Source of the DNA: Minisyncoccota bacterium
Lineage (GTDB): Bacteria > Patescibacteriota > Minisyncoccia > Phycocordibacterales > UBA9973
NCBI GenBank assembly: GCA_041907605.1
Contig: JAYRGZ010000005.1
Location: forward strand, 1 to 48,859
Length of the DNA: 48,859 nt
Direction: 5' to 3'
Shown here: positions 1 through 48,859 of the stretch, in pieces
Layout: each line of letters opens with the position of its first letter
Numbering within the stretch: the stretch's first letter is position 1
Translations under genes and position numbers: made by a program
Notes under the pieces: model-generated
The model's database searches: none
Seen by the model: only the letters and a program-made list of their open reading frames with translations
Told to the model about the DNA's origin: nothing

Positions 1-159
1 GAGGGTAAAAGAGGAAAATTCCAAAACCATCACAATGCATATAGGAAGAAGGGTGAGCACTGTGGCAAGAGAGGTTGTAGTGGTGTTATAATACGAAAAG
101 TTATCGGTGGGCGGAGCGCACATTTCTGCTCTGTACACCAAAAATTAATCAATAAATAA
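1..159 (+). CDS. Fpg/Nei-family DNA glycosylase, C-terminal fragment (5' end outside window)
   Basis: Frame-1 translation ...AYRKKGEHCGKRGCSGVIIRKVIGGRSAHFCSVHQKLINK* fits the C-terminal zinc-finger region of Fpg/Nei (Y-R-x-G-x-x-C...GGRS-x-x-FC). Stop TAA at 157-159. The finger is a C-x4-C ... C-x2-H variant. Confidence 0.55.
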   Translation, partial: EGKRGKFQNHHNAYRKKGEHCGKRGCSGVIIRKVIGGRSAHFCSVHQKLINK

Positions 160-161
160 TT

Positions 162-359
162 ATGTCAGGACACGCAGGAGGACATGGAGGTGGTGGAATA
201 GAAGCACTGAAGGATCTAAAGTGGCTCATTTTCATCTTGGTTATTCTTTGGCTACTTTGGTTTTTTACCGGTGGACCTGAGCGCAACACTGGTGACAAAC
301 CGTTTATCAAACCAGCAAATCCAATAGACTCAGGCGAGACTTACGGACCCAGTCACTGA
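162..359 (+). CDS. Small membrane protein with Gly/His-rich N-terminus (hypothetical)
   Basis: 65-aa ORF starting 3 nt after the preceding stop. It has one strongly hydrophobic segment (WLIFILVILWLLWFF) and an N-terminal SGHAGGHGGGG. No family recognised. Confidence 0.4.
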   Translation: MSGHAGGHGGGGIEALKDLKWLIFILVILWLLWFFTGGPERNTGDKPFIKPANPIDSGETYGPSH

Positions 360-366
360 TTCTTTT

Positions 367-457
367 CCGGTCCCTTTTAAAACCCATATAATTTTCTGGG
401 GAAAATTTATTCTCGCTCGTGTCGCCACACTGCGCTACGGTTTTAAAAGAGGCCCGG
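367..457 (+). repeat. Nested-hairpin 3'-end element, copy A
   Basis: Outer stem 367-384/439-457, inner hairpin AATTTTC-TGGG-GAAAATT at 390-407, then a 31-nt TATTCTCGCTCG...GCGCTAC segment. Lies directly downstream of the 65-aa gene in sense orientation. Confidence 0.5.
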
Positions 458-501
458 GGATCTATTAAATCCAAAATCCTAATTTGTATTCCAAAAGCCC
501 T

Positions 502-591
502 GCCGGACGATTTGCGAGCGCAACAAAGCGCGACGGCGCGAGTTAGAAGGAATTTTCAACAGAAAATTACCTGACTCGCAAATCGTCCGGC
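502..591 (-). repeat. Nested-hairpin 3'-end element, copy B (inverted relative to copy A)
   Basis: Perfect 17-bp outer stem 502-518/575-591. Inner hairpin AATTTTC-N4-GAAAATT at 551-568. The 32-nt segment, read on the minus strand, aligns with copy A. Lies directly downstream of the minus-strand trmH-like gene. Confidence 0.5.
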
Positions 592-597
592 TAAAAC

Positions 598-1083
598 CTA
601 CTTATCTAAAATCCCAAAAAGTGCTACACCACCTGCGACAGAAACATTCAGCGACTCTTTCTTCCCACTCATTGAAATCTCAGCTATTTTGTCACAGAGT
701 TTTAATACACCATTTTCTATTCCATCGACTTCATTTCCTAGTATAAAAGCCATTCTCTCGGTCTTTTTTATTTTTTTATAATCTACTGAATTTTTTGATT
801 GTTCTATAGCTACTATAGTATGTTTAGTTTGTTTTAAGATATCAATCACTGTTTCTATGTCTTTACTGTGTTCCCAAGGCACACTCTGCTCTGCCCCGAG
901 TGCCGATTTGGCTACATCACCCCTACTCCTACCAAATTTATCCAGTGGTGTTGGCGTATAACCCGTGAGATATATCTTTGAAATTCCTACTGCATCTGCG
1001 GTACGAAAAAGCGCACCGACATTTTGTGCACTACGAATATTGTGAAGTATGAGTACGTAATTATTTTTTAAAATTTTATCCAT
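598..1083 (-). CDS. SpoU/TrmH-family RNA 2'-O-methyltransferase
   Basis: Family motifs present: NIRSAQNVGALFRTADAVG, ILGNEVDGI, and the C-terminal knot motif SLNVSVAGGVALF. Confidence 0.85.
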   Translation of the reverse strand: MDKILKNNYVLILHNIRSAQNVGALFRTADAVGISKIYLTGYTPTPLDKFGRSRGDVAKSALGAEQSVPWEHSKDIETVIDILKQTKHTIVAIEQSKNSVDYKKIKKTERMAFILGNEVDGIENGVLKLCDKIAEISMSGKKESLNVSVAGGVALFGILDK

Positions 1084-1172
1084 ATTTTTATACTATCATT
1101 AAATTGATTTCTTGATATATATGTGTTATTTTGGATGTACTTTCTGGCAATAATAAATACATGCCTAAATAC

Positions 1173-1245
1173 GCGCCCGTAGCTCAGCTGGTAGAGCAGC
1201 TCCCTTTTAAGGAGATGGTCGCAGGTTCGATTCCTGCCGGGCGCA
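1173..1245 (+). tRNA. tRNA-Lys (anticodon UUU), CCA not encoded
   Basis: Cloverleaf read by hand. Acceptor GCGCCCG/CGGGCGC, D arm GCTC-AGCTGGTA-GAGC, anticodon loop CTTTTAA, T arm GCAGG-TTCGATT-CCTGC, discriminator A. Confidence 0.93.
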
Positions 1246-1274
1246 CAAATTGATTTTCTGCTAGAATATATATT

Positions 1275-1667
1275 ATGGATACAAAGAAATTTATAGCATT
1301 TATAGTTATTGTAATAGGTATTGTTGTTGGGATGCGGTTTATAATTTCCAGTACCGCAACAAGCAGTAAATACACTGATTTGGTGAAATGTATGGCCGAT
1401 AAGGGTGTCAAATTCTACGGCGCGTTTTGGTGCCCTCACTGCCAAGAACAAGAGAAGTGGTTAGCAATGTCACGAGCCGAACTTGAAAAGGCAGGTCTTT
1501 ATGTAGAGTGTTCTACACCAGACGGTGGTGGTCAAACTCAAGTTTGTATTGATAAAAAAGTAGCGAGTTATCCATCATGGGATTTTGGAGATGGAACACT
1601 ACAGACCGGAGAATTAAAAGTTGAAGAACTAGCACAAAAATCATCCTGCCCACTCCCTACTAAATAA
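1275..1667 (+). CDS. Membrane-anchored thioredoxin-fold thiol-disulfide oxidoreductase (DsbA-like partner)
   Basis: N-terminal TM segment followed by FYGAFWCPHCQEQ. This CPHC active site resembles the Trx domains associated with VKOR/DsbB systems. Stop is 1 nt before the DsbB-like gene. Confidence 0.7.
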   Translation: MDTKKFIAFIVIVIGIVVGMRFIISSTATSSKYTDLVKCMADKGVKFYGAFWCPHCQEQEKWLAMSRAELEKAGLYVECSTPDGGGQTQVCIDKKVASYPSWDFGDGTLQTGELKVEELAQKSSCPLPTK

Positions 1668-1668
1668 C

Positions 1669-2202
1669 ATGGAAACATTTACTTCAGTATTCAATATTTT
1701 ATCTGCTATTGTATCAATCATATGGTTTGTAGCGGGACTTGTATTTCTATTTTCTAAAAAAGAAAGTGCTATATCGAAGTTCGTCTCAAAAAACATTTTG
1801 TGGTTAGGGGTCTTCGTAGCAGGATCATCTTTGGTTGGTAGTCTTATATATTCCAATGTTATAGGCTACGCAGCGTGTACACTTTGTTGGTATGCACGTA
1901 TTTTGCTCTACCCACAATTTGCAATATTCCTCTTGGCTCTTATGAAAAAAGATCGTGGGATTTTCGATTATGTATTTCTGCTTTCAATTTTAGGAATTAT
2001 TATTTCTGGATATCATTACTTTCTAGTTGATCTCGCTCATATTGAACTCGTCACCTGTGATGCCAACAACGTCTCGTGCGCGACTAGATATGTATACGAA
2101 TTTGGTTTTGTGACAATTCCCTTCATGTCTTTATCTGCATTTGTATTTCTCACTGGTGCACTTGCTTCTGCCAAACGAGCTTTGAAACAAAGCATAAATT
2201 AG
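1669..2202 (+). CDS. DsbB/BdbC-family disulfide bond formation protein
   Basis: Four hydrophobic segments, CTLCWYARILLYPQ (CxxC in the first loop) and a second Cys pair (TCDANNVSC), typical of BdbC-type DsbB. Confidence 0.75.
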   Translation: METFTSVFNILSAIVSIIWFVAGLVFLFSKKESAISKFVSKNILWLGVFVAGSSLVGSLIYSNVIGYAACTLCWYARILLYPQFAIFLLALMKKDRGIFDYVFLLSILGIIISGYHYFLVDLAHIELVTCDANNVSCATRYVYEFGFVTIPFMSLSAFVFLTGALASAKRALKQSIN

Positions 2203-2392
2203 GTTTTTCCCCAATCTAGAAAATGGTACCCAAAAATGCGGTATAATAATACCGAATGGGTACATGATCTTCATATGCAGGTTATCCGCTTAGGATATAA
2301 TATTTAGCATTTTGGGAGACATGAGAACATAGAATTATTACTTTGTTCTACCAGTTCCTTTTTTACAGTTATGATGTTCTTTTGAAAAGGCT

Positions 2393-2446
2393 AAAGAGCC
2401 TCGAGCAAGTATTTCTTCACAGAAATGTTTACTCGAGGCTCTTTTT
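2393..2446. terminator. Bidirectional intrinsic terminator between the DsbB-like and holA-like genes
   Basis: 13-bp perfect stem AAAGAGCCTCGAG/CTCGAGGCTCTTT with an inner ATTTCT-TCAC-AGAAAT hairpin. An A run lies on one side and a T run on the other. Confidence 0.7.
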
Positions 2447-2450
2447 CATT

Positions 2451-3173
2451 TTATCCTGCGTATTCCAAAACAAATTTTTCAAATGTATTTACGAAATCAG
2501 TTTTACCAAATTGTGAATCATGATAAAAATGCACCAAATCCATAACGCATTTATCTAATTCTTCCTTTTTCCATTTTGGAAGTGCACTCTCTGTTTTTTT
2601 GTATACAAAAGGATTTAATCCCGCTTCTGTCTGGTTCTTTGATTTCTCTACAAGGATCAGATTTTTCAGTGCCCAAAACAATATTCCGGAAATCTCCCGC
2701 GGATCAATTCCATTATCAATTGCGCTACGATAAAGTATCCAGGTTCTTTTTTTATCTTTTTGAATAAACGCGTCGCTTATTGAAAATACATTGAATCGCT
2801 GTGATTGTTTTGTAACTTTTTCGCCCTCCCCTAAGACCTCTCCGTGTTTTTTAAATTTTGTTACAACATCTTTTGTTAGAGATTGAGATTCAATGAAGAA
2901 AAAAATATTGGGCGAACTTTCAAGTTTTGAAATATTTTCTAAGATCCATTCCTCTAGATCTGGAACTCCCAACAAGTGCTGGCATTCAATAATATATTTT
3001 TCTCCAAACATACTTGCAGTGGTGGAGAGATTTTGTAGATCTTCTGTAGAAGTATTTGTATCGTTGTGAAAAATCGTGACAAGATTTTTGTTTTGCTTAT
3101 TTAAAGTAGAATAAACATTGTCGCGATTTTTGGACCGTGTTTTTACATCAGTTCCGAAGACAAGATAGATCAT
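2451..3173 (-). CDS. holA: DNA polymerase III delta subunit-like (short HolA)
   Basis: N-terminus MIYLVFGTD... and overall helical pattern resemble HolA. At 240 aa it is short for the family. Sits in a replication-gene neighbourhood downstream of polA. Confidence 0.4.
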   Translation of the reverse strand: MIYLVFGTDVKTRSKNRDNVYSTLNKQNKNLVTIFHNDTNTSTEDLQNLSTTASMFGEKYIIECQHLLGVPDLEEWILENISKLESSPNIFFFIESQSLTKDVVTKFKKHGEVLGEGEKVTKQSQRFNVFSISDAFIQKDKKRTWILYRSAIDNGIDPREISGILFWALKNLILVEKSKNQTEAGLNPFVYKKTESALPKWKKEELDKCVMDLVHFYHDSQFGKTDFVNTFEKFVLEYAG

Positions 3174-3174
3174 A

Positions 3175-3639
3175 CTAGAAACGTACTTTCTTCTGATAAG
3201 TTGTATATGCGTCGCTATATTTATTCACAAGGAGAGATTCTTCTTTGCGAATAAAAATATAACGAGTAATTAGGAATGCAAAGGTAGAAAAAATTAATAA
3301 CCAAAGTGAATTTATGATTGCAGAAAATCCGAGCACTAAGAGAAACAAACCTAGATGTGTAGGACTGCGAGTTATAGTGTAAGGTCCGCGGTAAAAAATT
3401 TTCCAATCATTTACTCCCTCTCCACGAAGTTTAGCTGTTTTATCAGTGGTGTGTTGTGCCCAATACATAAGTAAAGGTCCAACGATAATTAATATCAAAC
3501 CCAATCCCTCTACTCCCCTATGAGAGAATTGATACGGGTACCAAATCTGAAGTCCCAAACCAATAAGTATTGAGAAAAAGTAGACTAGATATGAATGTCC
3601 GAGAACTACATGGATAAGGTTTAGAGGATTTAGCTTCAT
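3175..3639 (-). CDS. Isoprenylcysteine carboxyl methyltransferase (ICMT/PEMT)-family membrane protein
   Basis: Polytopic protein. GPYTITRSPTHLGLFLLVLG ... RKEESLLVNKYSDAYTTYQKKV matches the G-x-Y-x-x-x-R-x-P-x-Y ... EE-x-x-L ... Y-x-x-Y signature. Confidence 0.6.
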   Translation of the reverse strand: MKLNPLNLIHVVLGHSYLVYFFSILIGLGLQIWYPYQFSHRGVEGLGLILIIVGPLLMYWAQHTTDKTAKLRGEGVNDWKIFYRGPYTITRSPTHLGLFLLVLGFSAIINSLWLLIFSTFAFLITRYIFIRKEESLLVNKYSDAYTTYQKKVRF

Positions 3640-3692
3640 ATGTTAGTTTATTGCTCTATTGTAGCTATGAAATACTAGTAAGTAAAGACATC

Positions 3693-6074
3693 TTATTTCA
3701 TGAGACCCCAGTTTTTGGCCTTGTTAACACTCACTATTATTGGTACTGGTGTTCGGTCTTTTATAAACTCTTTGGGTATTATTTGTTCCATATTTTCCTT
3801 TATAATAACTTCAGCTTCTTTTATCGTGCTATCTTCTACTTCATATACCAACTCATCGTGGATTTGCATGACTAAATGTATTTTATTCTCTAAATTTTTA
3901 GATTTTAGTTCTTTGTCTATTGCTACAATTGCCAACTTTACAATATCGGCAGTAGCTGTTCCTTGTATAGGGGCGTTGATTGCCATACGTTCTGCCATTG
4001 CACGGATAAATGGAATTTTTGAACGAAGTCCAGGGAAATATCGTTTGCGACCAAAAAGTGTTTCGGTATATCCTGTTTTCTTCGCTTCTTCTACCACAGA
4101 ATCTAAATATGCTTTAATTGTTGGAAATTGTTCAAAATAATTATCGTGGAATTTTTGTGCCTCCTTGCGATCTGTCCCTAGGTTTTGCATAAGAGCAGTA
4201 ACACCCATACCGTATAGAATTCCAAAGTTTATCACTTTGGCTCTACGACGCATTTCATGTGTTACTTCATTTTCTTTTACCCCAAAAACCTTCATAGCGA
4301 CAGCAGCATGAACATCTTTTCCATCATTAAAAACTTTCAAAAAATATGGGTCTTGTGATAGTAGTGCTGCAATACGTAGTTCAATTTGAGAATAATCAAA
4401 GCTCATAAGAGTATGGCCCTCCCCTGCAATAAAAGCATTACGAATATTTTTACCAAGCTCCGTTTTAACAGGTATATTTTGTAAATTTGGGTCTTGTGAT
4501 GAAAATCTTCCGGTTGAAGCTCCAGCTTGATTGAATTTCGAATGAAGCCGGCCGTCTTTCCCTATAAGTAATGGGATAGTATCAATATATGTGGATAGTA
4601 GCTTTTGTAGTTCTCGATACTGGAAAATCAAAGGCACAATAGGATGAACCTCGCGAAGTTTTTCTAATTCACTCTCTCGAGTTGAGCGCGCACCTCCGGC
4701 AGTTTTCTTCATTCGACGTCCTTTTGCATCCTCACCTAAAGTATCTAGTTTCATCTCATCAAACAATATTTGACCCAATTGCTTCGGTGAATTAATATTG
4801 AATTCACGACCGGCAAACGAAATAATCTGTTTCTGTAATTTATCAAGCTCTGTATGATATTCTTCCGATAAATTTTTCAAATATTTTAGATCAATCAAAA
4901 TCCCGTGACGTGTCACTTCTTCTAAGATTGGAATAAGCGGTAACTCCATTTGGTTATATACAAAGGATAACCCCCTCTCTTCTATCATTTTATTGATAGC
5001 ACGTTGTGCGTCTTCCAAATTTTCAGTTTTGGTAAAATCTAATATATCTCTACGGGTTATATTTGTAATTTCAGAATTAAGCAACCACACTCCTAGTGCA
5101 GGCTTTCTTATGTCTTCATTGTCACTTTCTTTTTCTGACTTTTCCTCTATCGCTTCAGGATTAAATATCTTTTGAATTCTCGGTATAAGAGAACGAAATT
5201 CTAAATCACCCAAAACTTTTGTAATTGCATTCACATCAATATCTTCTCTGAATGATTTATTCGGTAATGAAAATTCTATCGGGGCATCTAGCCTAATAGT
5301 TGCTAGGGTTTTTGAGAAAAGTGCTTCTTCTTCACCATCTTTTAAAAGTTGGAAAACCCTAGCTGTGACACCGATCTTTTTGAATTCCTCTTCTCCGTTT
5401 TTTGCTTTTAGTTTTTTGTAGATTGATTCAATCGTTCCAAAATTTTTTATAAGTGTTTCGGCTGTTTTCTCTCCAATTCCCTTAATTCCTATAATATTAT
5501 CTGATGGATCACCACGAAGACCCTTATAGTCAGGAAGAAGTTTTGGTTTGAAACCAAAACGCTCTACTACTGCTTTTTCGTCATACAAAATTGTATCGTT
5601 AATTCCTTTTTTGAGAGTAAAAACTTTTATGTGATTTCCGTGAACAAGTTGCAGTGTATCCATATCACCAGAGGCAATAATTACACTTAATTTTTCATTG
5701 TGTACATGTGTCGCAATAGTTCCCAAAATATCATCTGCCTCAAATCCGGGAGCATCATATATTGGAATGTTAAATGCTTTGAAAATTTCGCGTGAAAAAA
5801 TAATCTGATCGACGAGTGCATCATCAGTTTTCGCACGTCCAGCTTTATATGCATCATATGCATCGTGACGAAATGTTTTTTGTGGTAAGTCATAACATGC
5901 CACGATATAGTCCGGTTTCAGATCTGTAATTATTTTAAGTAACATTGTCACTATCCCATAGAGTGCTCCTGTTGGCTGTCCCTTGGAAGAAACAAAATCT
6001 GGAAGTGCATGATAGGCACGATGAATAATCGCGTGCGAATCAAGCAAAACAAGGGTTTTTGGGGACTTTTCCAT
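3693..6074 (-). CDS. polA: DNA polymerase I (5' nuclease plus family A polymerase)
   Basis: The 5'-3' exonuclease N-terminus (LLDSHAIIHRAYHA, GFEADD) and polymerase motifs A/B/C (DYSQIELR, RRRAKVINFGILYG, QIHDEL) are present. The central 3'-5' exonuclease-like region looks short. Confidence 0.95.
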   Translation of the reverse strand: MEKSPKTLVLLDSHAIIHRAYHALPDFVSSKGQPTGALYGIVTMLLKIITDLKPDYIVACYDLPQKTFRHDAYDAYKAGRAKTDDALVDQIIFSREIFKAFNIPIYDAPGFEADDILGTIATHVHNEKLSVIIASGDMDTLQLVHGNHIKVFTLKKGINDTILYDEKAVVERFGFKPKLLPDYKGLRGDPSDNIIGIKGIGEKTAETLIKNFGTIESIYKKLKAKNGEEEFKKIGVTARVFQLLKDGEEEALFSKTLATIRLDAPIEFSLPNKSFREDIDVNAITKVLGDLEFRSLIPRIQKIFNPEAIEEKSEKESDNEDIRKPALGVWLLNSEITNITRRDILDFTKTENLEDAQRAINKMIEERGLSFVYNQMELPLIPILEEVTRHGILIDLKYLKNLSEEYHTELDKLQKQIISFAGREFNINSPKQLGQILFDEMKLDTLGEDAKGRRMKKTAGGARSTRESELEKLREVHPIVPLIFQYRELQKLLSTYIDTIPLLIGKDGRLHSKFNQAGASTGRFSSQDPNLQNIPVKTELGKNIRNAFIAGEGHTLMSFDYSQIELRIAALLSQDPYFLKVFNDGKDVHAAVAMKVFGVKENEVTHEMRRRAKVINFGILYGMGVTALMQNLGTDRKEAQKFHDNYFEQFPTIKAYLDSVVEEAKKTGYTETLFGRKRYFPGLRSKIPFIRAMAERMAINAPIQGTATADIVKLAIVAIDKELKSKNLENKIHLVMQIHDELVYEVEDSTIKEAEVIIKENMEQIIPKEFIKDRTPVPIIVSVNKAKNWGLMK

Positions 6075-6090
6075 ATTATCAGTATATCAC

Positions 6091-6522
6091 CTAGAGGAGA
6101 ACTTCTCTTCCTTCTCTTCCTCTGTGTTTTAAGAATATATGTAATGTATTTTTAGGGAGAAGTTTGGAAACAATTTCCGGCCATTCCAATATAATAAGAT
6201 TTTTGGGGTCTTCCAGGATTTCCTTGAATCCTAGCTTTACCAAATCCTCCGCATTTTTTAATCTATATGCATCTATGTGAATGACTGTACTAATTTTTTT
6301 GTAATCGATATCAAATCTTCGCATGATCACAAATGTTGGACTTTTGGTTTTAGCTTTTGGATTTAAAATACTAAGAATTTGTTTTGTGAGTGTTGTTTTT
6401 CCCGCACCCAAATCACCATGAAGTGCTATGACTTTGGCTTTTGTGGATTTAGTTTTCTCTACTTTATCTATTATTTTTTGGGCTATAGATTTTAGATCAC
6501 TCTCAGTAATGATGCGTTTCAT
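6091..6522 (-). CDS. tsaE: tRNA t6A37 biosynthesis ATPase TsaE (YjeE)
   Basis: LHGDLGAGKTTLTKQI P-loop and HIDAYRL motif. Start set at MKRII (6522) because the longer ORF to 6555 runs into the upstream terminator hairpin. Confidence 0.85.
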   Translation of the reverse strand: MKRIITESDLKSIAQKIIDKVEKTKSTKAKVIALHGDLGAGKTTLTKQILSILNPKAKTKSPTFVIMRRFDIDYKKISTVIHIDAYRLKNAEDLVKLGFKEILEDPKNLIILEWPEIVSKLLPKNTLHIFLKHRGREGREVLL

Positions 6523-6553
6523 ACTACAGTGATACCATAATTTATAGAAACAC

Positions 6554-6581
6554 AAAACCCGCCAGGCATTCGGCGGGTTTT
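6554..6581 (-). terminator. Intrinsic terminator after the 803-aa surface protein gene
   Basis: AAAACCCGCC-loop-GGCGGGTTTT. On the minus-strand RNA the stem is followed by a U-rich run. Confidence 0.75.
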
Positions 6582-6642
6582 GTTGGCATCAATCCTTTCT
6601 GGAAATAGCATTTGTATTTAAATTCCCAAAAAGTGTGTTGGC

Positions 6643-9054
6643 TTAATTGTGGTATGGTGCGTGCGGTACATCCATGTCTTCGTAATGCGGTGCTGCGGCA
6701 ACTCTATTTGTTCGGCGATTTTTGTATAGTGTCTGAGCGAGGTATATCAATGCTAGGATTACAAGAATTACTAGTAGCCAGCCTGCAAGAGTATGTGGGA
6801 AGAAATCTCCACCAAATAGTGCAAGTCCAGCTAGGGATGATCGTGCAGGACAGTTTTGAGTATTGTTTAATTCATATGCTACAGCACTTTCTTGTGCAGT
6901 TGTAACTGGACTCTTAAATCCTAGTGTTGCAGTAGTAACAAGTAGAGTTCTATCAATTGCTGAACGTAGAACGATAGCAGTGAAAGTAAGTGATCCTTCT
7001 TGGTCTTTTACCATTGTACCGATATCTAGAGTTAGAGTGTTGTCTGCTGAGTTATAAATTCCAGCTGATGCATTTCTAAATTCTACGTCTTTTGGAATTT
7101 CAATGTGTAGAACAATGTTTGAAACTGTTTTACCAGAAATATTCTTGTATTTAACTGTGTAGAATAGTGGATCACCAACACAAACGTTTTCTGATTGACT
7201 ATCAATTGAAAGCTCAACTAGATTTGATCCAGTACCCGTACCTTGTACGACTACAACCGGAGGATTGTATGTCGGTGTTGTAGTTATTGCTAGAGTTTTG
7301 AATACTTGGATCTCACCTTTTACTGTAGAACCATTTGATACAGCTACCGCTCTGTAATAATAGTATGTATCTGATACCAAGCCTGTTGCAGTGTCATAGA
7401 AAGAAAGTCCTGATGTGCCTGTAACTGTCTGACTTGAAGTTGTGTAGCCCATAGTAGCAGTAGGTCCCCATTCAAAATATACCTGTGTTGTAGTACCTGA
7501 GCCTTGAGTAAGTAGTCCGTTTAGTCTCGCTGAGCTTGTACCAATTGATGAAGCTGATGTTGTCATTACTGATTGTGTAGTTTGGTTGTATTCATCAGTA
7601 TCAGTAGATGAATAACATCCTGGATCGTTTAAATCGATCTTGCCATCACCATCATCATCATATCCATTATTACATGCATATGTTGTTGGTTGTGTTACAT
7701 ATACCTGGGTAGAAGAAGTTTGATTTCCATTTGTTCCATATGCTGTAAGAGTGTAGTATGTTGTGGCATAAATTGAGCCTGTGTATGCACTACCATATGT
7801 TCCATATGATCCATTAACACTACCACCATTTATATATGTAGAAGTACATCCGGTTGTAGACCAGTATAGTGTTGAACTACCGCCTGAGGTAACTGAAGAT
7901 GGTGATGCGTAGAATGATGTAATTGAACAATTATTTTGTATTGTGTTTACAGAAACTGTTGTAGATGATGTTTGATTTCCTCCATTACCATATGCTGTAA
8001 GGGTATATGTAGTTGTTCCATAAAGCGCACCAGTAGAAACTGATCCGTTTGTTGCGTTATTGTTGCCATAAAGCGTGCCGCCGGTGATTGATGTTGATGT
8101 ACATCCTGTTGTGGTCCAGTATAGTGTTGAACTACCACCAGATGATACTGAAGACGGTGATGCGTAGAATGAATTGATCGCGCAATTGTTTTGTATTGTG
8201 TTTACATTGACTGTCGTTGAAGCACTTGTCGTATTAGTTCCTGTCGCAGTAAGTGTAAAAGTATTAGTTGGACTTGTAAGTCCACCAGTATAAATAAAAC
8301 CATTTGTAGAAACTGCTCCGCCTACTGTTGGACCAGAGATACTTGCGGTAGTACAACCTGACGTTGACCATGAAAGCATTGATGTAAGTCCAGATGACAC
8401 TGCTGTAGGATTTGCACTAAATGAATTAATTACACAATTATTTACTTGGGTAGAACTAACTTTATAGTGAAGTACTATATCTCCCTGATGACAAAATGAA
8501 TTAGTAGCTGGACATGTGTTTTGACCAGCGATAGAACCGATGTTTAAACCACCAGAATATAAATTACTTCCATCCATTAATACTGCTTCATATGTTTGTG
8601 TCTTCTGATCATAGTAAACATAAACATTATTTGTATTTGTTGTAACACCAGTAAAAGTCAGAGTCTGTGCAGAATTTAAGTTTATTGTTGTAGATCCAGA
8701 AAGACTTGAAAATCCATCAGCGGATAGTGTTGCAGATATTGTATGTGTTGTCCCAGAACCAGTTACCTGTGGAGATACTGTAAATTTTGTATTCGTAGCA
8801 GTGGTTGTGCCAGTATTGTGGAAATATAGAATAACAGCGACTGTATCGCCTGCGTTTACACCTGAAGTCACAACATTGTAACCAGTATTTGTACCGTTAG
8901 AAATTTTACTTCGAACGAGTGGATAATCACATCCAAGTTGTCCTTCATAAGAACATACAGGAAGTGTATTGAAAGCTGCCTCTGCTTTGTTTGCAAATGC
9001 AAAACCTACAACGACAACAAGACCAATCAAAAGTTTGGCGGTTAAGTTTTTCAT
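6643..9054 (-). CDS. Large exported surface protein: three tandem ~84-aa Cys-containing repeats, FN3-like and DUF11-like domains, C-terminal TM anchor
   Basis: Start at MKNLTAKLLIGLVVVVGFAFANKAEA (signal peptide). Three NNC-x-I-x-SF...W-x-T-x-GC...TLTA-x-G repeats are followed by DDDGDGKIDLNDPGC, an FN3-like segment and a DUF11-like segment. C-terminal segment WLLVILVILALIYL is followed by KNRR. Confidence 0.8.
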   Translation of the reverse strand: MKNLTAKLLIGLVVVVGFAFANKAEAAFNTLPVCSYEGQLGCDYPLVRSKISNGTNTGYNVVTSGVNAGDTVAVILYFHNTGTTTATNTKFTVSPQVTGSGTTHTISATLSADGFSSLSGSTTINLNSAQTLTFTGVTTNTNNVYVYYDQKTQTYEAVLMDGSNLYSGGLNIGSIAGQNTCPATNSFCHQGDIVLHYKVSSTQVNNCVINSFSANPTAVSSGLTSMLSWSTSGCTTASISGPTVGGAVSTNGFIYTGGLTSPTNTFTLTATGTNTTSASTTVNVNTIQNNCAINSFYASPSSVSSGGSSTLYWTTTGCTSTSITGGTLYGNNNATNGSVSTGALYGTTTYTLTAYGNGGNQTSSTTVSVNTIQNNCSITSFYASPSSVTSGGSSTLYWSTTGCTSTYINGGSVNGSYGTYGSAYTGSIYATTYYTLTAYGTNGNQTSSTQVYVTQPTTYACNNGYDDDGDGKIDLNDPGCYSSTDTDEYNQTTQSVMTTSASSIGTSSARLNGLLTQGSGTTTQVYFEWGPTATMGYTTSSQTVTGTSGLSFYDTATGLVSDTYYYYRAVAVSNGSTVKGEIQVFKTLAITTTPTYNPPVVVVQGTGTGSNLVELSIDSQSENVCVGDPLFYTVKYKNISGKTVSNIVLHIEIPKDVEFRNASAGIYNSADNTLTLDIGTMVKDQEGSLTFTAIVLRSAIDRTLLVTTATLGFKSPVTTAQESAVAYELNNTQNCPARSSLAGLALFGGDFFPHTLAGWLLVILVILALIYLAQTLYKNRRTNRVAAAPHYEDMDVPHAPYHN
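7690..8442 (-). repeat. Three tandem ~250-bp coding repeats inside the surface protein gene
   Basis: Protein repeats cover residues 238-321, 322-406 and 407-488 of the long ORF. Repeats 2 and 3 share long near-identical DNA stretches, e.g. CCAGTATAGTGTTGAACTACC...GGTGATGCGTAGAATGA. Confidence 0.85.
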
Positions 9055-9230
9055 AATATTATTTTTTATATTAATAAATTTCATATTTTCATAATAACAT
9101 ATCTTAATCAATATGTCAATCTGTACTCGATAAGTACATTTGTAAGACTTCAATCATAAATTAAAGGCTTACAAATGGGGTGGACTGTTTTTCAACGTTC
9201 ACCCTTCTTTGTTTTTTCCAAACAGCAAAT

Positions 9231-11027
9231 TTAATGGCGACCACGTGCACCGCCCGCCGAAGAAATCATACCCCCACCAGTATTTCCCATAGAAAAACCA
9301 TGGGCAGAATTACCGAAACTACTTAAGTTTGTGGCAACTCCGTTTCCATAATTTCCTTGCTGGATATTAGTTGTTGGTCTTTTATTCTCCAACTTTGCCA
9401 ATAATCCTAATCCATCGCTACCATTTGAATAGTGCGTGAGATTGGAAACTCCAGAGGAAATCTGATTCGGTTTTCCATGGATCACAGGATTTGAGCCGGT
9501 GGTAATACCATTACCATTGTTTGTGTAAATAGGCTTTGTATTGCCACTACCATGAATGCTACTTTGACTACTGCTACCTGTATAAAAAACAGGTTTAGAT
9601 CCTGAGCTTATCTCAGAATTAGCATTCGTGTTGTAAGCGATAGTAGATCCACCAGCATTATTGTTACCAAGAGAACCAGTTGTGTATGCTGCAACTCCAC
9701 CTGTAGTAGCTATTACGTTACCGTTTGGAGAAATTACATTATACGTTTGTCCACTGTGAGCAACATTGTTTGTATTACCAGCTGTTGTTCCCGCATTGCC
9801 TATGGTTGTGTAGCCTATCCCTGTATTACCAGTTGTAACAACATTCGTGTTTACACTATTGTTGTTAATTAAAACTGGCGATTTAGGAACAAAGCTGTTA
9901 CTGCCATTTGTCTGTAAATTTGACCCAGCAACATTAGAGGTTGTAACCGGCGTTTTAGGAACAAACTTAGAATGATTAGTATTACTACTGGGATCATTCT
10001 TAGCTCCGTAATATCCATCGTTGCCGTTTGTGTTTGCACCACCTGTATTAAAACCGCCGCCATCATTACCATTAGTGTTTCCACCAGTGGTTGTACCATC
10101 TGTCCCATTGGTTGCACCATCTGTTGTGGTGGTTGTGCCATTGTTATTGATGGTAATGATGTTGTAAGTATAAGAGGTGTTGTTGTAGGTAGTATAGTAG
10201 TTATTGGTAGTATTTGACCAACCTTGTACGGGATTTTGATAATAACCATAATAAGGTTGACTGTTATACCAAAAACTAAAATTAAAACCCCAGCTGGGCT
10301 GACAATAATTTGCGGGCATACAATAACAACTTTGTTGCGGTATGTACTGCACTGGCTGAGAACAACCACAATCTTCGTTATACACCTTGTACTCTGTTGC
10401 TCCTTGCGGAACTTCATTATAAACATTTACAATTATGTCACCATCGCTGTTTTGCTTTGGTATTACATTTGTAGTTGTCGGTGTTTTTTGTTGATCGGGC
10501 TCTTTTTTTGCAATTGGATCAGGTTGTTTTTCTTCCACATAAGGATACCTCATATCTTTTACAAGATTGAGACATTTACGTTTATAGAGCACAATCCAGT
10601 TTCCACTTGTGGGTGATCTCCAAATCCTGCATTCAATTTGAATCCAATCATCTTCGAAGGCCACCATTTTGTGAGTACTTGGATCAACTGCATAAATCTG
10701 CAAATCACCTTTCTTCATGTCAACAATTGTGTCTTTCCCCTCAATGACCATAGTGAGGGCTTCTTGCTTGTCCACCGGACTGGCAAGGTGAAGTGCTTGT
10801 TGATTGTAGTTAATGAAATTAACCAGAGAATCAACATAAACTTCACGGATATCAGACTGGAGGTAATCGGCAGTGCCGAAGTATAAATCATTTGCAAACA
10901 CTTCTGCTTCCGGAATTTGTTCGCCGGTAATCAAAAATTGTTTGTACGGGTGATTTTGCCCGTATGCTTTTTGGTGCATTGACGCAAGAAATGTCATTGC
11001 GAAAAATGCGATGATAAAGTGCTTCAT
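9231..11027 (-). CDS. Exported protein with globular N-domain, Cys/aromatic cluster and ~330-aa Asn/Gly/Thr-rich low-complexity tail
   Basis: Signal peptide MKHFIIAFFAMTFLASMHQKAYGQ. Cys cluster CGCSQPVQYIPQQSCYCMPANYC. The tail is long N/G/T/S-rich sequence. No family recognised. Confidence 0.7.
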   Translation of the reverse strand: MKHFIIAFFAMTFLASMHQKAYGQNHPYKQFLITGEQIPEAEVFANDLYFGTADYLQSDIREVYVDSLVNFINYNQQALHLASPVDKQEALTMVIEGKDTIVDMKKGDLQIYAVDPSTHKMVAFEDDWIQIECRIWRSPTSGNWIVLYKRKCLNLVKDMRYPYVEEKQPDPIAKKEPDQQKTPTTTNVIPKQNSDGDIIVNVYNEVPQGATEYKVYNEDCGCSQPVQYIPQQSCYCMPANYCQPSWGFNFSFWYNSQPYYGYYQNPVQGWSNTTNNYYTTYNNTSYTYNIITINNNGTTTTTDGATNGTDGTTTGGNTNGNDGGGFNTGGANTNGNDGYYGAKNDPSSNTNHSKFVPKTPVTTSNVAGSNLQTNGSNSFVPKSPVLINNNSVNTNVVTTGNTGIGYTTIGNAGTTAGNTNNVAHSGQTYNVISPNGNVIATTGGVAAYTTGSLGNNNAGGSTIAYNTNANSEISSGSKPVFYTGSSSQSSIHGSGNTKPIYTNNGNGITTGSNPVIHGKPNQISSGVSNLTHYSNGSDGLGLLAKLENKRPTTNIQQGNYGNGVATNLSSFGNSAHGFSMGNTGGGMISSAGGARGRH

Positions 11028-11175
11028 CTTTTTCTGATTTTTGTTTAGTTTATGATTTTTGTGAGATTTTCTGACTATTCAGTATTTTGTAGTATAGTAT
11101 CACGTTTAGCCTTATTTGTCAAGGAGTTTTTCGCTCATATATATATGCCTAATAAGGTATAATTGTGAGTATTAT

Positions 11176-12879
11176 ATGGTCCAATTTGATGAAGACAAAC
11201 AAGCTCGCCAATTAGACGACCTCAAAAAAGCCGAAGAGGAGGAACTGGTGCAAATCCTAGCTGAACAAAAATACGGTATCCCCTATGCTAATTTGGCTAC
11301 TACATTAGTTGAAAACGAAGCACTTAGATATATCTCAGAGAAAGAAGCAAAAGAGTGGCAGATCGCTCCATTTAAATTACTTGGTAAAAATATTCATATC
11401 GGTATTCGCTCTCCTGAACGACCAGAGGTTGAAGCTTTTCAAAATGAACTCAAAAAGAAGGGGTTGATTCCTCATCTATATATGGTGTCCCTTGCGAGCT
11501 TAGAAAAAGTCTGGGAAAGATATGCTGAGCTTTCTTTTGCTTCTACTTCACGTGTAGGAGGATTGGATATTTCCGCTACGGTGATTGAAGAGCTCAAAGC
11601 AAAATTAAAAAATGTGAATGATGTAAAGAGTGAACTAGAAGCTTTAATGAAAACTAACGAGACTCATAGGGTTTCTCACATACTAGAAATAATTCTCGCT
11701 GGAGCTATCGGAATCAACGCCTCTGACGTACACATAGAGCCTGAACAAGACTATGTAAGACTTCGTTTTCGATTAGATGGTGTACTGCAAGACATTTATC
11801 ATTTTGGATATGACATTCACAAACTTTTGAATTCTCGCTTGAAACTCATCTCCGGGATGAAGCTCACAACTCAAGCAATAGCACAAGACGGGCGTTTCTC
11901 AATATTTTTGGGAACAGATGAAATTTCTATGCGCGTATCCATTGTCCCCGGAGCATATGGTGAAGGAATTGTGATGAGAATACTTAATCCGAAATCAATT
12001 CAAGTAAATCTAGAAGAAATGGGAATTGATGACAAGCTGTTTAATATCATGATGACCGAAATCGCAAAACCAAACGGCATGATTCTAATCACCGGACCTA
12101 CCGGCTCAGGTAAGACCACAACCCTATACGCATTCTTGCGAAAAATTTATACACCAGAAATAAAGATGATGACAATCGAGGATCCAGTGGAATATCATCT
12201 AGAAGGAATTACTCAAACACAAACAGAAATAGAAAAAGGTTATGGATTCTTAGAAGGACTCCGCGCGGCACTAAGACAAGACCCAGACGTGATAATGGTG
12301 GGAGAAATTCGTGATGCTGACACAGCAAAAACCGCCGTGGAGGCAGCTCTCACTGGCCACTTGGTTTTCTCAACTCTTCATACAAACAATGCTGCTGGAG
12401 TAATCCCTCGTCTTATTGATCTAGATGTTAATCCTAAAACACTAGTATCTGCCCTAACGTTATCTATAGCCCAGAGACTTGTGCGTAAGCTCTGCCAGAA
12501 TTGTAAAAAAGAAATAACAGAACCAAATCCAAAAGACATTGAATTGATAAGGAATATTTTGAAAAGTGCACAGGAAGAAGGCAAGGATTTATCTAAATAC
12601 AACCTCTCACCAGATATGCCTATAAAACTCTGGGGTCCTGTAGGCTGTGAACTATGTAACTTCACAGGATACAAAGGCCGACTCGGTGTATTTGAAGCAA
12701 TTCACACGACAGAAGCAATTGAGAAAATAATTCCAGAGAATCCATCGGAGCGCGAAATAAAAAAAATAGCCGAGGGTGAAGGACTTTTCGACATGAAGGA
12801 GGATGGTGTAGTGAAAATTTTGAAAGGTATTACTTCGCTTGAAGAAGTCGCGGACGTCGTAGATATGTATGAGGATTAA
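11176..12879 (+). CDS. pilB: GspE/PilB-family type II/IV secretion (type IV pilus assembly) ATPase
   Basis: N-terminal T2SSE_N-like region, Walker A ITGPTGSGKTTTLYA, Asp/His boxes (VGEIRD, LVFSTLHTN) and a tetracysteine motif (CQNC...CELC). ATG at 11176 preferred over the TTG at 11116. Confidence 0.9.
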   Translation: MVQFDEDKQARQLDDLKKAEEEELVQILAEQKYGIPYANLATTLVENEALRYISEKEAKEWQIAPFKLLGKNIHIGIRSPERPEVEAFQNELKKKGLIPHLYMVSLASLEKVWERYAELSFASTSRVGGLDISATVIEELKAKLKNVNDVKSELEALMKTNETHRVSHILEIILAGAIGINASDVHIEPEQDYVRLRFRLDGVLQDIYHFGYDIHKLLNSRLKLISGMKLTTQAIAQDGRFSIFLGTDEISMRVSIVPGAYGEGIVMRILNPKSIQVNLEEMGIDDKLFNIMMTEIAKPNGMILITGPTGSGKTTTLYAFLRKIYTPEIKMMTIEDPVEYHLEGITQTQTEIEKGYGFLEGLRAALRQDPDVIMVGEIRDADTAKTAVEAALTGHLVFSTLHTNNAAGVIPRLIDLDVNPKTLVSALTLSIAQRLVRKLCQNCKKEITEPNPKDIELIRNILKSAQEEGKDLSKYNLSPDMPIKLWGPVGCELCNFTGYKGRLGVFEAIHTTEAIEKIIPENPSEREIKKIAEGEGLFDMKEDGVVKILKGITSLEEVADVVDMYED

Positions 12880-12890
12880 TATTCTTTTTT

Positions 12891-12980
12891 GCTCTCTTGT
12901 TTAGTAACCAAGTAATTTTTTGCTAAAAATTCTTTCTCACTCAAACCAAGTTTTCCGCTACGTTTCTAAACAAGAGAAGC
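12891..12980 (+). repeat. Nested-hairpin 3'-end element, copy C
   Basis: Outer stem GCTCTCTTGTTTAG/CTAAACAAGAGAAGC with one bulge. Inner hairpin AATTTTT-TGCT-AAAAATT at 12914-12931, then CTTTCTCACTCA...CCGCTAC. Starts 12 nt after the pilB stop, in sense orientation. Confidence 0.5.
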
Positions 12981-13002
12981 GGGCTTATTAAAATACAAAA
13001 CA

Positions 13003-13428
13003 TCAGTAGAAAAGAAGTACTACCCAAACGAGAGCAAATCCAATTGGTAATCCAAAAAGAAATCTCCACAAACCGTAGCGTCCAAATATGTAACTCTTCC
13101 ATGTACGATTTACCTTATCTTTTTTAGACCACATTTGTACATCTTCTTCATAAGAAAGTTTATCTTCTAGGTGTTGAATCCGCGTTACCCAATTATTTCT
13201 CCAAAGTCTCTGTTTGCGAACAATTACGAGCCAGTAGATTGAAAGTAGTATCCCAATAATTTTTGCTAATAATAAATATTGTGTATTTAATTTCCCTATA
13301 AAAAGTGAACCGATAAGAGCTGAGTTCACAACAAAGAAAAAATTATAGAGCCAATACAAATCCTTCGCTTCTTCTTTTACCTGCGAAATATACCGATCGT
13401 ATTGTTGTATGAGTTCATTTCTTTCCAT
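13003..13428 (-). CDS. Small polytopic membrane protein (hypothetical)
   Basis: 141-aa ORF with three to four hydrophobic segments and a charged central loop. No family confidently recognised. Confidence 0.6.
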   Translation of the reverse strand: MERNELIQQYDRYISQVKEEAKDLYWLYNFFFVVNSALIGSLFIGKLNTQYLLLAKIIGILLSIYWLVIVRKQRLWRNNWVTRIQHLEDKLSYEEDVQMWSKKDKVNRTWKSYIFGRYGLWRFLFGLPIGFALVWVVLLFY

Positions 13429-13456
13429 ACTTATATAGTATCTAAAAAAGAAAAAA

Positions 13457-13601
13457 GCATAAATCTCTAAACAATCCTTAACATGCTATGCACGAGAAGC
13501 AACGCATTCTCAAAGGATAGCCCCAGTACATGTAAACATGACCAAAACGTCCTTCTCGAAAGCATATAAACCATAAAGGCTGATCGCTTAGAGATTTATG
13601 C
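13457..13601 (-). ncRNA. Candidate structured RNA closed by a 14-bp perfect stem (strand assignment tentative)
   Basis: GCATAAATCTCTAA (13457-13470) pairs with TTAGAGATTTATGC (13588-13601). Internal helices are possible (ATCCTT/AAGGAT, AGCC/GGCT). On the minus strand the structure is followed by a T-rich run (complement of 13442-13456). Confidence 0.3.
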
Positions 13602-13739
13602 CATTTTCAACCACCAAACAACTATACAACAAAAAATTTACCCCACATTCTCGCGAAGTGGTATACTCTGTGCATAAGGTGTGTATAAATAATTTCTGGT
13701 ATCATCATAGCATATACTAAATTTTTTGTCAATAGACAT

Positions 13740-14759
13740 ATGGAAGATAAAACAAATAACAAAACAAACGAGGGTGACGAACTATTCTTGGATCAGACAC
13801 TCCGACCGAGCGCATGGGATGAATATATAGGCCAAGAACCTATAAAAGAGAACCTAAAAATCCTATTAACTGCTGCAAAAGAGCGTAATCATCCAGCAGA
13901 ACATATACTTTTTTATGGTCCACCAGGACTCGGTAAGACTACCCTTGCGCATCTGATTGCCAAAGAAACTGGACGACAGATAAAAATTACTTCCGGCCCC
14001 GCTATTGAAAAAGTTGGGGATCTCGCCTCAATTCTCACAAATCTTGCTCCAGGAGATATACTTTTTATAGATGAAATTCACCGCCTAAATAAAATGGTTG
14101 AGGAGGTTCTCTACCCTGCTATGGAGTCAGGAATCTTAGATATCATAATTGGCAAAGGACCATCCGCTCGTACAATTCAGCTCGATTTGCCACCTTTTAC
14201 TCTCGTTGCTGCAACAACCCGCATTGCACTTTTGTCGGCACCACTTCGATCACGATTCTCTGGCGGAGTATTTCGACTAGAATTTTATTCTGAAGAAGAA
14301 ATTAAAAAAATTATACAGCGTTCAGCAAAAATTTTGGGTATTTCCGTAGACGATGAAGGGATGACCGAAATTGCGAAGCGTTCACGCTTCACTCCTCGTA
14401 CAGCAAACTATTTTCTAAAACGCTGTCGTGACTACGCACAAGTACATAAAAAAGATTTGGATAAAAAAACTGTCTTTCTTGCTCTATCACTTCTAGGAAT
14501 TGATGAGCTTGGACTTTCTCAATCAGATAGAACAGTATTGGAAACAATAATCGGAAAATTTGACGGTGGTCCGGTGGGATTAAATACTCTCTCTGCTGCA
14601 ACAAGCGAGGAAGAAGCAACAATAGAAGAAGTAGTAGAACCATATCTAATTCAGCGTGGACTACTAGAGCGCACAACTCGTGGGCGCACAGCTACAAAGA
14701 AAGCATATGAACATCTCGGTTACGATTTTCCAGAACAGAAACAAAACTCTCTTATATAA
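13740..14759 (+). CDS. ruvB: Holliday junction branch migration ATPase RuvB
   Basis: [14 protein letters not shown] Walker [11 protein letters not shown] Walker B, and the C-terminal winged-helix region typical of RuvB. Confidence 0.95.
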
Positions 14760-14815
14760 AGCAAAACGATCAGACTATAGAAATAGCTGATCGTTGTCCA
14801 CATTTAAGTGGATTT

Positions 14816-15277
14816 TTATTGACACGGTCCAACAACGTAGGCGTTGTTGGTAACACCACACCCCTGACAGGTATAAGTATGCTGTTGGTTACACATACTA
14901 TAGTTACCGCCGTTTGGATTTGGGTATTGATTTGTACTGTATTGGCTACCACCAACCCCACCTGAAATTCCAACGGAATTTCCATACGGGGAAGTTGATC
15001 CAGACACAGTGACATTCCAGTTACCATTTCCTACAGATACCCCTGCAGTTGTATATTGTCCATTTGATTGAACAAACACCTGTGGGTGTAAATCCTTGAT
15101 AACCTGACCGGCTGTTTTGTGTTTTTCACTGTTAGTTTCAGTGGAACTTTGTCCATCTGAATATACGGTGTAGGTTGTGTCATCAGATGCTGTGTAATAC
15201 ACATCATCTGAGTTTGTTTGAGCAAAAGCATTGAATGCGAGTGCACAAATTGCGAAAAGTACGATTATTTTTTTCAT
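14816..15277 (-). CDS. Small exported Tyr/Thr/Asn/Gly-rich protein with C-terminal Cys cluster (hypothetical)
   Basis: Start at MKKIIVLFAICALAFNAFAQ (signal peptide) rather than the long ORF start at 15412. C-terminus is MCNQQHTYTCQGCGVTNNAYVVGPCQ. Confidence 0.6.
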   Translation of the reverse strand: MKKIIVLFAICALAFNAFAQTNSDDVYYTASDDTTYTVYSDGQSSTETNSEKHKTAGQVIKDLHPQVFVQSNGQYTTAGVSVGNGNWNVTVSGSTSPYGNSVGISGGVGGSQYSTNQYPNPNGGNYSMCNQQHTYTCQGCGVTNNAYVVGPCQ

Positions 15278-15433
15278 TGCTTCTATGTTTTGAGTTTGAG
15301 ATGAAAATTTTTCGATGACACTCATAATAGCATAAAAATGTATAAAAGTCAAGGGGTTTCTTGTTACCCTTTTTGGTTCTATAATGAAAATATCCTTATT
15401 TAAAGGCTTCAAATATGAACCGAGTATATATCA

Positions 15434-15922
15434 ATGAATAACAAAACTATCGTTTTAGGTATTGATCCAGGGTTTGAAAGACTTGGAATTTCAATAATTT
15501 CTAAACAAAAAGGCAAGAAGGAAGAACTTATTTATTCTGAGTGTTTCAAGACTAAGGCTACGCTTACCTTCAATAAGCGACTTGGGCAAATAGGTGAGCA
15601 AATCGAAACAATAATAAAAAAGTACAAACCTGATATTTTAGGAATAGAAAATTTATTCCTGACTACAAATCAAACTACTGTGATGCGGGTTGCAGAGACA
15701 CGTGGTGTAATAATTTATATAGCAGAGAAAAATAATCTACTAATCAGAGAATACACTCCACTTCAAATAAAAATGGCTGTTACAGGATATGGTAAAGCGG
15801 ACAAAAAACAAGTTATGAGTATGGTTTCAAAATTAATAGACCTAAATGGCAATAAAACATCAGACGATGAACTAGATTCCATCGCCGTTGCGTTAACCAC
15901 AATTGCATACGAAAAAATTTAG
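15434..15922 (+). CDS. ruvC: Holliday junction resolvase RuvC
   Basis: ILGIDPGFERLGISII N-terminus (catalytic Asp), the GIENLF segment and the C-terminal DDELDSIAVAL motif. Confidence 0.9.
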   Translation: MNNKTIVLGIDPGFERLGISIISKQKGKKEELIYSECFKTKATLTFNKRLGQIGEQIETIIKKYKPDILGIENLFLTTNQTTVMRVAETRGVIIYIAEKNNLLIREYTPLQIKMAVTGYGKADKKQVMSMVSKLIDLNGNKTSDDELDSIAVALTTIAYEKI

Positions 15923-16034
15923 AGCTAGGGTTTTCCACATTTTTGAATAATTACTATTGCATGGGGTCCCCTATTTTGATACAAAGTGCACATATAAGTA
16001 AGGTGCACTTTGCACAAACGAGATTAAATAGTGT

Positions 16035-16211
16035 ATGAGTTATGATGATGACGATATACTTACTCGACCGCCCGTAGAGGAGGAAGAGGAAGAAGAGGAA
16101 TTAGATGAAGTTGGTGAAGAGGATATTCTCGATGATGATTTGGGACTCGTAGTAGACGAAGAATTGGCTGATGAGTTCAAGTCAGACGATGACGTAGATC
16201 AAAATTACTAA
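16035..16211 (+). CDS. 58-aa hyper-acidic small protein (not in ORF track)
   Basis: Translation from ATG 16035 to TAA 16209-16211: MSYDDDDILTRPPVEEEEEEEELDEVGEEDILDDDLGLVVDEELADEFKSDDDVDQNY. A strong terminator follows 7 nt later. Without it the 326-nt ruvC-tyrS gap would be empty. Confidence 0.45.
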   Translation: MSYDDDDILTRPPVEEEEEEEELDEVGEEDILDDDLGLVVDEELADEFKSDDDVDQNY

Positions 16212-16217
16212 ACAAAT

Positions 16218-16245
16218 AACAAAAGCCCCTATAGGGGCTTTTGTT
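16218..16245. terminator. Bidirectional intrinsic terminator (acidic ORF / tyrS)
   Basis: AACAAAAGCCCC-TATA-GGGGCTTTTGTT, a 12-bp stem flanked by A and T runs. Confidence 0.8.
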
Positions 16246-16248
16246 ATT

Positions 16249-17460
16249 TTAGAAAAAAACTTTTATAAATTTCTTGGGACCAATACGATAGTTCCCTGAA
16301 ACATTAAATTCTTTTAGGTCTTTCACTTTGAATTTACTATCTAAGTTCTCAATCGCGCCTCCTTCAATTAATCTTCGGAGATCACTTTTAGATTTTACTA
16401 AGCCTTTCTCCACTAATATATCTGCAATATTTTGGTCTTTTTCTACATATAGCTCTTGTGCGATTTCCGGAATGATTTTTTTCTGAAACGTTGATATGAA
16501 AGAATTTTCAGCATTACTTGCATCCTTTTCTCCAAAGTAAAATCTCACAATTTCTTTAGCTAATTGCATTTTAGCGTCTTTCGGGTTAAGAACGTTATCA
16601 ACAATTTTATCCTTTAGTTCTTTGATTTTAATTTGCGATACTCTGGTGAGCAATTCAAATCCCCTAATTATCATACTGTCATCCCAACTCATAACTTTTC
16701 CATACATATCTCTCGGATTGTCAGAAAGTGTGAGCATATTACCCTCAGTTTTGCCCATTTTGGTTCCAGATGAATCAACGAGTAGCTTCATCGTAATAAC
16801 AAACTTTTCAGAATTTTTAATTTCCTTCATTAGCGTTCTTCCAGTCAACATATTAAAAGTCTGGTCATTTCCTCCGACCTCGCCATCAACATTCATAGCA
16901 ACAGAGTCATAGCCCTGCATTAATGGATATAGAAATTCGTGTATGTAGACGGGTTTACCCTCAGCAAATCTTTTTTCAAACATATCTCTCTCCATCATTT
17001 GCTGGACTGTCATTTTTGAAGCTAGACCTAAAACGTTTTCCAAGTTCATCTTTGCTAACCATTTAGAATTGAACTTAAACTCGGCTTTATTTTTACCTGT
17101 AAAAGAAATAATCTTGCTTGCTTGTTTTTTATAATCTTTTAGATTTTTTAAAACTTCTTTGTGTGTTAGTTGCTTACGCGTTGCGCTCTTGTCAGTTGGG
17201 TCTCCAATCATTGCGGTAAAATCACCCATAAGAAGTATTACCTTGTGTCCTAGGTCTTGCAACTCTTTTATTTTTAGAAGTGGAATAACGTGACCTAAAT
17301 GAAGTGTCGGTCCAGTAGGATCAATGCCTAGATATATTGTGAGCTTTTTGTTTTGTCTTAGACGAGACTCTAGAAATTCAGGAGATGGATAAATTCTCTC
17401 CACGCCACGGTTTAGTAACATTTGTATCTTCTCTTCGTCTATAATATTGGGTTTTTTCAC
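16249..17460 (-). CDS. tyrS: Tyrosyl-tRNA synthetase
   Basis: GIDPTGPTLHLGH (HIGH motif), KMGKT (KMSKS motif) and a C-terminal S4-like domain. GTG start. Confidence 0.9.
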   Translation of the reverse strand: MKKPNIIDEEKIQMLLNRGVERIYPSPEFLESRLRQNKKLTIYLGIDPTGPTLHLGHVIPLLKIKELQDLGHKVILLMGDFTAMIGDPTDKSATRKQLTHKEVLKNLKDYKKQASKIISFTGKNKAEFKFNSKWLAKMNLENVLGLASKMTVQQMMERDMFEKRFAEGKPVYIHEFLYPLMQGYDSVAMNVDGEVGGNDQTFNMLTGRTLMKEIKNSEKFVITMKLLVDSSGTKMGKTEGNMLTLSDNPRDMYGKVMSWDDSMIIRGFELLTRVSQIKIKELKDKIVDNVLNPKDAKMQLAKEIVRFYFGEKDASNAENSFISTFQKKIIPEIAQELYVEKDQNIADILVEKGLVKSKSDLRRLIEGGAIENLDSKFKVKDLKEFNVSGNYRIGPKKFIKVFF

Positions 17461-17535
17461 ACTATTACTCTATCATATCTCCACTTTTTTGTCCGTTTGA
17501 ATAAACTAGTCGTGGTATGATTACATTAGAAGCAC

Positions 17536-20061
17536 ATGGCACAAAATCCCTTACGAAAAAGATTAAAACATAACATACTCCTTTTTATCACTGGAGGTTT
17601 TTTTCTTGTTTGTGCTGTAATTATAATCTGGCTTTCGTCACTGACCGTTCCAGATTTAAAGTCTTTTGAGGACCGCCAGATCGCACTTTCAACAAAAATT
17701 TATGATCGTACTGGTGAAATCGTATTATACGACCTACATCAGGACGTGAAGCGTACGGCTATACCTTTTAGTGATATGGGTAGCTATATTAAAAACGCTA
17801 CCGTAGCAATTGAAGATAGTGAGTTTTACCAGCACAACGGTATTAGACTCACTTCCATATTTAGAGCAATACTTGCAAACCTCACCTCTGCATCGTTCTC
17901 ACAAGGTGGTTCTACTATCACACAACAAATTGTAAAGAATGCGTTGCTAACAAATGAAAAGACAATTACACGTAAACTAAAAGAATGGGTCTTGTCACTA
18001 AAGATTGAGCGAGTTTTATCTAAAGAAGATATCTTGTCACTTTATTTAAACGAATCTCCGTATGGTGGAAACATTTATGGTATAGAGGAAGCATCTCAAA
18101 CGTTTTTCGGTAAACACGCAAAGGACCTATCGTTGCTTGAGGCAAGTTATCTTGCTGCTATTCCTCAAGCACCAACATATTACTCCCCATATGGAAAAAA
18201 TTTGGATAAATTAGAGGAAAGAAAAAATTTAGTTCTTTCAAGAATGAAAGAATTACATTTTATTTCAGACAGTGAGTATGACGAGGCAAAAAAAGAAACG
18301 GTTGTTTGGAAACCACAGGAAGCGAGAGGAATAAAAGCTCCACATTTCGTATTTTTCATTCGTGATTATCTAGCAGAGAAATATGGTGAGGATGCACTTA
18401 TGGCTGGTGGACTTAAAGTAATTACTACTCTTGATTACGATATGCAACAAAAAGCAGAGCAAACCGTAAAAAAATACGCCTTAATTAATGCCCAAAAATA
18501 TAAAGCTACTAATGCAGGATTAATAAGTATTGATCCAAAAACAGGACAGATTTTGGCTATGGTTGGATCACGAGATTACTTTGATAAAGAAATTGATGGA
18601 GCTTTCAATATTACTACCGCCAAAAGACAGCCCGGTTCGTCTTTTAAACCTTTTGTATACGCAACGGCTTTCATGAAAGGATATACTCCTAATACTGTGC
18701 TCTTTGACGTACCAACAGAGTTTAATCCCGGATGTAATCCTTATGGAAAAAGTTATGGTAGTACCAATCAAAAAAATTGCTACATGCCCCAAAATTTCAC
18801 TGGTGAAAATAATGGTCCAATGACATTGCGTAATGCCCTAGCACAATCGATAAACGTGATAGCAGTTAAAATGCTCTATCTTGTGGGCATTGATGATTCA
18901 ATTAAAACAGCGGAGGATATGGGAATACGAAGCCTTGGTACAGCAAAAGATTATGGTCTAACTTTAGTGCTTGGAGGAGGAGAGGTTCGTCCACTTGATA
19001 TGGCAAGCGCTTATGGTGTATTTGCAAATAGTGGTATAAGAAACCCCGCAACAGGAATTTTAAGGGTTGAAAATAAGGACGGCGATGTGCTTGAAGAATA
19101 TCAAGACAATAATGGAGGTGAGGTTATACCTAAACAAATAGCACTACAGATAAACGATATTCTATCTGATAATGATGCAAGAGCACCTATGTTTGGTAAG
19201 AAATCAAATCTCTATATTGAGGGTAGACAGGTGGCAGTAAAAACTGGTACTACCAACAGTTATCGTGATGCTTGGATAATTGGTTATACACCATCGTTCG
19301 TTACCGCAATATGGGTTGGTAACAACGACAACACTCCCATGGCAGACAAAGCATCCTCAACGCTCTCAGGTCCTATGTGGAACGAATATATGAGAGCTGT
19401 ACTTCCTAAATATCCAAATGAATCATTTGAGAAACCAGCTCAAATAGCTGGGTATGAAAACCTAAAGCCCGTTCTTCGTGGTATTTGGCAGGGTGGGGAG
19501 AGTTTTGTAGTAGATAAAATCTCTGGACTCCTTGCAACAGAATTTACCCCAACAGAAACCAGAGACGAAAAAGTTATCTCAAACGTTCACGACATACTTT
19601 ATTGGATAAATAAGGATGATCCACTTGGTCCATCACCGACCGATCCTAAGCAAGATCCACAATTTAATAACTGGGAAACTGCTGTTCAAAACTGGTGGTC
19701 CTCTCATGCTTATCTATATCCTCAAAACTCTCCAATAAAACCTACAGAGTACGACAATATTCACACAGAACAATCTAAACCACAGATTATTATTCTTTCT
19801 CCTATTGATTCATCGTCTGCAGGAATAAATTCTCAGATAACAGTTTCTGCAACAATGTCTGGACAATACCTGCCCCAGAAAATGGATGTTTTTGTGAACG
19901 GTAATTATGTTGGTACTTCAAATAACTATCCCTTTAACTATTCTTTCACACCCAACGAATTGTCTGGAATTAACCCTGGTGACAACCTTGAAATAAGAGC
20001 TGTCATATATGATTCTGTTTATAATCAAAATGAATCTACTGTAAATGTTTCCGCCGAATAA
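17536..20061 (+). CDS. ponA: Class A penicillin-binding protein (glycosyltransferase plus transpeptidase)
   Basis: N-terminal TM segment, GT51 motifs (EDSEFYQHNGI, GGSTITQQ), and transpeptidase motifs SSFKPF (SxxK) and KTGTT. Confidence 0.95.
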   Translation: MAQNPLRKRLKHNILLFITGGFFLVCAVIIIWLSSLTVPDLKSFEDRQIALSTKIYDRTGEIVLYDLHQDVKRTAIPFSDMGSYIKNATVAIEDSEFYQHNGIRLTSIFRAILANLTSASFSQGGSTITQQIVKNALLTNEKTITRKLKEWVLSLKIERVLSKEDILSLYLNESPYGGNIYGIEEASQTFFGKHAKDLSLLEASYLAAIPQAPTYYSPYGKNLDKLEERKNLVLSRMKELHFISDSEYDEAKKETVVWKPQEARGIKAPHFVFFIRDYLAEKYGEDALMAGGLKVITTLDYDMQQKAEQTVKKYALINAQKYKATNAGLISIDPKTGQILAMVGSRDYFDKEIDGAFNITTAKRQPGSSFKPFVYATAFMKGYTPNTVLFDVPTEFNPGCNPYGKSYGSTNQKNCYMPQNFTGENNGPMTLRNALAQSINVIAVKMLYLVGIDDSIKTAEDMGIRSLGTAKDYGLTLVLGGGEVRPLDMASAYGVFANSGIRNPATGILRVENKDGDVLEEYQDNNGGEVIPKQIALQINDILSDNDARAPMFGKKSNLYIEGRQVAVKTGTTNSYRDAWIIGYTPSFVTAIWVGNNDNTPMADKASSTLSGPMWNEYMRAVLPKYPNESFEKPAQIAGYENLKPVLRGIWQGGESFVVDKISGLLATEFTPTETRDEKVISNVHDILYWINKDDPLGPSPTDPKQDPQFNNWETAVQNWWSSHAYLYPQNSPIKPTEYDNIHTEQSKPQIIILSPIDSSSAGINSQITVSATMSGQYLPQKMDVFVNGNYVGTSNNYPFNYSFTPNELSGINPGDNLEIRAVIYDSVYNQNESTVNVSAE

Positions 20062-20064
20062 AAA

Positions 20065-20325
20065 TTAATTAATATCTATAACAATCTTTTCCCCCGCTAT
20101 CGTATTTATTTTATCTATTATTTTATTTTTTTTTAAAAAAAGTTCCTGTTTTTTTATTGCAGTCAATTTTATTTTCAAAACCCCCTCTTTAATAGAAACA
20201 TCTTTAGTTTCAACAAAGGGAATTTGATCCTCTAATACGCTTTTTATTATTTCAAAGTTTCTTAGTTGGTTAAAAACTTTTTTATTTTTGTTTGATAAAA
20301 ATTTTATAATATGCCCATTATCCAT
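20065..20325 (-). CDS. DUF721/DciA-like small protein downstream of dnaN
   Basis: 86 aa. GVLKIKLTAIKKQELFLKKNKIIDKINTIAGEKIVIDI fits the DUF721 pattern, and the position immediately after dnaN is typical. Confidence 0.45.
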   Translation of the reverse strand: MDNGHIIKFLSNKNKKVFNQLRNFEIIKSVLEDQIPFVETKDVSIKEGVLKIKLTAIKKQELFLKKNKIIDKINTIAGEKIVIDIN

Positions 20326-20326
20326 A

Positions 20327-21424
20327 TTATCTATTCATAGGCATTATTAAATAACAGAATGTTTTATCGCCAACGCCTTTCACTACTATAGGTTTTTGTA
20401 CACCATTACATGAGACACTTATACTGTCTGTTTGTATGGATTGTAGGCAGTCTGCTAAATATTTTTGATTAATATTAATTTCTACCTTTTCACCAGAAAG
20501 AGCGCCGTCCACCAATATCTTATTCTCCCCTTTGTCTGGGTTCTGTGCGAGGAAAAAACACTGTTTATTTTTTGGATCTATTGTTAGGGTTATTTGGTTG
20601 AATTTATCAGCAAAAATACTGTTTGCTTTTATCGTATTTAAAATATCCTGCTTAAGAAAAATACCCTCGGTAGTACTTACGGTTGGTACGATCTGTTTAT
20701 AATCAGGATATATTCCATCAATAATCCTCGAGGTAATTGAGAATATGCCAGTTTTGATAATTATTTGGTTTTTTGAACAAATTATATTAGTGTCCCCTTG
20801 TGATATGTCTAATATTTTTATTATTTCAACTATATTTTTAAAGGGTATAATTATTGGTTCGAAATTATATATATTTTTAACCCTTATAGTTTTTTCTGCT
20901 AGTCTAAACGAATCCGTAGACACAAAAACTAAATTGTCCTCGTGTTGATATAAATAAACAGATGAAATTTCTGGTTTTATATCACTTACTGCAGATGAAT
21001 AAAAAACACTCTTAATACCTTCTATGAGAATTTTGTTTGGTATAGAAAAATCCACACCCTCTGTTTTTGGAATATTTGGAAAATCTTCATATGGAATAGT
21101 TTTAATGCTTGTTTTTGTATTTTTGGTCGTAAAAATAGCAGTACCACCCAATAACTCTATTGTTATTTTTTCATTATCTTTTAGTGTACTAACGAAGGCT
21201 GATATAGTACTGGCTGATATTGCAAAAACCCCCTCTTTTTCGGTGTTGGTTGGTATTATCGCTTCTATTCCTAGACTTAGATTTGTTGCTCTAATTTTTA
21301 TTTCTTTTTCTGAAACTATAAAAAGAAGTGTTGAAAGTATTGGGAGTGTTAGATTTTTTCCAGAAGCTTTTTCTACACCCCAGACTGCAGTTTTTAAGTT
21401 TTCTACTAAACAAATTGTTTTCAT
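20327..21424 (-). CDS. dnaN: DNA polymerase III beta sliding clamp
   Basis: Length, three-domain repeat pattern, DSFRLAEK and YPDYKQIVP motifs, and position directly after dnaA. Confidence 0.9.
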   Translation of the reverse strand: MKTICLVENLKTAVWGVEKASGKNLTLPILSTLLFIVSEKEIKIRATNLSLGIEAIIPTNTEKEGVFAISASTISAFVSTLKDNEKITIELLGGTAIFTTKNTKTSIKTIPYEDFPNIPKTEGVDFSIPNKILIEGIKSVFYSSAVSDIKPEISSVYLYQHEDNLVFVSTDSFRLAEKTIRVKNIYNFEPIIIPFKNIVEIIKILDISQGDTNIICSKNQIIIKTGIFSITSRIIDGIYPDYKQIVPTVSTTEGIFLKQDILNTIKANSIFADKFNQITLTIDPKNKQCFFLAQNPDKGENKILVDGALSGEKVEININQKYLADCLQSIQTDSISVSCNGVQKPIVVKGVGDKTFCYLIMPMNR

Positions 21425-21622
21425 ATATAAAAATTTATTATTACTACTAGTGGTGTGTATAAGTGTATAAGTCTTGATAATTGATTTATATAAGGATTTT
21501 TTTGCATATTATTTTTTTTATTATGTTAATAAAAAATTTTATTTTCTCTTTCGTTTTAAAAAATTATTTTTCTAATAAAACTTATTAACAAATTAAAAAT
21601 TAATATACATATTAATTCACAA
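21425..21622. other. Candidate oriC segment / DNA unwinding region (dnaA-dnaN intergenic)
   Basis: 198-nt extremely AT-rich spacer. It holds overlapping near-consensus DnaA boxes TGTGTATAA (21454-21462) and AGTGTATAA (21462-21470), plus two 2-mismatch boxes near 21582-21590 and 21613-21621. Confidence 0.5.
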
Positions 21623-22981
21623 CTATTTAAACATACTTATTAACTGTTCTAATTCGCCCACCAAAGCCACATCTTTCTTTAAATCATTTTTTATTTTTTC
21701 ATATGAATGAATAACCGTGGTGTGATCTTTTCCGCCTAGCTTTTGTCCAATCAATGGATAAGAAACACCAAACTCTTCACGTAATATATACATGATCATT
21801 TGTCTTGCTTTGACAATCTCTTTTCTCCTAGTTTTTTCATAAATAATTGCTTCTTCTATATTGTAAAAATCAGCAACAATCTTAACTACTTCTTTTGTAG
21901 AAACAGTTTTCTTTGGTTTTATGTTGTTTTTTAAGAGGTTTTTTACTTCTGATAGTGTTAAACCACGGTTTTTGAGTTGTGATTGGCAGACAATTGAATT
22001 TAGATTACCCTCGAGCTCACGAATATTTCCTTGTATAGCGCCTGCGATATAGGCAATTACTTCGTCTTCTATTACAACACCGTTTTCCCGAGCCTTCGCT
22101 TTTAGTATTGCAATCCTTGATTCAAAATCTGGCTCAGTGATATCTACCGTCATTCCTTGTGAAAATCTAGATTTTAAACGGTCTTCAAGCCCAGGGATGA
22201 AGTTTGGGTGCTTATCAGAAGAAAATATAATTTGTTTACTATTTTCATACAAAGAATTAAATAGATGGAAAAGCTCTTCTTGGGTTTTTTCCATTTTATT
22301 AATAAATTGAATATCGTCCATTATTAAAACGTCATACTTTCTGTATTTTTCTTTAAAAATATTTGGTTTATTATTTTGAACCGAGGTAATATAGTCCACC
22401 GAAAATTTTTCAAGTGTTACATAGTGTACTTTTTTATCCGGGTATTTTTCTTTTATAGAATTACCAATTGCTTGTATGAGGTGGGTTTTACCTAATCCAG
22501 TATTTCCATAAATAAAAAATGGATTATAGCTCTGTCCTGGTCGATTTATGATAGCCTGTGAAGCTGCGTAAGCAAGCTCATTAAAAGGCCCAACAATAAA
22601 GGTATCAAAGGTGTATTTCGGGTTGAGGTTATCTTCTTTATTTATATAAAGATCGTTTAATGGTAACTCCTTATTAATAAAGACTTTTGGAGCGGATACC
22701 TCCTCCCCGTTTTTATGCCTCTGATCTATTTTTGTTATCTGGTATTCGACTGCCCGGACACTATCAGTGAAATTCATTAAAGCCTTTAAAATCTGCTTAT
22801 GATACTTGTTGGTAAGCCAATCTTTAACAAATTCATTTGGTACACCAATATAAATTGTCCCTGAATCCTCTTTTATTATTGAGGTATTTTTAAACCAAGT
22901 ACTAAAATTAGCCTTTGAAACCTCCACCTCTATTTCCTTTAAACAATTATTCCAAAGTTCTACTGAATCTATAAATCCCAT
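21623..22981 (-). CDS. dnaA: Chromosomal replication initiator DnaA
   Basis: GNTGLGKTHL Walker A, LIMDDIQF, and the C-terminal DNA-binding signature GGKDHTTVIHSYEKI. Confidence 0.97.
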   Translation of the reverse strand: MGFIDSVELWNNCLKEIEVEVSKANFSTWFKNTSIIKEDSGTIYIGVPNEFVKDWLTNKYHKQILKALMNFTDSVRAVEYQITKIDQRHKNGEEVSAPKVFINKELPLNDLYINKEDNLNPKYTFDTFIVGPFNELAYAASQAIINRPGQSYNPFFIYGNTGLGKTHLIQAIGNSIKEKYPDKKVHYVTLEKFSVDYITSVQNNKPNIFKEKYRKYDVLIMDDIQFINKMEKTQEELFHLFNSLYENSKQIIFSSDKHPNFIPGLEDRLKSRFSQGMTVDITEPDFESRIAILKAKARENGVVIEDEVIAYIAGAIQGNIRELEGNLNSIVCQSQLKNRGLTLSEVKNLLKNNIKPKKTVSTKEVVKIVADFYNIEEAIIYEKTRRKEIVKARQMIMYILREEFGVSYPLIGQKLGGKDHTTVIHSYEKIKNDLKKDVALVGELEQLISMFK

Positions 22982-23053
22982 ATGTAAAGGCCATTATAGT
23001 ATGCTTTCTTAAATATTAATAAACCCAAAACCTTAATCAAGCTGTTGATTACC

Positions 23054-23062
23054 TGTGGATAA
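23054..23062. promoter_or_regulatory. Perfect consensus DnaA box (TGTGGATAA = TTATCCACA) upstream of dnaA
   Basis: Exact 9-mer in the dnaA-rpmH divergent spacer. Confidence 0.6.
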
Positions 23063-23117
23063 AAAACAAAATACCCAAAGATTGATTTTATGTAGGAAAT
23101 AATATAGACTACAACAC

Positions 23118-23252
23118 ATGTCACAAACATATCAACCCAAAAAACGAAAACGTGCCAAAACACACGGCTATCTTGTTCGAACAAAGTCAAAAAACGGAAA
23201 GAAAGTACTACTTCGAAGACGCAGAAAAGGACGGGCTAAACTAACAGTTTAA
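23118..23252 (+). CDS. rpmH: 50S ribosomal protein L34 (not in ORF track)
   Basis: The translation [44 protein letters not shown] is a clear L34. It sits in the canonical position ahead of rnpA. Confidence 0.92.
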
Positions 23253-23255
23253 ACA

Positions 23256-23573
23256 ATGATTTCAAAGAAAAATAGGGTTACGAGTGAAATGGTTTCCAAA
23301 ATATTTAAAGATGGAAAAATTATCACAAGTAATGCCTTTTTTTCTTGTCGGTTCATGAAAACCGCAGACACACACCATATAGCTTTTGTCGCACCAAAAA
23401 CAATCTTTAAGACAGCAGTAGAAAGGAATACTATCAGACGTAAGTGGTACAATTCCCTCCCTAAGGGTCTAGAGAAAACTAAACCGGGAGTTTATGTTTT
23501 CTTTCTTAAGAGTGGTGGACAAAAGACAAATACGGAAGACCGCATAAAAAGTCTCTCGTTTTTAAATAAATGA
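23256..23573 (+). CDS. rnpA: RNase P protein component
   Basis: Small basic protein between rpmH and yidD in conserved order. ATGA overlap with yidD. Confidence 0.75.
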   Translation: MISKKNRVTSEMVSKIFKDGKIITSNAFFSCRFMKTADTHHIAFVAPKTIFKTAVERNTIRRKWYNSLPKGLEKTKPGVYVFFLKSGGQKTNTEDRIKSLSFLNK

Positions 23574-23809
23574 AAAAAATATTAATAAAGATTATTTCTT
23601 TTTATCAAAAATACATTTCTCTAGATTCGGGAATTTTATATAGACACGGTATTGTTACCAAAAAAATATGTCATATGTATCCGACCTGTTCTGAATATAC
23701 AAAGCAAAGTATTGATAAATATGGCGTAGTAAAAGGAACATATCTTGGAATTAGAAGAATTTTTCGGTGTCATCCATGGCAAAAAAATCTATTTGATCCT
23801 GTAAAATAA
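23570..23809 (+). CDS. yidD: Membrane protein insertion efficiency factor YidD
   Basis: CHMYPTCSEYTKQSIDKYGVVKGTYLGIRRIFRCHPW is the YidD signature. Confidence 0.9.
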   Translation: MKKILIKIISFYQKYISLDSGILYRHGIVTKKICHMYPTCSEYTKQSIDKYGVVKGTYLGIRRIFRCHPWQKNLFDPVK

Positions 23810-23848
23810 AGACTTTATCTTTATGGCTCAATAGTATACAATACTCTG

Positions 23849-24574
23849 ATGCACCAACTTTGGACCCTATTTTTATATCAGCCACTCTACAATGGCCTCA
23901 TTTTTTTAGTAAATAATGTTTCTTTTGGAGACCTTGGTTTTGCAGTAATAATACTTACAATCATTGTAAAAATGATACTTTTCCCTATTACTAAGAAATC
24001 AATTACTTCACAGCTCAAACTTCAATCACTTGAAGTTGAGATTGCTAAGATCAAAGAACTTCATCCTGAGAAAGAGGCACAAGCAAAAAAAACTTTTGAA
24101 TTATATAAAAAAAACAACGTTAATCCATTTTCTGGATGCCTACTACTACTCATACAATTTCCAATTATCATTGCACTCTATTATGTTTTCTACAAAGGAC
24201 TATCTGGTTCAGAGAATTTGCTCTATTCTTTTGTTCATCAGCCCGAGAATATGAAAACAGTATTTTTGGGATTTTTTGATCTCACAAAACCACACTTTGT
24301 GTTTGCAATCTTAGCTGGTCTTTCGCAGTTCTTACAAATGCAAATATCAATGAAAAATCAAAAGGTAGCACCCAAAACTGGTTCGTTTAAAGACGAACTA
24401 TCACGTAATATGCAATTTCAAATGAAGTATATATTGCCTGTCTTTATTGGGTTTATTGCTCTAAAGCTTTCTGCCGCAGTTGCACTTTATTGGATTACAA
24501 GTAATATAGTTGGCAGCATACAGGAGTATTTTATTAGACGAAAACCAATTGAGCCTGTAAGGATAATTTCTTAA
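23849..24574 (+). CDS. yidC: YidC/Oxa1-family membrane insertase (short form)
   Basis: Five hydrophobic segments, with PITKKS...NPFSGCLLLLIQFPI and YWITSN motifs typical of short YidC/SpoIIIJ. Confidence 0.9.
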   Translation: MHQLWTLFLYQPLYNGLIFLVNNVSFGDLGFAVIILTIIVKMILFPITKKSITSQLKLQSLEVEIAKIKELHPEKEAQAKKTFELYKKNNVNPFSGCLLLLIQFPIIIALYYVFYKGLSGSENLLYSFVHQPENMKTVFLGFFDLTKPHFVFAILAGLSQFLQMQISMKNQKVAPKTGSFKDELSRNMQFQMKYILPVFIGFIALKLSAAVALYWITSNIVGSIQEYFIRRKPIEPVRIIS

Positions 24575-24577
24575 CCT

Positions 24578-25054
24578 ATGAATCAGGAGAAAATCCAAAA
24601 CATAATAATGGATTTTATTGCAAAAAGTGGCCTACATAACCGCGAGGTACTTTTTGAGCTTTCAGAAGACGGCAAGACTCTTTGGTGCAAAATGTATTCT
24701 GATGATGGACATCTATTAATTTATAAAAACGGAGAAGCACTGGCCTCAATTAATCACATAATCCACAAAATTATTGAGAAAGAAATTGGAGAAGGAGAAG
24801 ATCCAGGGATCTCTGTAATTTTTGATGTAAATAATTTCCAAAAGAAAAAAGTTGATAGCTTGAAGACAATTGCTCACATGATGGCAGAACGAGCGCGCTT
24901 CTTTAAATCCAGCGTCGAGGTGGATCCTATGCCACCATTTGATCGAAGAATAATTCATGAGTTTCTATCTGAGATACCAGACATCGAAACAGAATCCACT
25001 GGTGTGGGTCCACATCGACGTGTTGTTATAAAATATCGCGATACCACTATTTAA
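24578..25054 (+). CDS. jag: Jag/KhpB-like RNA-binding protein (KH plus R3H)
   Basis: C-terminal R3H-type motif (PPFDRRIIHEFLSE...GVGPHRRVVI). Position after yidC is conserved. Confidence 0.8.
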   Translation: MNQEKIQNIIMDFIAKSGLHNREVLFELSEDGKTLWCKMYSDDGHLLIYKNGEALASINHIIHKIIEKEIGEGEDPGISVIFDVNNFQKKKVDSLKTIAHMMAERARFFKSSVEVDPMPPFDRRIIHEFLSEIPDIETESTGVGPHRRVVIKYRDTTI

Positions 25055-26406
25055 TTAGCCGGAGAAACTACTGGTTCTTCTATCGTAGGCGTTACCCTTA
25101 AGTCGTATTCCCAAAGAATACTGCTTTTTTTATCCACAAAAAACAAGTATGAAAGTGTTGGATCAACTTGGAGTTTTGTACCGTCAACAGTGGTACCCGT
25201 AATACTTGAAGGATTAAACAATACATTAGTTGTTATACTATCCCCTATTGTTATTTTCCAAAAAGAATCATTAAAACCTACAAGGCCCTGGTACCAACTA
25301 TCTGGATAAATACCAGGAGATAGTGCATCAGGTACAGCACAAAATACTGCGCTACTATCTGCTACCCAAACACACTTTTCAGGAAGTGTTTTTAATCCAA
25401 TATTTGTAGTAATTCTTGTGGAAATATCGTATACGTATGTTTCAATTGTATTTCCTGTCGTTTGTGAGTATAAAACCTTTTTCCCGTCTGGTGAAACAAG
25501 AGTTGTCAGTCCATAAATATCACCAAGCGTACGGACATTGGATTTTGTAGTTGTGTCTAATATATATAAATAACCAGTACTGTAACCCGATGCTTTTGTT
25601 GTGAGAGCAACTTTTTTGGAATCAATCCACTGTGATAACCATTCATAATAGGGTGATGTGAACACATCTATTTTTTTTGTTCCGTCAATATTTGCAGTGC
25701 TGCCGACGACATTTCCCGTTAAATAAGAAAGATAAAATATTTTTTTGGAGTCCGGAGAAACACTCAAATCCAAAATATTCTGAGGCAAAAAAGATCCAGA
25801 AAGTTCTAGATTTTGTTCTACTAAACCCAGAGTGTCTTTTGGAATATTTGCGAAGTATGTATCGATTGTTTTATTGTCTTCATCCAAATACCTTAGAAGT
25901 GTTTGTGTGGCTGAGTTGCCATAAAAAGATTCGTAAACTCTAGGAATTGTTGTATTCGTTATACGAGAATCTTTTAATGTATCAGCAAAAATATCAAAGA
26001 TATTTGCTGTAGCTTTTTCTCCGTATCTTACAGCTAAAACCTTCTCTGTTTTAGGTACACTTACAGTAGATGTACCCTGATCCACGGTCACTTGTGGTGT
26101 TGTCTCAATATATCTTTCCTTATCAAAAATTACATATCCAGAAACTGGATTATTAGATAGCTGGTGAAGTTTTACAACCTCAGGCGTAGGTTCTGGCTCT
26201 GGTGTTGGCTCTGGTTCTGGAGCTGGAGTCGGTTTATTTGCTTCGTCTATCTCACCCCCTTTCCCGAAAGGAAAAAAATCTTTGAGCGTAGTTGCTACAT
26301 TGCCAGTATCTGTACCATTTTTTTGAGAAAAAAAGTAAAAATATGTACCGATTCCTAAGATTAGTATAAGTATAATTATTAATATGAGAATTAATTTTCT
26401 AGACAT
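25051..26406 (-). CDS. Membrane-anchored beta-propeller-like protein (TolB/PD40-like repeats), T4SS-like locus gene 10
   Basis: N-terminal TM segment (LILILIIILILILGIG), PEPEPTPEPEPTPE linker, and repeated SPD(S/G)KK(I/V)(F/L)Y motifs. Confidence 0.6.
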   Translation of the reverse strand: MSRKLILILIIILILILGIGTYFYFFSQKNGTDTGNVATTLKDFFPFGKGGEIDEANKPTPAPEPEPTPEPEPTPEVVKLHQLSNNPVSGYVIFDKERYIETTPQVTVDQGTSTVSVPKTEKVLAVRYGEKATANIFDIFADTLKDSRITNTTIPRVYESFYGNSATQTLLRYLDEDNKTIDTYFANIPKDTLGLVEQNLELSGSFLPQNILDLSVSPDSKKIFYLSYLTGNVVGSTANIDGTKKIDVFTSPYYEWLSQWIDSKKVALTTKASGYSTGYLYILDTTTKSNVRTLGDIYGLTTLVSPDGKKVLYSQTTGNTIETYVYDISTRITTNIGLKTLPEKCVWVADSSAVFCAVPDALSPGIYPDSWYQGLVGFNDSFWKITIGDSITTNVLFNPSSITGTTVDGTKLQVDPTLSYLFFVDKKSSILWEYDLRVTPTIEEPVVSPAN

Positions 26407-26408
26407 TT

Positions 26409-27497
26409 TTACTGAATGATCACTTTTATACCACTAAACATGTATGGGGCGAGTAATACTAGATCATCGTTGAACATTCTAATACATCCATTTGTTGTTC
26501 CCAAAGTATTGTTTTGGTTTGAGTGAAATCCTATAGAACGATTTACACCACCCAGGGTTATGCCTGTATTTATAAAGGCTGCTCCAAAATTATAATATGA
26601 ATCACTATATGCTAATACCCCACTGTTTTGATCCTTTGCTATACGCCGGTCGCTTGATATATAGCTTGTACCCTTTGGAGTTCTGCTATCACCTAAAGAG
26701 GGTTTTGGGCTACCGTTTGGGTCAGATACTCCCTTGTACCCAATGTTTATTGGCACAGTTACTGTTTTTACCTCAGTCCCTTTTATTGCATGAAACAGTG
26801 CTTTATTTGATGCGCTATTAGGAGCGACAGCGGTAATTGTTATTGTATCGATTTTTCCACCGCTTTTTAAGAAATCTGAAAAATCACTAACACCCGTACT
26901 TGCTTGTGGGCTAGTGAAAGAGCCCTTCATCGCAAAAGGGTTACCAGAATTACCAGTTGAAGAAGGTAGGGTCCCGTTTACGGGTGGGTTTTGTGCCATT
27001 TGTTCTGTAAATTTATAATTTGTCTCATCTAAATTAACCACTATGTTTTGTGGGACAACAGAAGAAAAATTAATATCAAGTAGGTGTGGATTTATGGTGT
27101 TAAGAATTAAATATGCTCCTAAGGCTAGAATTAATCCACCCACAGCCCTAGTTACGGTTTCCTTACCTCCCTCCTTGCCTGATACGGCGTCTGTAGACAT
27201 ATATTGTACTCCACCCAAAATTATCATTATCACAGCCAGGATACCTATAATCCCCATTATTATTTTAAATATTGTTTTTATATATCCAGGCAAGTCGTTT
27301 AGATCAATCTGTGTAATATCACTTCCCCCATTTGGGTTCGGTAGTGGCTCCAGTAAACAGTATTGTCCATCAGGACAATTTACAGTAGACGATGGTTGTG
27401 GAGTTTGTGGTGTAACTGTTTGGATTTGAGCAGAAACAATCGTATAGCCAGCAAGTAGTTGTATAAAAAATGTAATAATTATTATGAATTTTTTCAT
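26409..27497 (-). CDS. Fusion protein: signal peptide plus VirB2/TrbC-type T4SS pilin-like two-TM module plus C-terminal YkuD L,D-transpeptidase-fold domain
   Basis: Pilin-like region: LLEPLPNP...IKTIFKIIMGIIGILAVIMIILGGVQYM...AVGGLILALGAYLILNTINPHLL. YkuD signature: TPKGTSYI ... IGFHSNQNNTLGTTNGCIRMFNDD, with GCIRMF encoded at about 26472-26489. Confidence 0.65.
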   Translation of the reverse strand: MKKFIIIITFFIQLLAGYTIVSAQIQTVTPQTPQPSSTVNCPDGQYCLLEPLPNPNGGSDITQIDLNDLPGYIKTIFKIIMGIIGILAVIMIILGGVQYMSTDAVSGKEGGKETVTRAVGGLILALGAYLILNTINPHLLDINFSSVVPQNIVVNLDETNYKFTEQMAQNPPVNGTLPSSTGNSGNPFAMKGSFTSPQASTGVSDFSDFLKSGGKIDTITITAVAPNSASNKALFHAIKGTEVKTVTVPINIGYKGVSDPNGSPKPSLGDSRTPKGTSYISSDRRIAKDQNSGVLAYSDSYYNFGAAFINTGITLGGVNRSIGFHSNQNNTLGTTNGCIRMFNDDLVLLAPYMFSGIKVIIQ

Positions 27498-27498
27498 C

Positions 27499-28491
27499 TT
27501 ATTTTAAATTAATTTTTATTATCTCTTTACTTGCTTGGAATAATTTTGAAATATTCTTTATTTCAAGCGAAATATCTGATACACCTACACCACCACTCTT
27601 TATTGTCAGAATATTTTTTGTTTCAGGAACTGGAATAACTGAGTTGTTAATTTTCCATGTATATTGAAGGTCTCGAGACAACTTATTGCCCGGTGAAAAG
27701 AAAAATGGTTCTGCAACAATGGTCTTTTCACCACTATCTATTAAAAAACCATTCTCCAGAGTCTTTTCGTATTTTATACCAAGGAGAGGATCTTTCTCGT
27801 AGAATAGGATTTTGGGAGTGTAAGGTTTTAGATTTATTGTTTTTTTTGCAACACTACCCGTTGTTGTGTTTGTAGCCACAACACTGAATTGTTCTATTGG
27901 ATTAAGATAATTTAGTTTTATATTGATACTGTTTTTGTTATACCCAGAGGCGTCTTGTAAACTATTAAAATTCTTTTTCCAATTGTATATGACACCGCTT
28001 TGTTGTGTAGATGTAGAAAATACAGGCATGGCAACTATTTTAATAATACCCTCTGAACCCGGTAATGATTTACCACGATAAAATGGTGGCACTGTAGAAT
28101 CGATTGCTTGCCACAAGAGATCTACCTGGGATGGTTTAATTATTATTTGTTTTGAGAGAGAGCTTGAGCCAAAAACTATCTTGGCTACCACTGTCTTAGA
28201 TGCCCCAGGCCCAGGAGCGTCTAGGCTAAATTGTTTCGCCCCTACACCCGCAAGGGCAGAACTACCATTAACAATCCAAGTTATTGTTGCATTATTTAGG
28301 TCAATAGCGTAACTGACTAGTTTGATTGTTACACTTTTATACGGTTCAGGTACGTCTGGAACAGTTTCAATAGCGATATCTGATTGCACCAACTGAGCTA
28401 GTGCCAAATAAGGATAAGTATATAGTGATAATATTACTATTCCGAAAAAAAAGAGCTTCTTTACTTTGTAGATGAAAGACCATAGTTTCAT
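27499..28491 (-). CDS. Exported beta-rich protein with three internal Ig-like repeats (hypothetical), T4SS-like locus gene 8
   Basis: Signal/anchor KKLFFFGIVILSLYTYPYLALAQ. Recurring ...(T/N)W(I/K)(V/K/I)N... segments occur about 95 aa apart. Confidence 0.6.
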   Translation of the reverse strand: MKLWSFIYKVKKLFFFGIVILSLYTYPYLALAQLVQSDIAIETVPDVPEPYKSVTIKLVSYAIDLNNATITWIVNGSSALAGVGAKQFSLDAPGPGASKTVVAKIVFGSSSLSKQIIIKPSQVDLLWQAIDSTVPPFYRGKSLPGSEGIIKIVAMPVFSTSTQQSGVIYNWKKNFNSLQDASGYNKNSINIKLNYLNPIEQFSVVATNTTTGSVAKKTINLKPYTPKILFYEKDPLLGIKYEKTLENGFLIDSGEKTIVAEPFFFSPGNKLSRDLQYTWKINNSVIPVPETKNILTIKSGGVGVSDISLEIKNISKLFQASKEIIKINLK

Positions 28492-28533
28492 GTCTACATA
28501 TTATATACCAAATAAGCCCCATCAAAAACAGGG

Positions 28534-30369
28534 CTATTTACCAGTTGTTGCACTCTCTAAATCCTCCTTTGCTTTTTTGATTGCAAGGATCTGTGAAGGA
28601 TCCGATGTGATTATTTGTTCTTCTGTGTACGATGCTATGATTTTTATTGCTACGTGTTTTAGTCCTGCAAAGAATATTCCCTCACCCACACCAGATTCAA
28701 GCAGAAGATATTTTTCCTCGTCTGTGAGATGAAAGGTTTCTTGAACCTTATCAATCGAACTTGGAGATTGCTTAAGAAGTATCTGAATTGATGAGTTTGT
28801 CACAATTGGCACACCGTACTGGCTTTTCATGAAGTCGTCGATATTTTGAGTAATTGTAGATAGTCCCAAATAATATTTTCTACCACGTTTAGCAATACTA
28901 TAAAGAAATGATGCAGTATCCTCAGACTTCATCATAATCCAAGCCTCATCCACTACTAAAAGTCGCTTCTTTAGGTTTTTTCTTATTGCGTTCCAAATAA
29001 AGTGAGTAACAATATACATTGCTACGGGTTTCAATTCATCCTCCATGTCACGAATTGAAAAGACAATTAGTTTCTTATTGATGTCTACATTTGATGGCTG
29101 ATTGAGAAACGTTGCCCAAGATCCCTTGGTGTACTTTGATAGTCTCGCTAATATTGAATCTGTTCCCTGCATACCAGCTAGTACCATTTCCAAATCAGAG
29201 AGAAGCGGTGGCTCAATATTAGAAAAGTCAGACTCGGGAGTTATATCTTTCAATGCATACGTTTCAGATATTGCTCTATCAATCACCGAATCTTCTTCTG
29301 GCGTAAGACCCCCGAGCATTATACGAAACAATCCCACAAGACTTATGACGTTTGAGCGAAGTACATCAGCAGCAGTTTCATCCTCTCGTGGCATTGGCAG
29401 ATCGAAAGGATTTATATGATGATCTGATGAAAGAGCAATGTTGAAGTATCTTCCTCCTACTGCTTCTGCTAAATATTCGTATTCTCTTTCGGGATCAATT
29501 ACTATTACGTCCGTATCAAACATAAGAGTTCTCAAAATCTCTAATTTAGTAGTGAAGGATTTACCTGATCCAGAGGTTGCAATTGTAACTGAATTGTAAT
29601 TTTCTAGAGAGAAACGATCGAAAATAATTAAGGATGAGTTGTGTCTGTTTATACCATATAGAATTCCCTTGTCTGAAGTAAGGTCAAATGAAACAAATGG
29701 GAAAATTGAGGATAATGGTTCAGAATTTAGTTTCTGATGGACGTTTATCAGGTCTGTTCCAATTGGTATTACACTCTTTAAACCATCTTCTTGTTGGAAT
29801 AATGCTGGTTTTAGATAAACAAGTTTTGCCTCAAGGATTGATTTGATCTCGTTCTCCGTTTTGTATAGTTCCGTCTCATTGTCAGCATAGATTGTAATAT
29901 AAAGTCCAACATCAAACATTTTCTCTTGAGCTTGTTGTAGTGAGTCACGAAGAGATTCTAGATCACGAAAAGCAGTATCAAGCATTGGATCACGCACTAG
30001 GCCTTTTGATTCACGTACATTAATCTGACTTTGAACTTCCGCAACTTTTTTCTGGAACTGTCTGAGTATCTTTGTGGTCTCAATAGGATGAATAAATATT
30101 GAAACATCAAAAATTTTATCCAGATTAATAATAGGTGAAAACCAATTATCTGATAGAAATCTTGGATATGAAATAACGAAGAATGTACGAGCGAGTTTGT
30201 CTCCTAGGTTTAGCGTTTTAGGCTCAACCCTTATTGCAGATGGTGCAATGATATCGCGGAACTCAAGTGTAGCCGCCTGGTAGATCTCTGATGGTAATAC
30301 AGGTAAAATTCCCTCAGTACTTCCACTTTTCTTTTTCTTTCCCCCAAATAATGAATCAAATATTCCCAT
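28534..30369 (-). CDS. virB4: VirB4/TrbE/PrgJ-family type IV secretion ATPase
   Basis: The N-terminal domain RDIIAPSAIRVEPKTLNLGDKLARTFFVISYP is typical of Gram-positive VirB4. Walker A TIATSGSGKSF is at about 29556-29582. Walker B is RLLVVDEAW. Confidence 0.9.
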   Translation of the reverse strand: MGIFDSLFGGKKKKSGSTEGILPVLPSEIYQAATLEFRDIIAPSAIRVEPKTLNLGDKLARTFFVISYPRFLSDNWFSPIINLDKIFDVSIFIHPIETTKILRQFQKKVAEVQSQINVRESKGLVRDPMLDTAFRDLESLRDSLQQAQEKMFDVGLYITIYADNETELYKTENEIKSILEAKLVYLKPALFQQEDGLKSVIPIGTDLINVHQKLNSEPLSSIFPFVSFDLTSDKGILYGINRHNSSLIIFDRFSLENYNSVTIATSGSGKSFTTKLEILRTLMFDTDVIVIDPEREYEYLAEAVGGRYFNIALSSDHHINPFDLPMPREDETAADVLRSNVISLVGLFRIMLGGLTPEEDSVIDRAISETYALKDITPESDFSNIEPPLLSDLEMVLAGMQGTDSILARLSKYTKGSWATFLNQPSNVDINKKLIVFSIRDMEDELKPVAMYIVTHFIWNAIRKNLKKRLLVVDEAWIMMKSEDTASFLYSIAKRGRKYYLGLSTITQNIDDFMKSQYGVPIVTNSSIQILLKQSPSSIDKVQETFHLTDEEKYLLLESGVGEGIFFAGLKHVAIKIIASYTEEQIITSDPSQILAIKKAKEDLESATTGK

Positions 30370-30370
30370 A

Positions 30371-31018
30371 TTATTGTGTTGGCACTTTTATTGATCCGGT
30401 AGTTTCTCCAGGATTAAATATTTTATAGAATAATTCTATTGCCTCCTCGGTTCCTAGCTGTACCGTGCGTACTCCTACACGGGATAACCCCTGTTGAACT
30501 ACACCGATACGCTGTTCAAGTTGGGTACGTTTTTCCTCAAATTCATATATGCTGTCTTTTTTCTTCTCCTCTGTTTTTTGTTTTGAGCCGAAAAGCCCTT
30601 TGCTTATTGTTCCTTGTGTGGATAGTGGTGCTGCGCTATATGGAACCACAACAATAAAACTTTTTGTCATTATTGCTACTTGGTCTGTAAAGTCACGAAT
30701 AAACCCCATGTATTCTTTTGTTTGCACCTTCAATAGTGGTTCTGTGAGCTCTTTTAGCCTACCCTCTAGCAAAATTAAATAAGGTCTAATGTCTAATCTC
30801 CGTGACTCCACAACAATTTGAACAGAAAAATCCAACGAATTCAAAAATGTTTGAAATTGTGCAAGTGTTGCGTTTTGCTCGTCAAAGGATTTTAAAGATA
30901 AATTTACAGACGAGGCAAGCAGAAGAGCACGCATACTACCATCTTTTAGTATTACAATTCCATCGCGGACTTCTTTTATTGGTACAAAGTCTTGTGTTGC
31001 AGAAGCGCTAATTGCCAT
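30371..31018 (-). CDS. T4SS-associated protein resembling a free-standing VirB4 N-terminal domain (hypothetical)
   Basis: QDFVPIKEVRDGIVILKDGSMRALLLASSVNLSLKSFDEQ...FSVQIVV recalls the N-terminal fold of Gram-positive VirB4-type ATPases. No NTPase motifs. Stop is 1 nt before virB4. Confidence 0.4.
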   Translation of the reverse strand: MAISASATQDFVPIKEVRDGIVILKDGSMRALLLASSVNLSLKSFDEQNATLAQFQTFLNSLDFSVQIVVESRRLDIRPYLILLEGRLKELTEPLLKVQTKEYMGFIRDFTDQVAIMTKSFIVVVPYSAAPLSTQGTISKGLFGSKQKTEEKKKDSIYEFEEKRTQLEQRIGVVQQGLSRVGVRTVQLGTEEAIELFYKIFNPGETTGSIKVPTQ

Positions 31019-31047
31019 ATGTATAGTATATATTATTTATCATTTTT

Positions 31048-31464
31048 CTAACCCTTTTTTTCTACATCTAATACATCTAAACTCCAGGATATATCCTTTA
31101 GTTTTGAAGAAGATAATTTTGGAATATAATTTTCAACAGGAGATTCTTGTACCGCTGTCTGTTTTTTCTCATCGTTTTTCTTTACTTTACGCATTTTCCA
31201 TACATATAATTTTGACTGAAACAAATAGACAAAATATGATTGAAGGATAAAAACAAAAGGCTTCCCATTCACTTTATAAAAAGTTAAAGCACCGGCTAGA
31301 CCTAAGACCGGTATTATAAGTGGGATAGCTATAAATATTGGTAGAGTTCTGTATAAAACAAAAGCGCCGCCAGCCCCACCCAGAAGATAGAGAAATTGTT
31401 TAAAAGAGAAAGGGCCGAATATTTTGTCTTCTATATCAATGAATTGAGGAACCTGAAATTGCAT
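31048..31464 (-). CDS. PrgI-family (VirB3-like) membrane protein
   Basis: MQFQVPQFIDIEDKIFGPFSFKQFLYLLGGAGGAFVLY plus a second TM segment. This pattern and the position upstream of VirB4 match PrgI/VirB3 analogues. Confidence 0.65.
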   Translation of the reverse strand: MQFQVPQFIDIEDKIFGPFSFKQFLYLLGGAGGAFVLYRTLPIFIAIPLIIPVLGLAGALTFYKVNGKPFVFILQSYFVYLFQSKLYVWKMRKVKKNDEKKQTAVQESPVENYIPKLSSSKLKDISWSLDVLDVEKKG

Positions 31465-31489
31465 ATAGTGTTTATTGTACTATATTTTC

Positions 31490-31526
31490 CCATATAAAGA
31501 ACCGCTTAGAGCGGTTCTTTATATGG
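31490..31526 (-). terminator. 16-bp perfect hairpin overlapping the stop codon of the 251-aa gene (intra-locus terminator or RNA stability element)
   Basis: CCATATAAAGAACCGC-TTAGA-GCGGTTCTTTATATGG. The TAA stop (31506-31508 on the minus strand) lies in the loop. No clear U tract follows on the minus strand. Confidence 0.5.
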
Positions 31527-32261
31527 ATCACTACTTTTCTGCGAAGGATTTACGGGTGGTGTTGGTGTATAAGTCGTTTCTTTTTTGGGCGTACTCACTA
31601 TTCCACCTAGTTTATCTCCTACAATATTTCCAGTACTTGGTGCTGTCGGTGGGGTTGGCATGTTTTTCATAACTCCAGGTGCAGGTGGTACCGGTATTGT
31701 CGGGGTGGTTGGTGTTGTTTGTTTGATTGGATTTAGTATCACCGGCTCGCTCTTAGGCGGATTTTCTATACCACTTATAGCATCTAGACGACTTTCAATA
31801 TTAGCAGGCGCTTTTGTCTCAGTATTACTCTCTATAGAGATACCAGCTTTCGCAAGAATTTGTGTTCCAGTGTCTGTTGGTTTTGTTTCTGTTCCTCGTG
31901 GTGCTTCTGTGTTTGCTTTTGCCTCGTATACTTTTTTTAGGGACTCTCTTATTGGCACAAAGACTTGATCACTAATATCTTTCACTAATCCGTCAATCAT
32001 TTTATCGTCATCAATTTTCAACTCCACCTGCAATTCATCTCTGAAATCATCTGGAGGAGTCATACCTAAAAGCACCATTGTTGTCTCTAATTCAATTGTA
32101 CCCAACTGCTCGTATGTTAGTTTGTTTTTCTTTGCTATTTCGTATAGTTTTAGCTGGTACTCGCTCGAAGTAATGACACCCTGTATGTCTTCGGGAAGTA
32201 GAGAGAAACGTTTTTGCATTTCTATTTTTACATCTTCAAATTGGTCTTGTTCTTCTGCCAT
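31506..32261 (-). CDS. Hypothetical protein with acidic N-domain and Pro/Thr-rich C-terminus, T4SS-like locus gene 4
   Basis: 251-aa ORF with no signal peptide. The C-terminal half is rich in P/T (PTTPTIPVPPAPG...). Confidence 0.55.
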   Translation of the reverse strand: MAEEQDQFEDVKIEMQKRFSLLPEDIQGVITSSEYQLKLYEIAKKNKLTYEQLGTIELETTMVLLGMTPPDDFRDELQVELKIDDDKMIDGLVKDISDQVFVPIRESLKKVYEAKANTEAPRGTETKPTDTGTQILAKAGISIESNTETKAPANIESRLDAISGIENPPKSEPVILNPIKQTTPTTPTIPVPPAPGVMKNMPTPPTAPSTGNIVGDKLGGIVSTPKKETTYTPTPPVNPSQKSSDPYKEPL

Positions 32262-32295
32262 ATATTAGTTTTATTATATCATGCACATTATTTTT

Positions 32296-35019
32296 TTAAT
32301 GATGTCCACCACCCCCACCATGATCGCCCCCATGGGAATCGTGTCCACTACTACCACCGCCCCCGCCACTACTTTTACCAAAACCCTTAAAAGCGTCAAA
32401 GAACTTACTAACAGGAGGTTTGTATTTTGAATTTACACTATGAATTTTGTGTGTATCATCGCTTGCAATATGTACCCCCTCAGAGAAAATTTTACCACCA
32501 GCTAAATCAGTGTTTAGCTTTAGGTTGATTCCAGGTACTGTAGCTGTGTCAATTCTCCTTCCTAGGTCTTTAAACATACCTTGCATAGGTTTTAGAACTC
32601 CGCCGTGTAAAGCCCCACCGATTGAACCTACCAAGGCTCCCGCCAATGCTGTTGGTATTGCTGTTACTCCACCAGCTATTCCAGCGGCTCCACCGACAAT
32701 TGCACCGCCCTTCATCCCCTGTACCACAGCACGTGTGAGTCTCCTCATATATCTCTCAGTCTGTAGACCATTAGTCGATGCCACGTCAGTGTTTACATGA
32801 CCAAGTCTATTTACGTTACCAAACTGATCTCTCGTCTCTCCATGATACTCGTAACCACTCTTTTTCATTTGTGAAGAGAAGTATTCTTTTGCGCGAGCCT
32901 TCTTTATGTTTTCTACGGCCTTTTCATTTTGTGCAATTGTACCCTCGTAATTTCTTTGTTGTAATCCTGGTACAACACCTGTATCACCGCCGTTTTTAAT
33001 ATGTTCCACATAAGTATTTACTCCACTAATTTGTGCATCTATCGAATCGATTCTTCTTCTTGCTGTTATCGCGGCTGGAGACCCAGGATAACCCATATCT
33101 TTTTGATTTTGAACAATTTGATTTTGTTCCTGTCTTTCTTGTTGTAATCTCGTCTTTAAATCTTGAGCTGTTTCAACATCTCGTTTTCTCGTATCAAGTT
33201 CCTCGCTATGTTGACGGTATTCCTCTTCGTTGTGTCCAAGTAGTTCTGTAAATTTCCTTTCTTTTTCCGCTTGTCTTGCAGTTGCACCAGCTACACCACC
33301 GGCAAGATTTCCTGTGGCAAGCTTACCGAAGCCTCCGGTGTTTATACCCGTAGCGTTACTAAATGCTTGCCCAGCACCAGTCTGTCTTAGATCAAAGCTC
33401 CTATTAGCATTTTTCTGAGCAGTAAGTAATTTATTTTTTGCACCCGCTTGCATTCTCTGGAATTCCGCAGAATTTTTGATTGCATCATCGTTACCTAAAT
33501 GACCTAACTGTGCACGAGTTTGTGCCGTAATTCTTCCCGCCGCAGTGTCTTTGAGACCCTCGTCATTTAATGTTTTCTGAGCCCTGCCACCTATGATTCT
33601 TTGTGCACCAAGAGCAATTCCACCTGTTGCGACCCCAAGAGCGAGTCCAGCTCCGGCACCGAGTACTGCACTACCAGCCTTAACTGCCATTTCCCCAAGT
33701 TGGCCGGAACCTTTTTTGGCATATTCCACCGCTTTCATTAATAGCCCAAGTACTATTAACATAGGTATTATCACAAGCAATATTGTTTGTAACCAACTTA
33801 GGCCCTGGTTGTTGGGGTTTAGTAATGCCAGGAGGCTTCCTTTTGAAAGCATGGCAATTATATACATGAAGAACATGAAAATTGGTGCGGCAAATGCTGT
33901 TGAGAATAGTTTTTTCCACCAACCCTTCCAGTTCATCTCGTCCCCCAGAGAGCCAAAGGGTATTATGTATGTTACAAAAGCAAGTGGAGCAAATATTATA
34001 AGTATCCAAAGCTGGATTAATCTACCCAAGAAACTAAGCCCGGCTATGAAAAATGCCCAAGCAGCGTATGCAAAGATAGCACCGCTTACAAGAATTATAG
34101 AAATTAAAATAGGGGCTGGTACAGAACTCGATTGTCCCGCTATGATTGTTGTCGCTAAAAATAAAGGGATACCAATAACAGCACCAACCCCCGTTGCTGT
34201 CAATGCAGCACCAACAGCCGCGCCACCGATGAGTCCATTTGTAACATTAAAATCTTGTTCCCTATACTGATCCAAAAATTTTGAAGAACCTAATATTTGT
34301 GGTTTGAAAGAACTAGTCACTAATCCGCCAATGTCTTTTTCTTTTACGCCAGTTATATTTTCATTTATTATTGGTTCGTATTGGACTGGTTTTATTGTAC
34401 CGTTAGAGTTTACATTGGTCGTTAGACTTATCTGGTTATAAAACAGAAGAGCCAAAGAATTTGATGCATCTATGATGACCCTCGTAATAAAAAAACTAAA
34501 GTTAATAAATAAGGCAATTATGATAACCGATGCCAGCATTTTTTTTGTATTCACACTATGTAGTTGAAGAATAGTTCCAATTGCAATATACAGCAGAATA
34601 AATATGAACACTATATTTGCCATGTCTCTAACTAATCCCCACCCAAAAACCAGAAAATTTTCCGCTGCTGCGTATAGCTGGGAACTTAGTGTGAGGCCAG
34701 CAAGGGCATTAAAGAAATTTGCGCTTACGCCCAGGAGCCAAGAAGGAAATGAATAGAAGATATAGTATAAGAGCAAAACAACACAGTCGGTAAAGTTTGC
34801 CCTTATTATAGATTCACAACCAATACTATCTAATAAACCATTTTGAGAACTATCTGAAGTACTGGATGTGGAGGCTGGATTGTTGCTCCCCTCAGTGTTT
34901 ATGGTCGCATCTGGACCACCAACTGATATTGTATCTGCGTGAGTAGTATTAAAACCCAAAGGGGCGAAAACCCCTGTGAGTATTAATGCTATGAAAAATG
35001 TGACGATACTTTTTTTCAT
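32296..35019 (-). CDS. VirB6/TrbL-like polytopic membrane protein with ~430-aa C-terminal extension and Gly/His tail
   Basis: A signal peptide is followed by at least 8 hydrophobic segments (residues ~80-470), as in Gram-positive VirB6 analogues. After these come Gly-rich and coiled segments, and the protein ends GGGGGSSGHDSHGGDHGGGGGHH. Confidence 0.55.
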   Translation of the reverse strand: MKKSIVTFFIALILTGVFAPLGFNTTHADTISVGGPDATINTEGSNNPASTSSTSDSSQNGLLDSIGCESIIRANFTDCVVLLLYYIFYSFPSWLLGVSANFFNALAGLTLSSQLYAAAENFLVFGWGLVRDMANIVFIFILLYIAIGTILQLHSVNTKKMLASVIIIALFINFSFFITRVIIDASNSLALLFYNQISLTTNVNSNGTIKPVQYEPIINENITGVKEKDIGGLVTSSFKPQILGSSKFLDQYREQDFNVTNGLIGGAAVGAALTATGVGAVIGIPLFLATTIIAGQSSSVPAPILISIILVSGAIFAYAAWAFFIAGLSFLGRLIQLWILIIFAPLAFVTYIIPFGSLGDEMNWKGWWKKLFSTAFAAPIFMFFMYIIAMLSKGSLLALLNPNNQGLSWLQTILLVIIPMLIVLGLLMKAVEYAKKGSGQLGEMAVKAGSAVLGAGAGLALGVATGGIALGAQRIIGGRAQKTLNDEGLKDTAAGRITAQTRAQLGHLGNDDAIKNSAEFQRMQAGAKNKLLTAQKNANRSFDLRQTGAGQAFSNATGINTGGFGKLATGNLAGGVAGATARQAEKERKFTELLGHNEEEYRQHSEELDTRKRDVETAQDLKTRLQQERQEQNQIVQNQKDMGYPGSPAAITARRRIDSIDAQISGVNTYVEHIKNGGDTGVVPGLQQRNYEGTIAQNEKAVENIKKARAKEYFSSQMKKSGYEYHGETRDQFGNVNRLGHVNTDVASTNGLQTERYMRRLTRAVVQGMKGGAIVGGAAGIAGGVTAIPTALAGALVGSIGGALHGGVLKPMQGMFKDLGRRIDTATVPGINLKLNTDLAGGKIFSEGVHIASDDTHKIHSVNSKYKPPVSKFFDAFKGFGKSSGGGGGSSGHDSHGGDHGGGGGHH

Positions 35020-35037
35020 TAACTGATTTATATTTAT

Positions 35038-37269
35038 TTAGTTGTCATCTCCAGTGTAGTCATTTAGGTAAGATCTATAAAAATCTTTACATTCAATTTC
35101 AATTTTATCGCCATTATATGGTTGTTGATCCCATGTAAAATCACCAGGATAATATTGAGTTATGTTTGTATTATTTGTGATATCTCCACCGAATAGTCCT
35201 CCATTTTGGGTTTCTCCAGGACCTAATGTTATTGTGTTTTGGAAACGACAGAAAAGTAATTGGGCTGTATCTTTTGCCGCTACCTCGATATTTTGTGCTT
35301 TTTGGGAAATACATTTAGATATAAGCGAGTCTGGATTTGTTGTTTGAAATGCTCTAAAATCTTCTTTTGTGTTTAGTGAGAATTCTGCGTCCGCTGCTGC
35401 AACAGTTGTATCGTTTCCGATCTCATCTTGGATAGATGCATATTGCTTCTTCATGTCAGATAGATTTTGAGAATCAGGTGCAACTACAACTCCATCAACC
35501 AAGGTAGAAGGATGTTCTTCCACCGTACTTTTCATGTCATTCAACAATGCTAAAACCCTTATTTTTTTTGATATAGCGTTTCTAGTTTCATCTAGACGAT
35601 TTCTAAAATAAGAACTTCTCTTTACTTGATCAACAATTAAAGCACTGGAAGAAATGGTTTCTGGTCCCACCATGCTGTCACTGATATATCTTATTTCTGT
35701 ATCAAGATCGTTGTCCAATCTGTTTAATGCCGCAACCGCGTTATCTCCGTTGTTGGTATCATTATCACTTTTCTTGTTTAGTTTTCTGGTTGCTGACTGG
35801 TAGGATTTATTTAATCTTCCTTGCCAACCCTGATCTGGCCCAGGGTTACATTGATCCAAGGTTAGTGTTTTTGCTGGGAAGGTTATGAGTAGGTCTCTAC
35901 TCTTTTCCAAACTATCTAACTCAAGTTGTGTATTATCTATGTCTGATAATAATTGTTCAGATGCTTGACCTAGATTTATCTGATCTTCTAAATCTACACT
36001 GGCCTCTGTCCCCGTGTCCCAGGAGAACCCGCTACCATTTGCAACATATGTGGCATTTGAACCGGGACCACCGGAATCATCTGTGGAGCTCGAAACCGCA
36101 CTACCAATTAAATTATTTAACCCTTGTGTTATCACACCACTTGCTAGGTTTACTATAGAGTCTGCTAGCACACTACCAGTGCCATTTGCCTGTATCGCTT
36201 GCTCGAGTGGGCTAGTCGTAACTTTTTTTATTTGTTCTGAAATTACTGATCCCGGTGTTGTAGTTTCATATCGTGCACAATTATCTACTGCACCATCGCC
36301 AAAAACAACACCAAGGTCATTAAAATACTCACTTCCATCAGCTAAATTACCTAAACCACTATCATATGACGAAACCTCATGACATTGTTCAACTACGTTT
36401 TGATTACTATCAGAATCAGCAGTACAAGTACTTTGGGAAGCGAATGGTCCAACATCAAAATTTTGAAGGTTATCATTTACAGACGTATAATACCAATTTT
36501 GAACGGGAGTACTTGATGTATTACCATCAGTATCTTTATATGCCACGCATTTTTTCATTGATAGAAAACCATTATTTTGCAATAATTCTTCTTTTTGTGT
36601 ATCAATTGCTGTATTTAATCTAGATGCTATCTCATTTTCTGCCAAGATTTTTGCTCCAATAGGATTATTTGCCTGGATCAAGTTTTGGTTAAACCATGTA
36701 CTCCACCCCCCAGTATTAAAATCCTCGTAATAGTTATCTAGTGTTGCTCCAGGATTCACGGCTCCAACAAAATCGTCCAGACTAAATGCACTCTTATTTG
36801 CGAAACTAGAGGAGTATTTTGAAATTAGATCCTTTGCAATTCCTTCTGCAAAAGGAGAACCATATTGTTGTGCCTGAGAAGACACTTCTGTTATAAAAGT
36901 GTTCATTTGTTGATCACCAATACTCTTCAGGAATGATTTTTGATCTCGGACATAAAATGGATCACCCTTAAACCCTGTTGCACCCCAATTTATAAGCTCT
37001 TGGGTCATATTGAGGGTGACCTTTCTAGCTATTTGTGATAAAACTTTTTTGAAAATATCTTTTGCTAAATTTTTGATTTGAACTCCAGCGGTCGTACCAT
37101 TTGATGTTGATGAAAGTAGATTTACAACGAAGTTTACTGGGTCATGAACTATTTGAGCATTTGTAACCCGGGTATTAAATGTAAACAAAAAGACAAAAAC
37201 CAAAATTAAAGATGAGATTTTATTCGCTTTTTTATTACCAAATATTTTCACTAAAATAGGTGTTTTCAT
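35038..37269 (-). CDS. Large exported Cys-containing protein (hypothetical), T4SS-like locus gene 2
   Basis: Signal peptide ...FTFNTRVTNAQ, then IVHDPVNFVVNLL. Many Cys residues are spread through 743 aa. No family recognised. Confidence 0.6.
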   Translation of the reverse strand: MKTPILVKIFGNKKANKISSLILVFVFLFTFNTRVTNAQIVHDPVNFVVNLLSSTSNGTTAGVQIKNLAKDIFKKVLSQIARKVTLNMTQELINWGATGFKGDPFYVRDQKSFLKSIGDQQMNTFITEVSSQAQQYGSPFAEGIAKDLISKYSSSFANKSAFSLDDFVGAVNPGATLDNYYEDFNTGGWSTWFNQNLIQANNPIGAKILAENEIASRLNTAIDTQKEELLQNNGFLSMKKCVAYKDTDGNTSSTPVQNWYYTSVNDNLQNFDVGPFASQSTCTADSDSNQNVVEQCHEVSSYDSGLGNLADGSEYFNDLGVVFGDGAVDNCARYETTTPGSVISEQIKKVTTSPLEQAIQANGTGSVLADSIVNLASGVITQGLNNLIGSAVSSSTDDSGGPGSNATYVANGSGFSWDTGTEASVDLEDQINLGQASEQLLSDIDNTQLELDSLEKSRDLLITFPAKTLTLDQCNPGPDQGWQGRLNKSYQSATRKLNKKSDNDTNNGDNAVAALNRLDNDLDTEIRYISDSMVGPETISSSALIVDQVKRSSYFRNRLDETRNAISKKIRVLALLNDMKSTVEEHPSTLVDGVVVAPDSQNLSDMKKQYASIQDEIGNDTTVAAADAEFSLNTKEDFRAFQTTNPDSLISKCISQKAQNIEVAAKDTAQLLFCRFQNTITLGPGETQNGGLFGGDITNNTNITQYYPGDFTWDQQPYNGDKIEIECKDFYRSYLNDYTGDDN

Positions 37270-37282
37270 TTTTTAAAAATTA

Positions 37283-38182
37283 TTAATAAGGGTTGTAAAT
37301 CATTTTTTGAAATTCTTCAAAAGCTATATTAACTTCTGCTACAACTGAATCAAATTGTGTTACAGCAGATAAGGTCACTATTGGGTCGATGTTGTATTTT
37401 GTCATATCAGTATATGTAGAGGACAGATGTGCTGTCGCGTTTATAACCATTAGGTGGCTCTTTTGTGAACCTTCTGGCACTGTAACTTTTAGCATTTGCT
37501 CGTATATGTTCTTGTATTTTAGACTAAGTGTCTCCAATTCTTTTATCCCTGTCGGTGTGCCTATTAATTCTGGTATTCTATAAGCGATAGTCAGGTCCTC
37601 TCCTTTTACAGGATATTTTTTAAAAATTCCATCCAGGGTTATTAGATAGGTTTCCTTTTTGTTGGCGGTGTATTCTTCCGTTTTTATGTCAGACATTGAG
37701 TAAACCCTAAGCGGTGGTTTTGAAGCTATGAATTTATTTATCTCACTTATTAATATCTCCGTACTTTGACCATTTAGACTACCAGATTGTTGAAGTGAGG
37801 CTAGAGTTGTGACAACATCCCTAGCCAATTGCTCAGTATTAGTGATAACAGTATCATCATTATTGAATATATTTCCGCCTTTTGTATTAGTAAGTTTACT
37901 TTGGTTGTTTTTTACATTTTGAAAATCACTTAATCCGTCACCGTCTGTATCAACTATTTTCGGATTTGTTCCCCAAAGCGCTTCCTCCCAGTCTTTTAAT
38001 CCATCTCCATCCGTATCTTTTTCAACAACATCTTTCACCAATACAACGCTGTTTTTGTCAGCTTTCGAGGTACTAAATCTGATTTTTCCACCTGCTACGA
38101 AACCTACAATTACTATAAATACTCCACACGAGACAATTATCAATAGGTTTTTTCTAAATTGTTTACTAGGCAGATAATCCAT
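37283..38182 (-). CDS. Membrane-anchored protein with thrombospondin type 3-like Ca-binding repeats, first gene of the T4SS-like locus
   Basis: N-terminal TM segment (LLIIVSCGVFIVIVGFVAGG), then DTDGDGLKDWEE...DTDGDGLSDF. Confidence 0.6.
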   Translation of the reverse strand: MDYLPSKQFRKNLLIIVSCGVFIVIVGFVAGGKIRFSTSKADKNSVVLVKDVVEKDTDGDGLKDWEEALWGTNPKIVDTDGDGLSDFQNVKNNQSKLTNTKGGNIFNNDDTVITNTEQLARDVVTTLASLQQSGSLNGQSTEILISEINKFIASKPPLRVYSMSDIKTEEYTANKKETYLITLDGIFKKYPVKGEDLTIAYRIPELIGTPTGIKELETLSLKYKNIYEQMLKVTVPEGSQKSHLMVINATAHLSSTYTDMTKYNIDPIVTLSAVTQFDSVVAEVNIAFEEFQKMIYNPY

Positions 38183-38188
38183 AGCCTA

Positions 38189-38194
38189 ATTATA
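38189..38194 (-). promoter_or_regulatory. Perfect TATAAT box 6 nt upstream of the first ATG of the T4SS-like locus
   Basis: Minus-strand sequence is ATAGTATATAATTAGGCT|ATG, with no Shine-Dalgarno-like purine run between box and ATG. Confidence 0.35.
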
Positions 38195-38222
38195 TACTAT
38201 AAAAGTCCCTAAAACTATGAGT

Positions 38223-39023
38223 TTATTTGCCTTTATGTGAATTAAAAACCTTTGCGAGCAAAAGCCAATGTTTTAACTCTAATTCTTCTGCTCGAATTGT
38301 CGGTGATAAGTGGTTTTTCTCCCAAAAATCCTCAATTATTTCCTTAGAAACCACTTTTTGCAGATTATTTTTTAAAACCTTTCTTTTATGCCCGAAGCCA
38401 GCGTGTAAAATATCGAAAAAGACACTTTCTATTTTTGGATCCAATTTCTTGCTCGATATATTATCAACCAGAAGTATTGCAGAATCCACACGAGGTTCGG
38501 GGGAGAAATATCTTTTAGGTACTTTATCAATATATTTGGGATCACCATATGCCTTCACTGACATTGAAAGAATGCTTTCCCTGCCGTCACGTGCGACAAT
38601 TCGTTCCGCCACTTCTTTCTGTACAAGTAAGACAATTTTTTCTGGTTTTGTTTTTCCCGATAAAAACTTTCTAATAATTGCTCCTGTAATGTAATACGGT
38701 ATATTTGCAACTAATTTGTATTTCTTTTTCTCTATTCCAATTTCTTTCAGATCAAGGTCTAAAATATCCCCTTCGATTAAAATTAGTTTTTTATTTTTAA
38801 TTTCCTTTTTAAATTCCTCTTTTAGTATTGGAATTAATTCCCTATCTTTTTCTACTGCTACAGCCCGTGCCCCAGTATCAAGTATTTTTCGAGTTAGTGC
38901 TCCTTTACCCGGACCGATTTCAAGCACTAGATCAGTTGGTAGTACACTTCCAGTATTAACAATTTTTTTTAGTACACTTGTAGATTTCAAGAAATTTTGT
39001 CCAAGAGATTTTTTGGCTTTCAT
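38223..39023 (-). CDS. rsmA: 16S rRNA (adenine1518/1519-N6)-dimethyltransferase
   Basis: KKSLGQNFL signature, the SAM-binding motif VLEIGPGKGALT and NIPYYIT. Confidence 0.92.
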   Translation of the reverse strand: MKAKKSLGQNFLKSTSVLKKIVNTGSVLPTDLVLEIGPGKGALTRKILDTGARAVAVEKDRELIPILKEEFKKEIKNKKLILIEGDILDLDLKEIGIEKKKYKLVANIPYYITGAIIRKFLSGKTKPEKIVLLVQKEVAERIVARDGRESILSMSVKAYGDPKYIDKVPKRYFSPEPRVDSAILLVDNISSKKLDPKIESVFFDILHAGFGHKRKVLKNNLQKVVSKEIIEDFWEKNHLSPTIRAEELELKHWLLLAKVFNSHKGK

Positions 39024-39024
39024 A

Positions 39025-40935
39025 TTATTCAGTATATATTACTTTTGTTTTTGGAATTCTCACGACTTCACGTAGTATTGTATCGTCTGGTATATCGTAA
39101 ATAAATTCAGACGGCGTATTTACTTGTCGCATTCCAAATAATGTTCGAACCGTAGCATATGTGAGATACAATTTTTTCTCCGCGCGAGTGAGAGCGACAT
39201 AGAATAATCTTCTTTCCTCCTCTTTGTCTTCTGTGCTCTCCATACCGCTACGTGCATGTGGGAATAAATCTTGTTCAAGTCCTGTGATGAATACGTATTC
39301 AAATTCTAACCCTTTTGCCGCATGTACTGTCATAAGTCTTACACGACTACTATCATCGATACTGTCTTGGTCCGATGCCAATGCCGCATCATCCAATAAT
39401 TTTTCCAAACCTCTACCATTTTCAAAATTATCATATCGAGTCGAGAGTGTTATGAGCTCTCCGATATTTTCTAGTCTTTCAATATCCTCGCTAGTTCCTG
39501 ATTTTAACGTAGCCTCTATTCCGCTTTCTTTCAGGACGAATTTAATTATTTCTGATGGTTTGTGAGTATCGATAAAAGCCTTTATTTTAAAGAGTAGATT
39601 GTAGAAATCATCAATTTTCTTTAGTGTTCCAGCGGGCAAATCATTTTTCATTCCTGAAAATAATTTTGCAATTGTTACCTTACCGATTCCACGCGCCGGT
39701 ACGTTTATAACTCTTTTTATATCGCTTAGATTTTCATTATCAAGTGATGCACGAATGTATGAAAGAATATCCTTCACTTCTTTTCGATCGTAAAACCTTG
39801 TACCAACTATTTGATATGGAATTGTCCTACTTAGGAATACATCTTCTAATACACGTGATTGAAAATTTGCACGATAAAGTACTGCGATGTTTTCTCTCTT
39901 TACTCCTTGATCAAGCAAATAAGTAATTTCATCTGCTACGAATTCTGCCTCGGCGACCTCGTCATAACTTTCATATAGTGTTATGTCTTCCCCGTCACCG
40001 TTTTTTGTATATAGTGTTTTGGGAATTCTAACTGTATTCTTATCAATCACTGAATTTGCGGCACGAAGTATTTTCTGAGTTGAACGATAATTTTGTTCCA
40101 AGAAAAAAGTTTTAGTATCTGGAAAATCTTTTTCAAAATGAATCATGTTTTTTATTTTCGCACCACGCCAACTATAAATGTTTTGATCTGTATCACCTAC
40201 AACACAAATATTGTGCTTTGTGCCAGCAAGTTGTTTGGTCATCTCATACTGAACTTCGTTTGTGTCCTGGTATTCATCTATATGGATGTAGAGAAATCTA
40301 TTTTGATATTGCTCTAGCACTTCAGGATGTTTCCTGAAAAGTAGTACAGTTTGAAGTAGTAGATCATCAAAGTCAAAAACTTTTTCTTCGGTTAGTTTTT
40401 TTTCATAACGCTCCCAGATTTTTAACACAGTTTGTTCGACGTGTGTATCTGCTTTCTCTCTATAATTTAAAAGTGTTACGAAATTTCCCTTTTCTCTTGA
40501 GATTATGGATTTAAATTTTCTTGGTTCGTATTGTTTTGGATCAAGGCCTGCTTCGGTGATGCAGTCTCGCACAAGTTTCACAGCATCACTTTCATCCAAT
40601 ATCCCGAAGTATTTATTGCGTCCCACAAGATGCGCGTTTTCACGTAGTATTGATACACCGAGCGAGTGAAATGTTGTGAGAAGTGGTGTGGTTTCTATTT
40701 TATCCTCATGTAGAAGTTTATCGACTCGCTCTCGCATCTCCCTAGCCGCTTTATTTGTAAAAGTGATTGCCAAGATATTGCGTGGGTCAATTCCTTTATG
40801 TATTAAATAAACAATACGAGTCGTGAGAGTTTTGGTTTTACCCGCTCCAGCTCCAGCTACAATTAGTGTTGGTCCCTCGGTGTTTTCCACTGCCTTTCTC
40901 TGCTCTACGTTTAGATTTTCTAGCAATTTCTGCAT
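39025..40935 (-). CDS. pcrA: UvrD/PcrA-family ATP-dependent DNA helicase
   Basis: Helicase motifs AGAGAGKTKTLTTRI, DEYQDTN, VGDTDQNIYSWRGA and TVHAAKGLEF. ATG at 40935 preferred over the TTG at 40941. Confidence 0.92.
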   Translation of the reverse strand: MQKLLENLNVEQRKAVENTEGPTLIVAGAGAGKTKTLTTRIVYLIHKGIDPRNILAITFTNKAAREMRERVDKLLHEDKIETTPLLTTFHSLGVSILRENAHLVGRNKYFGILDESDAVKLVRDCITEAGLDPKQYEPRKFKSIISREKGNFVTLLNYREKADTHVEQTVLKIWERYEKKLTEEKVFDFDDLLLQTVLLFRKHPEVLEQYQNRFLYIHIDEYQDTNEVQYEMTKQLAGTKHNICVVGDTDQNIYSWRGAKIKNMIHFEKDFPDTKTFFLEQNYRSTQKILRAANSVIDKNTVRIPKTLYTKNGDGEDITLYESYDEVAEAEFVADEITYLLDQGVKRENIAVLYRANFQSRVLEDVFLSRTIPYQIVGTRFYDRKEVKDILSYIRASLDNENLSDIKRVINVPARGIGKVTIAKLFSGMKNDLPAGTLKKIDDFYNLLFKIKAFIDTHKPSEIIKFVLKESGIEATLKSGTSEDIERLENIGELITLSTRYDNFENGRGLEKLLDDAALASDQDSIDDSSRVRLMTVHAAKGLEFEYVFITGLEQDLFPHARSGMESTEDKEEERRLFYVALTRAEKKLYLTYATVRTLFGMRQVNTPSEFIYDIPDDTILREVVRIPKTKVIYTE

Positions 40936-40944
40936 GGGCAAAGC

Positions 40945-40990
40945 ATACCATAAAAAATCACTGGTTTATGCCAGTGATTTTTTATGGTAT
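40945..40990 (-). terminator. 20-bp perfect hairpin terminator after the 1584-aa gene
   Basis: ATACCATAAAAAATCACTGG-TTTATG-CCAGTGATTTTTTATGGTAT. Confidence 0.75.
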
Positions 40991-40995
40991 TAGTG

Positions 40996-43900
40996 TTATG
41001 CAACATCCATTTCTTCTATTCTATCTACGTATTCTTTAACCGTTTCTGTTCCCCAAAGTAGAGATGGATGAAATGGATCTACACCAGCCTGCTTTGCCAA
41101 ATCTTGTAGGTTTGATATTGCCTCCCCCATGTTCCCAGTACTTGCATATTGATCTGGGTTATTCAAGATATCATATGCACTCATATTACCAATTGTATCT
41201 TTTACACCATCAGAATCAGATAATTTTTCAAATATATCTCCACCACTATAAGGACTATTCATACCAAATAAATTACTGTAATTTGCTTGGTTAAATGAAA
41301 TACCATTTGGTCCAATTACATAAGGTCTACCTTCGACGCGACCGGGTATAACATATGGTTTTCCAGAATTTATTTTTGGTATTTCTTTATTTCCAGATCC
41401 AGATGAACCTTTTTGTTCAAGTATATGATTTGGATCAGCCTTACCACTTGAATTATCTTCAATTAATTTTGGATGCTTTAATTCCATTTTATGTATTTCA
41501 TTGTTAGTCTCATGTGTGCCACTTTCGTGTCCGTTGTCATAATGGAAATATCTTTCATCATCTTCTGGTCCAAGATTTGGACCATCGGTTCCTTCACCCA
41601 AATTCCCTTTCGCATCGAGTAGGTCTTCATGTTGTGGAACGTGATGAATATTGTATATACTATTTGATTCAACGACACCATGCTCAAAAGATATATTTGA
41701 ACCCTTAAGCATATTAATACTCTCATTTACTTCGTTTGGTCTATACCAATCAAATTCTTTTGCTAACTCTGTGGCGTTACCGTGCATTATCTTTAAATAC
41801 GCAGGTGGAATTTGATCGTCAGGCACTCCCGCATATTCTCGCAGTAATTCATGCTTCATATTTACTACCGTCTGTATTCCACCACGAGAGCTAAATTGCA
41901 CAGGATCAAGATCCTTGTAAACGTACGGCTCTTTAATCGGGGGAATTAGTGGTTTTGGCTCAGTTTTAGGTAGTGGGTTTTCTCCGTGTCCATGTAAGTG
42001 TTCAATATACTCTCGAGCAAGCACCCCTACTGTTGCAATTCCTGCTGCTACCACTGCACCTTTTACTGTTTGTTGTATTACGTATTCTTTTCTTTTCTTT
42101 AGAGTATCTTGTTCAACCTTACTCAATCGTTTCATAGCGTTATCATATATCTCCTCAACATGTTCTTTAACTTTTTGATCACTTACTGTTACCATTGCTG
42201 TTGCTTCAGTCATCGCTGTTACCAGAGCCAATTGGTTTTTTAGTCTGACATCATTTTTTCCCAGACTTACCTGTCCTTCGTTTAAACGTTGATTGATGTA
42301 TGCAACTCTTGTTCCAAGCTTAGCTATTAGACGATCTTTTTTTACAGGGTCTTGTTCTTCGCTAATTTTGTTTTTTAGATTATCTAAATTAACTGCCCAA
42401 GTTTGTGCGTCAATTGCTACTCTACTTCCCACTGCTTCTTTATTCTTAATATTTAGTAATCCTTTTTTATATGCGCCAGAATCTCTTAATCTAGTTAGTT
42501 CTTTTGTGAATTGATCACGTGTTTTTTGGTCTTTAGAATTTTGAATTTGCTCAAGTAAGAATTGTTCCTTATTTTTATATCCACCCTTTCGCATTAGTTT
42601 ATCCTGTTCTTTTAGCGCTTCTCGGGTTCTTGCATTACCCCTAACACCACCCAAAATTGCAGCAACTGCAGGGCCAGCTACGTAGCCAAAAACTCCTGCT
42701 AGAAAAGTTTTACTTGCGTATCCTCCACCCAAGTATCCAATTTTTACTACACCTGCTTTTATTTGTTCTAATACTGCGCTACTAAATTTCTCGCCGCGTA
42801 CTAGTCTATTTAACTCCTTTGTAGCATCTGGATGAGTGTTGTTTAGTTGGAATCCTTTTAATTTTTGGTCTAATTGTGCAAGTTCTATCGTAGCATCACG
42901 TTCCCCAATTTTTTCTGAGAGTGAGCTCAAAAGTTTTTGTCTCTGAGCTAAATATTGAGCTTGCACTGATTCATATTGTTTACGTTCTTTTTTTGTTGCT
43001 GAATTATGTCTCCACTCATCAGGAATATTTGTAAAATTCATAGCCACCCTATTAAATTCAGAATATAGTTTTTTCTCTTCATTTGTTGCACCCTCTGGAA
43101 TATTTGCGTATTGAATCTCGAGTGCCCCATTGTCGTTAACTTTCACTTCGTACCCGAAATCTTTTACTTGATCAGTAAGTGTCTGTATGTGCTCTGATTT
43201 GTGTTCAAATATCATTTCGCGGTTCGCTTTTGTTGCCGCACCCTCTGCTCTCTTCTGGTAGTATCCTTTGAATATATTTCTATACATTCCAACACCAAGC
43301 CTTCCTATAAAACCACCATATTTTCCCGCCACCGCTTTAGCTTTTCTGTTTTTTTCCTCAAAAATTTCTTTGGCATCAAAACTAGTTTTACATATTGTGA
43401 ATTGCTTAAATTGATCAATTACGAGCAATCTTTGTCCATAAGACAATGTGTCAAAATCTTTTATATTTTCTAAATCCTCCAATTTAAATCCAAGGGACCC
43501 TGCGTGTTTCTCAATTTCTTTATTCTGCTCCTCAGTCAGAATATTTTTAGGCTTCTCTAATAATTTTTCTTTAAAGGCGACTTCCTCGCAATCTTTGAGT
43601 TTATTTTTTAATTCACTTATAGCCTTAATATCCTCACCGTTTCTTACCGCTTCAGCCACTTCATATCTTAGTTTATATACTAAAAGACGTTTCTCTTCTT
43701 CAGCAAGGTTTTTTTCTTCAATTTTCTTTTCCAAATCAATTTTTGATTTACCGGCTGAATCATTATCAGCTAACTTCTCTTGCTGAGAATTAATATCCAC
43801 TAATTTTTTTAGTATAGCTTCTTTTGTAAATCTAGAGCCCTTGTATTCGATTCCAGCCGAATACATATCTTCTAATTTTTTCTTCTCCGCTACATTTTTT

Positions 43901-45750
43901 TCCTCATCCACCAGTTTCCGCACTCCTTCTTCTAGGAAATATTCAAAAGATACATTGTCCCTTCTTAATTCCTCATACGGTTGAAGGACCGCTAGTTTCT
44001 CAATCATTTTATTGATTTCAGCCTTTGGCTTGCCTTCCCTCTGAGCCATAAGTATCTGTTCTTTTAGCTCCAACATAGAACTATATCCAGACTCTCTTAT
44101 CATTGTCGGCATATATTTATTCACAAATTCAGCCATTAATTCCTTCTGTTTTACTGGGTCTTTTTCGTTTTGAGCACTCTCAAATACTTCTATGGTTTTT
44201 TCATATCCAGATTTTATTGAAGCTGTTTGTGTTTTTCGTTCAACTAATACGGCAGATAATTTTTCTAATACTGCCTTCTTGTCTGGATTTGCCTCAATCG
44301 TTTTTTCTGCATTAATTACATTCTCTAAATTTGTAATTTTAAGAAGGATACTTTCTGCTTCAATTTTTTTATATAAGAGACCTTGTCTTGTTGCTTCGAT
44401 TTGGTTTCCGGAATTTTCTAATTCAGAGATCTTTAATTTTAATTCTTCTAGTTTTTCCTCGAATTCTGCTTCTGGTCCCACCTTCTTTGGTTTTGGTAAT
44501 GCGCCCAGATTTATGGCCTTCTCCGTTGACTTCGTGAAATCTTTTTCTGCATCCTTTTTCTCTTCCCCAATTGCTGTTTCAAACGCATACTTTTTGTCAT
44601 GAAAATCACTTAAAGCTTCTGCTTTTTCTAAGTCAGACTCTAGCCCTTTTATTTTTCTTTTTATCTTTGTTATTTCTGGTCCGAGATTTTTTGCTTCGGC
44701 TGATGCTAGATTTATTTTTTCCTTTTCAATTTCTTCACGAATTACTGCAGCCCGCAGTGCTTCGTTGTAATATTCCTTCTTTAAATTTAATTCCTGTTTT
44801 AAATTTTCTAATTCTGTTTTTAAATCTTTTTTCTCCTGTCCTTTTGCGGCCTTGTATCTTATCTCTAAGTCCTTTACTTGATCCTCAAATTCTTTCTGCT
44901 GTTTTTTTATAACTTCTGCACGTGTCTCTAAAGGTTTCTTTTGTGTGTTTTGAGTTGGTGTTTTTTGTTTTTCTATTGTAACGTCACCATAAATCTTTTC
45001 TACTGCTTCCTTGAGTTCCGCTTCATAATTTTGCCTACTTACAGATATACCTAAATTCCGATTCGTAACCTGTCTAATTATTATGTTTCCCTTCTTGTCT
45101 GTTTCACCACTAAATTCATATATAAGTGATTTTCCATCTTTATCTCGAAATGTAAAAAATTGGGGTTTTACAAAATTTCCGGACTGTTTTTTTTGATTAT
45201 ATTGTTTTGCTTGATTTGAACTTAAATTTCCTTGTGACATTTTTTTTGTTTGATTAGTGATAGTTGTTTGAGATTTATTAATTGTAACATTTGTTTTATT
45301 TGTCACAATCAATTTATTCTTCAGATTTTTGTTTATATTGCTTTGGTTTTGTACCACACTAGTATTTGCTTGCTGAGTGACAACGGGGGTTATTTGGGGA
45401 TGCACAATAGGCGGAGATGTTTTTGCGGGTATTTTACCTTGCCTCAAATCATCAATTTCTTGTTTTTTGTCGCCATAGTATATAGTGCAAGCATCCAAGA
45501 TTTCTCGGATTTCTTGTTCGGTGAATTTCATCATGTCTGAATTACTTTGTGCCCCTCCTCGTGCTCGAAGTATGCTCTCGGCTTTTGTAAAGTCTCCCGA
45601 AAGAGCTATTTTTATTGCCCCCGGTATTATTTTGTCTTTTAAAACAGCACTTTTTATATCAAAAGAGTTGCCCAAAAGTGCCGTAGCACCCATTACGTGT
45701 TTAACCATTTCTAAAGTTGTATCTTTGGGTGCGTTGTTTAGATTTGACAT
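40996..45750 (-). CDS. Giant (1584 aa) Lys/Glu-rich coiled-coil protein with internal TM segments (hypothetical)
   Basis: Uninterrupted ORF with no signal peptide. About 1000 aa are heptad-like K/E-rich sequence. Hydrophobic Gly/Ala-rich segments lie at about nt 42632-42745 and 42018-42068. The C-terminal ~330 aa are non-repetitive. Confidence 0.8.
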   Translation of the reverse strand: MSNLNNAPKDTTLEMVKHVMGATALLGNSFDIKSAVLKDKIIPGAIKIALSGDFTKAESILRARGGAQSNSDMMKFTEQEIREILDACTIYYGDKKQEIDDLRQGKIPAKTSPPIVHPQITPVVTQQANTSVVQNQSNINKNLKNKLIVTNKTNVTINKSQTTITNQTKKMSQGNLSSNQAKQYNQKKQSGNFVKPQFFTFRDKDGKSLIYEFSGETDKKGNIIIRQVTNRNLGISVSRQNYEAELKEAVEKIYGDVTIEKQKTPTQNTQKKPLETRAEVIKKQQKEFEDQVKDLEIRYKAAKGQEKKDLKTELENLKQELNLKKEYYNEALRAAVIREEIEKEKINLASAEAKNLGPEITKIKRKIKGLESDLEKAEALSDFHDKKYAFETAIGEEKKDAEKDFTKSTEKAINLGALPKPKKVGPEAEFEEKLEELKLKISELENSGNQIEATRQGLLYKKIEAESILLKITNLENVINAEKTIEANPDKKAVLEKLSAVLVERKTQTASIKSGYEKTIEVFESAQNEKDPVKQKELMAEFVNKYMPTMIRESGYSSMLELKEQILMAQREGKPKAEINKMIEKLAVLQPYEELRRDNVSFEYFLEEGVRKLVDEEKNVAEKKKLEDMYSAGIEYKGSRFTKEAILKKLVDINSQQEKLADNDSAGKSKIDLEKKIEEKNLAEEEKRLLVYKLRYEVAEAVRNGEDIKAISELKNKLKDCEEVAFKEKLLEKPKNILTEEQNKEIEKHAGSLGFKLEDLENIKDFDTLSYGQRLLVIDQFKQFTICKTSFDAKEIFEEKNRKAKAVAGKYGGFIGRLGVGMYRNIFKGYYQKRAEGAATKANREMIFEHKSEHIQTLTDQVKDFGYEVKVNDNGALEIQYANIPEGATNEEKKLYSEFNRVAMNFTNIPDEWRHNSATKKERKQYESVQAQYLAQRQKLLSSLSEKIGERDATIELAQLDQKLKGFQLNNTHPDATKELNRLVRGEKFSSAVLEQIKAGVVKIGYLGGGYASKTFLAGVFGYVAGPAVAAILGGVRGNARTREALKEQDKLMRKGGYKNKEQFLLEQIQNSKDQKTRDQFTKELTRLRDSGAYKKGLLNIKNKEAVGSRVAIDAQTWAVNLDNLKNKISEEQDPVKKDRLIAKLGTRVAYINQRLNEGQVSLGKNDVRLKNQLALVTAMTEATAMVTVSDQKVKEHVEEIYDNAMKRLSKVEQDTLKKRKEYVIQQTVKGAVVAAGIATVGVLAREYIEHLHGHGENPLPKTEPKPLIPPIKEPYVYKDLDPVQFSSRGGIQTVVNMKHELLREYAGVPDDQIPPAYLKIMHGNATELAKEFDWYRPNEVNESINMLKGSNISFEHGVVESNSIYNIHHVPQHEDLLDAKGNLGEGTDGPNLGPEDDERYFHYDNGHESGTHETNNEIHKMELKHPKLIEDNSSGKADPNHILEQKGSSGSGNKEIPKINSGKPYVIPGRVEGRPYVIGPNGISFNQANYSNLFGMNSPYSGGDIFEKLSDSDGVKDTIGNMSAYDILNNPDQYASTGNMGEAISNLQDLAKQAGVDPFHPSLLWGTETVKEYVDRIEEMDVA

Positions 45751-46275
45751 TGGTAAGTAAGGATATTATGCAATATTTAGGGCTTGCAGTCAAATTTTGG
45801 CTTATCCACATGGTGGGGACAACTTCTTTGACTACCCTACTATTCCGGGCTACCATACTTACCTGTAGGGAAACATTGTCTATTATACACCCTACTTTCA
45901 GTACAGATGTCTCCGAAAAACCCTTATTTTATAAGGATAGAATCGGAATCCAGAAATGATTGTAAAAATTGCCTTATTTTATAAGCTTTTATGGGCCACA
46001 TGGGCCAAAGCATAATTTAGGCAATTGCTTTATTTAGGCTTATAAATCAAAAAAAACAACAGCCAGAACTTCCCTATACTATATCTACTAGAAGTCTGGC
46101 CAGAAATAGCTTATTTTTCAAGCCTTTTACGCTAAAGGCTCTTTCTGCTTTTGTATTATTCAGCCTTCTTTCCTTCTACCCAATTCCTACAAAAGCCAGT
46201 CTCCTATCTTTTTGGGGTAATTTAACCCCTGTTGCTGATGCACAGGTTGGTGCAGACAATTCTCAAAGCCTAGCA

Positions 46276-47196
46276 TTGCCTATTCCAGTCGTGAGTATGG
46301 GGGACACTGGAAAGGACAAACTCTCTGATAAAGAAGTCATAATCGATGACAGTGCGCTTTCTCCCTCAGTAGGTCCAATGGGAGGCGGGCTTGATACTGC
46401 AGATGTTCCTACTGCTGATGACGTAACACTATATGTAGTTCGCAAAGGTGATACTGCAGCAAGCTTGGCCAAGATGTTTGATATTTCTACCGATACTATA
46501 TATATGGCCAATGATCTAAAGAAAGGGGAAGCACTCAAGGTAGGAGATACGCTTTTGATTTTGCCATTAAATGGAATTTCATACACAGTTAAGAAAGGCG
46601 ATACAATTGGTTCGCTTGCGAAGAAGTTCTCAGTGGATTCTGAAGATATTGTTTTTTTCAATGATATTGAAGATGGTAAACCTTTAGTAATAGGAGATGA
46701 ATTAATTATTCCTAATGCGAAAGTAATCGCAGAAAAGACCATTACAAAAAACCCTACAAAAAATACTACGAAGACTAGTGCACCACAACAAAATACTGAT
46801 GGATATTTTATACGACCATGTAAGTGTACATACAGAACACAGGGTCGCCATGGAATTCTTTGGCACAATGCTGTAGATATTACTAGTGGCAATATAGGTG
46901 AACCAATATGGGCTGCAGCAGACGGTGTTGTTGTTTGGGCAAGAACATCAGGATGGAATGGTGGAGCAGGACGATCAATCATGATTCAACATGCTAATGG
47001 TTCCAAAACTTTCTATGCACACCTAGACACTCTCCTTGTAACAGTAGGACAACAAGTAAAACAAGGTGAACAAATTGGAACACTAGGATACTCAGGTCAC
47101 GTTATTCCAAAGGGACCAAATGGTGCACACCTACACTTTGAAGTTTCTCGTGGATTTACAAATCCTCTTGTTGCAAACTCTCGTTACGGAATGTAA
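46276..47196 (+). CDS. LysM-repeat M23-family peptidoglycan metallopeptidase (true start probably upstream, see findings)
   Basis: Two LysM repeats (YVVRKGDTAASLAKMF..., YTVKKGDTIGSLAKKF...). M23 motifs HNAVDI, ...YAHL..., and GYSGHV...GAHLHFEV. Confidence 0.85.
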   Translation: MPIPVVSMGDTGKDKLSDKEVIIDDSALSPSVGPMGGGLDTADVPTADDVTLYVVRKGDTAASLAKMFDISTDTIYMANDLKKGEALKVGDTLLILPLNGISYTVKKGDTIGSLAKKFSVDSEDIVFFNDIEDGKPLVIGDELIIPNAKVIAEKTITKNPTKNTTKTSAPQQNTDGYFIRPCKCTYRTQGRHGILWHNAVDITSGNIGEPIWAAADGVVVWARTSGWNGGAGRSIMIQHANGSKTFYAHLDTLLVTVGQQVKQGEQIGTLGYSGHVIPKGPNGAHLHFEVSRGFTNPLVANSRYGM

Positions 47197-47210
47197 AAAT
47201 AAATTTTATA

Positions 47211-47246
47211 CATGTCAAAAGGCCACTTTCGTGGCCTTTTGACATG
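47211..47246 (+). terminator. Intrinsic terminator after the M23 peptidase gene
   Basis: CATGTCAAAAGGCCAC-TTTC-GTGGCCTTTTGACATG, a 16-bp perfect stem. Confidence 0.8.
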
Positions 47247-47288
47247 TATCTGTATAGGTGTATTATTGGCTTAACTAAACTTTAACAC

Positions 47289-48119
47289 ATGCAAAATTTA
47301 ACATTTAATGCAGATAAAAAATCTGCCGAAAATTTGCTAAAAAATGGCTATTCTTCTATCGCCATTAATAAGTACTACATTGACGTGGCGGAAATGATAG
47401 TGAATTTTTTCCGTGATTTTACTAAACTTCCGAAGGAAATGAAAAAATTCTGGGAGTTTGATATTGGAATGGTCAAGAAACCCGACACTGGTTATTTAAG
47501 ACGAGATGATTCAGAAGCTAAACACTTCCTGCACCATCACTATGTTTTAAAAGACTTGTTGGCTCATCGCAATGTTTTATACGCAGAATTTAAGCCATTC
47601 TTAGAATGTTTAAACTCTGTACACAGGTATACAGAAAGTCGAGTAAAGGAATTTGCCAAAGCACTCGATGTAGTTTTACCGGGATATAACTTTGCTGAAC
47701 GCCTGAGCTCTTATGAGGCTTCTATGCAGAGTGTTCTTCGGGTACTTCAGTATGATCATTGTAGGGTTGAACTTCAAGAAACAGCCGAAGCCCACGAGGA
47801 TCAAAGTCTCCTCACTCTTCCTTTTTTTGAAACTCATAAGGGTTTGTATCTTAAAGATCCAAGCAATCTTTATGTACCAAATGAAGGTGAAGCTTTGATT
47901 TTTGGAGGTAAAAAGATTCAACTGATTACAGGTGGAACTGAAACCTTTATTGAGAAAGATGGCTTTCGTTCACCCAAAATTGTAGGTGGGCAAATTAAAG
48001 CTTTGACACACGGTGTAGTTTCTCTTCCGTCACTTTACGGAGATGATTATGAGAGACAATCAATTGTTCTTTTTACACATGATCCTGTGACAAGTCTAAC
48101 ACCCAAAATTAAAATTTAA
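47289..48119 (+). CDS. 2-oxoglutarate/Fe(II)-dependent oxygenase superfamily protein
   Basis: LRVLQYDHC...AEAHEDQSLLTL (HxD) ... ALIFGGKKIQLITGG ... ALTHGVV (distal His) fits the 2OG-Fe(II) oxygenase facial triad layout. Confidence 0.55.
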   Translation: MQNLTFNADKKSAENLLKNGYSSIAINKYYIDVAEMIVNFFRDFTKLPKEMKKFWEFDIGMVKKPDTGYLRRDDSEAKHFLHHHYVLKDLLAHRNVLYAEFKPFLECLNSVHRYTESRVKEFAKALDVVLPGYNFAERLSSYEASMQSVLRVLQYDHCRVELQETAEAHEDQSLLTLPFFETHKGLYLKDPSNLYVPNEGEALIFGGKKIQLITGGTETFIEKDGFRSPKIVGGQIKALTHGVVSLPSLYGDDYERQSIVLFTHDPVTSLTPKIKI

Positions 48120-48140
48120 TTTTGGGTAGAGCAAAAAAAC

Positions 48141-48170
48141 AAAACCCAACCGAGTAAAGTGTTGGGTTTT
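48141..48170. terminator. Bidirectional terminator between the oxygenase and comM-like genes
   Basis: AAAACCCAAC-10 nt-GTTGGGTTTT with flanking A/T runs. Confidence 0.7.
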
Positions 48171-48171
48171 G

Positions 48172-48859
48172 TTAATTTACACGTGGACGATATTGTATTG
48201 CCTCCAATATGTGCGGAGATTTAATTTCCTCACTTCCTTCGAGATCCGCGATAGTCCTCGCAAGTTTTACTACGCGATGATACGCTCTTGCTGATAATTG
48301 CAAACGTTCAGCACTTTGGTTTAGTAATTCTCTAACATCATTTTCCAATTTTGCATGATGATTTAGATCACGTACCGTCATATCACTGTTTGTGCGTAAT
48401 TTTTCATTACCACTAAAACGTTTTTCTTGAATTTTTCTGGCTCGTACAATTCTTTTTAAAATTTCTTCACTACTATCACCATCCTTCTCTTCGCCAGATA
48501 GTTTTTCGTATTCAACATTGCCAACTGTTGTCCAGATATCTATGCGATCCATTATTGGTCCAGATAATCTTCGGGAATATTTTGCTAGATCTCCTGGAGT
48601 GCAAATACATTGTTTTTGTTTTGATCCCAGATTTCCGCAAGGACATGGATTCATCGCTGCAACCAAAATGAAATTAGATGGGAAAAGTGCTGTTCCTCGC
48701 GCACGGGATATTGATACCACCCTATCTTCTAGTGGTTGTCTGAGAGATTCCAGTACTCTTTTCTCAAACTCAGGGAATTCATCCAAGAAAAGTACTCCAC
48801 GATGAGCCAGCGTTACCTCTCCCGGTTTCGGAAATGTTCCTCCACCAATTACTGATACA
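48172..48859 (-). CDS. comM: Mg-chelatase-like ATPase YifB/ComM, C-terminal part (5' end outside window)
   Basis: LDEFPEF...LESLRQPLEDRVVSISRA...FILVAAMNPCPCG...RAYHRVVKLARTIADLEG is the ComM/YifB signature. The reading frame stays open to the window edge. Confidence 0.9.
   Translation of the reverse strand, partial: VSVIGGGTFPKPGEVTLAHRGVLFLDEFPEFEKRVLESLRQPLEDRVVSISRARGTALFPSNFILVAAMNPCPCGNLGSKQKQCICTPGDLAKYSRRLSGPIMDRIDIWTTVGNVEYEKLSGEEKDGDSSEEILKRIVRARKIQEKRFSGNEKLRTNSDMTVRDLNHHAKLENDVRELLNQSAERLQLSARAYHRVVKLARTIADLEGSEEIKSPHILEAIQYRPRVN

What the first reader, a model, noticed from the sequence alone, without database searches (positions are those of the whole stretch)
25051..38182. Self-contained 10-gene type IV secretion-like locus without coupling protein, relaxase or integrase, wedged between core genes next to the origin
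Ten consecutive minus-strand genes are tightly packed, with gaps of 1-3 nt at 26406/26409, 27497/27499 and 30369/30371. Four are recognisable as Gram-positive-style T4SS parts. These are VirB4 (Walker A GSGKS, Walker B LLVVDEAW), a PrgI/VirB3-like protein, a VirB6/TrbL-like polytopic protein, and a VirB2/TrbC-type pilin-like module. The other six have no assignable family, and five of these six carry a signal peptide or TM anchor. They are a TSP3-repeat anchor protein, a 743-aa Cys-rich exported protein, a 251-aa P/T-rich protein (no signal peptide), a 215-aa protein, a 330-aa Ig-like repeat protein and a TolB-like propeller. The locus contains no VirD4/TraG-type coupling ATPase, no VirB11, no relaxase, no recombinase and no flanking direct repeats. 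Its flanks are jag and rsmA. That argues for a chromosomal, non-mobile apparatus rather than a conjugative element. In reduced episymbiotic bacteria such machinery could serve DNA uptake or protein or metabolite exchange with a host cell. Most of the component set is uncharacterised.
Basis: partly seen in the sequence, partly recalled or inferred. Interest (0 to 1): 0.75.

Follow-up and report, generated by a model that had tools for sequence, protein, structure and literature searches.

The report
Chromosomal type IV secretion locus, Paceibacteria
This is a genuine but already published kind of machine, the non-conjugative chromosomal type IV secretion system of ultra-small Patescibacteria, and its one feature not found in the literature searched is a pilin-like subunit whose outer end carries a cell-wall enzyme that differs between closely related species.

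Summary
The ten minus-strand genes at 25051-38182 exist exactly as described. They are flanked by dnaN-dnaA-rnpA-yidC-jag on one side and rsmA-pcrA on the other.

Profile searches confirm:
- a CD1110-family VirB4 ATPase;
- PrgI/VirB3;
- a VirB2-type pilin module;
- at family level, a VirB6-like polytopic protein.

- The 215-aa protein is the detached N-terminal VirB4 domain (TrsD-like) and has no hydrophobic segment.

No coupling protein, relaxase, integrase or att repeat occurs anywhere in the 48.9-kb window. The same block sits between the same core genes in dozens of Paceibacteria/Nomurabacteria species, so it is a vertically inherited chromosomal apparatus and not an ICE.

All of this is already published for Patescibacteria (Wang 2023; Quinonero-Coronel 2025), including the dnaA proximity and the missing relaxase. 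The locus is therefore a new member of a known kind.

One extra result came out of the comparison. The extracellular C-terminus of the pilin-like protein is a swappable cassette: about 20 unrelated classes in 73 species, mostly peptidoglycan-active. It differs even between species whose VirB4 is 97% identical. No paper found in the library searches describes this.

The 743-, 251-, 299- and 451-aa proteins remain unassigned.

The parts
37283..38182 (-). 299-aa bitopic protein: N-terminal TM anchor (residues 8-37), bacterial TSP3 calcium-binding repeats (about 47-105), and an unassigned C-terminal domain of about 190 aa.
   Evidence: Pfam TSP3_bac scores 29.8 bits against a cutoff of 25. One hydrophobic segment. 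Syntenic orthologs occur in 32 or more species at about 28% identity. A PDB profile search found nothing.
35038..37269 (-). 743-aa exported orphan protein. It has a signal-peptide-like N-terminus, a conserved N-terminal half with invariant Cys, Trp and Gly residues, and a helical-bundle C-terminal half.
   Evidence: No Pfam or NCBIfam family. AlphaFold2 gives mean pLDDT 58, with residues 425-735 helical at pLDDT 80-93. Foldseek against the PDB gave nothing better than E 0.12. The gene is syntenic in 43 or more species at about 26% identity.
32296..35019 (-). 907-aa extended VirB6-like polytopic membrane protein. It has a signal peptide, about 7 TM segments within residues 79-470, a long hydrophilic coiled-coil region, one late hydrophobic segment (779-797) and a Gly/His-rich tail.
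   Evidence: The window protein alone gives only Mbov_0396 E 0.003-0.0075. Its orthologs hit MMCAP2_0566 (12/63, best 2.5e-9), Mbov_0396 (8/63, 1.3e-7), CD3337/EF1877 (2) and TrbL_3 (1). Hydrophobicity profile.
31506..32261 (-). 251-aa protein with no hydrophobic segment, so presumably cytoplasmic. It has a conserved N-terminal domain of about 110 aa, a Pro/Thr-rich low-complexity middle, and a near-invariant C-terminal DPY(R/H/K)E motif.
   Evidence: No family assigned. No TM segment. Ortholog alignment A9 has D245, P246 and Y247 invariant or nearly invariant. PDB profile search found nothing.
31048..31464 (-). 138-aa PrgI/VirB3-like small membrane protein.
   Evidence: Pfam PrgI PF12666 scores 36.3 bits against a cutoff of 27. 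One hydrophobic hairpin at residues 32-65. Median identity across species is 52%.
30371..31018 (-). 215-aa detached N-terminal domain of VirB4 (TrsD-like). It is soluble.
   Evidence: NCBIfam Mbov_0397 VirB4 model positions 102-280 at E 7e-9; TrsD at E 3e-5; CD1110 model positions 2-74. A precomputed PF26593 TraC-like hit. No hydrophobic segment. The split is conserved in 77 or more species.
28534..30369 (-). 611-aa VirB4 ATPase of the CD1110 family (C-terminal ATPase part). Walker A is GSGKS and Walker B is LLVVDEAW.
   Evidence: NCBIfam conju_CD1110 scores 392 bits against a cutoff of 325 (model positions 183-732). Pfam P-loop_TraG E 2.4e-28. Motifs read from the translation. It is 79-86% identical in the 80 closest species and 32-35% identical to VirB4 of monoderm plasmids.
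27499..28491 (-). 330-aa bitopic protein: an N-terminal TM helix followed by three tandem Ig/FN3-like beta-sandwich domains.
   Evidence: AlphaFold2 pLDDT 94.1, pTM 0.80. Foldseek returns only generic tandem-Ig matches. All 102 homologs are 'hypothetical' with no Pfam domain. Present in 78 of 80 loci.
26409..27497 (-). 362-aa fusion protein: signal peptide, then a VirB2/TrbC-type pilin hairpin, then an extracellular YkuD L,D-transpeptidase domain.
   Evidence: T4SS_pilin scores 30.0 bits against 26.6, and YkuD 31.9 against 23.4. It is the only pilin-module ORF in the window.
27072..27380 (-). Pilin module (residues 40-142): the conserved YxLLxPLP segment, TM1, a Lys-rich cytoplasmic loop, TM2 and the LNTINP motif.
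   Evidence: Conserved in 63 of 73 orthologs as PF18895. phmmer finds 16,105 cluster representatives at E<=1e-3.
26415..26744 (-). YkuD catalytic domain (residues 252-361) with the FHS...TNGCIRM His/Cys motif. This is the variable cassette position.
   Evidence: Pfam match. The motif is conserved in the 6 YkuD-class orthologs. Other species carry VanY, NlpC/P60, SLT, M15 or amidase domains, or unassigned domains, in this position.
25051..26406 (-). 451-aa bitopic protein: TM anchor, a Pro/Glu/Thr linker, and a conserved extracellular domain with two PD40-like SPDGKK motifs. It is probably a beta-propeller.
   Evidence: PD40 E 0.0012 (below cutoff) and a partial TolB TIGR02800 match at E 1.9e-5. 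Self-hhalign shows only one weak internal repeat. Syntenic in 69 loci at 38% identity. PDB profile search found nothing.

Best explanation
The locus is the Paceibacteria (Nomurabacteria-like) version of the Patescibacteria-clade type IV secretion system. That system is derived from monoderm (MPF_FATA-type) conjugation machinery, has become fixed in the chromosome next to dnaA, and no longer serves conjugation.

Shown here:
- A membrane motor and translocon module: VirB4 split into a 215-aa N-domain and a 611-aa ATPase, PrgI/VirB3, and an extended VirB6-like polytopic protein.
- A single VirB2-type membrane hairpin whose extracellular C-terminus is a peptidoglycan-active enzyme, YkuD in this genome.
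- Five lineage-specific accessory proteins. Four are exported or membrane-anchored: the Ig-like stalk, the probable propeller, the TSP3 protein and the 743-aa orphan. One, the 251-aa protein, is cytoplasmic.
- All ten genes are inherited together between the same core genes.

Inferred:
- The VirB4, VirB3 and VirB6 core forms an ATP-driven channel in the cytoplasmic membrane.
- The anchored Ig, propeller and TSP3 proteins and the exported 743-aa protein form or decorate the part that crosses the wall and S-layer.
- The pilin-anchored enzyme does the VirB1 job of remodelling peptidoglycan around, or in front of, the machine.
- The whole assembly mediates contact-dependent exchange with the host cell on which these episymbionts live. 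Because no coupling protein or relaxase is attached, this is more likely protein export or import of host molecules than DNA transfer.
- By analogy with the Saccharibacteria system, it is probably essential for growth on the host.
For: - Curated-cutoff matches for VirB4, PrgI, the pilin and YkuD.
- The split VirB4 maps contiguously onto single VirB4 models.
- VirB6-like family hits in orthologs.
- The core order VirB6-like, PrgI, VirB4, wall enzyme is the same as in a Clostridium perfringens plasmid that additionally carries MobC, a relaxase and VirD4.
- No T4CP, relaxase, integrase or att repeats in 48.9 kb, and GC content is uniform.
- At least 580 species have a VirB4 relative. The 80 closest are all Patescibacteria MAGs, most labelled Paceibacteria, Nomurabacteria or, in automated records, Saccharibacteria. 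They show the same gene order, and 19 of the 22 full-span loci have all ten genes.
- Across the same genomes VirB4 is 81% identical at the median, against 69% for DnaA and 51% for DnaN, which points to strong purifying selection.
- The hairpin topology puts the enzyme domain outside the cell.
- Literature: the T4SS genes of Southlakia are essential for epibiotic growth and lack coupling protein and relaxase (PMC10633639). The Patescibacteria-wide clade shows dnaA proximity and a missing relaxase (PMC12102498). Both are reviewed in PMC12857230.
Against: - No functional data exist for any Paceibacteria system. Essentiality is extrapolated from a different class (Saccharimonadia), whose locus has separate small pilins and a separate lysozyme.
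- The window protein on its own does not reach any VirB6 threshold.
- No VirB8-like component was found.
- A T4CP may be encoded elsewhere in the genome. The 2025 paper reports many distant T4CP homologs, so DNA transfer cannot be excluded from the window alone.
- YkuD and VanY are not classical lytic enzymes, which weakens a simple 'hole-punching VirB1' reading.
- The VirB4 versus DnaA comparison is biased, because the loci were chosen by VirB4 similarity.
Confidence: 0.8

Rival explanations
1. The locus is a DNA-uptake or DNA-export machine. It would be a T4SS used for competence or DNA import, as in the Helicobacter ComB or Sulfolobus Ced systems, supplying nucleotides or genes to a cell that cannot make them.
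For: - The VirB4 has a partial match to the archaeal DNA-import ATPase CedB (E 3.8e-10).
- Patescibacteria lack nucleotide synthesis (PMC10633639).
- In class ABY1, T4SS loci sit next to comF, recG and radA (PMC12102498).
- pcrA helicase lies directly upstream on the same strand.
- comM is also in the window.
Against: - In Southlakia, competence depends on type IV pili and ComEC. A comEC deletion abolishes transformation without affecting viability, while the T4SS remains essential (PMC12857230 summarising Wang 2023).
- The locus contains no DNA-binding or DNA-processing component.
- The CedB match covers only the generic ATPase core.
- The pcrA-rsmA adjacency is simply conserved core synteny.
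Confidence: 0.1
2. The locus is a self-directed envelope machine. It would export and anchor the cell's own surface proteins or a pilus used only for adhesion, and would remodel its own wall, with nothing passing to or from the host.
For: - Most locus products are Sec-type exported or anchored proteins.
- T4CP-less T4SSs such as Bordetella Ptl export Sec-delivered substrates (PMC12102498; PMC12857230).
- YkuD and VanY are wall-maturation rather than lytic enzymes.
- The system lies among housekeeping genes.
Against: - The rapid exchange of the enzyme cassette between near-identical systems is hard to explain if the target is the cell's own wall, which is presumed to be conserved between such close relatives (an assumption, not tested here).
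- The wider literature ties the system to epibiotic growth.
- No adhesin domains were recognised.
Confidence: 0.08
3. The locus is a decaying remnant of an integrated conjugative element that has lost its mobility genes and has no current function.
For: The closest non-Patescibacteria relatives of the VirB4 are on conjugative plasmids and ICEs of monoderms (32-35% identity). The T4CP and relaxase are missing.
Against: - All ten ORFs are intact and tightly packed.
- The block is syntenic between the same core genes in dozens of species.
- VirB4, the 215-aa domain and PrgI are 81%, 62% and 52% identical across species, as conserved as or more conserved than DnaA and DnaN.
- There is no compositional anomaly and there are no repeats.
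Confidence: 0.02

Closest known systems
Patescibacteria-clade T4SS, as described across the phylum (Quinonero-Coronel et al. 2025, PMC12102498)
   Same: - Chromosomal location.
- VirB4 related to MPF_FATA.
- TrsD-like protein next to VirB4, PrgI/VirB3, a VirB6 homolog and a VirB2-like pilin.
- No relaxase and no nearby T4CP.
- In Paceibacteria, located near dnaA, dnaN, rnpA and ksgA.

The window matches every one of these points.
   Different: The paper does not mention YkuD, TSP3 or PD40 domains, and none of its uses of 'fused' or 'fusion' concerns a pilin joined to a wall enzyme. It treats VirB1 and VirB2 homologs as separate components. Here the only locus-linked pilin module is fused to a wall enzyme, and that enzyme is exchanged between species.
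Southlakia epibionticum (Saccharimonadia) T4SS, SEML1_0006-0019 (Wang et al. 2023, PMC10633639)
   Same: - The order VirB6-like ... PrgI, a roughly 290-aa protein, a 612-aa VirB4, ... wall hydrolase, then an exported Ig-like protein.
- No coupling protein or relaxase.
- PF18895 pilins are part of the cluster.
- Shown to be essential for epibiotic growth.
   Different: - Southlakia has six separate small pilins (103-185 aa) and a separate lysozyme/glucosaminidase protein (SEML1_0006).
- The window has one pilin module fused to YkuD.
- The 330-, 451-, 743-, 299- and 251-aa families were found only in Patescibacteria records; every homolog that carries a lineage name is from a Paceibacteria-type group (Nomurabacteria, Yonathbacteria, Vogelbacteria). 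I did not compare them directly with the Southlakia proteins.
MPF_FATA conjugative T4SS of monoderms (CD1110/CD1115-type, for example Clostridium perfringens plasmid pSXP-169_2, and the Mycoplasma ICE genes Mbov_0395-0397)
   Same: - VirB4 32-35% identical and above the CD1110 family cutoff.
- PrgI immediately upstream of VirB4 and a wall hydrolase downstream.
- The Mycoplasma ICE trio of pilin-like protein, polytopic TM protein and VirB4 gives the best named matches for three of the locus proteins.
   Different: - The conjugative systems carry MobC, a relaxase and a VirD4 coupling protein next to the T4SS, and their VirB4 is a single 783-aa protein.
- The window has none of these. Its VirB4 is split, and the locus is fixed in the chromosome.
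VirB1-type wall hydrolases of T4SSs (for example PrgK of pCF10 and the SLT protein of pSXP-169_2)
   Same: An extracytoplasmic peptidoglycan-active domain encoded just downstream of virB4 and tethered to the membrane. PrgK is cited from the reference list of PMC12102498.
   Different: - Here the membrane tether is a VirB2-like pilin hairpin.
- The enzyme class is not fixed. Among orthologs it is YkuD, VanY, NlpC/P60, SLT, M15, an amidase or an unassigned class.
- It includes enzymes that are not classical lytic enzymes.

Membership tests
Type IV secretion system (VirB4-based), Patescibacteria / MPF_FATA-related clade | VirB4-family ATPase with intact Walker A and B motifs | tested here: met
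   conju_CD1110 scores 392 bits against a cutoff of 325. P-loop_TraG E 2.4e-28. GSGKS and LLVVDEAW are present in the translation.
Type IV secretion system (VirB4-based), Patescibacteria / MPF_FATA-related clade | VirB3/PrgI-like small membrane protein encoded next to VirB4 | tested here: met
   PF12666 scores 36.3 bits against a cutoff of 27. The gene lies two genes upstream of VirB4.
Type IV secretion system (VirB4-based), Patescibacteria / MPF_FATA-related clade | VirB6-like polytopic membrane protein | tested here: inconclusive
   The window protein gives only E 0.003-0.0075 to Mbov_0396 and no Pfam TrbL hit. Its clear orthologs reach MMCAP2_0566 2.5e-9, Mbov_0396 1.3e-7, CD3337/EF1877 7.5e-5 and TrbL_3 0.007. 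The assignment is therefore supported by transitivity and by topology, not directly.
Type IV secretion system (VirB4-based), Patescibacteria / MPF_FATA-related clade | TrsD-like protein or N-terminal VirB4 domain associated with VirB4 | tested here: met
   The 215-aa protein matches Mbov_0397 model positions 102-280 (E 7e-9) and TrsD (E 3e-5), and has a precomputed PF26593 hit.
Type IV secretion system (VirB4-based), Patescibacteria / MPF_FATA-related clade | VirB8-like (NTF2-fold) bitopic protein | tested here: not met
   No Pfam, NCBIfam or PDB-profile match for any locus protein. The 330-aa bitopic protein folds as three Ig-like domains, not as NTF2. The folds of the 299-aa and 451-aa proteins were not predicted. 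Absence is also typical of the published Patescibacteria systems.
Conjugative element (ICE or conjugative plasmid) | Relaxase and type IV coupling protein (VirD4/TcpA) associated with the T4SS | tested here: not met
   None among any of the ORFs of 100 aa or more that were scanned across the 48.9-kb window. The rest of the genome cannot be tested from this window.
Conjugative element (ICE or conjugative plasmid) | Integrase or recombinase, flanking att repeats, a compositional island, and variable insertion sites | tested here: not met
   No recombinase. Only short imperfect chance repeats. GC is 0.35-0.42, like the flanks. The flanking core genes are identical in dozens of species.
VirB2/TrbC-type T4SS pilin (PF18895/PF04956) | Signal peptide followed by two hydrophobic helices joined by a short basic loop, with a match to the pilin profile | tested here: met
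   PF18895 scores 30.0 bits against 26.6, with weaker TrbC, DUF6112 and Mbov_0395 matches. Hydrophobic segments at 3-25, about 71-102 and about 114-136, with an SGKEGGKE loop between the last two. The protein is atypical in being 362 aa with a 220-aa C-terminal domain. Whether it polymerises into a pilus cannot be tested here.
YkuD L,D-transpeptidase (PF03734) | Profile match plus the catalytic His and Cys in the H...(S/T)xGC(I/V)R motif | tested here: met
   31.9 bits against a cutoff of 23.4. FHS...TNGCIRM is conserved in all six YkuD-class orthologs. That this motif is the catalytic one comes from my own knowledge of the family. Enzyme activity was not tested. A single-sequence PDB search returned nothing.

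The most novel reading that the evidence does not exclude
In this Paceibacteria lineage the only T4SS-linked VirB2-like module acts as a carrier for a rapidly exchanged extracellular 'warhead'.

What the data show:
- About 20 unrelated C-terminal classes occur among 73 syntenic orthologs: YkuD, VanY, NlpC/P60, SLT, M15, amidases and several unassigned classes.
- Species whose VirB4 is 94-97% identical carry different classes.
- The DNA similarity breaks off precisely over the 3' part of the gene.

The most novel reading not excluded by the evidence is that these domains act on the host cell wall rather than on the epibiont's own wall. Cassette exchange would then track host wall chemistry. That would make this subunit a host-range determinant, with polymorphic-toxin logic built into a structural T4SS gene.
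Probability: 0.2. Interest if true: 0.75.

Novelty: new member of a known kind. Interest (0 to 1): 0.4.

Why it matters
The Patescibacteria T4SS is one of the few machines experimentally tied to the epibiotic lifestyle of this very large and mostly uncultured group. Its substrate and direction of transport are unknown.

This locus adds little to the general picture. It does give a clean ten-gene parts list for the Paceibacteria version, conserved across dozens of species. It also corrects two assignments: the split VirB4 and the pilin-YkuD fusion.

The swappable wall-enzyme cassette on the pilin-like subunit is a concrete handle for experiments. Recombinant domains could be tested on epibiont and host sacculi. 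Cassette class could also be compared with host identity in co-cultures or in co-occurrence data.

Tried and rejected
1. PDB sequence-profile searches with ortholog alignments of the 330-, 743-, 907-, 451-, 251- and 299-aa proteins found nothing significant.
2. The AlphaFold2 model of the 743-aa protein, built from only 18 homologs, was confident only for its helical C-terminal half, and Foldseek gave no match. A second, profile-based homolog search added only one new sequence.
3. Foldseek on the 330-aa model returned only generic tandem-Ig hits, so no T4SS-specific role can be assigned.
4. A Pfam scan of the 743-aa orthologs was uninformative.
5. I tried to link the unassigned C-terminal cassette classes to known ones by hhalign and by PDB profile searches, without success. 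Reading them as SLT-like (ES...GLFQIN) and LAS/M15-like (H..D, HxH) rests only on motifs and my own knowledge.
6. A single-sequence PDB search with the YkuD domain was empty.
7. A self-hhalign of the 451-aa family did not reveal propeller blades beyond one weak PD40-like repeat.
8. The DnaA-box scan showed no cluster, so the origin was not located.
9. The 17-bp hairpin at the 251-aa stop codon is not conserved in orthologs (8 of 50 have a strong hairpin), so I dropped it as a regulatory element.
10. The promoter scan was no better than shuffled sequence.
11. The ICE interpretation was considered and rejected on synteny, composition and the absence of mobility genes.

Full report
**1. Observation**

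The translations show Walker A GSGKS and Walker B LLVVDEAW in the 611-aa protein.

The flanks are core genes:
- One side: dnaN (20327-21424), dnaA (21623-22981), rnpA, yidC and jag (24578-25054). jag converges on the last gene of the locus and overlaps it by 4 nt.
- Other side: rsmA (38223-39023) and pcrA (39025-40941), on the same strand as the locus.

GC content (0.35-0.42) does not set the block apart from its surroundings.

The rest of the window is housekeeping: polA, holA, tsaE, ruvB, ruvC, tyrS, PBP1A, dsbB, a SpoU methylase and comM. It also holds a PilB-type ATPase, a DUF11 surface protein, a LysM-M23 peptidase and a 1584-aa orphan. No coupling protein, VirB11, relaxase or recombinase is present. 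No att-like repeats bracket the block.

**2. Component assignments**

Matches above curated cutoffs:

| Protein | Family | Score vs cutoff |
|---|---|---|
| 611 aa | CD1110-family VirB4 | 392 vs 325 bits |
| 138 aa | PrgI | 36.3 vs 27 |
| 362 aa | T4SS_pilin | 30.0 vs 26.6 |
| 362 aa | YkuD | 31.9 vs 23.4 |
| 299 aa | TSP3_bac | 29.8 vs 25 |

- **The 215-aa protein is not an unknown membrane protein.** It aligns to positions 102-280 of a VirB4 model whose positions 293-893 are covered by the 611-aa protein. It also matches TrsD and has a precomputed TraC-like Pfam hit. It has no hydrophobic segment. VirB4 is therefore split into two adjacent genes. The split is conserved in 77 or more species and was previously noted as 'TrsD' (PMC12102498).
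- **The pilin-like protein carries a C-terminal YkuD L,D-transpeptidase domain.** Its FHS...TNGCIRM motif is conserved in the YkuD-class orthologs.

The VirB6 assignment is indirect. The 907-aa protein alone reaches only E 0.003 against a Mycoplasma ICE membrane-protein model. Its orthologs reach 2.5e-9 (MMCAP2_0566), 1.3e-7 (Mbov_0396), 7.5e-5 (CD3337/EF1877) and 0.007 (TrbL_3). Its topology is about seven TM segments followed by a long hydrophilic extension. That fits the 'extended VirB6' type described in PMC12857230.

The 330-aa protein was modelled with high confidence (pLDDT 94) as a TM helix plus three beta-sandwich domains. Foldseek gave only generic tandem-Ig matches.

The remaining four proteins stay unassigned:
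- The 451-aa 'propeller' rests on sub-threshold PD40 and TolB hits and two SPDGKK motifs.
- The 743-aa protein is an orphan. Its C-terminal half is predicted with confidence as a helical bundle and it has no structural match.
- The 251-aa protein has no TM segment and a near-invariant C-terminal DPY(R/H/K)E motif.
- The C-terminal domain of the 299-aa protein is unassigned.

**3. Context in other genomes**

A scan of one genome per species found at least 580 stretches encoding a VirB4 relative. The 80 best are all Patescibacteria MAGs (most labelled Paceibacteria, Nomurabacteria or, in automated records, Saccharibacteria), at 79-86% amino-acid identity.

tblastn of all window proteins against these loci shows a recurring order wherever the contig reaches far enough:

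pcrA, rsmA, 299, 743, 907, 251, PrgI, 215, VirB4, 330, pilin, 451, jag, yidC, rnpA, dnaA, dnaN

Of 22 loci that span rsmA to jag, 19 contain all ten genes. The other 3 lack only a detectable 251-aa homolog. The interval measures 12.8-16.2 kb.

Median identities:

| Gene | Median identity |
|---|---|
| VirB4 | 81% |
| 215 aa | 62% |
| PrgI | 52% |
| DnaA | 69% |
| DnaN | 51% |
| RsmA | 52% |

The loci were ranked by VirB4 similarity, which biases this comparison. Even so, the motor is at least as constrained as the core replication proteins. This is a vertically inherited chromosomal machine, not an ICE.

**4. Relation to what is known**

The closest non-Patescibacteria VirB4s are CD1110-family proteins on plasmids of Bacillota and Actinomycetota, at 32-35% identity. 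One of them, a Clostridium perfringens plasmid, has this order: MobC, relaxase, DUF3801, VirD4, two small genes, PrgI, an unsplit VirB4, and an SLT hydrolase. That is the same core order as the window, plus the mobility genes the window lacks.

- Wang et al. 2023 (PMC10633639) identified a T4SS in Southlakia epibionticum that resembles Gram-positive conjugative systems and lacks coupling protein and relaxase. It includes essential pilins and is essential for epibiotic growth.
- Quinonero-Coronel et al. 2025 (PMC12102498) showed a phylum-wide monophyletic VirB4 clade related to MPF_FATA. They catalogued TrsD, VirB3/PrgI, VirB6 and VirB2-like components. They found relaxases in only about 100 genomes and T4CP homologs mostly far from virB4. 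They also noted that in Paceibacteria and Microgenomatia the locus lies near dnaA, dnaN, rnpA and ksgA.
- A 2025 review repeats this (PMC12857230).

The finding is therefore a new member of a known kind.

**5. The pilin-anchored enzyme cassette**

Aligning the 73 syntenic orthologs of the pilin gene shows a conserved N-terminal module. It consists of a signal peptide, the motif YxLLAPLP, TM1, a Lys-rich loop, TM2 and LNTINP. The module is recognised as PF18895 in 63 of 73 orthologs. What follows it varies completely, and total protein length runs from 183 to 774 aa.

Pfam domains recognised in the variable part:

| Domain | Orthologs |
|---|---|
| VanY | 11 |
| NlpC/P60 | 10 |
| YkuD | 6 |
| SLT_2 | 5 |
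| Peptidase_M15_4 | 3 |
| Amidase_5 | 3 |
| Amidase_2 | 1 |
| SLT | 1 |
| SLT_3 | 1 |

Some orthologs also have FN3, TIG or Big domains, partly inserted before the hairpin.

All-against-all BLAST splits the C-termini into about 20 unrelated classes. Several have no Pfam match and no profile similarity to the named classes.

Cassette class is almost independent of VirB4 relatedness:
- The nearest VirB4 neighbour shares the class in 16 of 73 cases, against 5.9 +/- 2.8 in shuffles.
- Mean VirB4 identity is 0.839 within classes and 0.833 between them.
- Pairs with 94-97% identical VirB4 carry different enzymes. For example, L006 has VanY and L007 has YkuD.

At the DNA level L006 and L007 are collinear through VirB4, the Ig-like gene and the pilin module. 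Similarity then disappears over the cassette and resumes inside the next gene.

The window and 71 of 74 related loci contain exactly one pilin-module ORF. A full scan of 1.84 billion cluster representatives with the module alone found 16,105 relatives (3,114 at E<=1e-10). Most of the top 150 are 250-700 aa long. In an independent sample of 120 of them the same enzyme families recur: SLT 8, YkuD 8, NlpC/P60 8, VanY 3, M15_4 2, plus single instances of others.

None of the four library searches or in-paper term searches returned a description of this fusion or its variability. The 2025 paper treats VirB1 and VirB2 homologs separately, remarking only that VirB1 homologs associate with virB4 mainly in Paceibacteria. 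In Southlakia the pilins are small and separate and the lysozyme is a separate protein.

**6. Mechanism**

Shown: a split VirB4 ATPase, PrgI/VirB3 and a VirB6-like protein are encoded together with a VirB2-like hairpin whose extracytoplasmic C-terminus is a wall-active enzyme, with four further exported or anchored proteins, and with one cytoplasmic protein. All are co-inherited.

Inferred:
- The core forms an ATP-driven channel in the membrane.
- The anchored Ig-like, propeller-like and TSP3 proteins and the exported 743-aa protein build or decorate the wall-spanning part.
- The tethered enzyme supplies VirB1-type local wall remodelling.
- The machine serves contact-dependent exchange with a host cell.

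DNA conjugation is unlikely because the mobility genes are missing. DNA uptake is less likely given the comEC result in Southlakia, but it is not excluded.

Whether the enzyme acts on the cell's own wall or the host's is open. Rapid cassette exchange between near-identical systems suggests a variable external target. Against that, the adjacent gene is conserved rather than a matching immunity gene, and YkuD and VanY are not classical lytic enzymes.

**7. Verdict**

Interest is moderate. It rests mainly on the clean Paceibacteria parts list and on the polymorphic pilin-anchored wall-enzyme cassette, which offers a testable handle on host interaction.

Noticed in passing
window 26409-27497; related loci L002-L080 (for example L006:12870-14111 against L007:12889-14244): The C-terminal domain of the pilin-like protein is a swappable cassette. 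About 20 unrelated classes occur in 73 orthologs, mostly peptidoglycan-active. The class differs between species with 97% identical VirB4, and the DNA similarity breaks exactly over the cassette.
   Followed up: yes
proteins P0131 (1382 aa), P0145 (1147 aa), P0147 (966 aa): Some metagenomic proteins contain 9-11 tandem copies of the VirB2-like pilin module in a single polypeptide. These would be fused pilin arrays, rather than the separate pilin genes reported in Saccharibacteria.
   Followed up: no
L007:15626-16675, L009:12862-14616, L043:12863-14050: Three related loci carry a second pilin-module gene on the other side of the propeller gene, so two cassettes sit side by side.
   Followed up: no
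window 40996-45750 (-): A 1584-aa ORF directly upstream of pcrA has no Pfam or NCBIfam match and one internal hydrophobic segment (1015-1036). The region has the most extreme strand composition in the window (AT skew to -0.33, GC skew to -0.26). It is separated from pcrA by a 20-bp-stem hairpin at 40946-40989.
   Followed up: partly
window 31490-31526: A perfect 17-bp inverted repeat with a 3-nt loop spans the last codons (PYKEPL) and stop codon of the 251-aa gene. No T-run follows it. Only 8 of 50 orthologous positions have a comparably strong hairpin, so it is not a conserved element.
   Followed up: yes
window 6643-12879: A PilB-type T2SSE ATPase (11116-12879, +) lies next to a 598-aa unknown (9231-11027, -) and an 836-aa DUF11 surface protein (6643-9153, -). 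These are probably type IV pilus or surface-adhesion genes, about 12 kb from the T4SS locus.
   Followed up: no
window 1669-2202 (+): A DsbB-like disulfide-bond protein is encoded in this reduced genome. That fits the conserved Cys residues found in the exported 743-aa protein, in the first extracellular loop of the 907-aa protein (C68, C79) and in several pilin cassettes.
   Followed up: no
window 46263-47196: Two overlapping ORFs lie on opposite strands here. The + strand ORF (46276-47196) is a LysM-LysM-Peptidase_M23 wall hydrolase. The - strand ORF (46263-46982) has no match and is probably spurious.
   Followed up: partly
related loci L001-L080: Across the same genomes VirB4 is more conserved (median 81%) than DnaA (69%), PcrA (60%, partial), RsmA (52%), DnaN (51%) and YidC (51%). 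The comparison is biased because the loci were selected by VirB4 similarity.
   Followed up: partly
window 20000-23600: GC content drops to 0.28-0.33 around dnaN, dnaA and rnpA. However, consensus DnaA boxes are not clustered there: only one perfect box, at 23054, lies in the dnaA-rnpA intergenic region. The origin itself was not located.
   Followed up: partly

Follow-up and report, generated by a model that had tools for sequence, protein, structure and literature searches.

What does a peptidoglycan enzyme do on the end of a T4SS pilin-like protein? This question is raised by one open reading frame (ORF) in a 48,859-nt stretch of DNA from a Minisyncoccota bacterium, called the window here. 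In a preliminary description made from the sequence, the ORF was read as a VirB2/TrbC-type pilin module continued by a YkuD catalytic domain, a combination for which no described component was known. The ORF bounds are as given there, and all of the motifs listed (CPDGQYC, two hydrophobic helices, TPKGTSYI, IGFHSN and TNGCIRMFNDD) are present. Literature searches agree with the claim of novelty: in open-access full text and bioRxiv, we found no paper in which a YkuD domain or LD-transpeptidase is joined to a T4SS component or a pilin. Features of the ORF and of its surroundings are collected in Table 1.

Table 1. Features of the fusion gene and of the surrounding locus (window coordinates; residues are those of the fusion protein unless a gene is named).
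Feature	Coordinates	Strand	Remarks
Fusion ORF, pilin-like module + YkuD	26409..27497 (including stop codon)	-	starts with ATG and runs uninterrupted for 362 aa
Predicted N-terminal signal peptide, residues 1-23 (MKKFIIIITFFIQLLAGYTIVSA, followed by Q)	27429..27497	-	hydrophobic segment 3-25; model helix 2-22
CPDGQYC segment and YxLL(E/A)PLP motif, residues 41-65	27303..27377	-	predicted beta-hairpin before TM1
VirB2-like two-helix membrane hairpin, residues 66-135	27093..27302	-	PF18895 at residues 73-134; model; hydropathy
Flexible linker, residues 136-189 (~55 aa)	26931..27092	-	pLDDT 41-72
YkuD-fold catalytic domain, residues 190-362, predicted extracytoplasmic	26412..26930	-	PF03734; pLDDT >90; Foldseek; 1y7m profile match
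His325, codon CAC	26523..26525	-	aligned with His123, the catalytic His in B. subtilis YkuD
Cys338, codon TGT, predicted catalytic nucleophile	26484..26486	-	aligned to YkuD Cys139
Arg340, codon AGA	26478..26480	-	aligned to YkuD Arg141
p451, downstream partner	25051..26406	-	start 2 nt past fusion stop
p330, exported upstream partner	27499..28491	-	stop 1 nt before fusion start codon
VirB4-like ATPase, CD1110 family	28534..30369	-	NF045971, 392 bits vs cut-off 325; PF19044, E=2.4e-28
Separate VirB4 N-terminal / TraC-like domain ORF	30371..31018	-	PF26593 in orthologues
PrgI (VirB3-like)	31048..31464	-	PF12666, 36.3 bits vs cut-off 27
p251 and 907-aa polytopic membrane protein (VirB6-like candidate)	31506..35019	-	upstream part of conserved locus
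KsgA	38223..39023
PBP1a	17536..20061		orthologues in related loci

A joining of two separate genes, through a frameshift or a chimeric contig at the stage of assembly or gene calling, was considered as an explanation of the ORF. The reading frame is uninterrupted, and the identical 362-aa protein is encoded on 11 contigs. Both parts occur together in 23 of the 103 word-indexed homologues (25-58% identity), in about 110 of the 150 top-ranking cluster representatives of an exhaustive profile search, and in 19 species-representative genomes. In all, 491 genome hits were obtained, and 1,296 representatives with E<=1e-30. The survey for recurrence in homologous loci that had been proposed earlier thus disclosed over 100 separate clusters, defined at 50% identity, that carry the same fusion; they come from NCBI, JGI, ENA and Logan assemblies that are independent of one another. 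Because so many clusters carry it, the fusion is not a frameshift artefact; a chimera is ruled out on the same grounds, so far as sequence data can tell, and the probability left to such an origin is negligible.

The assignment of the C-terminal part to the YkuD family held in all comparisons. Judged against curated gathering scores, YkuD (PF03734) is found at residues 252-361 (E=2.4e-7, 31.9 bits, cut-off 23.4). The divergent N-terminal half of the domain was missed by Pfam and is covered by the confident fold of the AF2 model, in which pLDDT exceeds 90 over roughly residues 190-362. When this domain was compared with PDB structures in Foldseek, the top 27 matches were all L,D-transpeptidases (probability 0.87-1.0), with a best E of 8.5e-4, target-normalised TM-scores of at most 0.38 and rmsd of 6-8 Å. 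A profile comparison matched the domain to B. subtilis YkuD (1y7m; E=6e-6) and brought its catalytic His, Cys and Arg into register with those listed in Table 1, which settles the question of catalytic alignment in favour of the earlier reading. His325, Gly337, Cys338 and Arg340 are invariant across 21 homologous fusions.

Compared with B. subtilis YkuD (1Y7M), LdtMt1 and LdtMt2, the domain has the same His/Cys/Arg constellation and fold, at ~15-18% identity in structural alignments. Many Ldts have S/T-H-G-C at the catalytic motif. LdtMt2 has S-H-G-C and YkuD S-K-G-C, whereas the fusion has T-N-G-C, and a His-to-Cys spacing of 13 residues against 16 in YkuD; since B. subtilis YkuD itself carries S-K-G-C, T-N-G-C lies within the variation of the family. 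In contrast to these enzymes, the fusion is without a LysM or Ig-like N-terminal domain and has a pilin hairpin instead.

For the N-terminal module, the pilin part of the proposed VirB2/TrbC-type assignment stands on a match to T4SS_pilin (PF18895; residues 73-134, E=5.5e-7, 30.0 bits, cut-off 26.6), while the specific TrbC/VirB2 family (PF04956) stayed below its cut-off (E=0.014, 16 bits vs 27.9), as did the NCBIfam Mbov_0395 pilin-like model (21.8 bits vs 40). The layout is that of a pilin, comprised of a signal peptide, two hydrophobic helices and a short charged loop. Kyte-Doolittle hydropathy gives hydrophobic segments at residues 3-25, ~69-105 and 114-136, and the AF2 model a hairpin of helices 66-101 and 105-135, in which TM1 is followed by the charged loop STDAVSGKEGGKETVTR and by TM2 with an NP.LL junction at its end. 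In front of the hairpin, the model places strands at residues 45-52 and 61-65; in the YxLL(E/A)PLP motif of this segment, Tyr46 is invariant and Leu49 and Pro51 are at least 90% conserved among 21 homologues. Cleavage of the signal peptide is predicted after residue 23.

Position in the genome also corresponds to that of a pilin gene, with virB4 two genes upstream and prgI farther upstream. The protein departs from a small stand-alone subunit (mature ~70-130 aa) in its C-terminal extension of ~225 residues, and tails of 80-350 aa are present on all 103 word-indexed homologues. The linker between the two parts had been estimated at ~110 aa; this value has to be corrected to ~55 aa, given the low pLDDT of residues 136-189 and the confident fold from about residue 190. 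When every six-frame ORF of 40 aa or more in the window was searched with a pilin-module HMM, the fusion was recovered with E=5e-40, followed by a match with E=0.37, and hence no second pilin-like ORF was found. The sole VirB2-like protein of the locus thus forms one molecule with a predicted peptidoglycan enzyme.

The flanking genes p330 and p451 lie so close to the fusion, at 1 and 2 nt, that one operon is suggested. No Pfam match was obtained for p330, and a PDB search gave weak Ig-like matches; p451 has a TM at its N-terminus, followed by a Pro-rich linker and a beta-propeller of TolB type (profile match to TolB 6pnv with E=1.8e-5, and weak PD40/TolB matches). The T4SS setting that had been proposed is borne out by the VirB4-like ATPase, with the TraC-like ORF and PrgI directly upstream (Table 1). 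The VirB6-like candidate has a weak Mbov_0396 match and orthologues placed in the same way in related loci; the orthologue of locus L003 carries TrbL_3. The T4SS genes adjoin dnaA, dnaN, rnpA, yidC and jag. In five related loci (L001-L005) the order PrgI - TraC-like - VirB4 - p330 - pilin-X - p451 - (jag, yidC, rnpA, dnaA, dnaN, PBP1a) is maintained, X being the C-terminal part. Across 85 species-level loci, p451 was found in 81, p330 in 79 (in each directly upstream of pilin-X), VirB4 in 75 and DnaA in 66, and the slot for pilin-X between virB4 - p330 and p451 is fixed in about 80.

Patescibacteria T4SS loci have been described as MPF-FATA-like and located near dnaA/dnaN/rnpA/ksgA (PMC12102498). 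Neither a relaxase nor a coupling protein is encoded in them, and in the single species examined so far, epibiotic growth requires the system (PMC10633639, PMC12102498). The window agrees with this description in its monoderm-type VirB4, PrgI and oriC-proximal genes, and no Pfam match to a T4CP or relaxase was obtained among the window ORFs scanned. Judged by gene content, the fusion gene is thus confirmed as part of the known Patescibacteria T4SS locus adjoining dnaA. The presence of PBP1a indicates that the organism makes peptidoglycan, and no other wall-hydrolase domain was detected among the neighbouring window ORFs. When the fusion and the genes beside it were scanned against PHROGs, no match and hence no link to phages was found; an Rfam scan of the window found a single tRNA and nothing else.

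Comparison of related loci further revealed that X in the pilin-X slot is an interchangeable cassette, which is exchanged among at least nine sequence families. For this comparison, 25 residues were trimmed from the tails before clustering, in order to exclude a post-TM2 linker common to YkuD tails and to those of a family named unk20. The slot is occupied by YkuD (19), NlpC/P60 (10), VanY of the VanY/M15 type (7), SLT (3) and unclassified tails (19), and five tail families without an assigned domain amount to 29 (13, 7, 6, 2 and 1). In three of the 85 loci it is filled by a bare pilin of 128-156 aa, indicating that an enzyme is either not universally needed in the slot or is supplied elsewhere.

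Replacement of tails was observed between species in which VirB4 is 97-99.7% identical, and a tail family is shared with the nearest VirB4 neighbour in only 27 of 70 loci. As an illustration, the loci L008 and L054 have VirB4 proteins 99.7% identical and DNA 93-94% identical on both sides of the slot, and their difference is confined to the last ~190 codons of pilin-X, in which YkuD and VanY tails show no similarity. The tails diverge ~10 residues past TM2, and the exchange reaches as far as the start of p451, a gene that is ~94% identical across the swap and is present whatever the tail type. The closest relative of the window protein (P0004) is 77% identical to it over residues 1-176 and continues into an unrelated tail. 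Among homologues, the exposed N-terminal region is variable and the hairpin is conserved.

These patterns bear on the reading of the protein as a housekeeping L,D-transpeptidase, whose two-helix anchor resembles a pilin and whose proximity to the T4SS is incidental. Relatives are named "L,D-transpeptidase family protein" at NCBI, the region is rich in housekeeping genes, and the sub-threshold PF04956 score would fit as well; against it speak the PF18895 match above its curated cut-off, the conservation in most loci of a slot flanked by p330 and p451 and close behind virB4, the bare pilins that fill it in three species, and an enzyme domain that is freely exchanged on a hairpin that stays. We therefore regard this reading as very improbable.

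From what is established here on its domains and catalytic residues, on its locus and conserved slot, and on the exchange of cassettes, the fusion is probably the peptidoglycan-processing subunit of its locus, an analogue of VirB1/PrgK tethered to a VirB2-like subunit. It is a conserved component of the chromosomal, oriC-proximal T4SS of a Patescibacteria (Paceibacteria-type) bacterium. Behind the signal peptide, the hairpin would sit in the membrane with the T4SS, or as part of it, in an N-out / loop-in / C-out topology that would leave the ~55-residue linker and the YkuD domain outside the membrane, in the wall. Cys338 would act as nucleophile and His325 as base, with Arg340 taking part in substrate or oxyanion binding. 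The enzyme would attack the L,D bond between position 3 and D-Ala4 of tetrapeptide stems, and the resulting thioacyl intermediate could be resolved by hydrolysis of the stem (L,D-carboxy- or endopeptidase) or by re-linking. The substrate may be the wall of the producer, that of the host, or both. The fusion would thus be a counterpart of VirB1/PrgK/TraG/CwlT that is held at the machine by a pilin-like subunit and not by a simple TM anchor; its enzymatic end is a modular cassette, and relatives place NlpC/P60, VanY/M15, SLT or other tails on the same module.

Classical wall hydrolases of T4SSs have domains of NlpC/P60 or SLT type. The predicted wall-remodelling role of the fusion is strongly supported by comparative data, because pilin modules in the same slot elsewhere carry NlpC/P60, SLT or VanY/M15 domains. 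VirB1 (Agrobacterium), PrgK (pCF10), TraG (pIP501), CwlT (ICEBs1) and TcpG are likewise encoded in T4SS operons and are exported or membrane-anchored with a wall-active domain, and their SLT and NlpC/P60 types occur as sister cassettes in the slot of the fusion. The fusion itself differs from them in a catalytic domain of YkuD fold (Cys/His, L,D-specific) instead of SLT, lysozyme or CHAP/NlpC-P60, in an anchor that is a VirB2-like hairpin and not a single TM helix, and in an enzyme end that is exchanged between close relatives. The known set of wall enzymes in T4SSs would in this way come to include one of YkuD fold.

The classical activity of YkuD enzymes is synthetic (3-3 cross-linking, protein anchoring) and not lytic, so that breaching of the wall is not what they do by default. 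The domain could accordingly be a true L,D-transpeptidase which forms 3-3 cross-links around the channel or attaches a T4SS or pilus protein to peptidoglycan, in the way that E. coli ErfK/YbiS/YcfS attach Lpp. The full transpeptidase catalytic set is present, transpeptidation is the classical activity of the family, and relatives are annotated at JGI as "lipoprotein-anchoring transpeptidase ErfK/SrfK". However, the NlpC/P60, SLT and VanY-type domains of the same slot act on peptidoglycan by cleaving or trimming it and are incapable of cross-linking or anchoring; their occurrence there points to cleavage or trimming as the common function, unless function differs from one cassette to another. 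A synthetic or anchoring role is therefore considered unlikely.

The wall-processing role also agrees with what has been described in other Patescibacteria. In Southlakia epibionticum, the genes that directly follow virB4 proved essential in Tn-seq, and the domains that they encode are of DD-peptidase, lysozyme-like and Cys-peptidase type (PMC10633639 supplementary tables; PMC12102498). Two of them, SEML1_0007 and SEML1_0006, occupy the same place relative to virB4 as the fusion and have C-terminal wall-enzyme domains (Hedgehog/DD-peptidase in the former, lysozyme-like and Cys proteinase in the latter), but they are much larger (1113 and 643 aa), have no pilin or YkuD domain in the published tables, and the Southlakia pilins are separate genes. 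These PF18895 pilins (SEML1_0014-0019; PMC10633639, PMC12102498) share with the fusion the signal peptide, two helices, charged loop and virB4 neighbourhood; they are ~130 aa, stand-alone and often in arrays, whereas the fusion has an enzymatic extension of ~225 residues and is the sole pilin-like ORF in the window. A survey which counted pilin and VirB1 functions separately concluded that pilus biogenesis needs no VirB1, and found VirB1-like matches linked to virB4 mainly in Paceibacteria (PMC12102498). This bias fits pilin-enzyme fusions, in which the two functions are linked. The role of the Patescibacteria T4SS is called completely unknown in reviews. The loci described here provide a definite list of parts, open to testing, for the class with the most species (Paceibacteria-type loci), and a handle on how ultra-small epibionts deal with cell walls.

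Precise swaps between near-identical loci are unusual for a housekeeping assembly factor and suggest that the protein interacts with a partner that varies, for instance the host. The enzyme may act on the host cell wall. In its full form, which we put forward tentatively and consider less probable than not, the pilin-like subunit would be the carrier of polymorphic host-directed wall-editing enzymes: the hairpin would polymerise as a minor or tip subunit of an extracellular filament or channel tip, the enzyme would edit or open host peptidoglycan at the contact site, and recombination at the NP.LL junction would tune it to the wall chemotype of the host. The exactness of the L008/L054 replacement, the rarity of a tail family common to nearest VirB4 neighbours, the unrelated tail of P0004, and a variable exposed N-terminal region on a conserved hairpin are all in favour. 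Both termini of the pilin face outward in conjugative pili (VirB2/TraA pilus structures). The requirement of the T4SS for epibiotic growth, in a system with neither relaxase nor coupling protein, points in the same direction (PMC10633639, PMC12102498). On the other side, no pilus has been demonstrated in these organisms, a globular domain of ~25 kDa per subunit may clash with helical packing of pilins, no obvious major pilin is encoded near this sole pilin-like ORF in 48.9 kb, and a tethered enzyme would be permanently beside the producer's own wall.

The exchange of C-terminal enzymes at a sharp junction behind a constant N-terminal delivery module is a feature of polymorphic toxins and "evolved" effectors (CdiA-CT, Rhs-CT, LXG, evolved VgrG/PAAR), and is seen here both in the L008/L054 pair and between P0004 and the window protein. 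Unlike in those systems, no co-varying downstream immunity gene is swapped along with the tail, p451 being retained across the L008/L054 swap; the carrier is a T4SS pilin-like protein, and the identifiable tails are wall enzymes, not nucleases or pore-formers. The missing tail-specific immunity gene speaks against a pilus-displayed, host-directed effector, yet with cassette turnover of this kind a role directed at the host is still plausible. A precedent is the T6SS effector Tlde1/Tlde1a, in which the same LD-transpeptidase fold is recruited by a secretion system for peptidoglycan modification, as a secreted anti-bacterial wall effector acting as LD-carboxypeptidase/exchange enzyme (PMC9638812). 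Tlde1 is a soluble cargo delivered into rival periplasms and has an immunity protein, Tldi1, whereas the YkuD domain described here shares one polypeptide with a T4SS pilin-like membrane protein, with no immunity gene evident at the locus. Should host walls be the substrate, the type of tail could be read from the genomes of uncultured CPR bacteria as a marker of their host range. If the pilin is indeed the carrier of such enzymes, the two would form an effector system borne on a pilin and free of immunity genes, and one of the molecular factors that determine the host range of CPR bacteria.

A function could be assigned to about half of the tails, and it is thus not established that all of them are wall enzymes. 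The second-largest tail family, unk20, which includes P0004, has an invariant Cys/His/Asp pattern (TGGTECWxH..HGPG..VD...HWH), from which we would guess an LAS/M15-type zinc peptidase. No supporting match was obtained in Pfam at E<=1, with a profile against PDB sequences, with an AF2 model in Foldseek, or by hhalign against the VanY, SLT, NlpC and YkuD tails. Other tails gave only sub-threshold hints of SLT (P0078, E=0.0034; P0091, E=0.047). Several of these conserved tail domains without a known fold are candidates for new wall-active enzymes.

The 362-aa reading frame located in the preliminary description was confirmed, with an ATG start and no interruption, and its single polypeptide joins a VirB2-like hairpin to a YkuD (L,D-transpeptidase) domain with a complete catalytic set. 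In Pfam, T4SS_pilin (PF18895) matches residues 73-134 with 30.0 bits against a gathering score of 26.6, and YkuD (PF03734) matches residues 252-361 with 31.9 bits against 23.4. The proposed pilin assignment thus holds for PF18895, above its curated cut-off, but not for the classical TrbC/VirB2 model PF04956, which remains sub-threshold (E=0.014). Hydropathy indicates a signal-peptide-like segment (residues 3-25) and two membrane helices (~69-105 and 114-136). An AlphaFold2 model built on 21 homologues contains a helical hairpin (66-101/105-135), a linker of low confidence (136-189) and a C-terminal domain whose fold is predicted with confidence (pLDDT >90 from about 190 to 362), the N-terminal half of which is divergent and missed by Pfam. 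The linker is therefore of ~55 residues instead of the ~110 estimated before. With the signal peptide cleaved, the topology would be N-out, loop-in, C-out, which would make the enzyme domain extracytoplasmic.

Across 21 aligned fusion proteins (25-58% identity), residues H325, T335, G337, C338, R340 and N343 do not vary, and neither does the upstream block D270/T273/P274/G276. The profile of this alignment matches Bacillus subtilis YkuD (1y7m, E=6e-6) and places H325, C338 and R340 on His123, Cys139 and Arg141, known from the literature as its catalytic residues; the putative catalytic His/Cys pair is thus aligned to that of a characterised enzyme. The motif is T-N-G-C in the fusion, whereas it is S-K-G-C in B. 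subtilis YkuD, where the His-to-Cys loop is three residues longer, and S-H-G-C in mycobacterial Ldts. In a Foldseek search of the full model against PDB, the top 27 matches are all L,D-transpeptidases (probabilities 0.87-1.0), including LdtMt1, LdtMt2 and Ldts of M. smegmatis, A. baumannii and M. abscessus, with modest E-values (best 8.5e-4) and loose superpositions. Every available sequence and fold test points to the YkuD family, and the combined evidence from alignment and predicted model makes this assignment sound.

A word-indexed search returned 103 homologues, each of which has the pilin module with a tail of 80-350 residues. Their sources are without exception metagenomes or MAGs that bear the label Paceibacterota/Pacebacteria, Nomurabacteria or Patescibacteria. 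Both pilin and YkuD modules are present in 23 of the homologues. An exhaustive profile search through 1.84 billion cluster representatives gave 1,296 matches at E<=1e-30; among the best 150, roughly 110 cover both parts of the profile. When a single genome was scanned for each GTDB species, 491 relatives were found. Because the frame is intact and the architecture recurrent, a frameshift joining two genes is not borne out, and the probability of an assembly or gene-calling artefact is negligible. Two cluster representatives of 612-618 aa (P0202 and P0206) have four separate pilin-module matches each, i.e. tandem pilin hairpins.

The window lies on a Patescibacteria chromosome and encodes PolA, RuvB, TyrRS, PBP1a, DnaN, DnaA, RnpA, YidD, YidC, Jag, KsgA and UvrD. 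Its minus-strand gene string encodes a 907-aa polytopic membrane protein, p251, PrgI, a TraC-like ORF, VirB4, p330, the fusion and p451 (p-names give protein length), with gaps of 1-2 nt on either side of the fusion, the only pilin-like ORF in the 48.9-kb window. PrgI (VirB3-like) is above cut-off, and VirB4 belongs to the CD1110 family (392 bits against a cut-off of 325). VirB4 is split also in related loci, where a PF26593 ORF lies directly upstream. For p330, Pfam gave no match and PDB sequences gave only weak Ig-like ones. p451 combines a TolB-like beta-propeller (profile against TolB 6pnv, E=1.8e-5) with a TM helix at its N-terminus and a Pro-rich linker, and is a possible wall-spanning or wall-binding partner. 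In one related locus (L002), PrgI and the TraC-like ORF are separated by an inserted 115-aa gene of 23S_rRNA_IVP/bAvd type; bAvd proteins occur alongside diversity-generating retroelements. The locus is the T4SS near oriC, lacking a relaxase, that Quinonero-Coronel et al. 2025 (PMC12102498) described for Patescibacteria, and this system is essential in Southlakia (Wang et al. 2023, PMC10633639). Both papers deal with VirB2-like pilins separately from VirB1-like hydrolases, and neither mentions YkuD or a pilin-enzyme fusion.

Coordinates of features in the window and in related loci (L-numbers)
Feature	Location	Strand	Remark
DsbB-like disulfide oxidoreductase	window 1669-2202	+	PF02600 above cut-off
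T2SSE/PilB-type ATPase	window 11116-12879	+	PF00437, E=1e-111
Low-GC segment	window 20001-22000		across dnaN/dnaA
p451	window 25051-26406	-	directly downstream of pilin-X gene
Pilin-YkuD fusion	window 26409..27497	-	
p330	window 27499-28491	-	directly upstream of fusion
VirB4 ATPase	window 28534-30369	-	
TraC-like ORF	window 30371-31018	-	VirB4 N-terminal domain, separate from VirB4 ATPase
Large ORFs	window 35038-38182 and 40996-45750	-	743, 299, 1584 aa
bAvd-type gene	L002 6148-6495		
Bare pilin	L026 5911-6294		
Bare pilin	L064 4188-4598		
Bare pilin	L034 1056-1523		
Second pilin-X gene	L010 8315-9364		
Second pilin-X gene	L005 11098-12120		

The position in the T4SS operon is fixed, while other peptidoglycan-active domains replace the enzyme end. 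Six contigs fetched by exact protein identity (L001-L006) share the same gene order, always with a pilin-like protein between p330 and p451; its tail is YkuD in L001, L002 and L003, NlpC/P60 in L004, SLT in L005 (with a second pilin-like gene next) and VanY/M15 in L006. We then scanned 86 loci with one HMM for the pilin module and one for every tail family, and used the proteins encoded beside the fusion in the window as phmmer queries. A pilin-module ORF is present in 85 of these loci, alongside p330 (79/85), p451 (81/85), VirB4 (75/85) and DnaA (66/85). Counted per pilin-module ORF, five loci carrying two, the tails are YkuD (19), unk20 (13), NlpC/P60 (10), VanY (7), unk3a (7), unk7 (6), SLT (3), unk3b (2) and unk4 (1), "unk" marking families without assigned function; 19 are unclassified. 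Three ORFs are bare pilins of 128-156 aa, each in the slot of a different species, so the hairpin can occur by itself. Second in frequency among the cassettes, unk20 (~200 aa; e.g. proteins P0004, P0022-P0025 and P0028-P0031, loci L021, L024 and L043), has invariant Cys/His/Asp residues (TGGTECWxH..HGPG..VD...HWH) and no relative detected in Pfam, PDB sequences, Foldseek or hhalign; it is a candidate new wall-active or metal-binding domain. Second pilin-X genes (pilin module with tail X), found also in L022, L056 and L059, include an extra pilin-SLT after p451 and a pilin-unk7 right after pilin-SLT, and may be reservoirs for cassette exchange.

Exchange is evident between close relatives. Of 70 loci compared with their nearest neighbour by VirB4, only 27 agree with it in tail family. 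The swap is seen most clearly between L008 (YkuD) and L054 (VanY), with VirB4 99.7% identical. By blastn, they share 93% identity over L008 22-6364 and 94% over 6939-10577, with no similarity in between; this gap coincides exactly with the final ~190 codons of the fusion gene, and identity returns at the p451 start. The proteins are alike through ...FTINPQLLDVSLSG(V/I)PQA and then unrelated, the L054 tail having VanY-type motifs (SRHESGLAFD ... EPWHW). The same pattern was observed for L050 (NlpC/P60) and L038 (unk3a; VirB4 identity 99.0%), and for L077 (VanY) and L010 (YkuD and an extra pilin-SLT gene; 97%). The pattern extends to the window's own lineage: P0004 is 77% identical to the window's fusion over residues 1-176, with a near-identical hairpin, and unrelated beyond. 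The eight loci nearest to the window by VirB4 (81-85% identity) carry unk20, VanY, YkuD, SLT or unclassified tails.

Such sharp, recurrent turnover is unexpected for a housekeeping assembly factor, and it fits the main rival reading, in which the enzyme acts on the host cell wall. The exposed N-terminal region is variable while the hairpin is conserved, and variable ends would fit a surface element meeting something variable, most obviously that wall; the pilins of known conjugative pili have their two termini on the outer face. As points against a toxin directed purely at the host, no gene exchanged together with the cassette was found in the compared locus pairs, so no immunity-like partner is evident. 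Moreover, the enzyme would sit permanently beside the wall of the cell that makes it, the window has no major pilin close by, and a ~25-kDa tail on every subunit is doubtfully compatible with filament packing. We regard host action as possible, though less likely than not.

The simplest function common to the cassettes is local wall processing for the secretion machine, which we consider probable. SLT and NlpC/P60 are domains used by VirB1, PrgK, TraG and CwlT. The VanY/M15 cassette matches, on a pilin module, the DD-peptidase fold of an essential Southlakia gene adjoining virB4 (PMC10633639). Both likenesses argue for such processing. The hairpin would dock the enzyme in or at the T4SS membrane complex, where Cys338/His325 would attack the L,D bond of tetrapeptide stems. 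By analogy with the partner cassettes, a hydrolytic or trimming outcome (L,D-carboxy- or endopeptidase), of which an L,D-transpeptidase fold is capable in Tlde1a (PMC9638812), appears more consistent than cross-linking. A synthetic or anchoring Ldt role is accordingly unlikely and an incidental housekeeping Ldt very improbable; these, like the artefact, rank below action on the host.

The fusion would work like known T4SS wall enzymes but has YkuD in place of SLT or CHAP. By profile and architecture it is a PF18895 pilin, yet not a small stand-alone one, and it shares modularity with polymorphic toxins but not their immunity gene. Database names of relatives ("L,D-transpeptidase family protein", "lipoprotein-anchoring transpeptidase ErfK/SrfK", "pilin") each describe half of the protein. 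The T4SS locus and both domains have been described before; what is new is that a pilin and a wall enzyme are physically joined, that a T4SS makes use of a YkuD fold, and that the tail is polymorphic. As the preliminary description supposed, no YkuD-pilin T4SS component was found in the open-access literature, nor was the cassette behaviour.

Elsewhere in the window, the DsbB-like oxidoreductase fits the many conserved Cys in exported T4SS-locus proteins, and the T2SSE/PilB-type ATPase presumably belongs to a type IV pilus system distinct from the T4SS. The large ORFs have no family match except one bacterial TSP3 repeat in the 299-aa ORF. The 299/743 pair may belong to the T4SS locus, as both here and in L006 it has KsgA-UvrD on one side and the VirB6-like gene on the other. 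Across dnaN/dnaA, GC falls to 0.278, against about 0.36-0.38 on average in the window, which is consistent with a nearby oriC.
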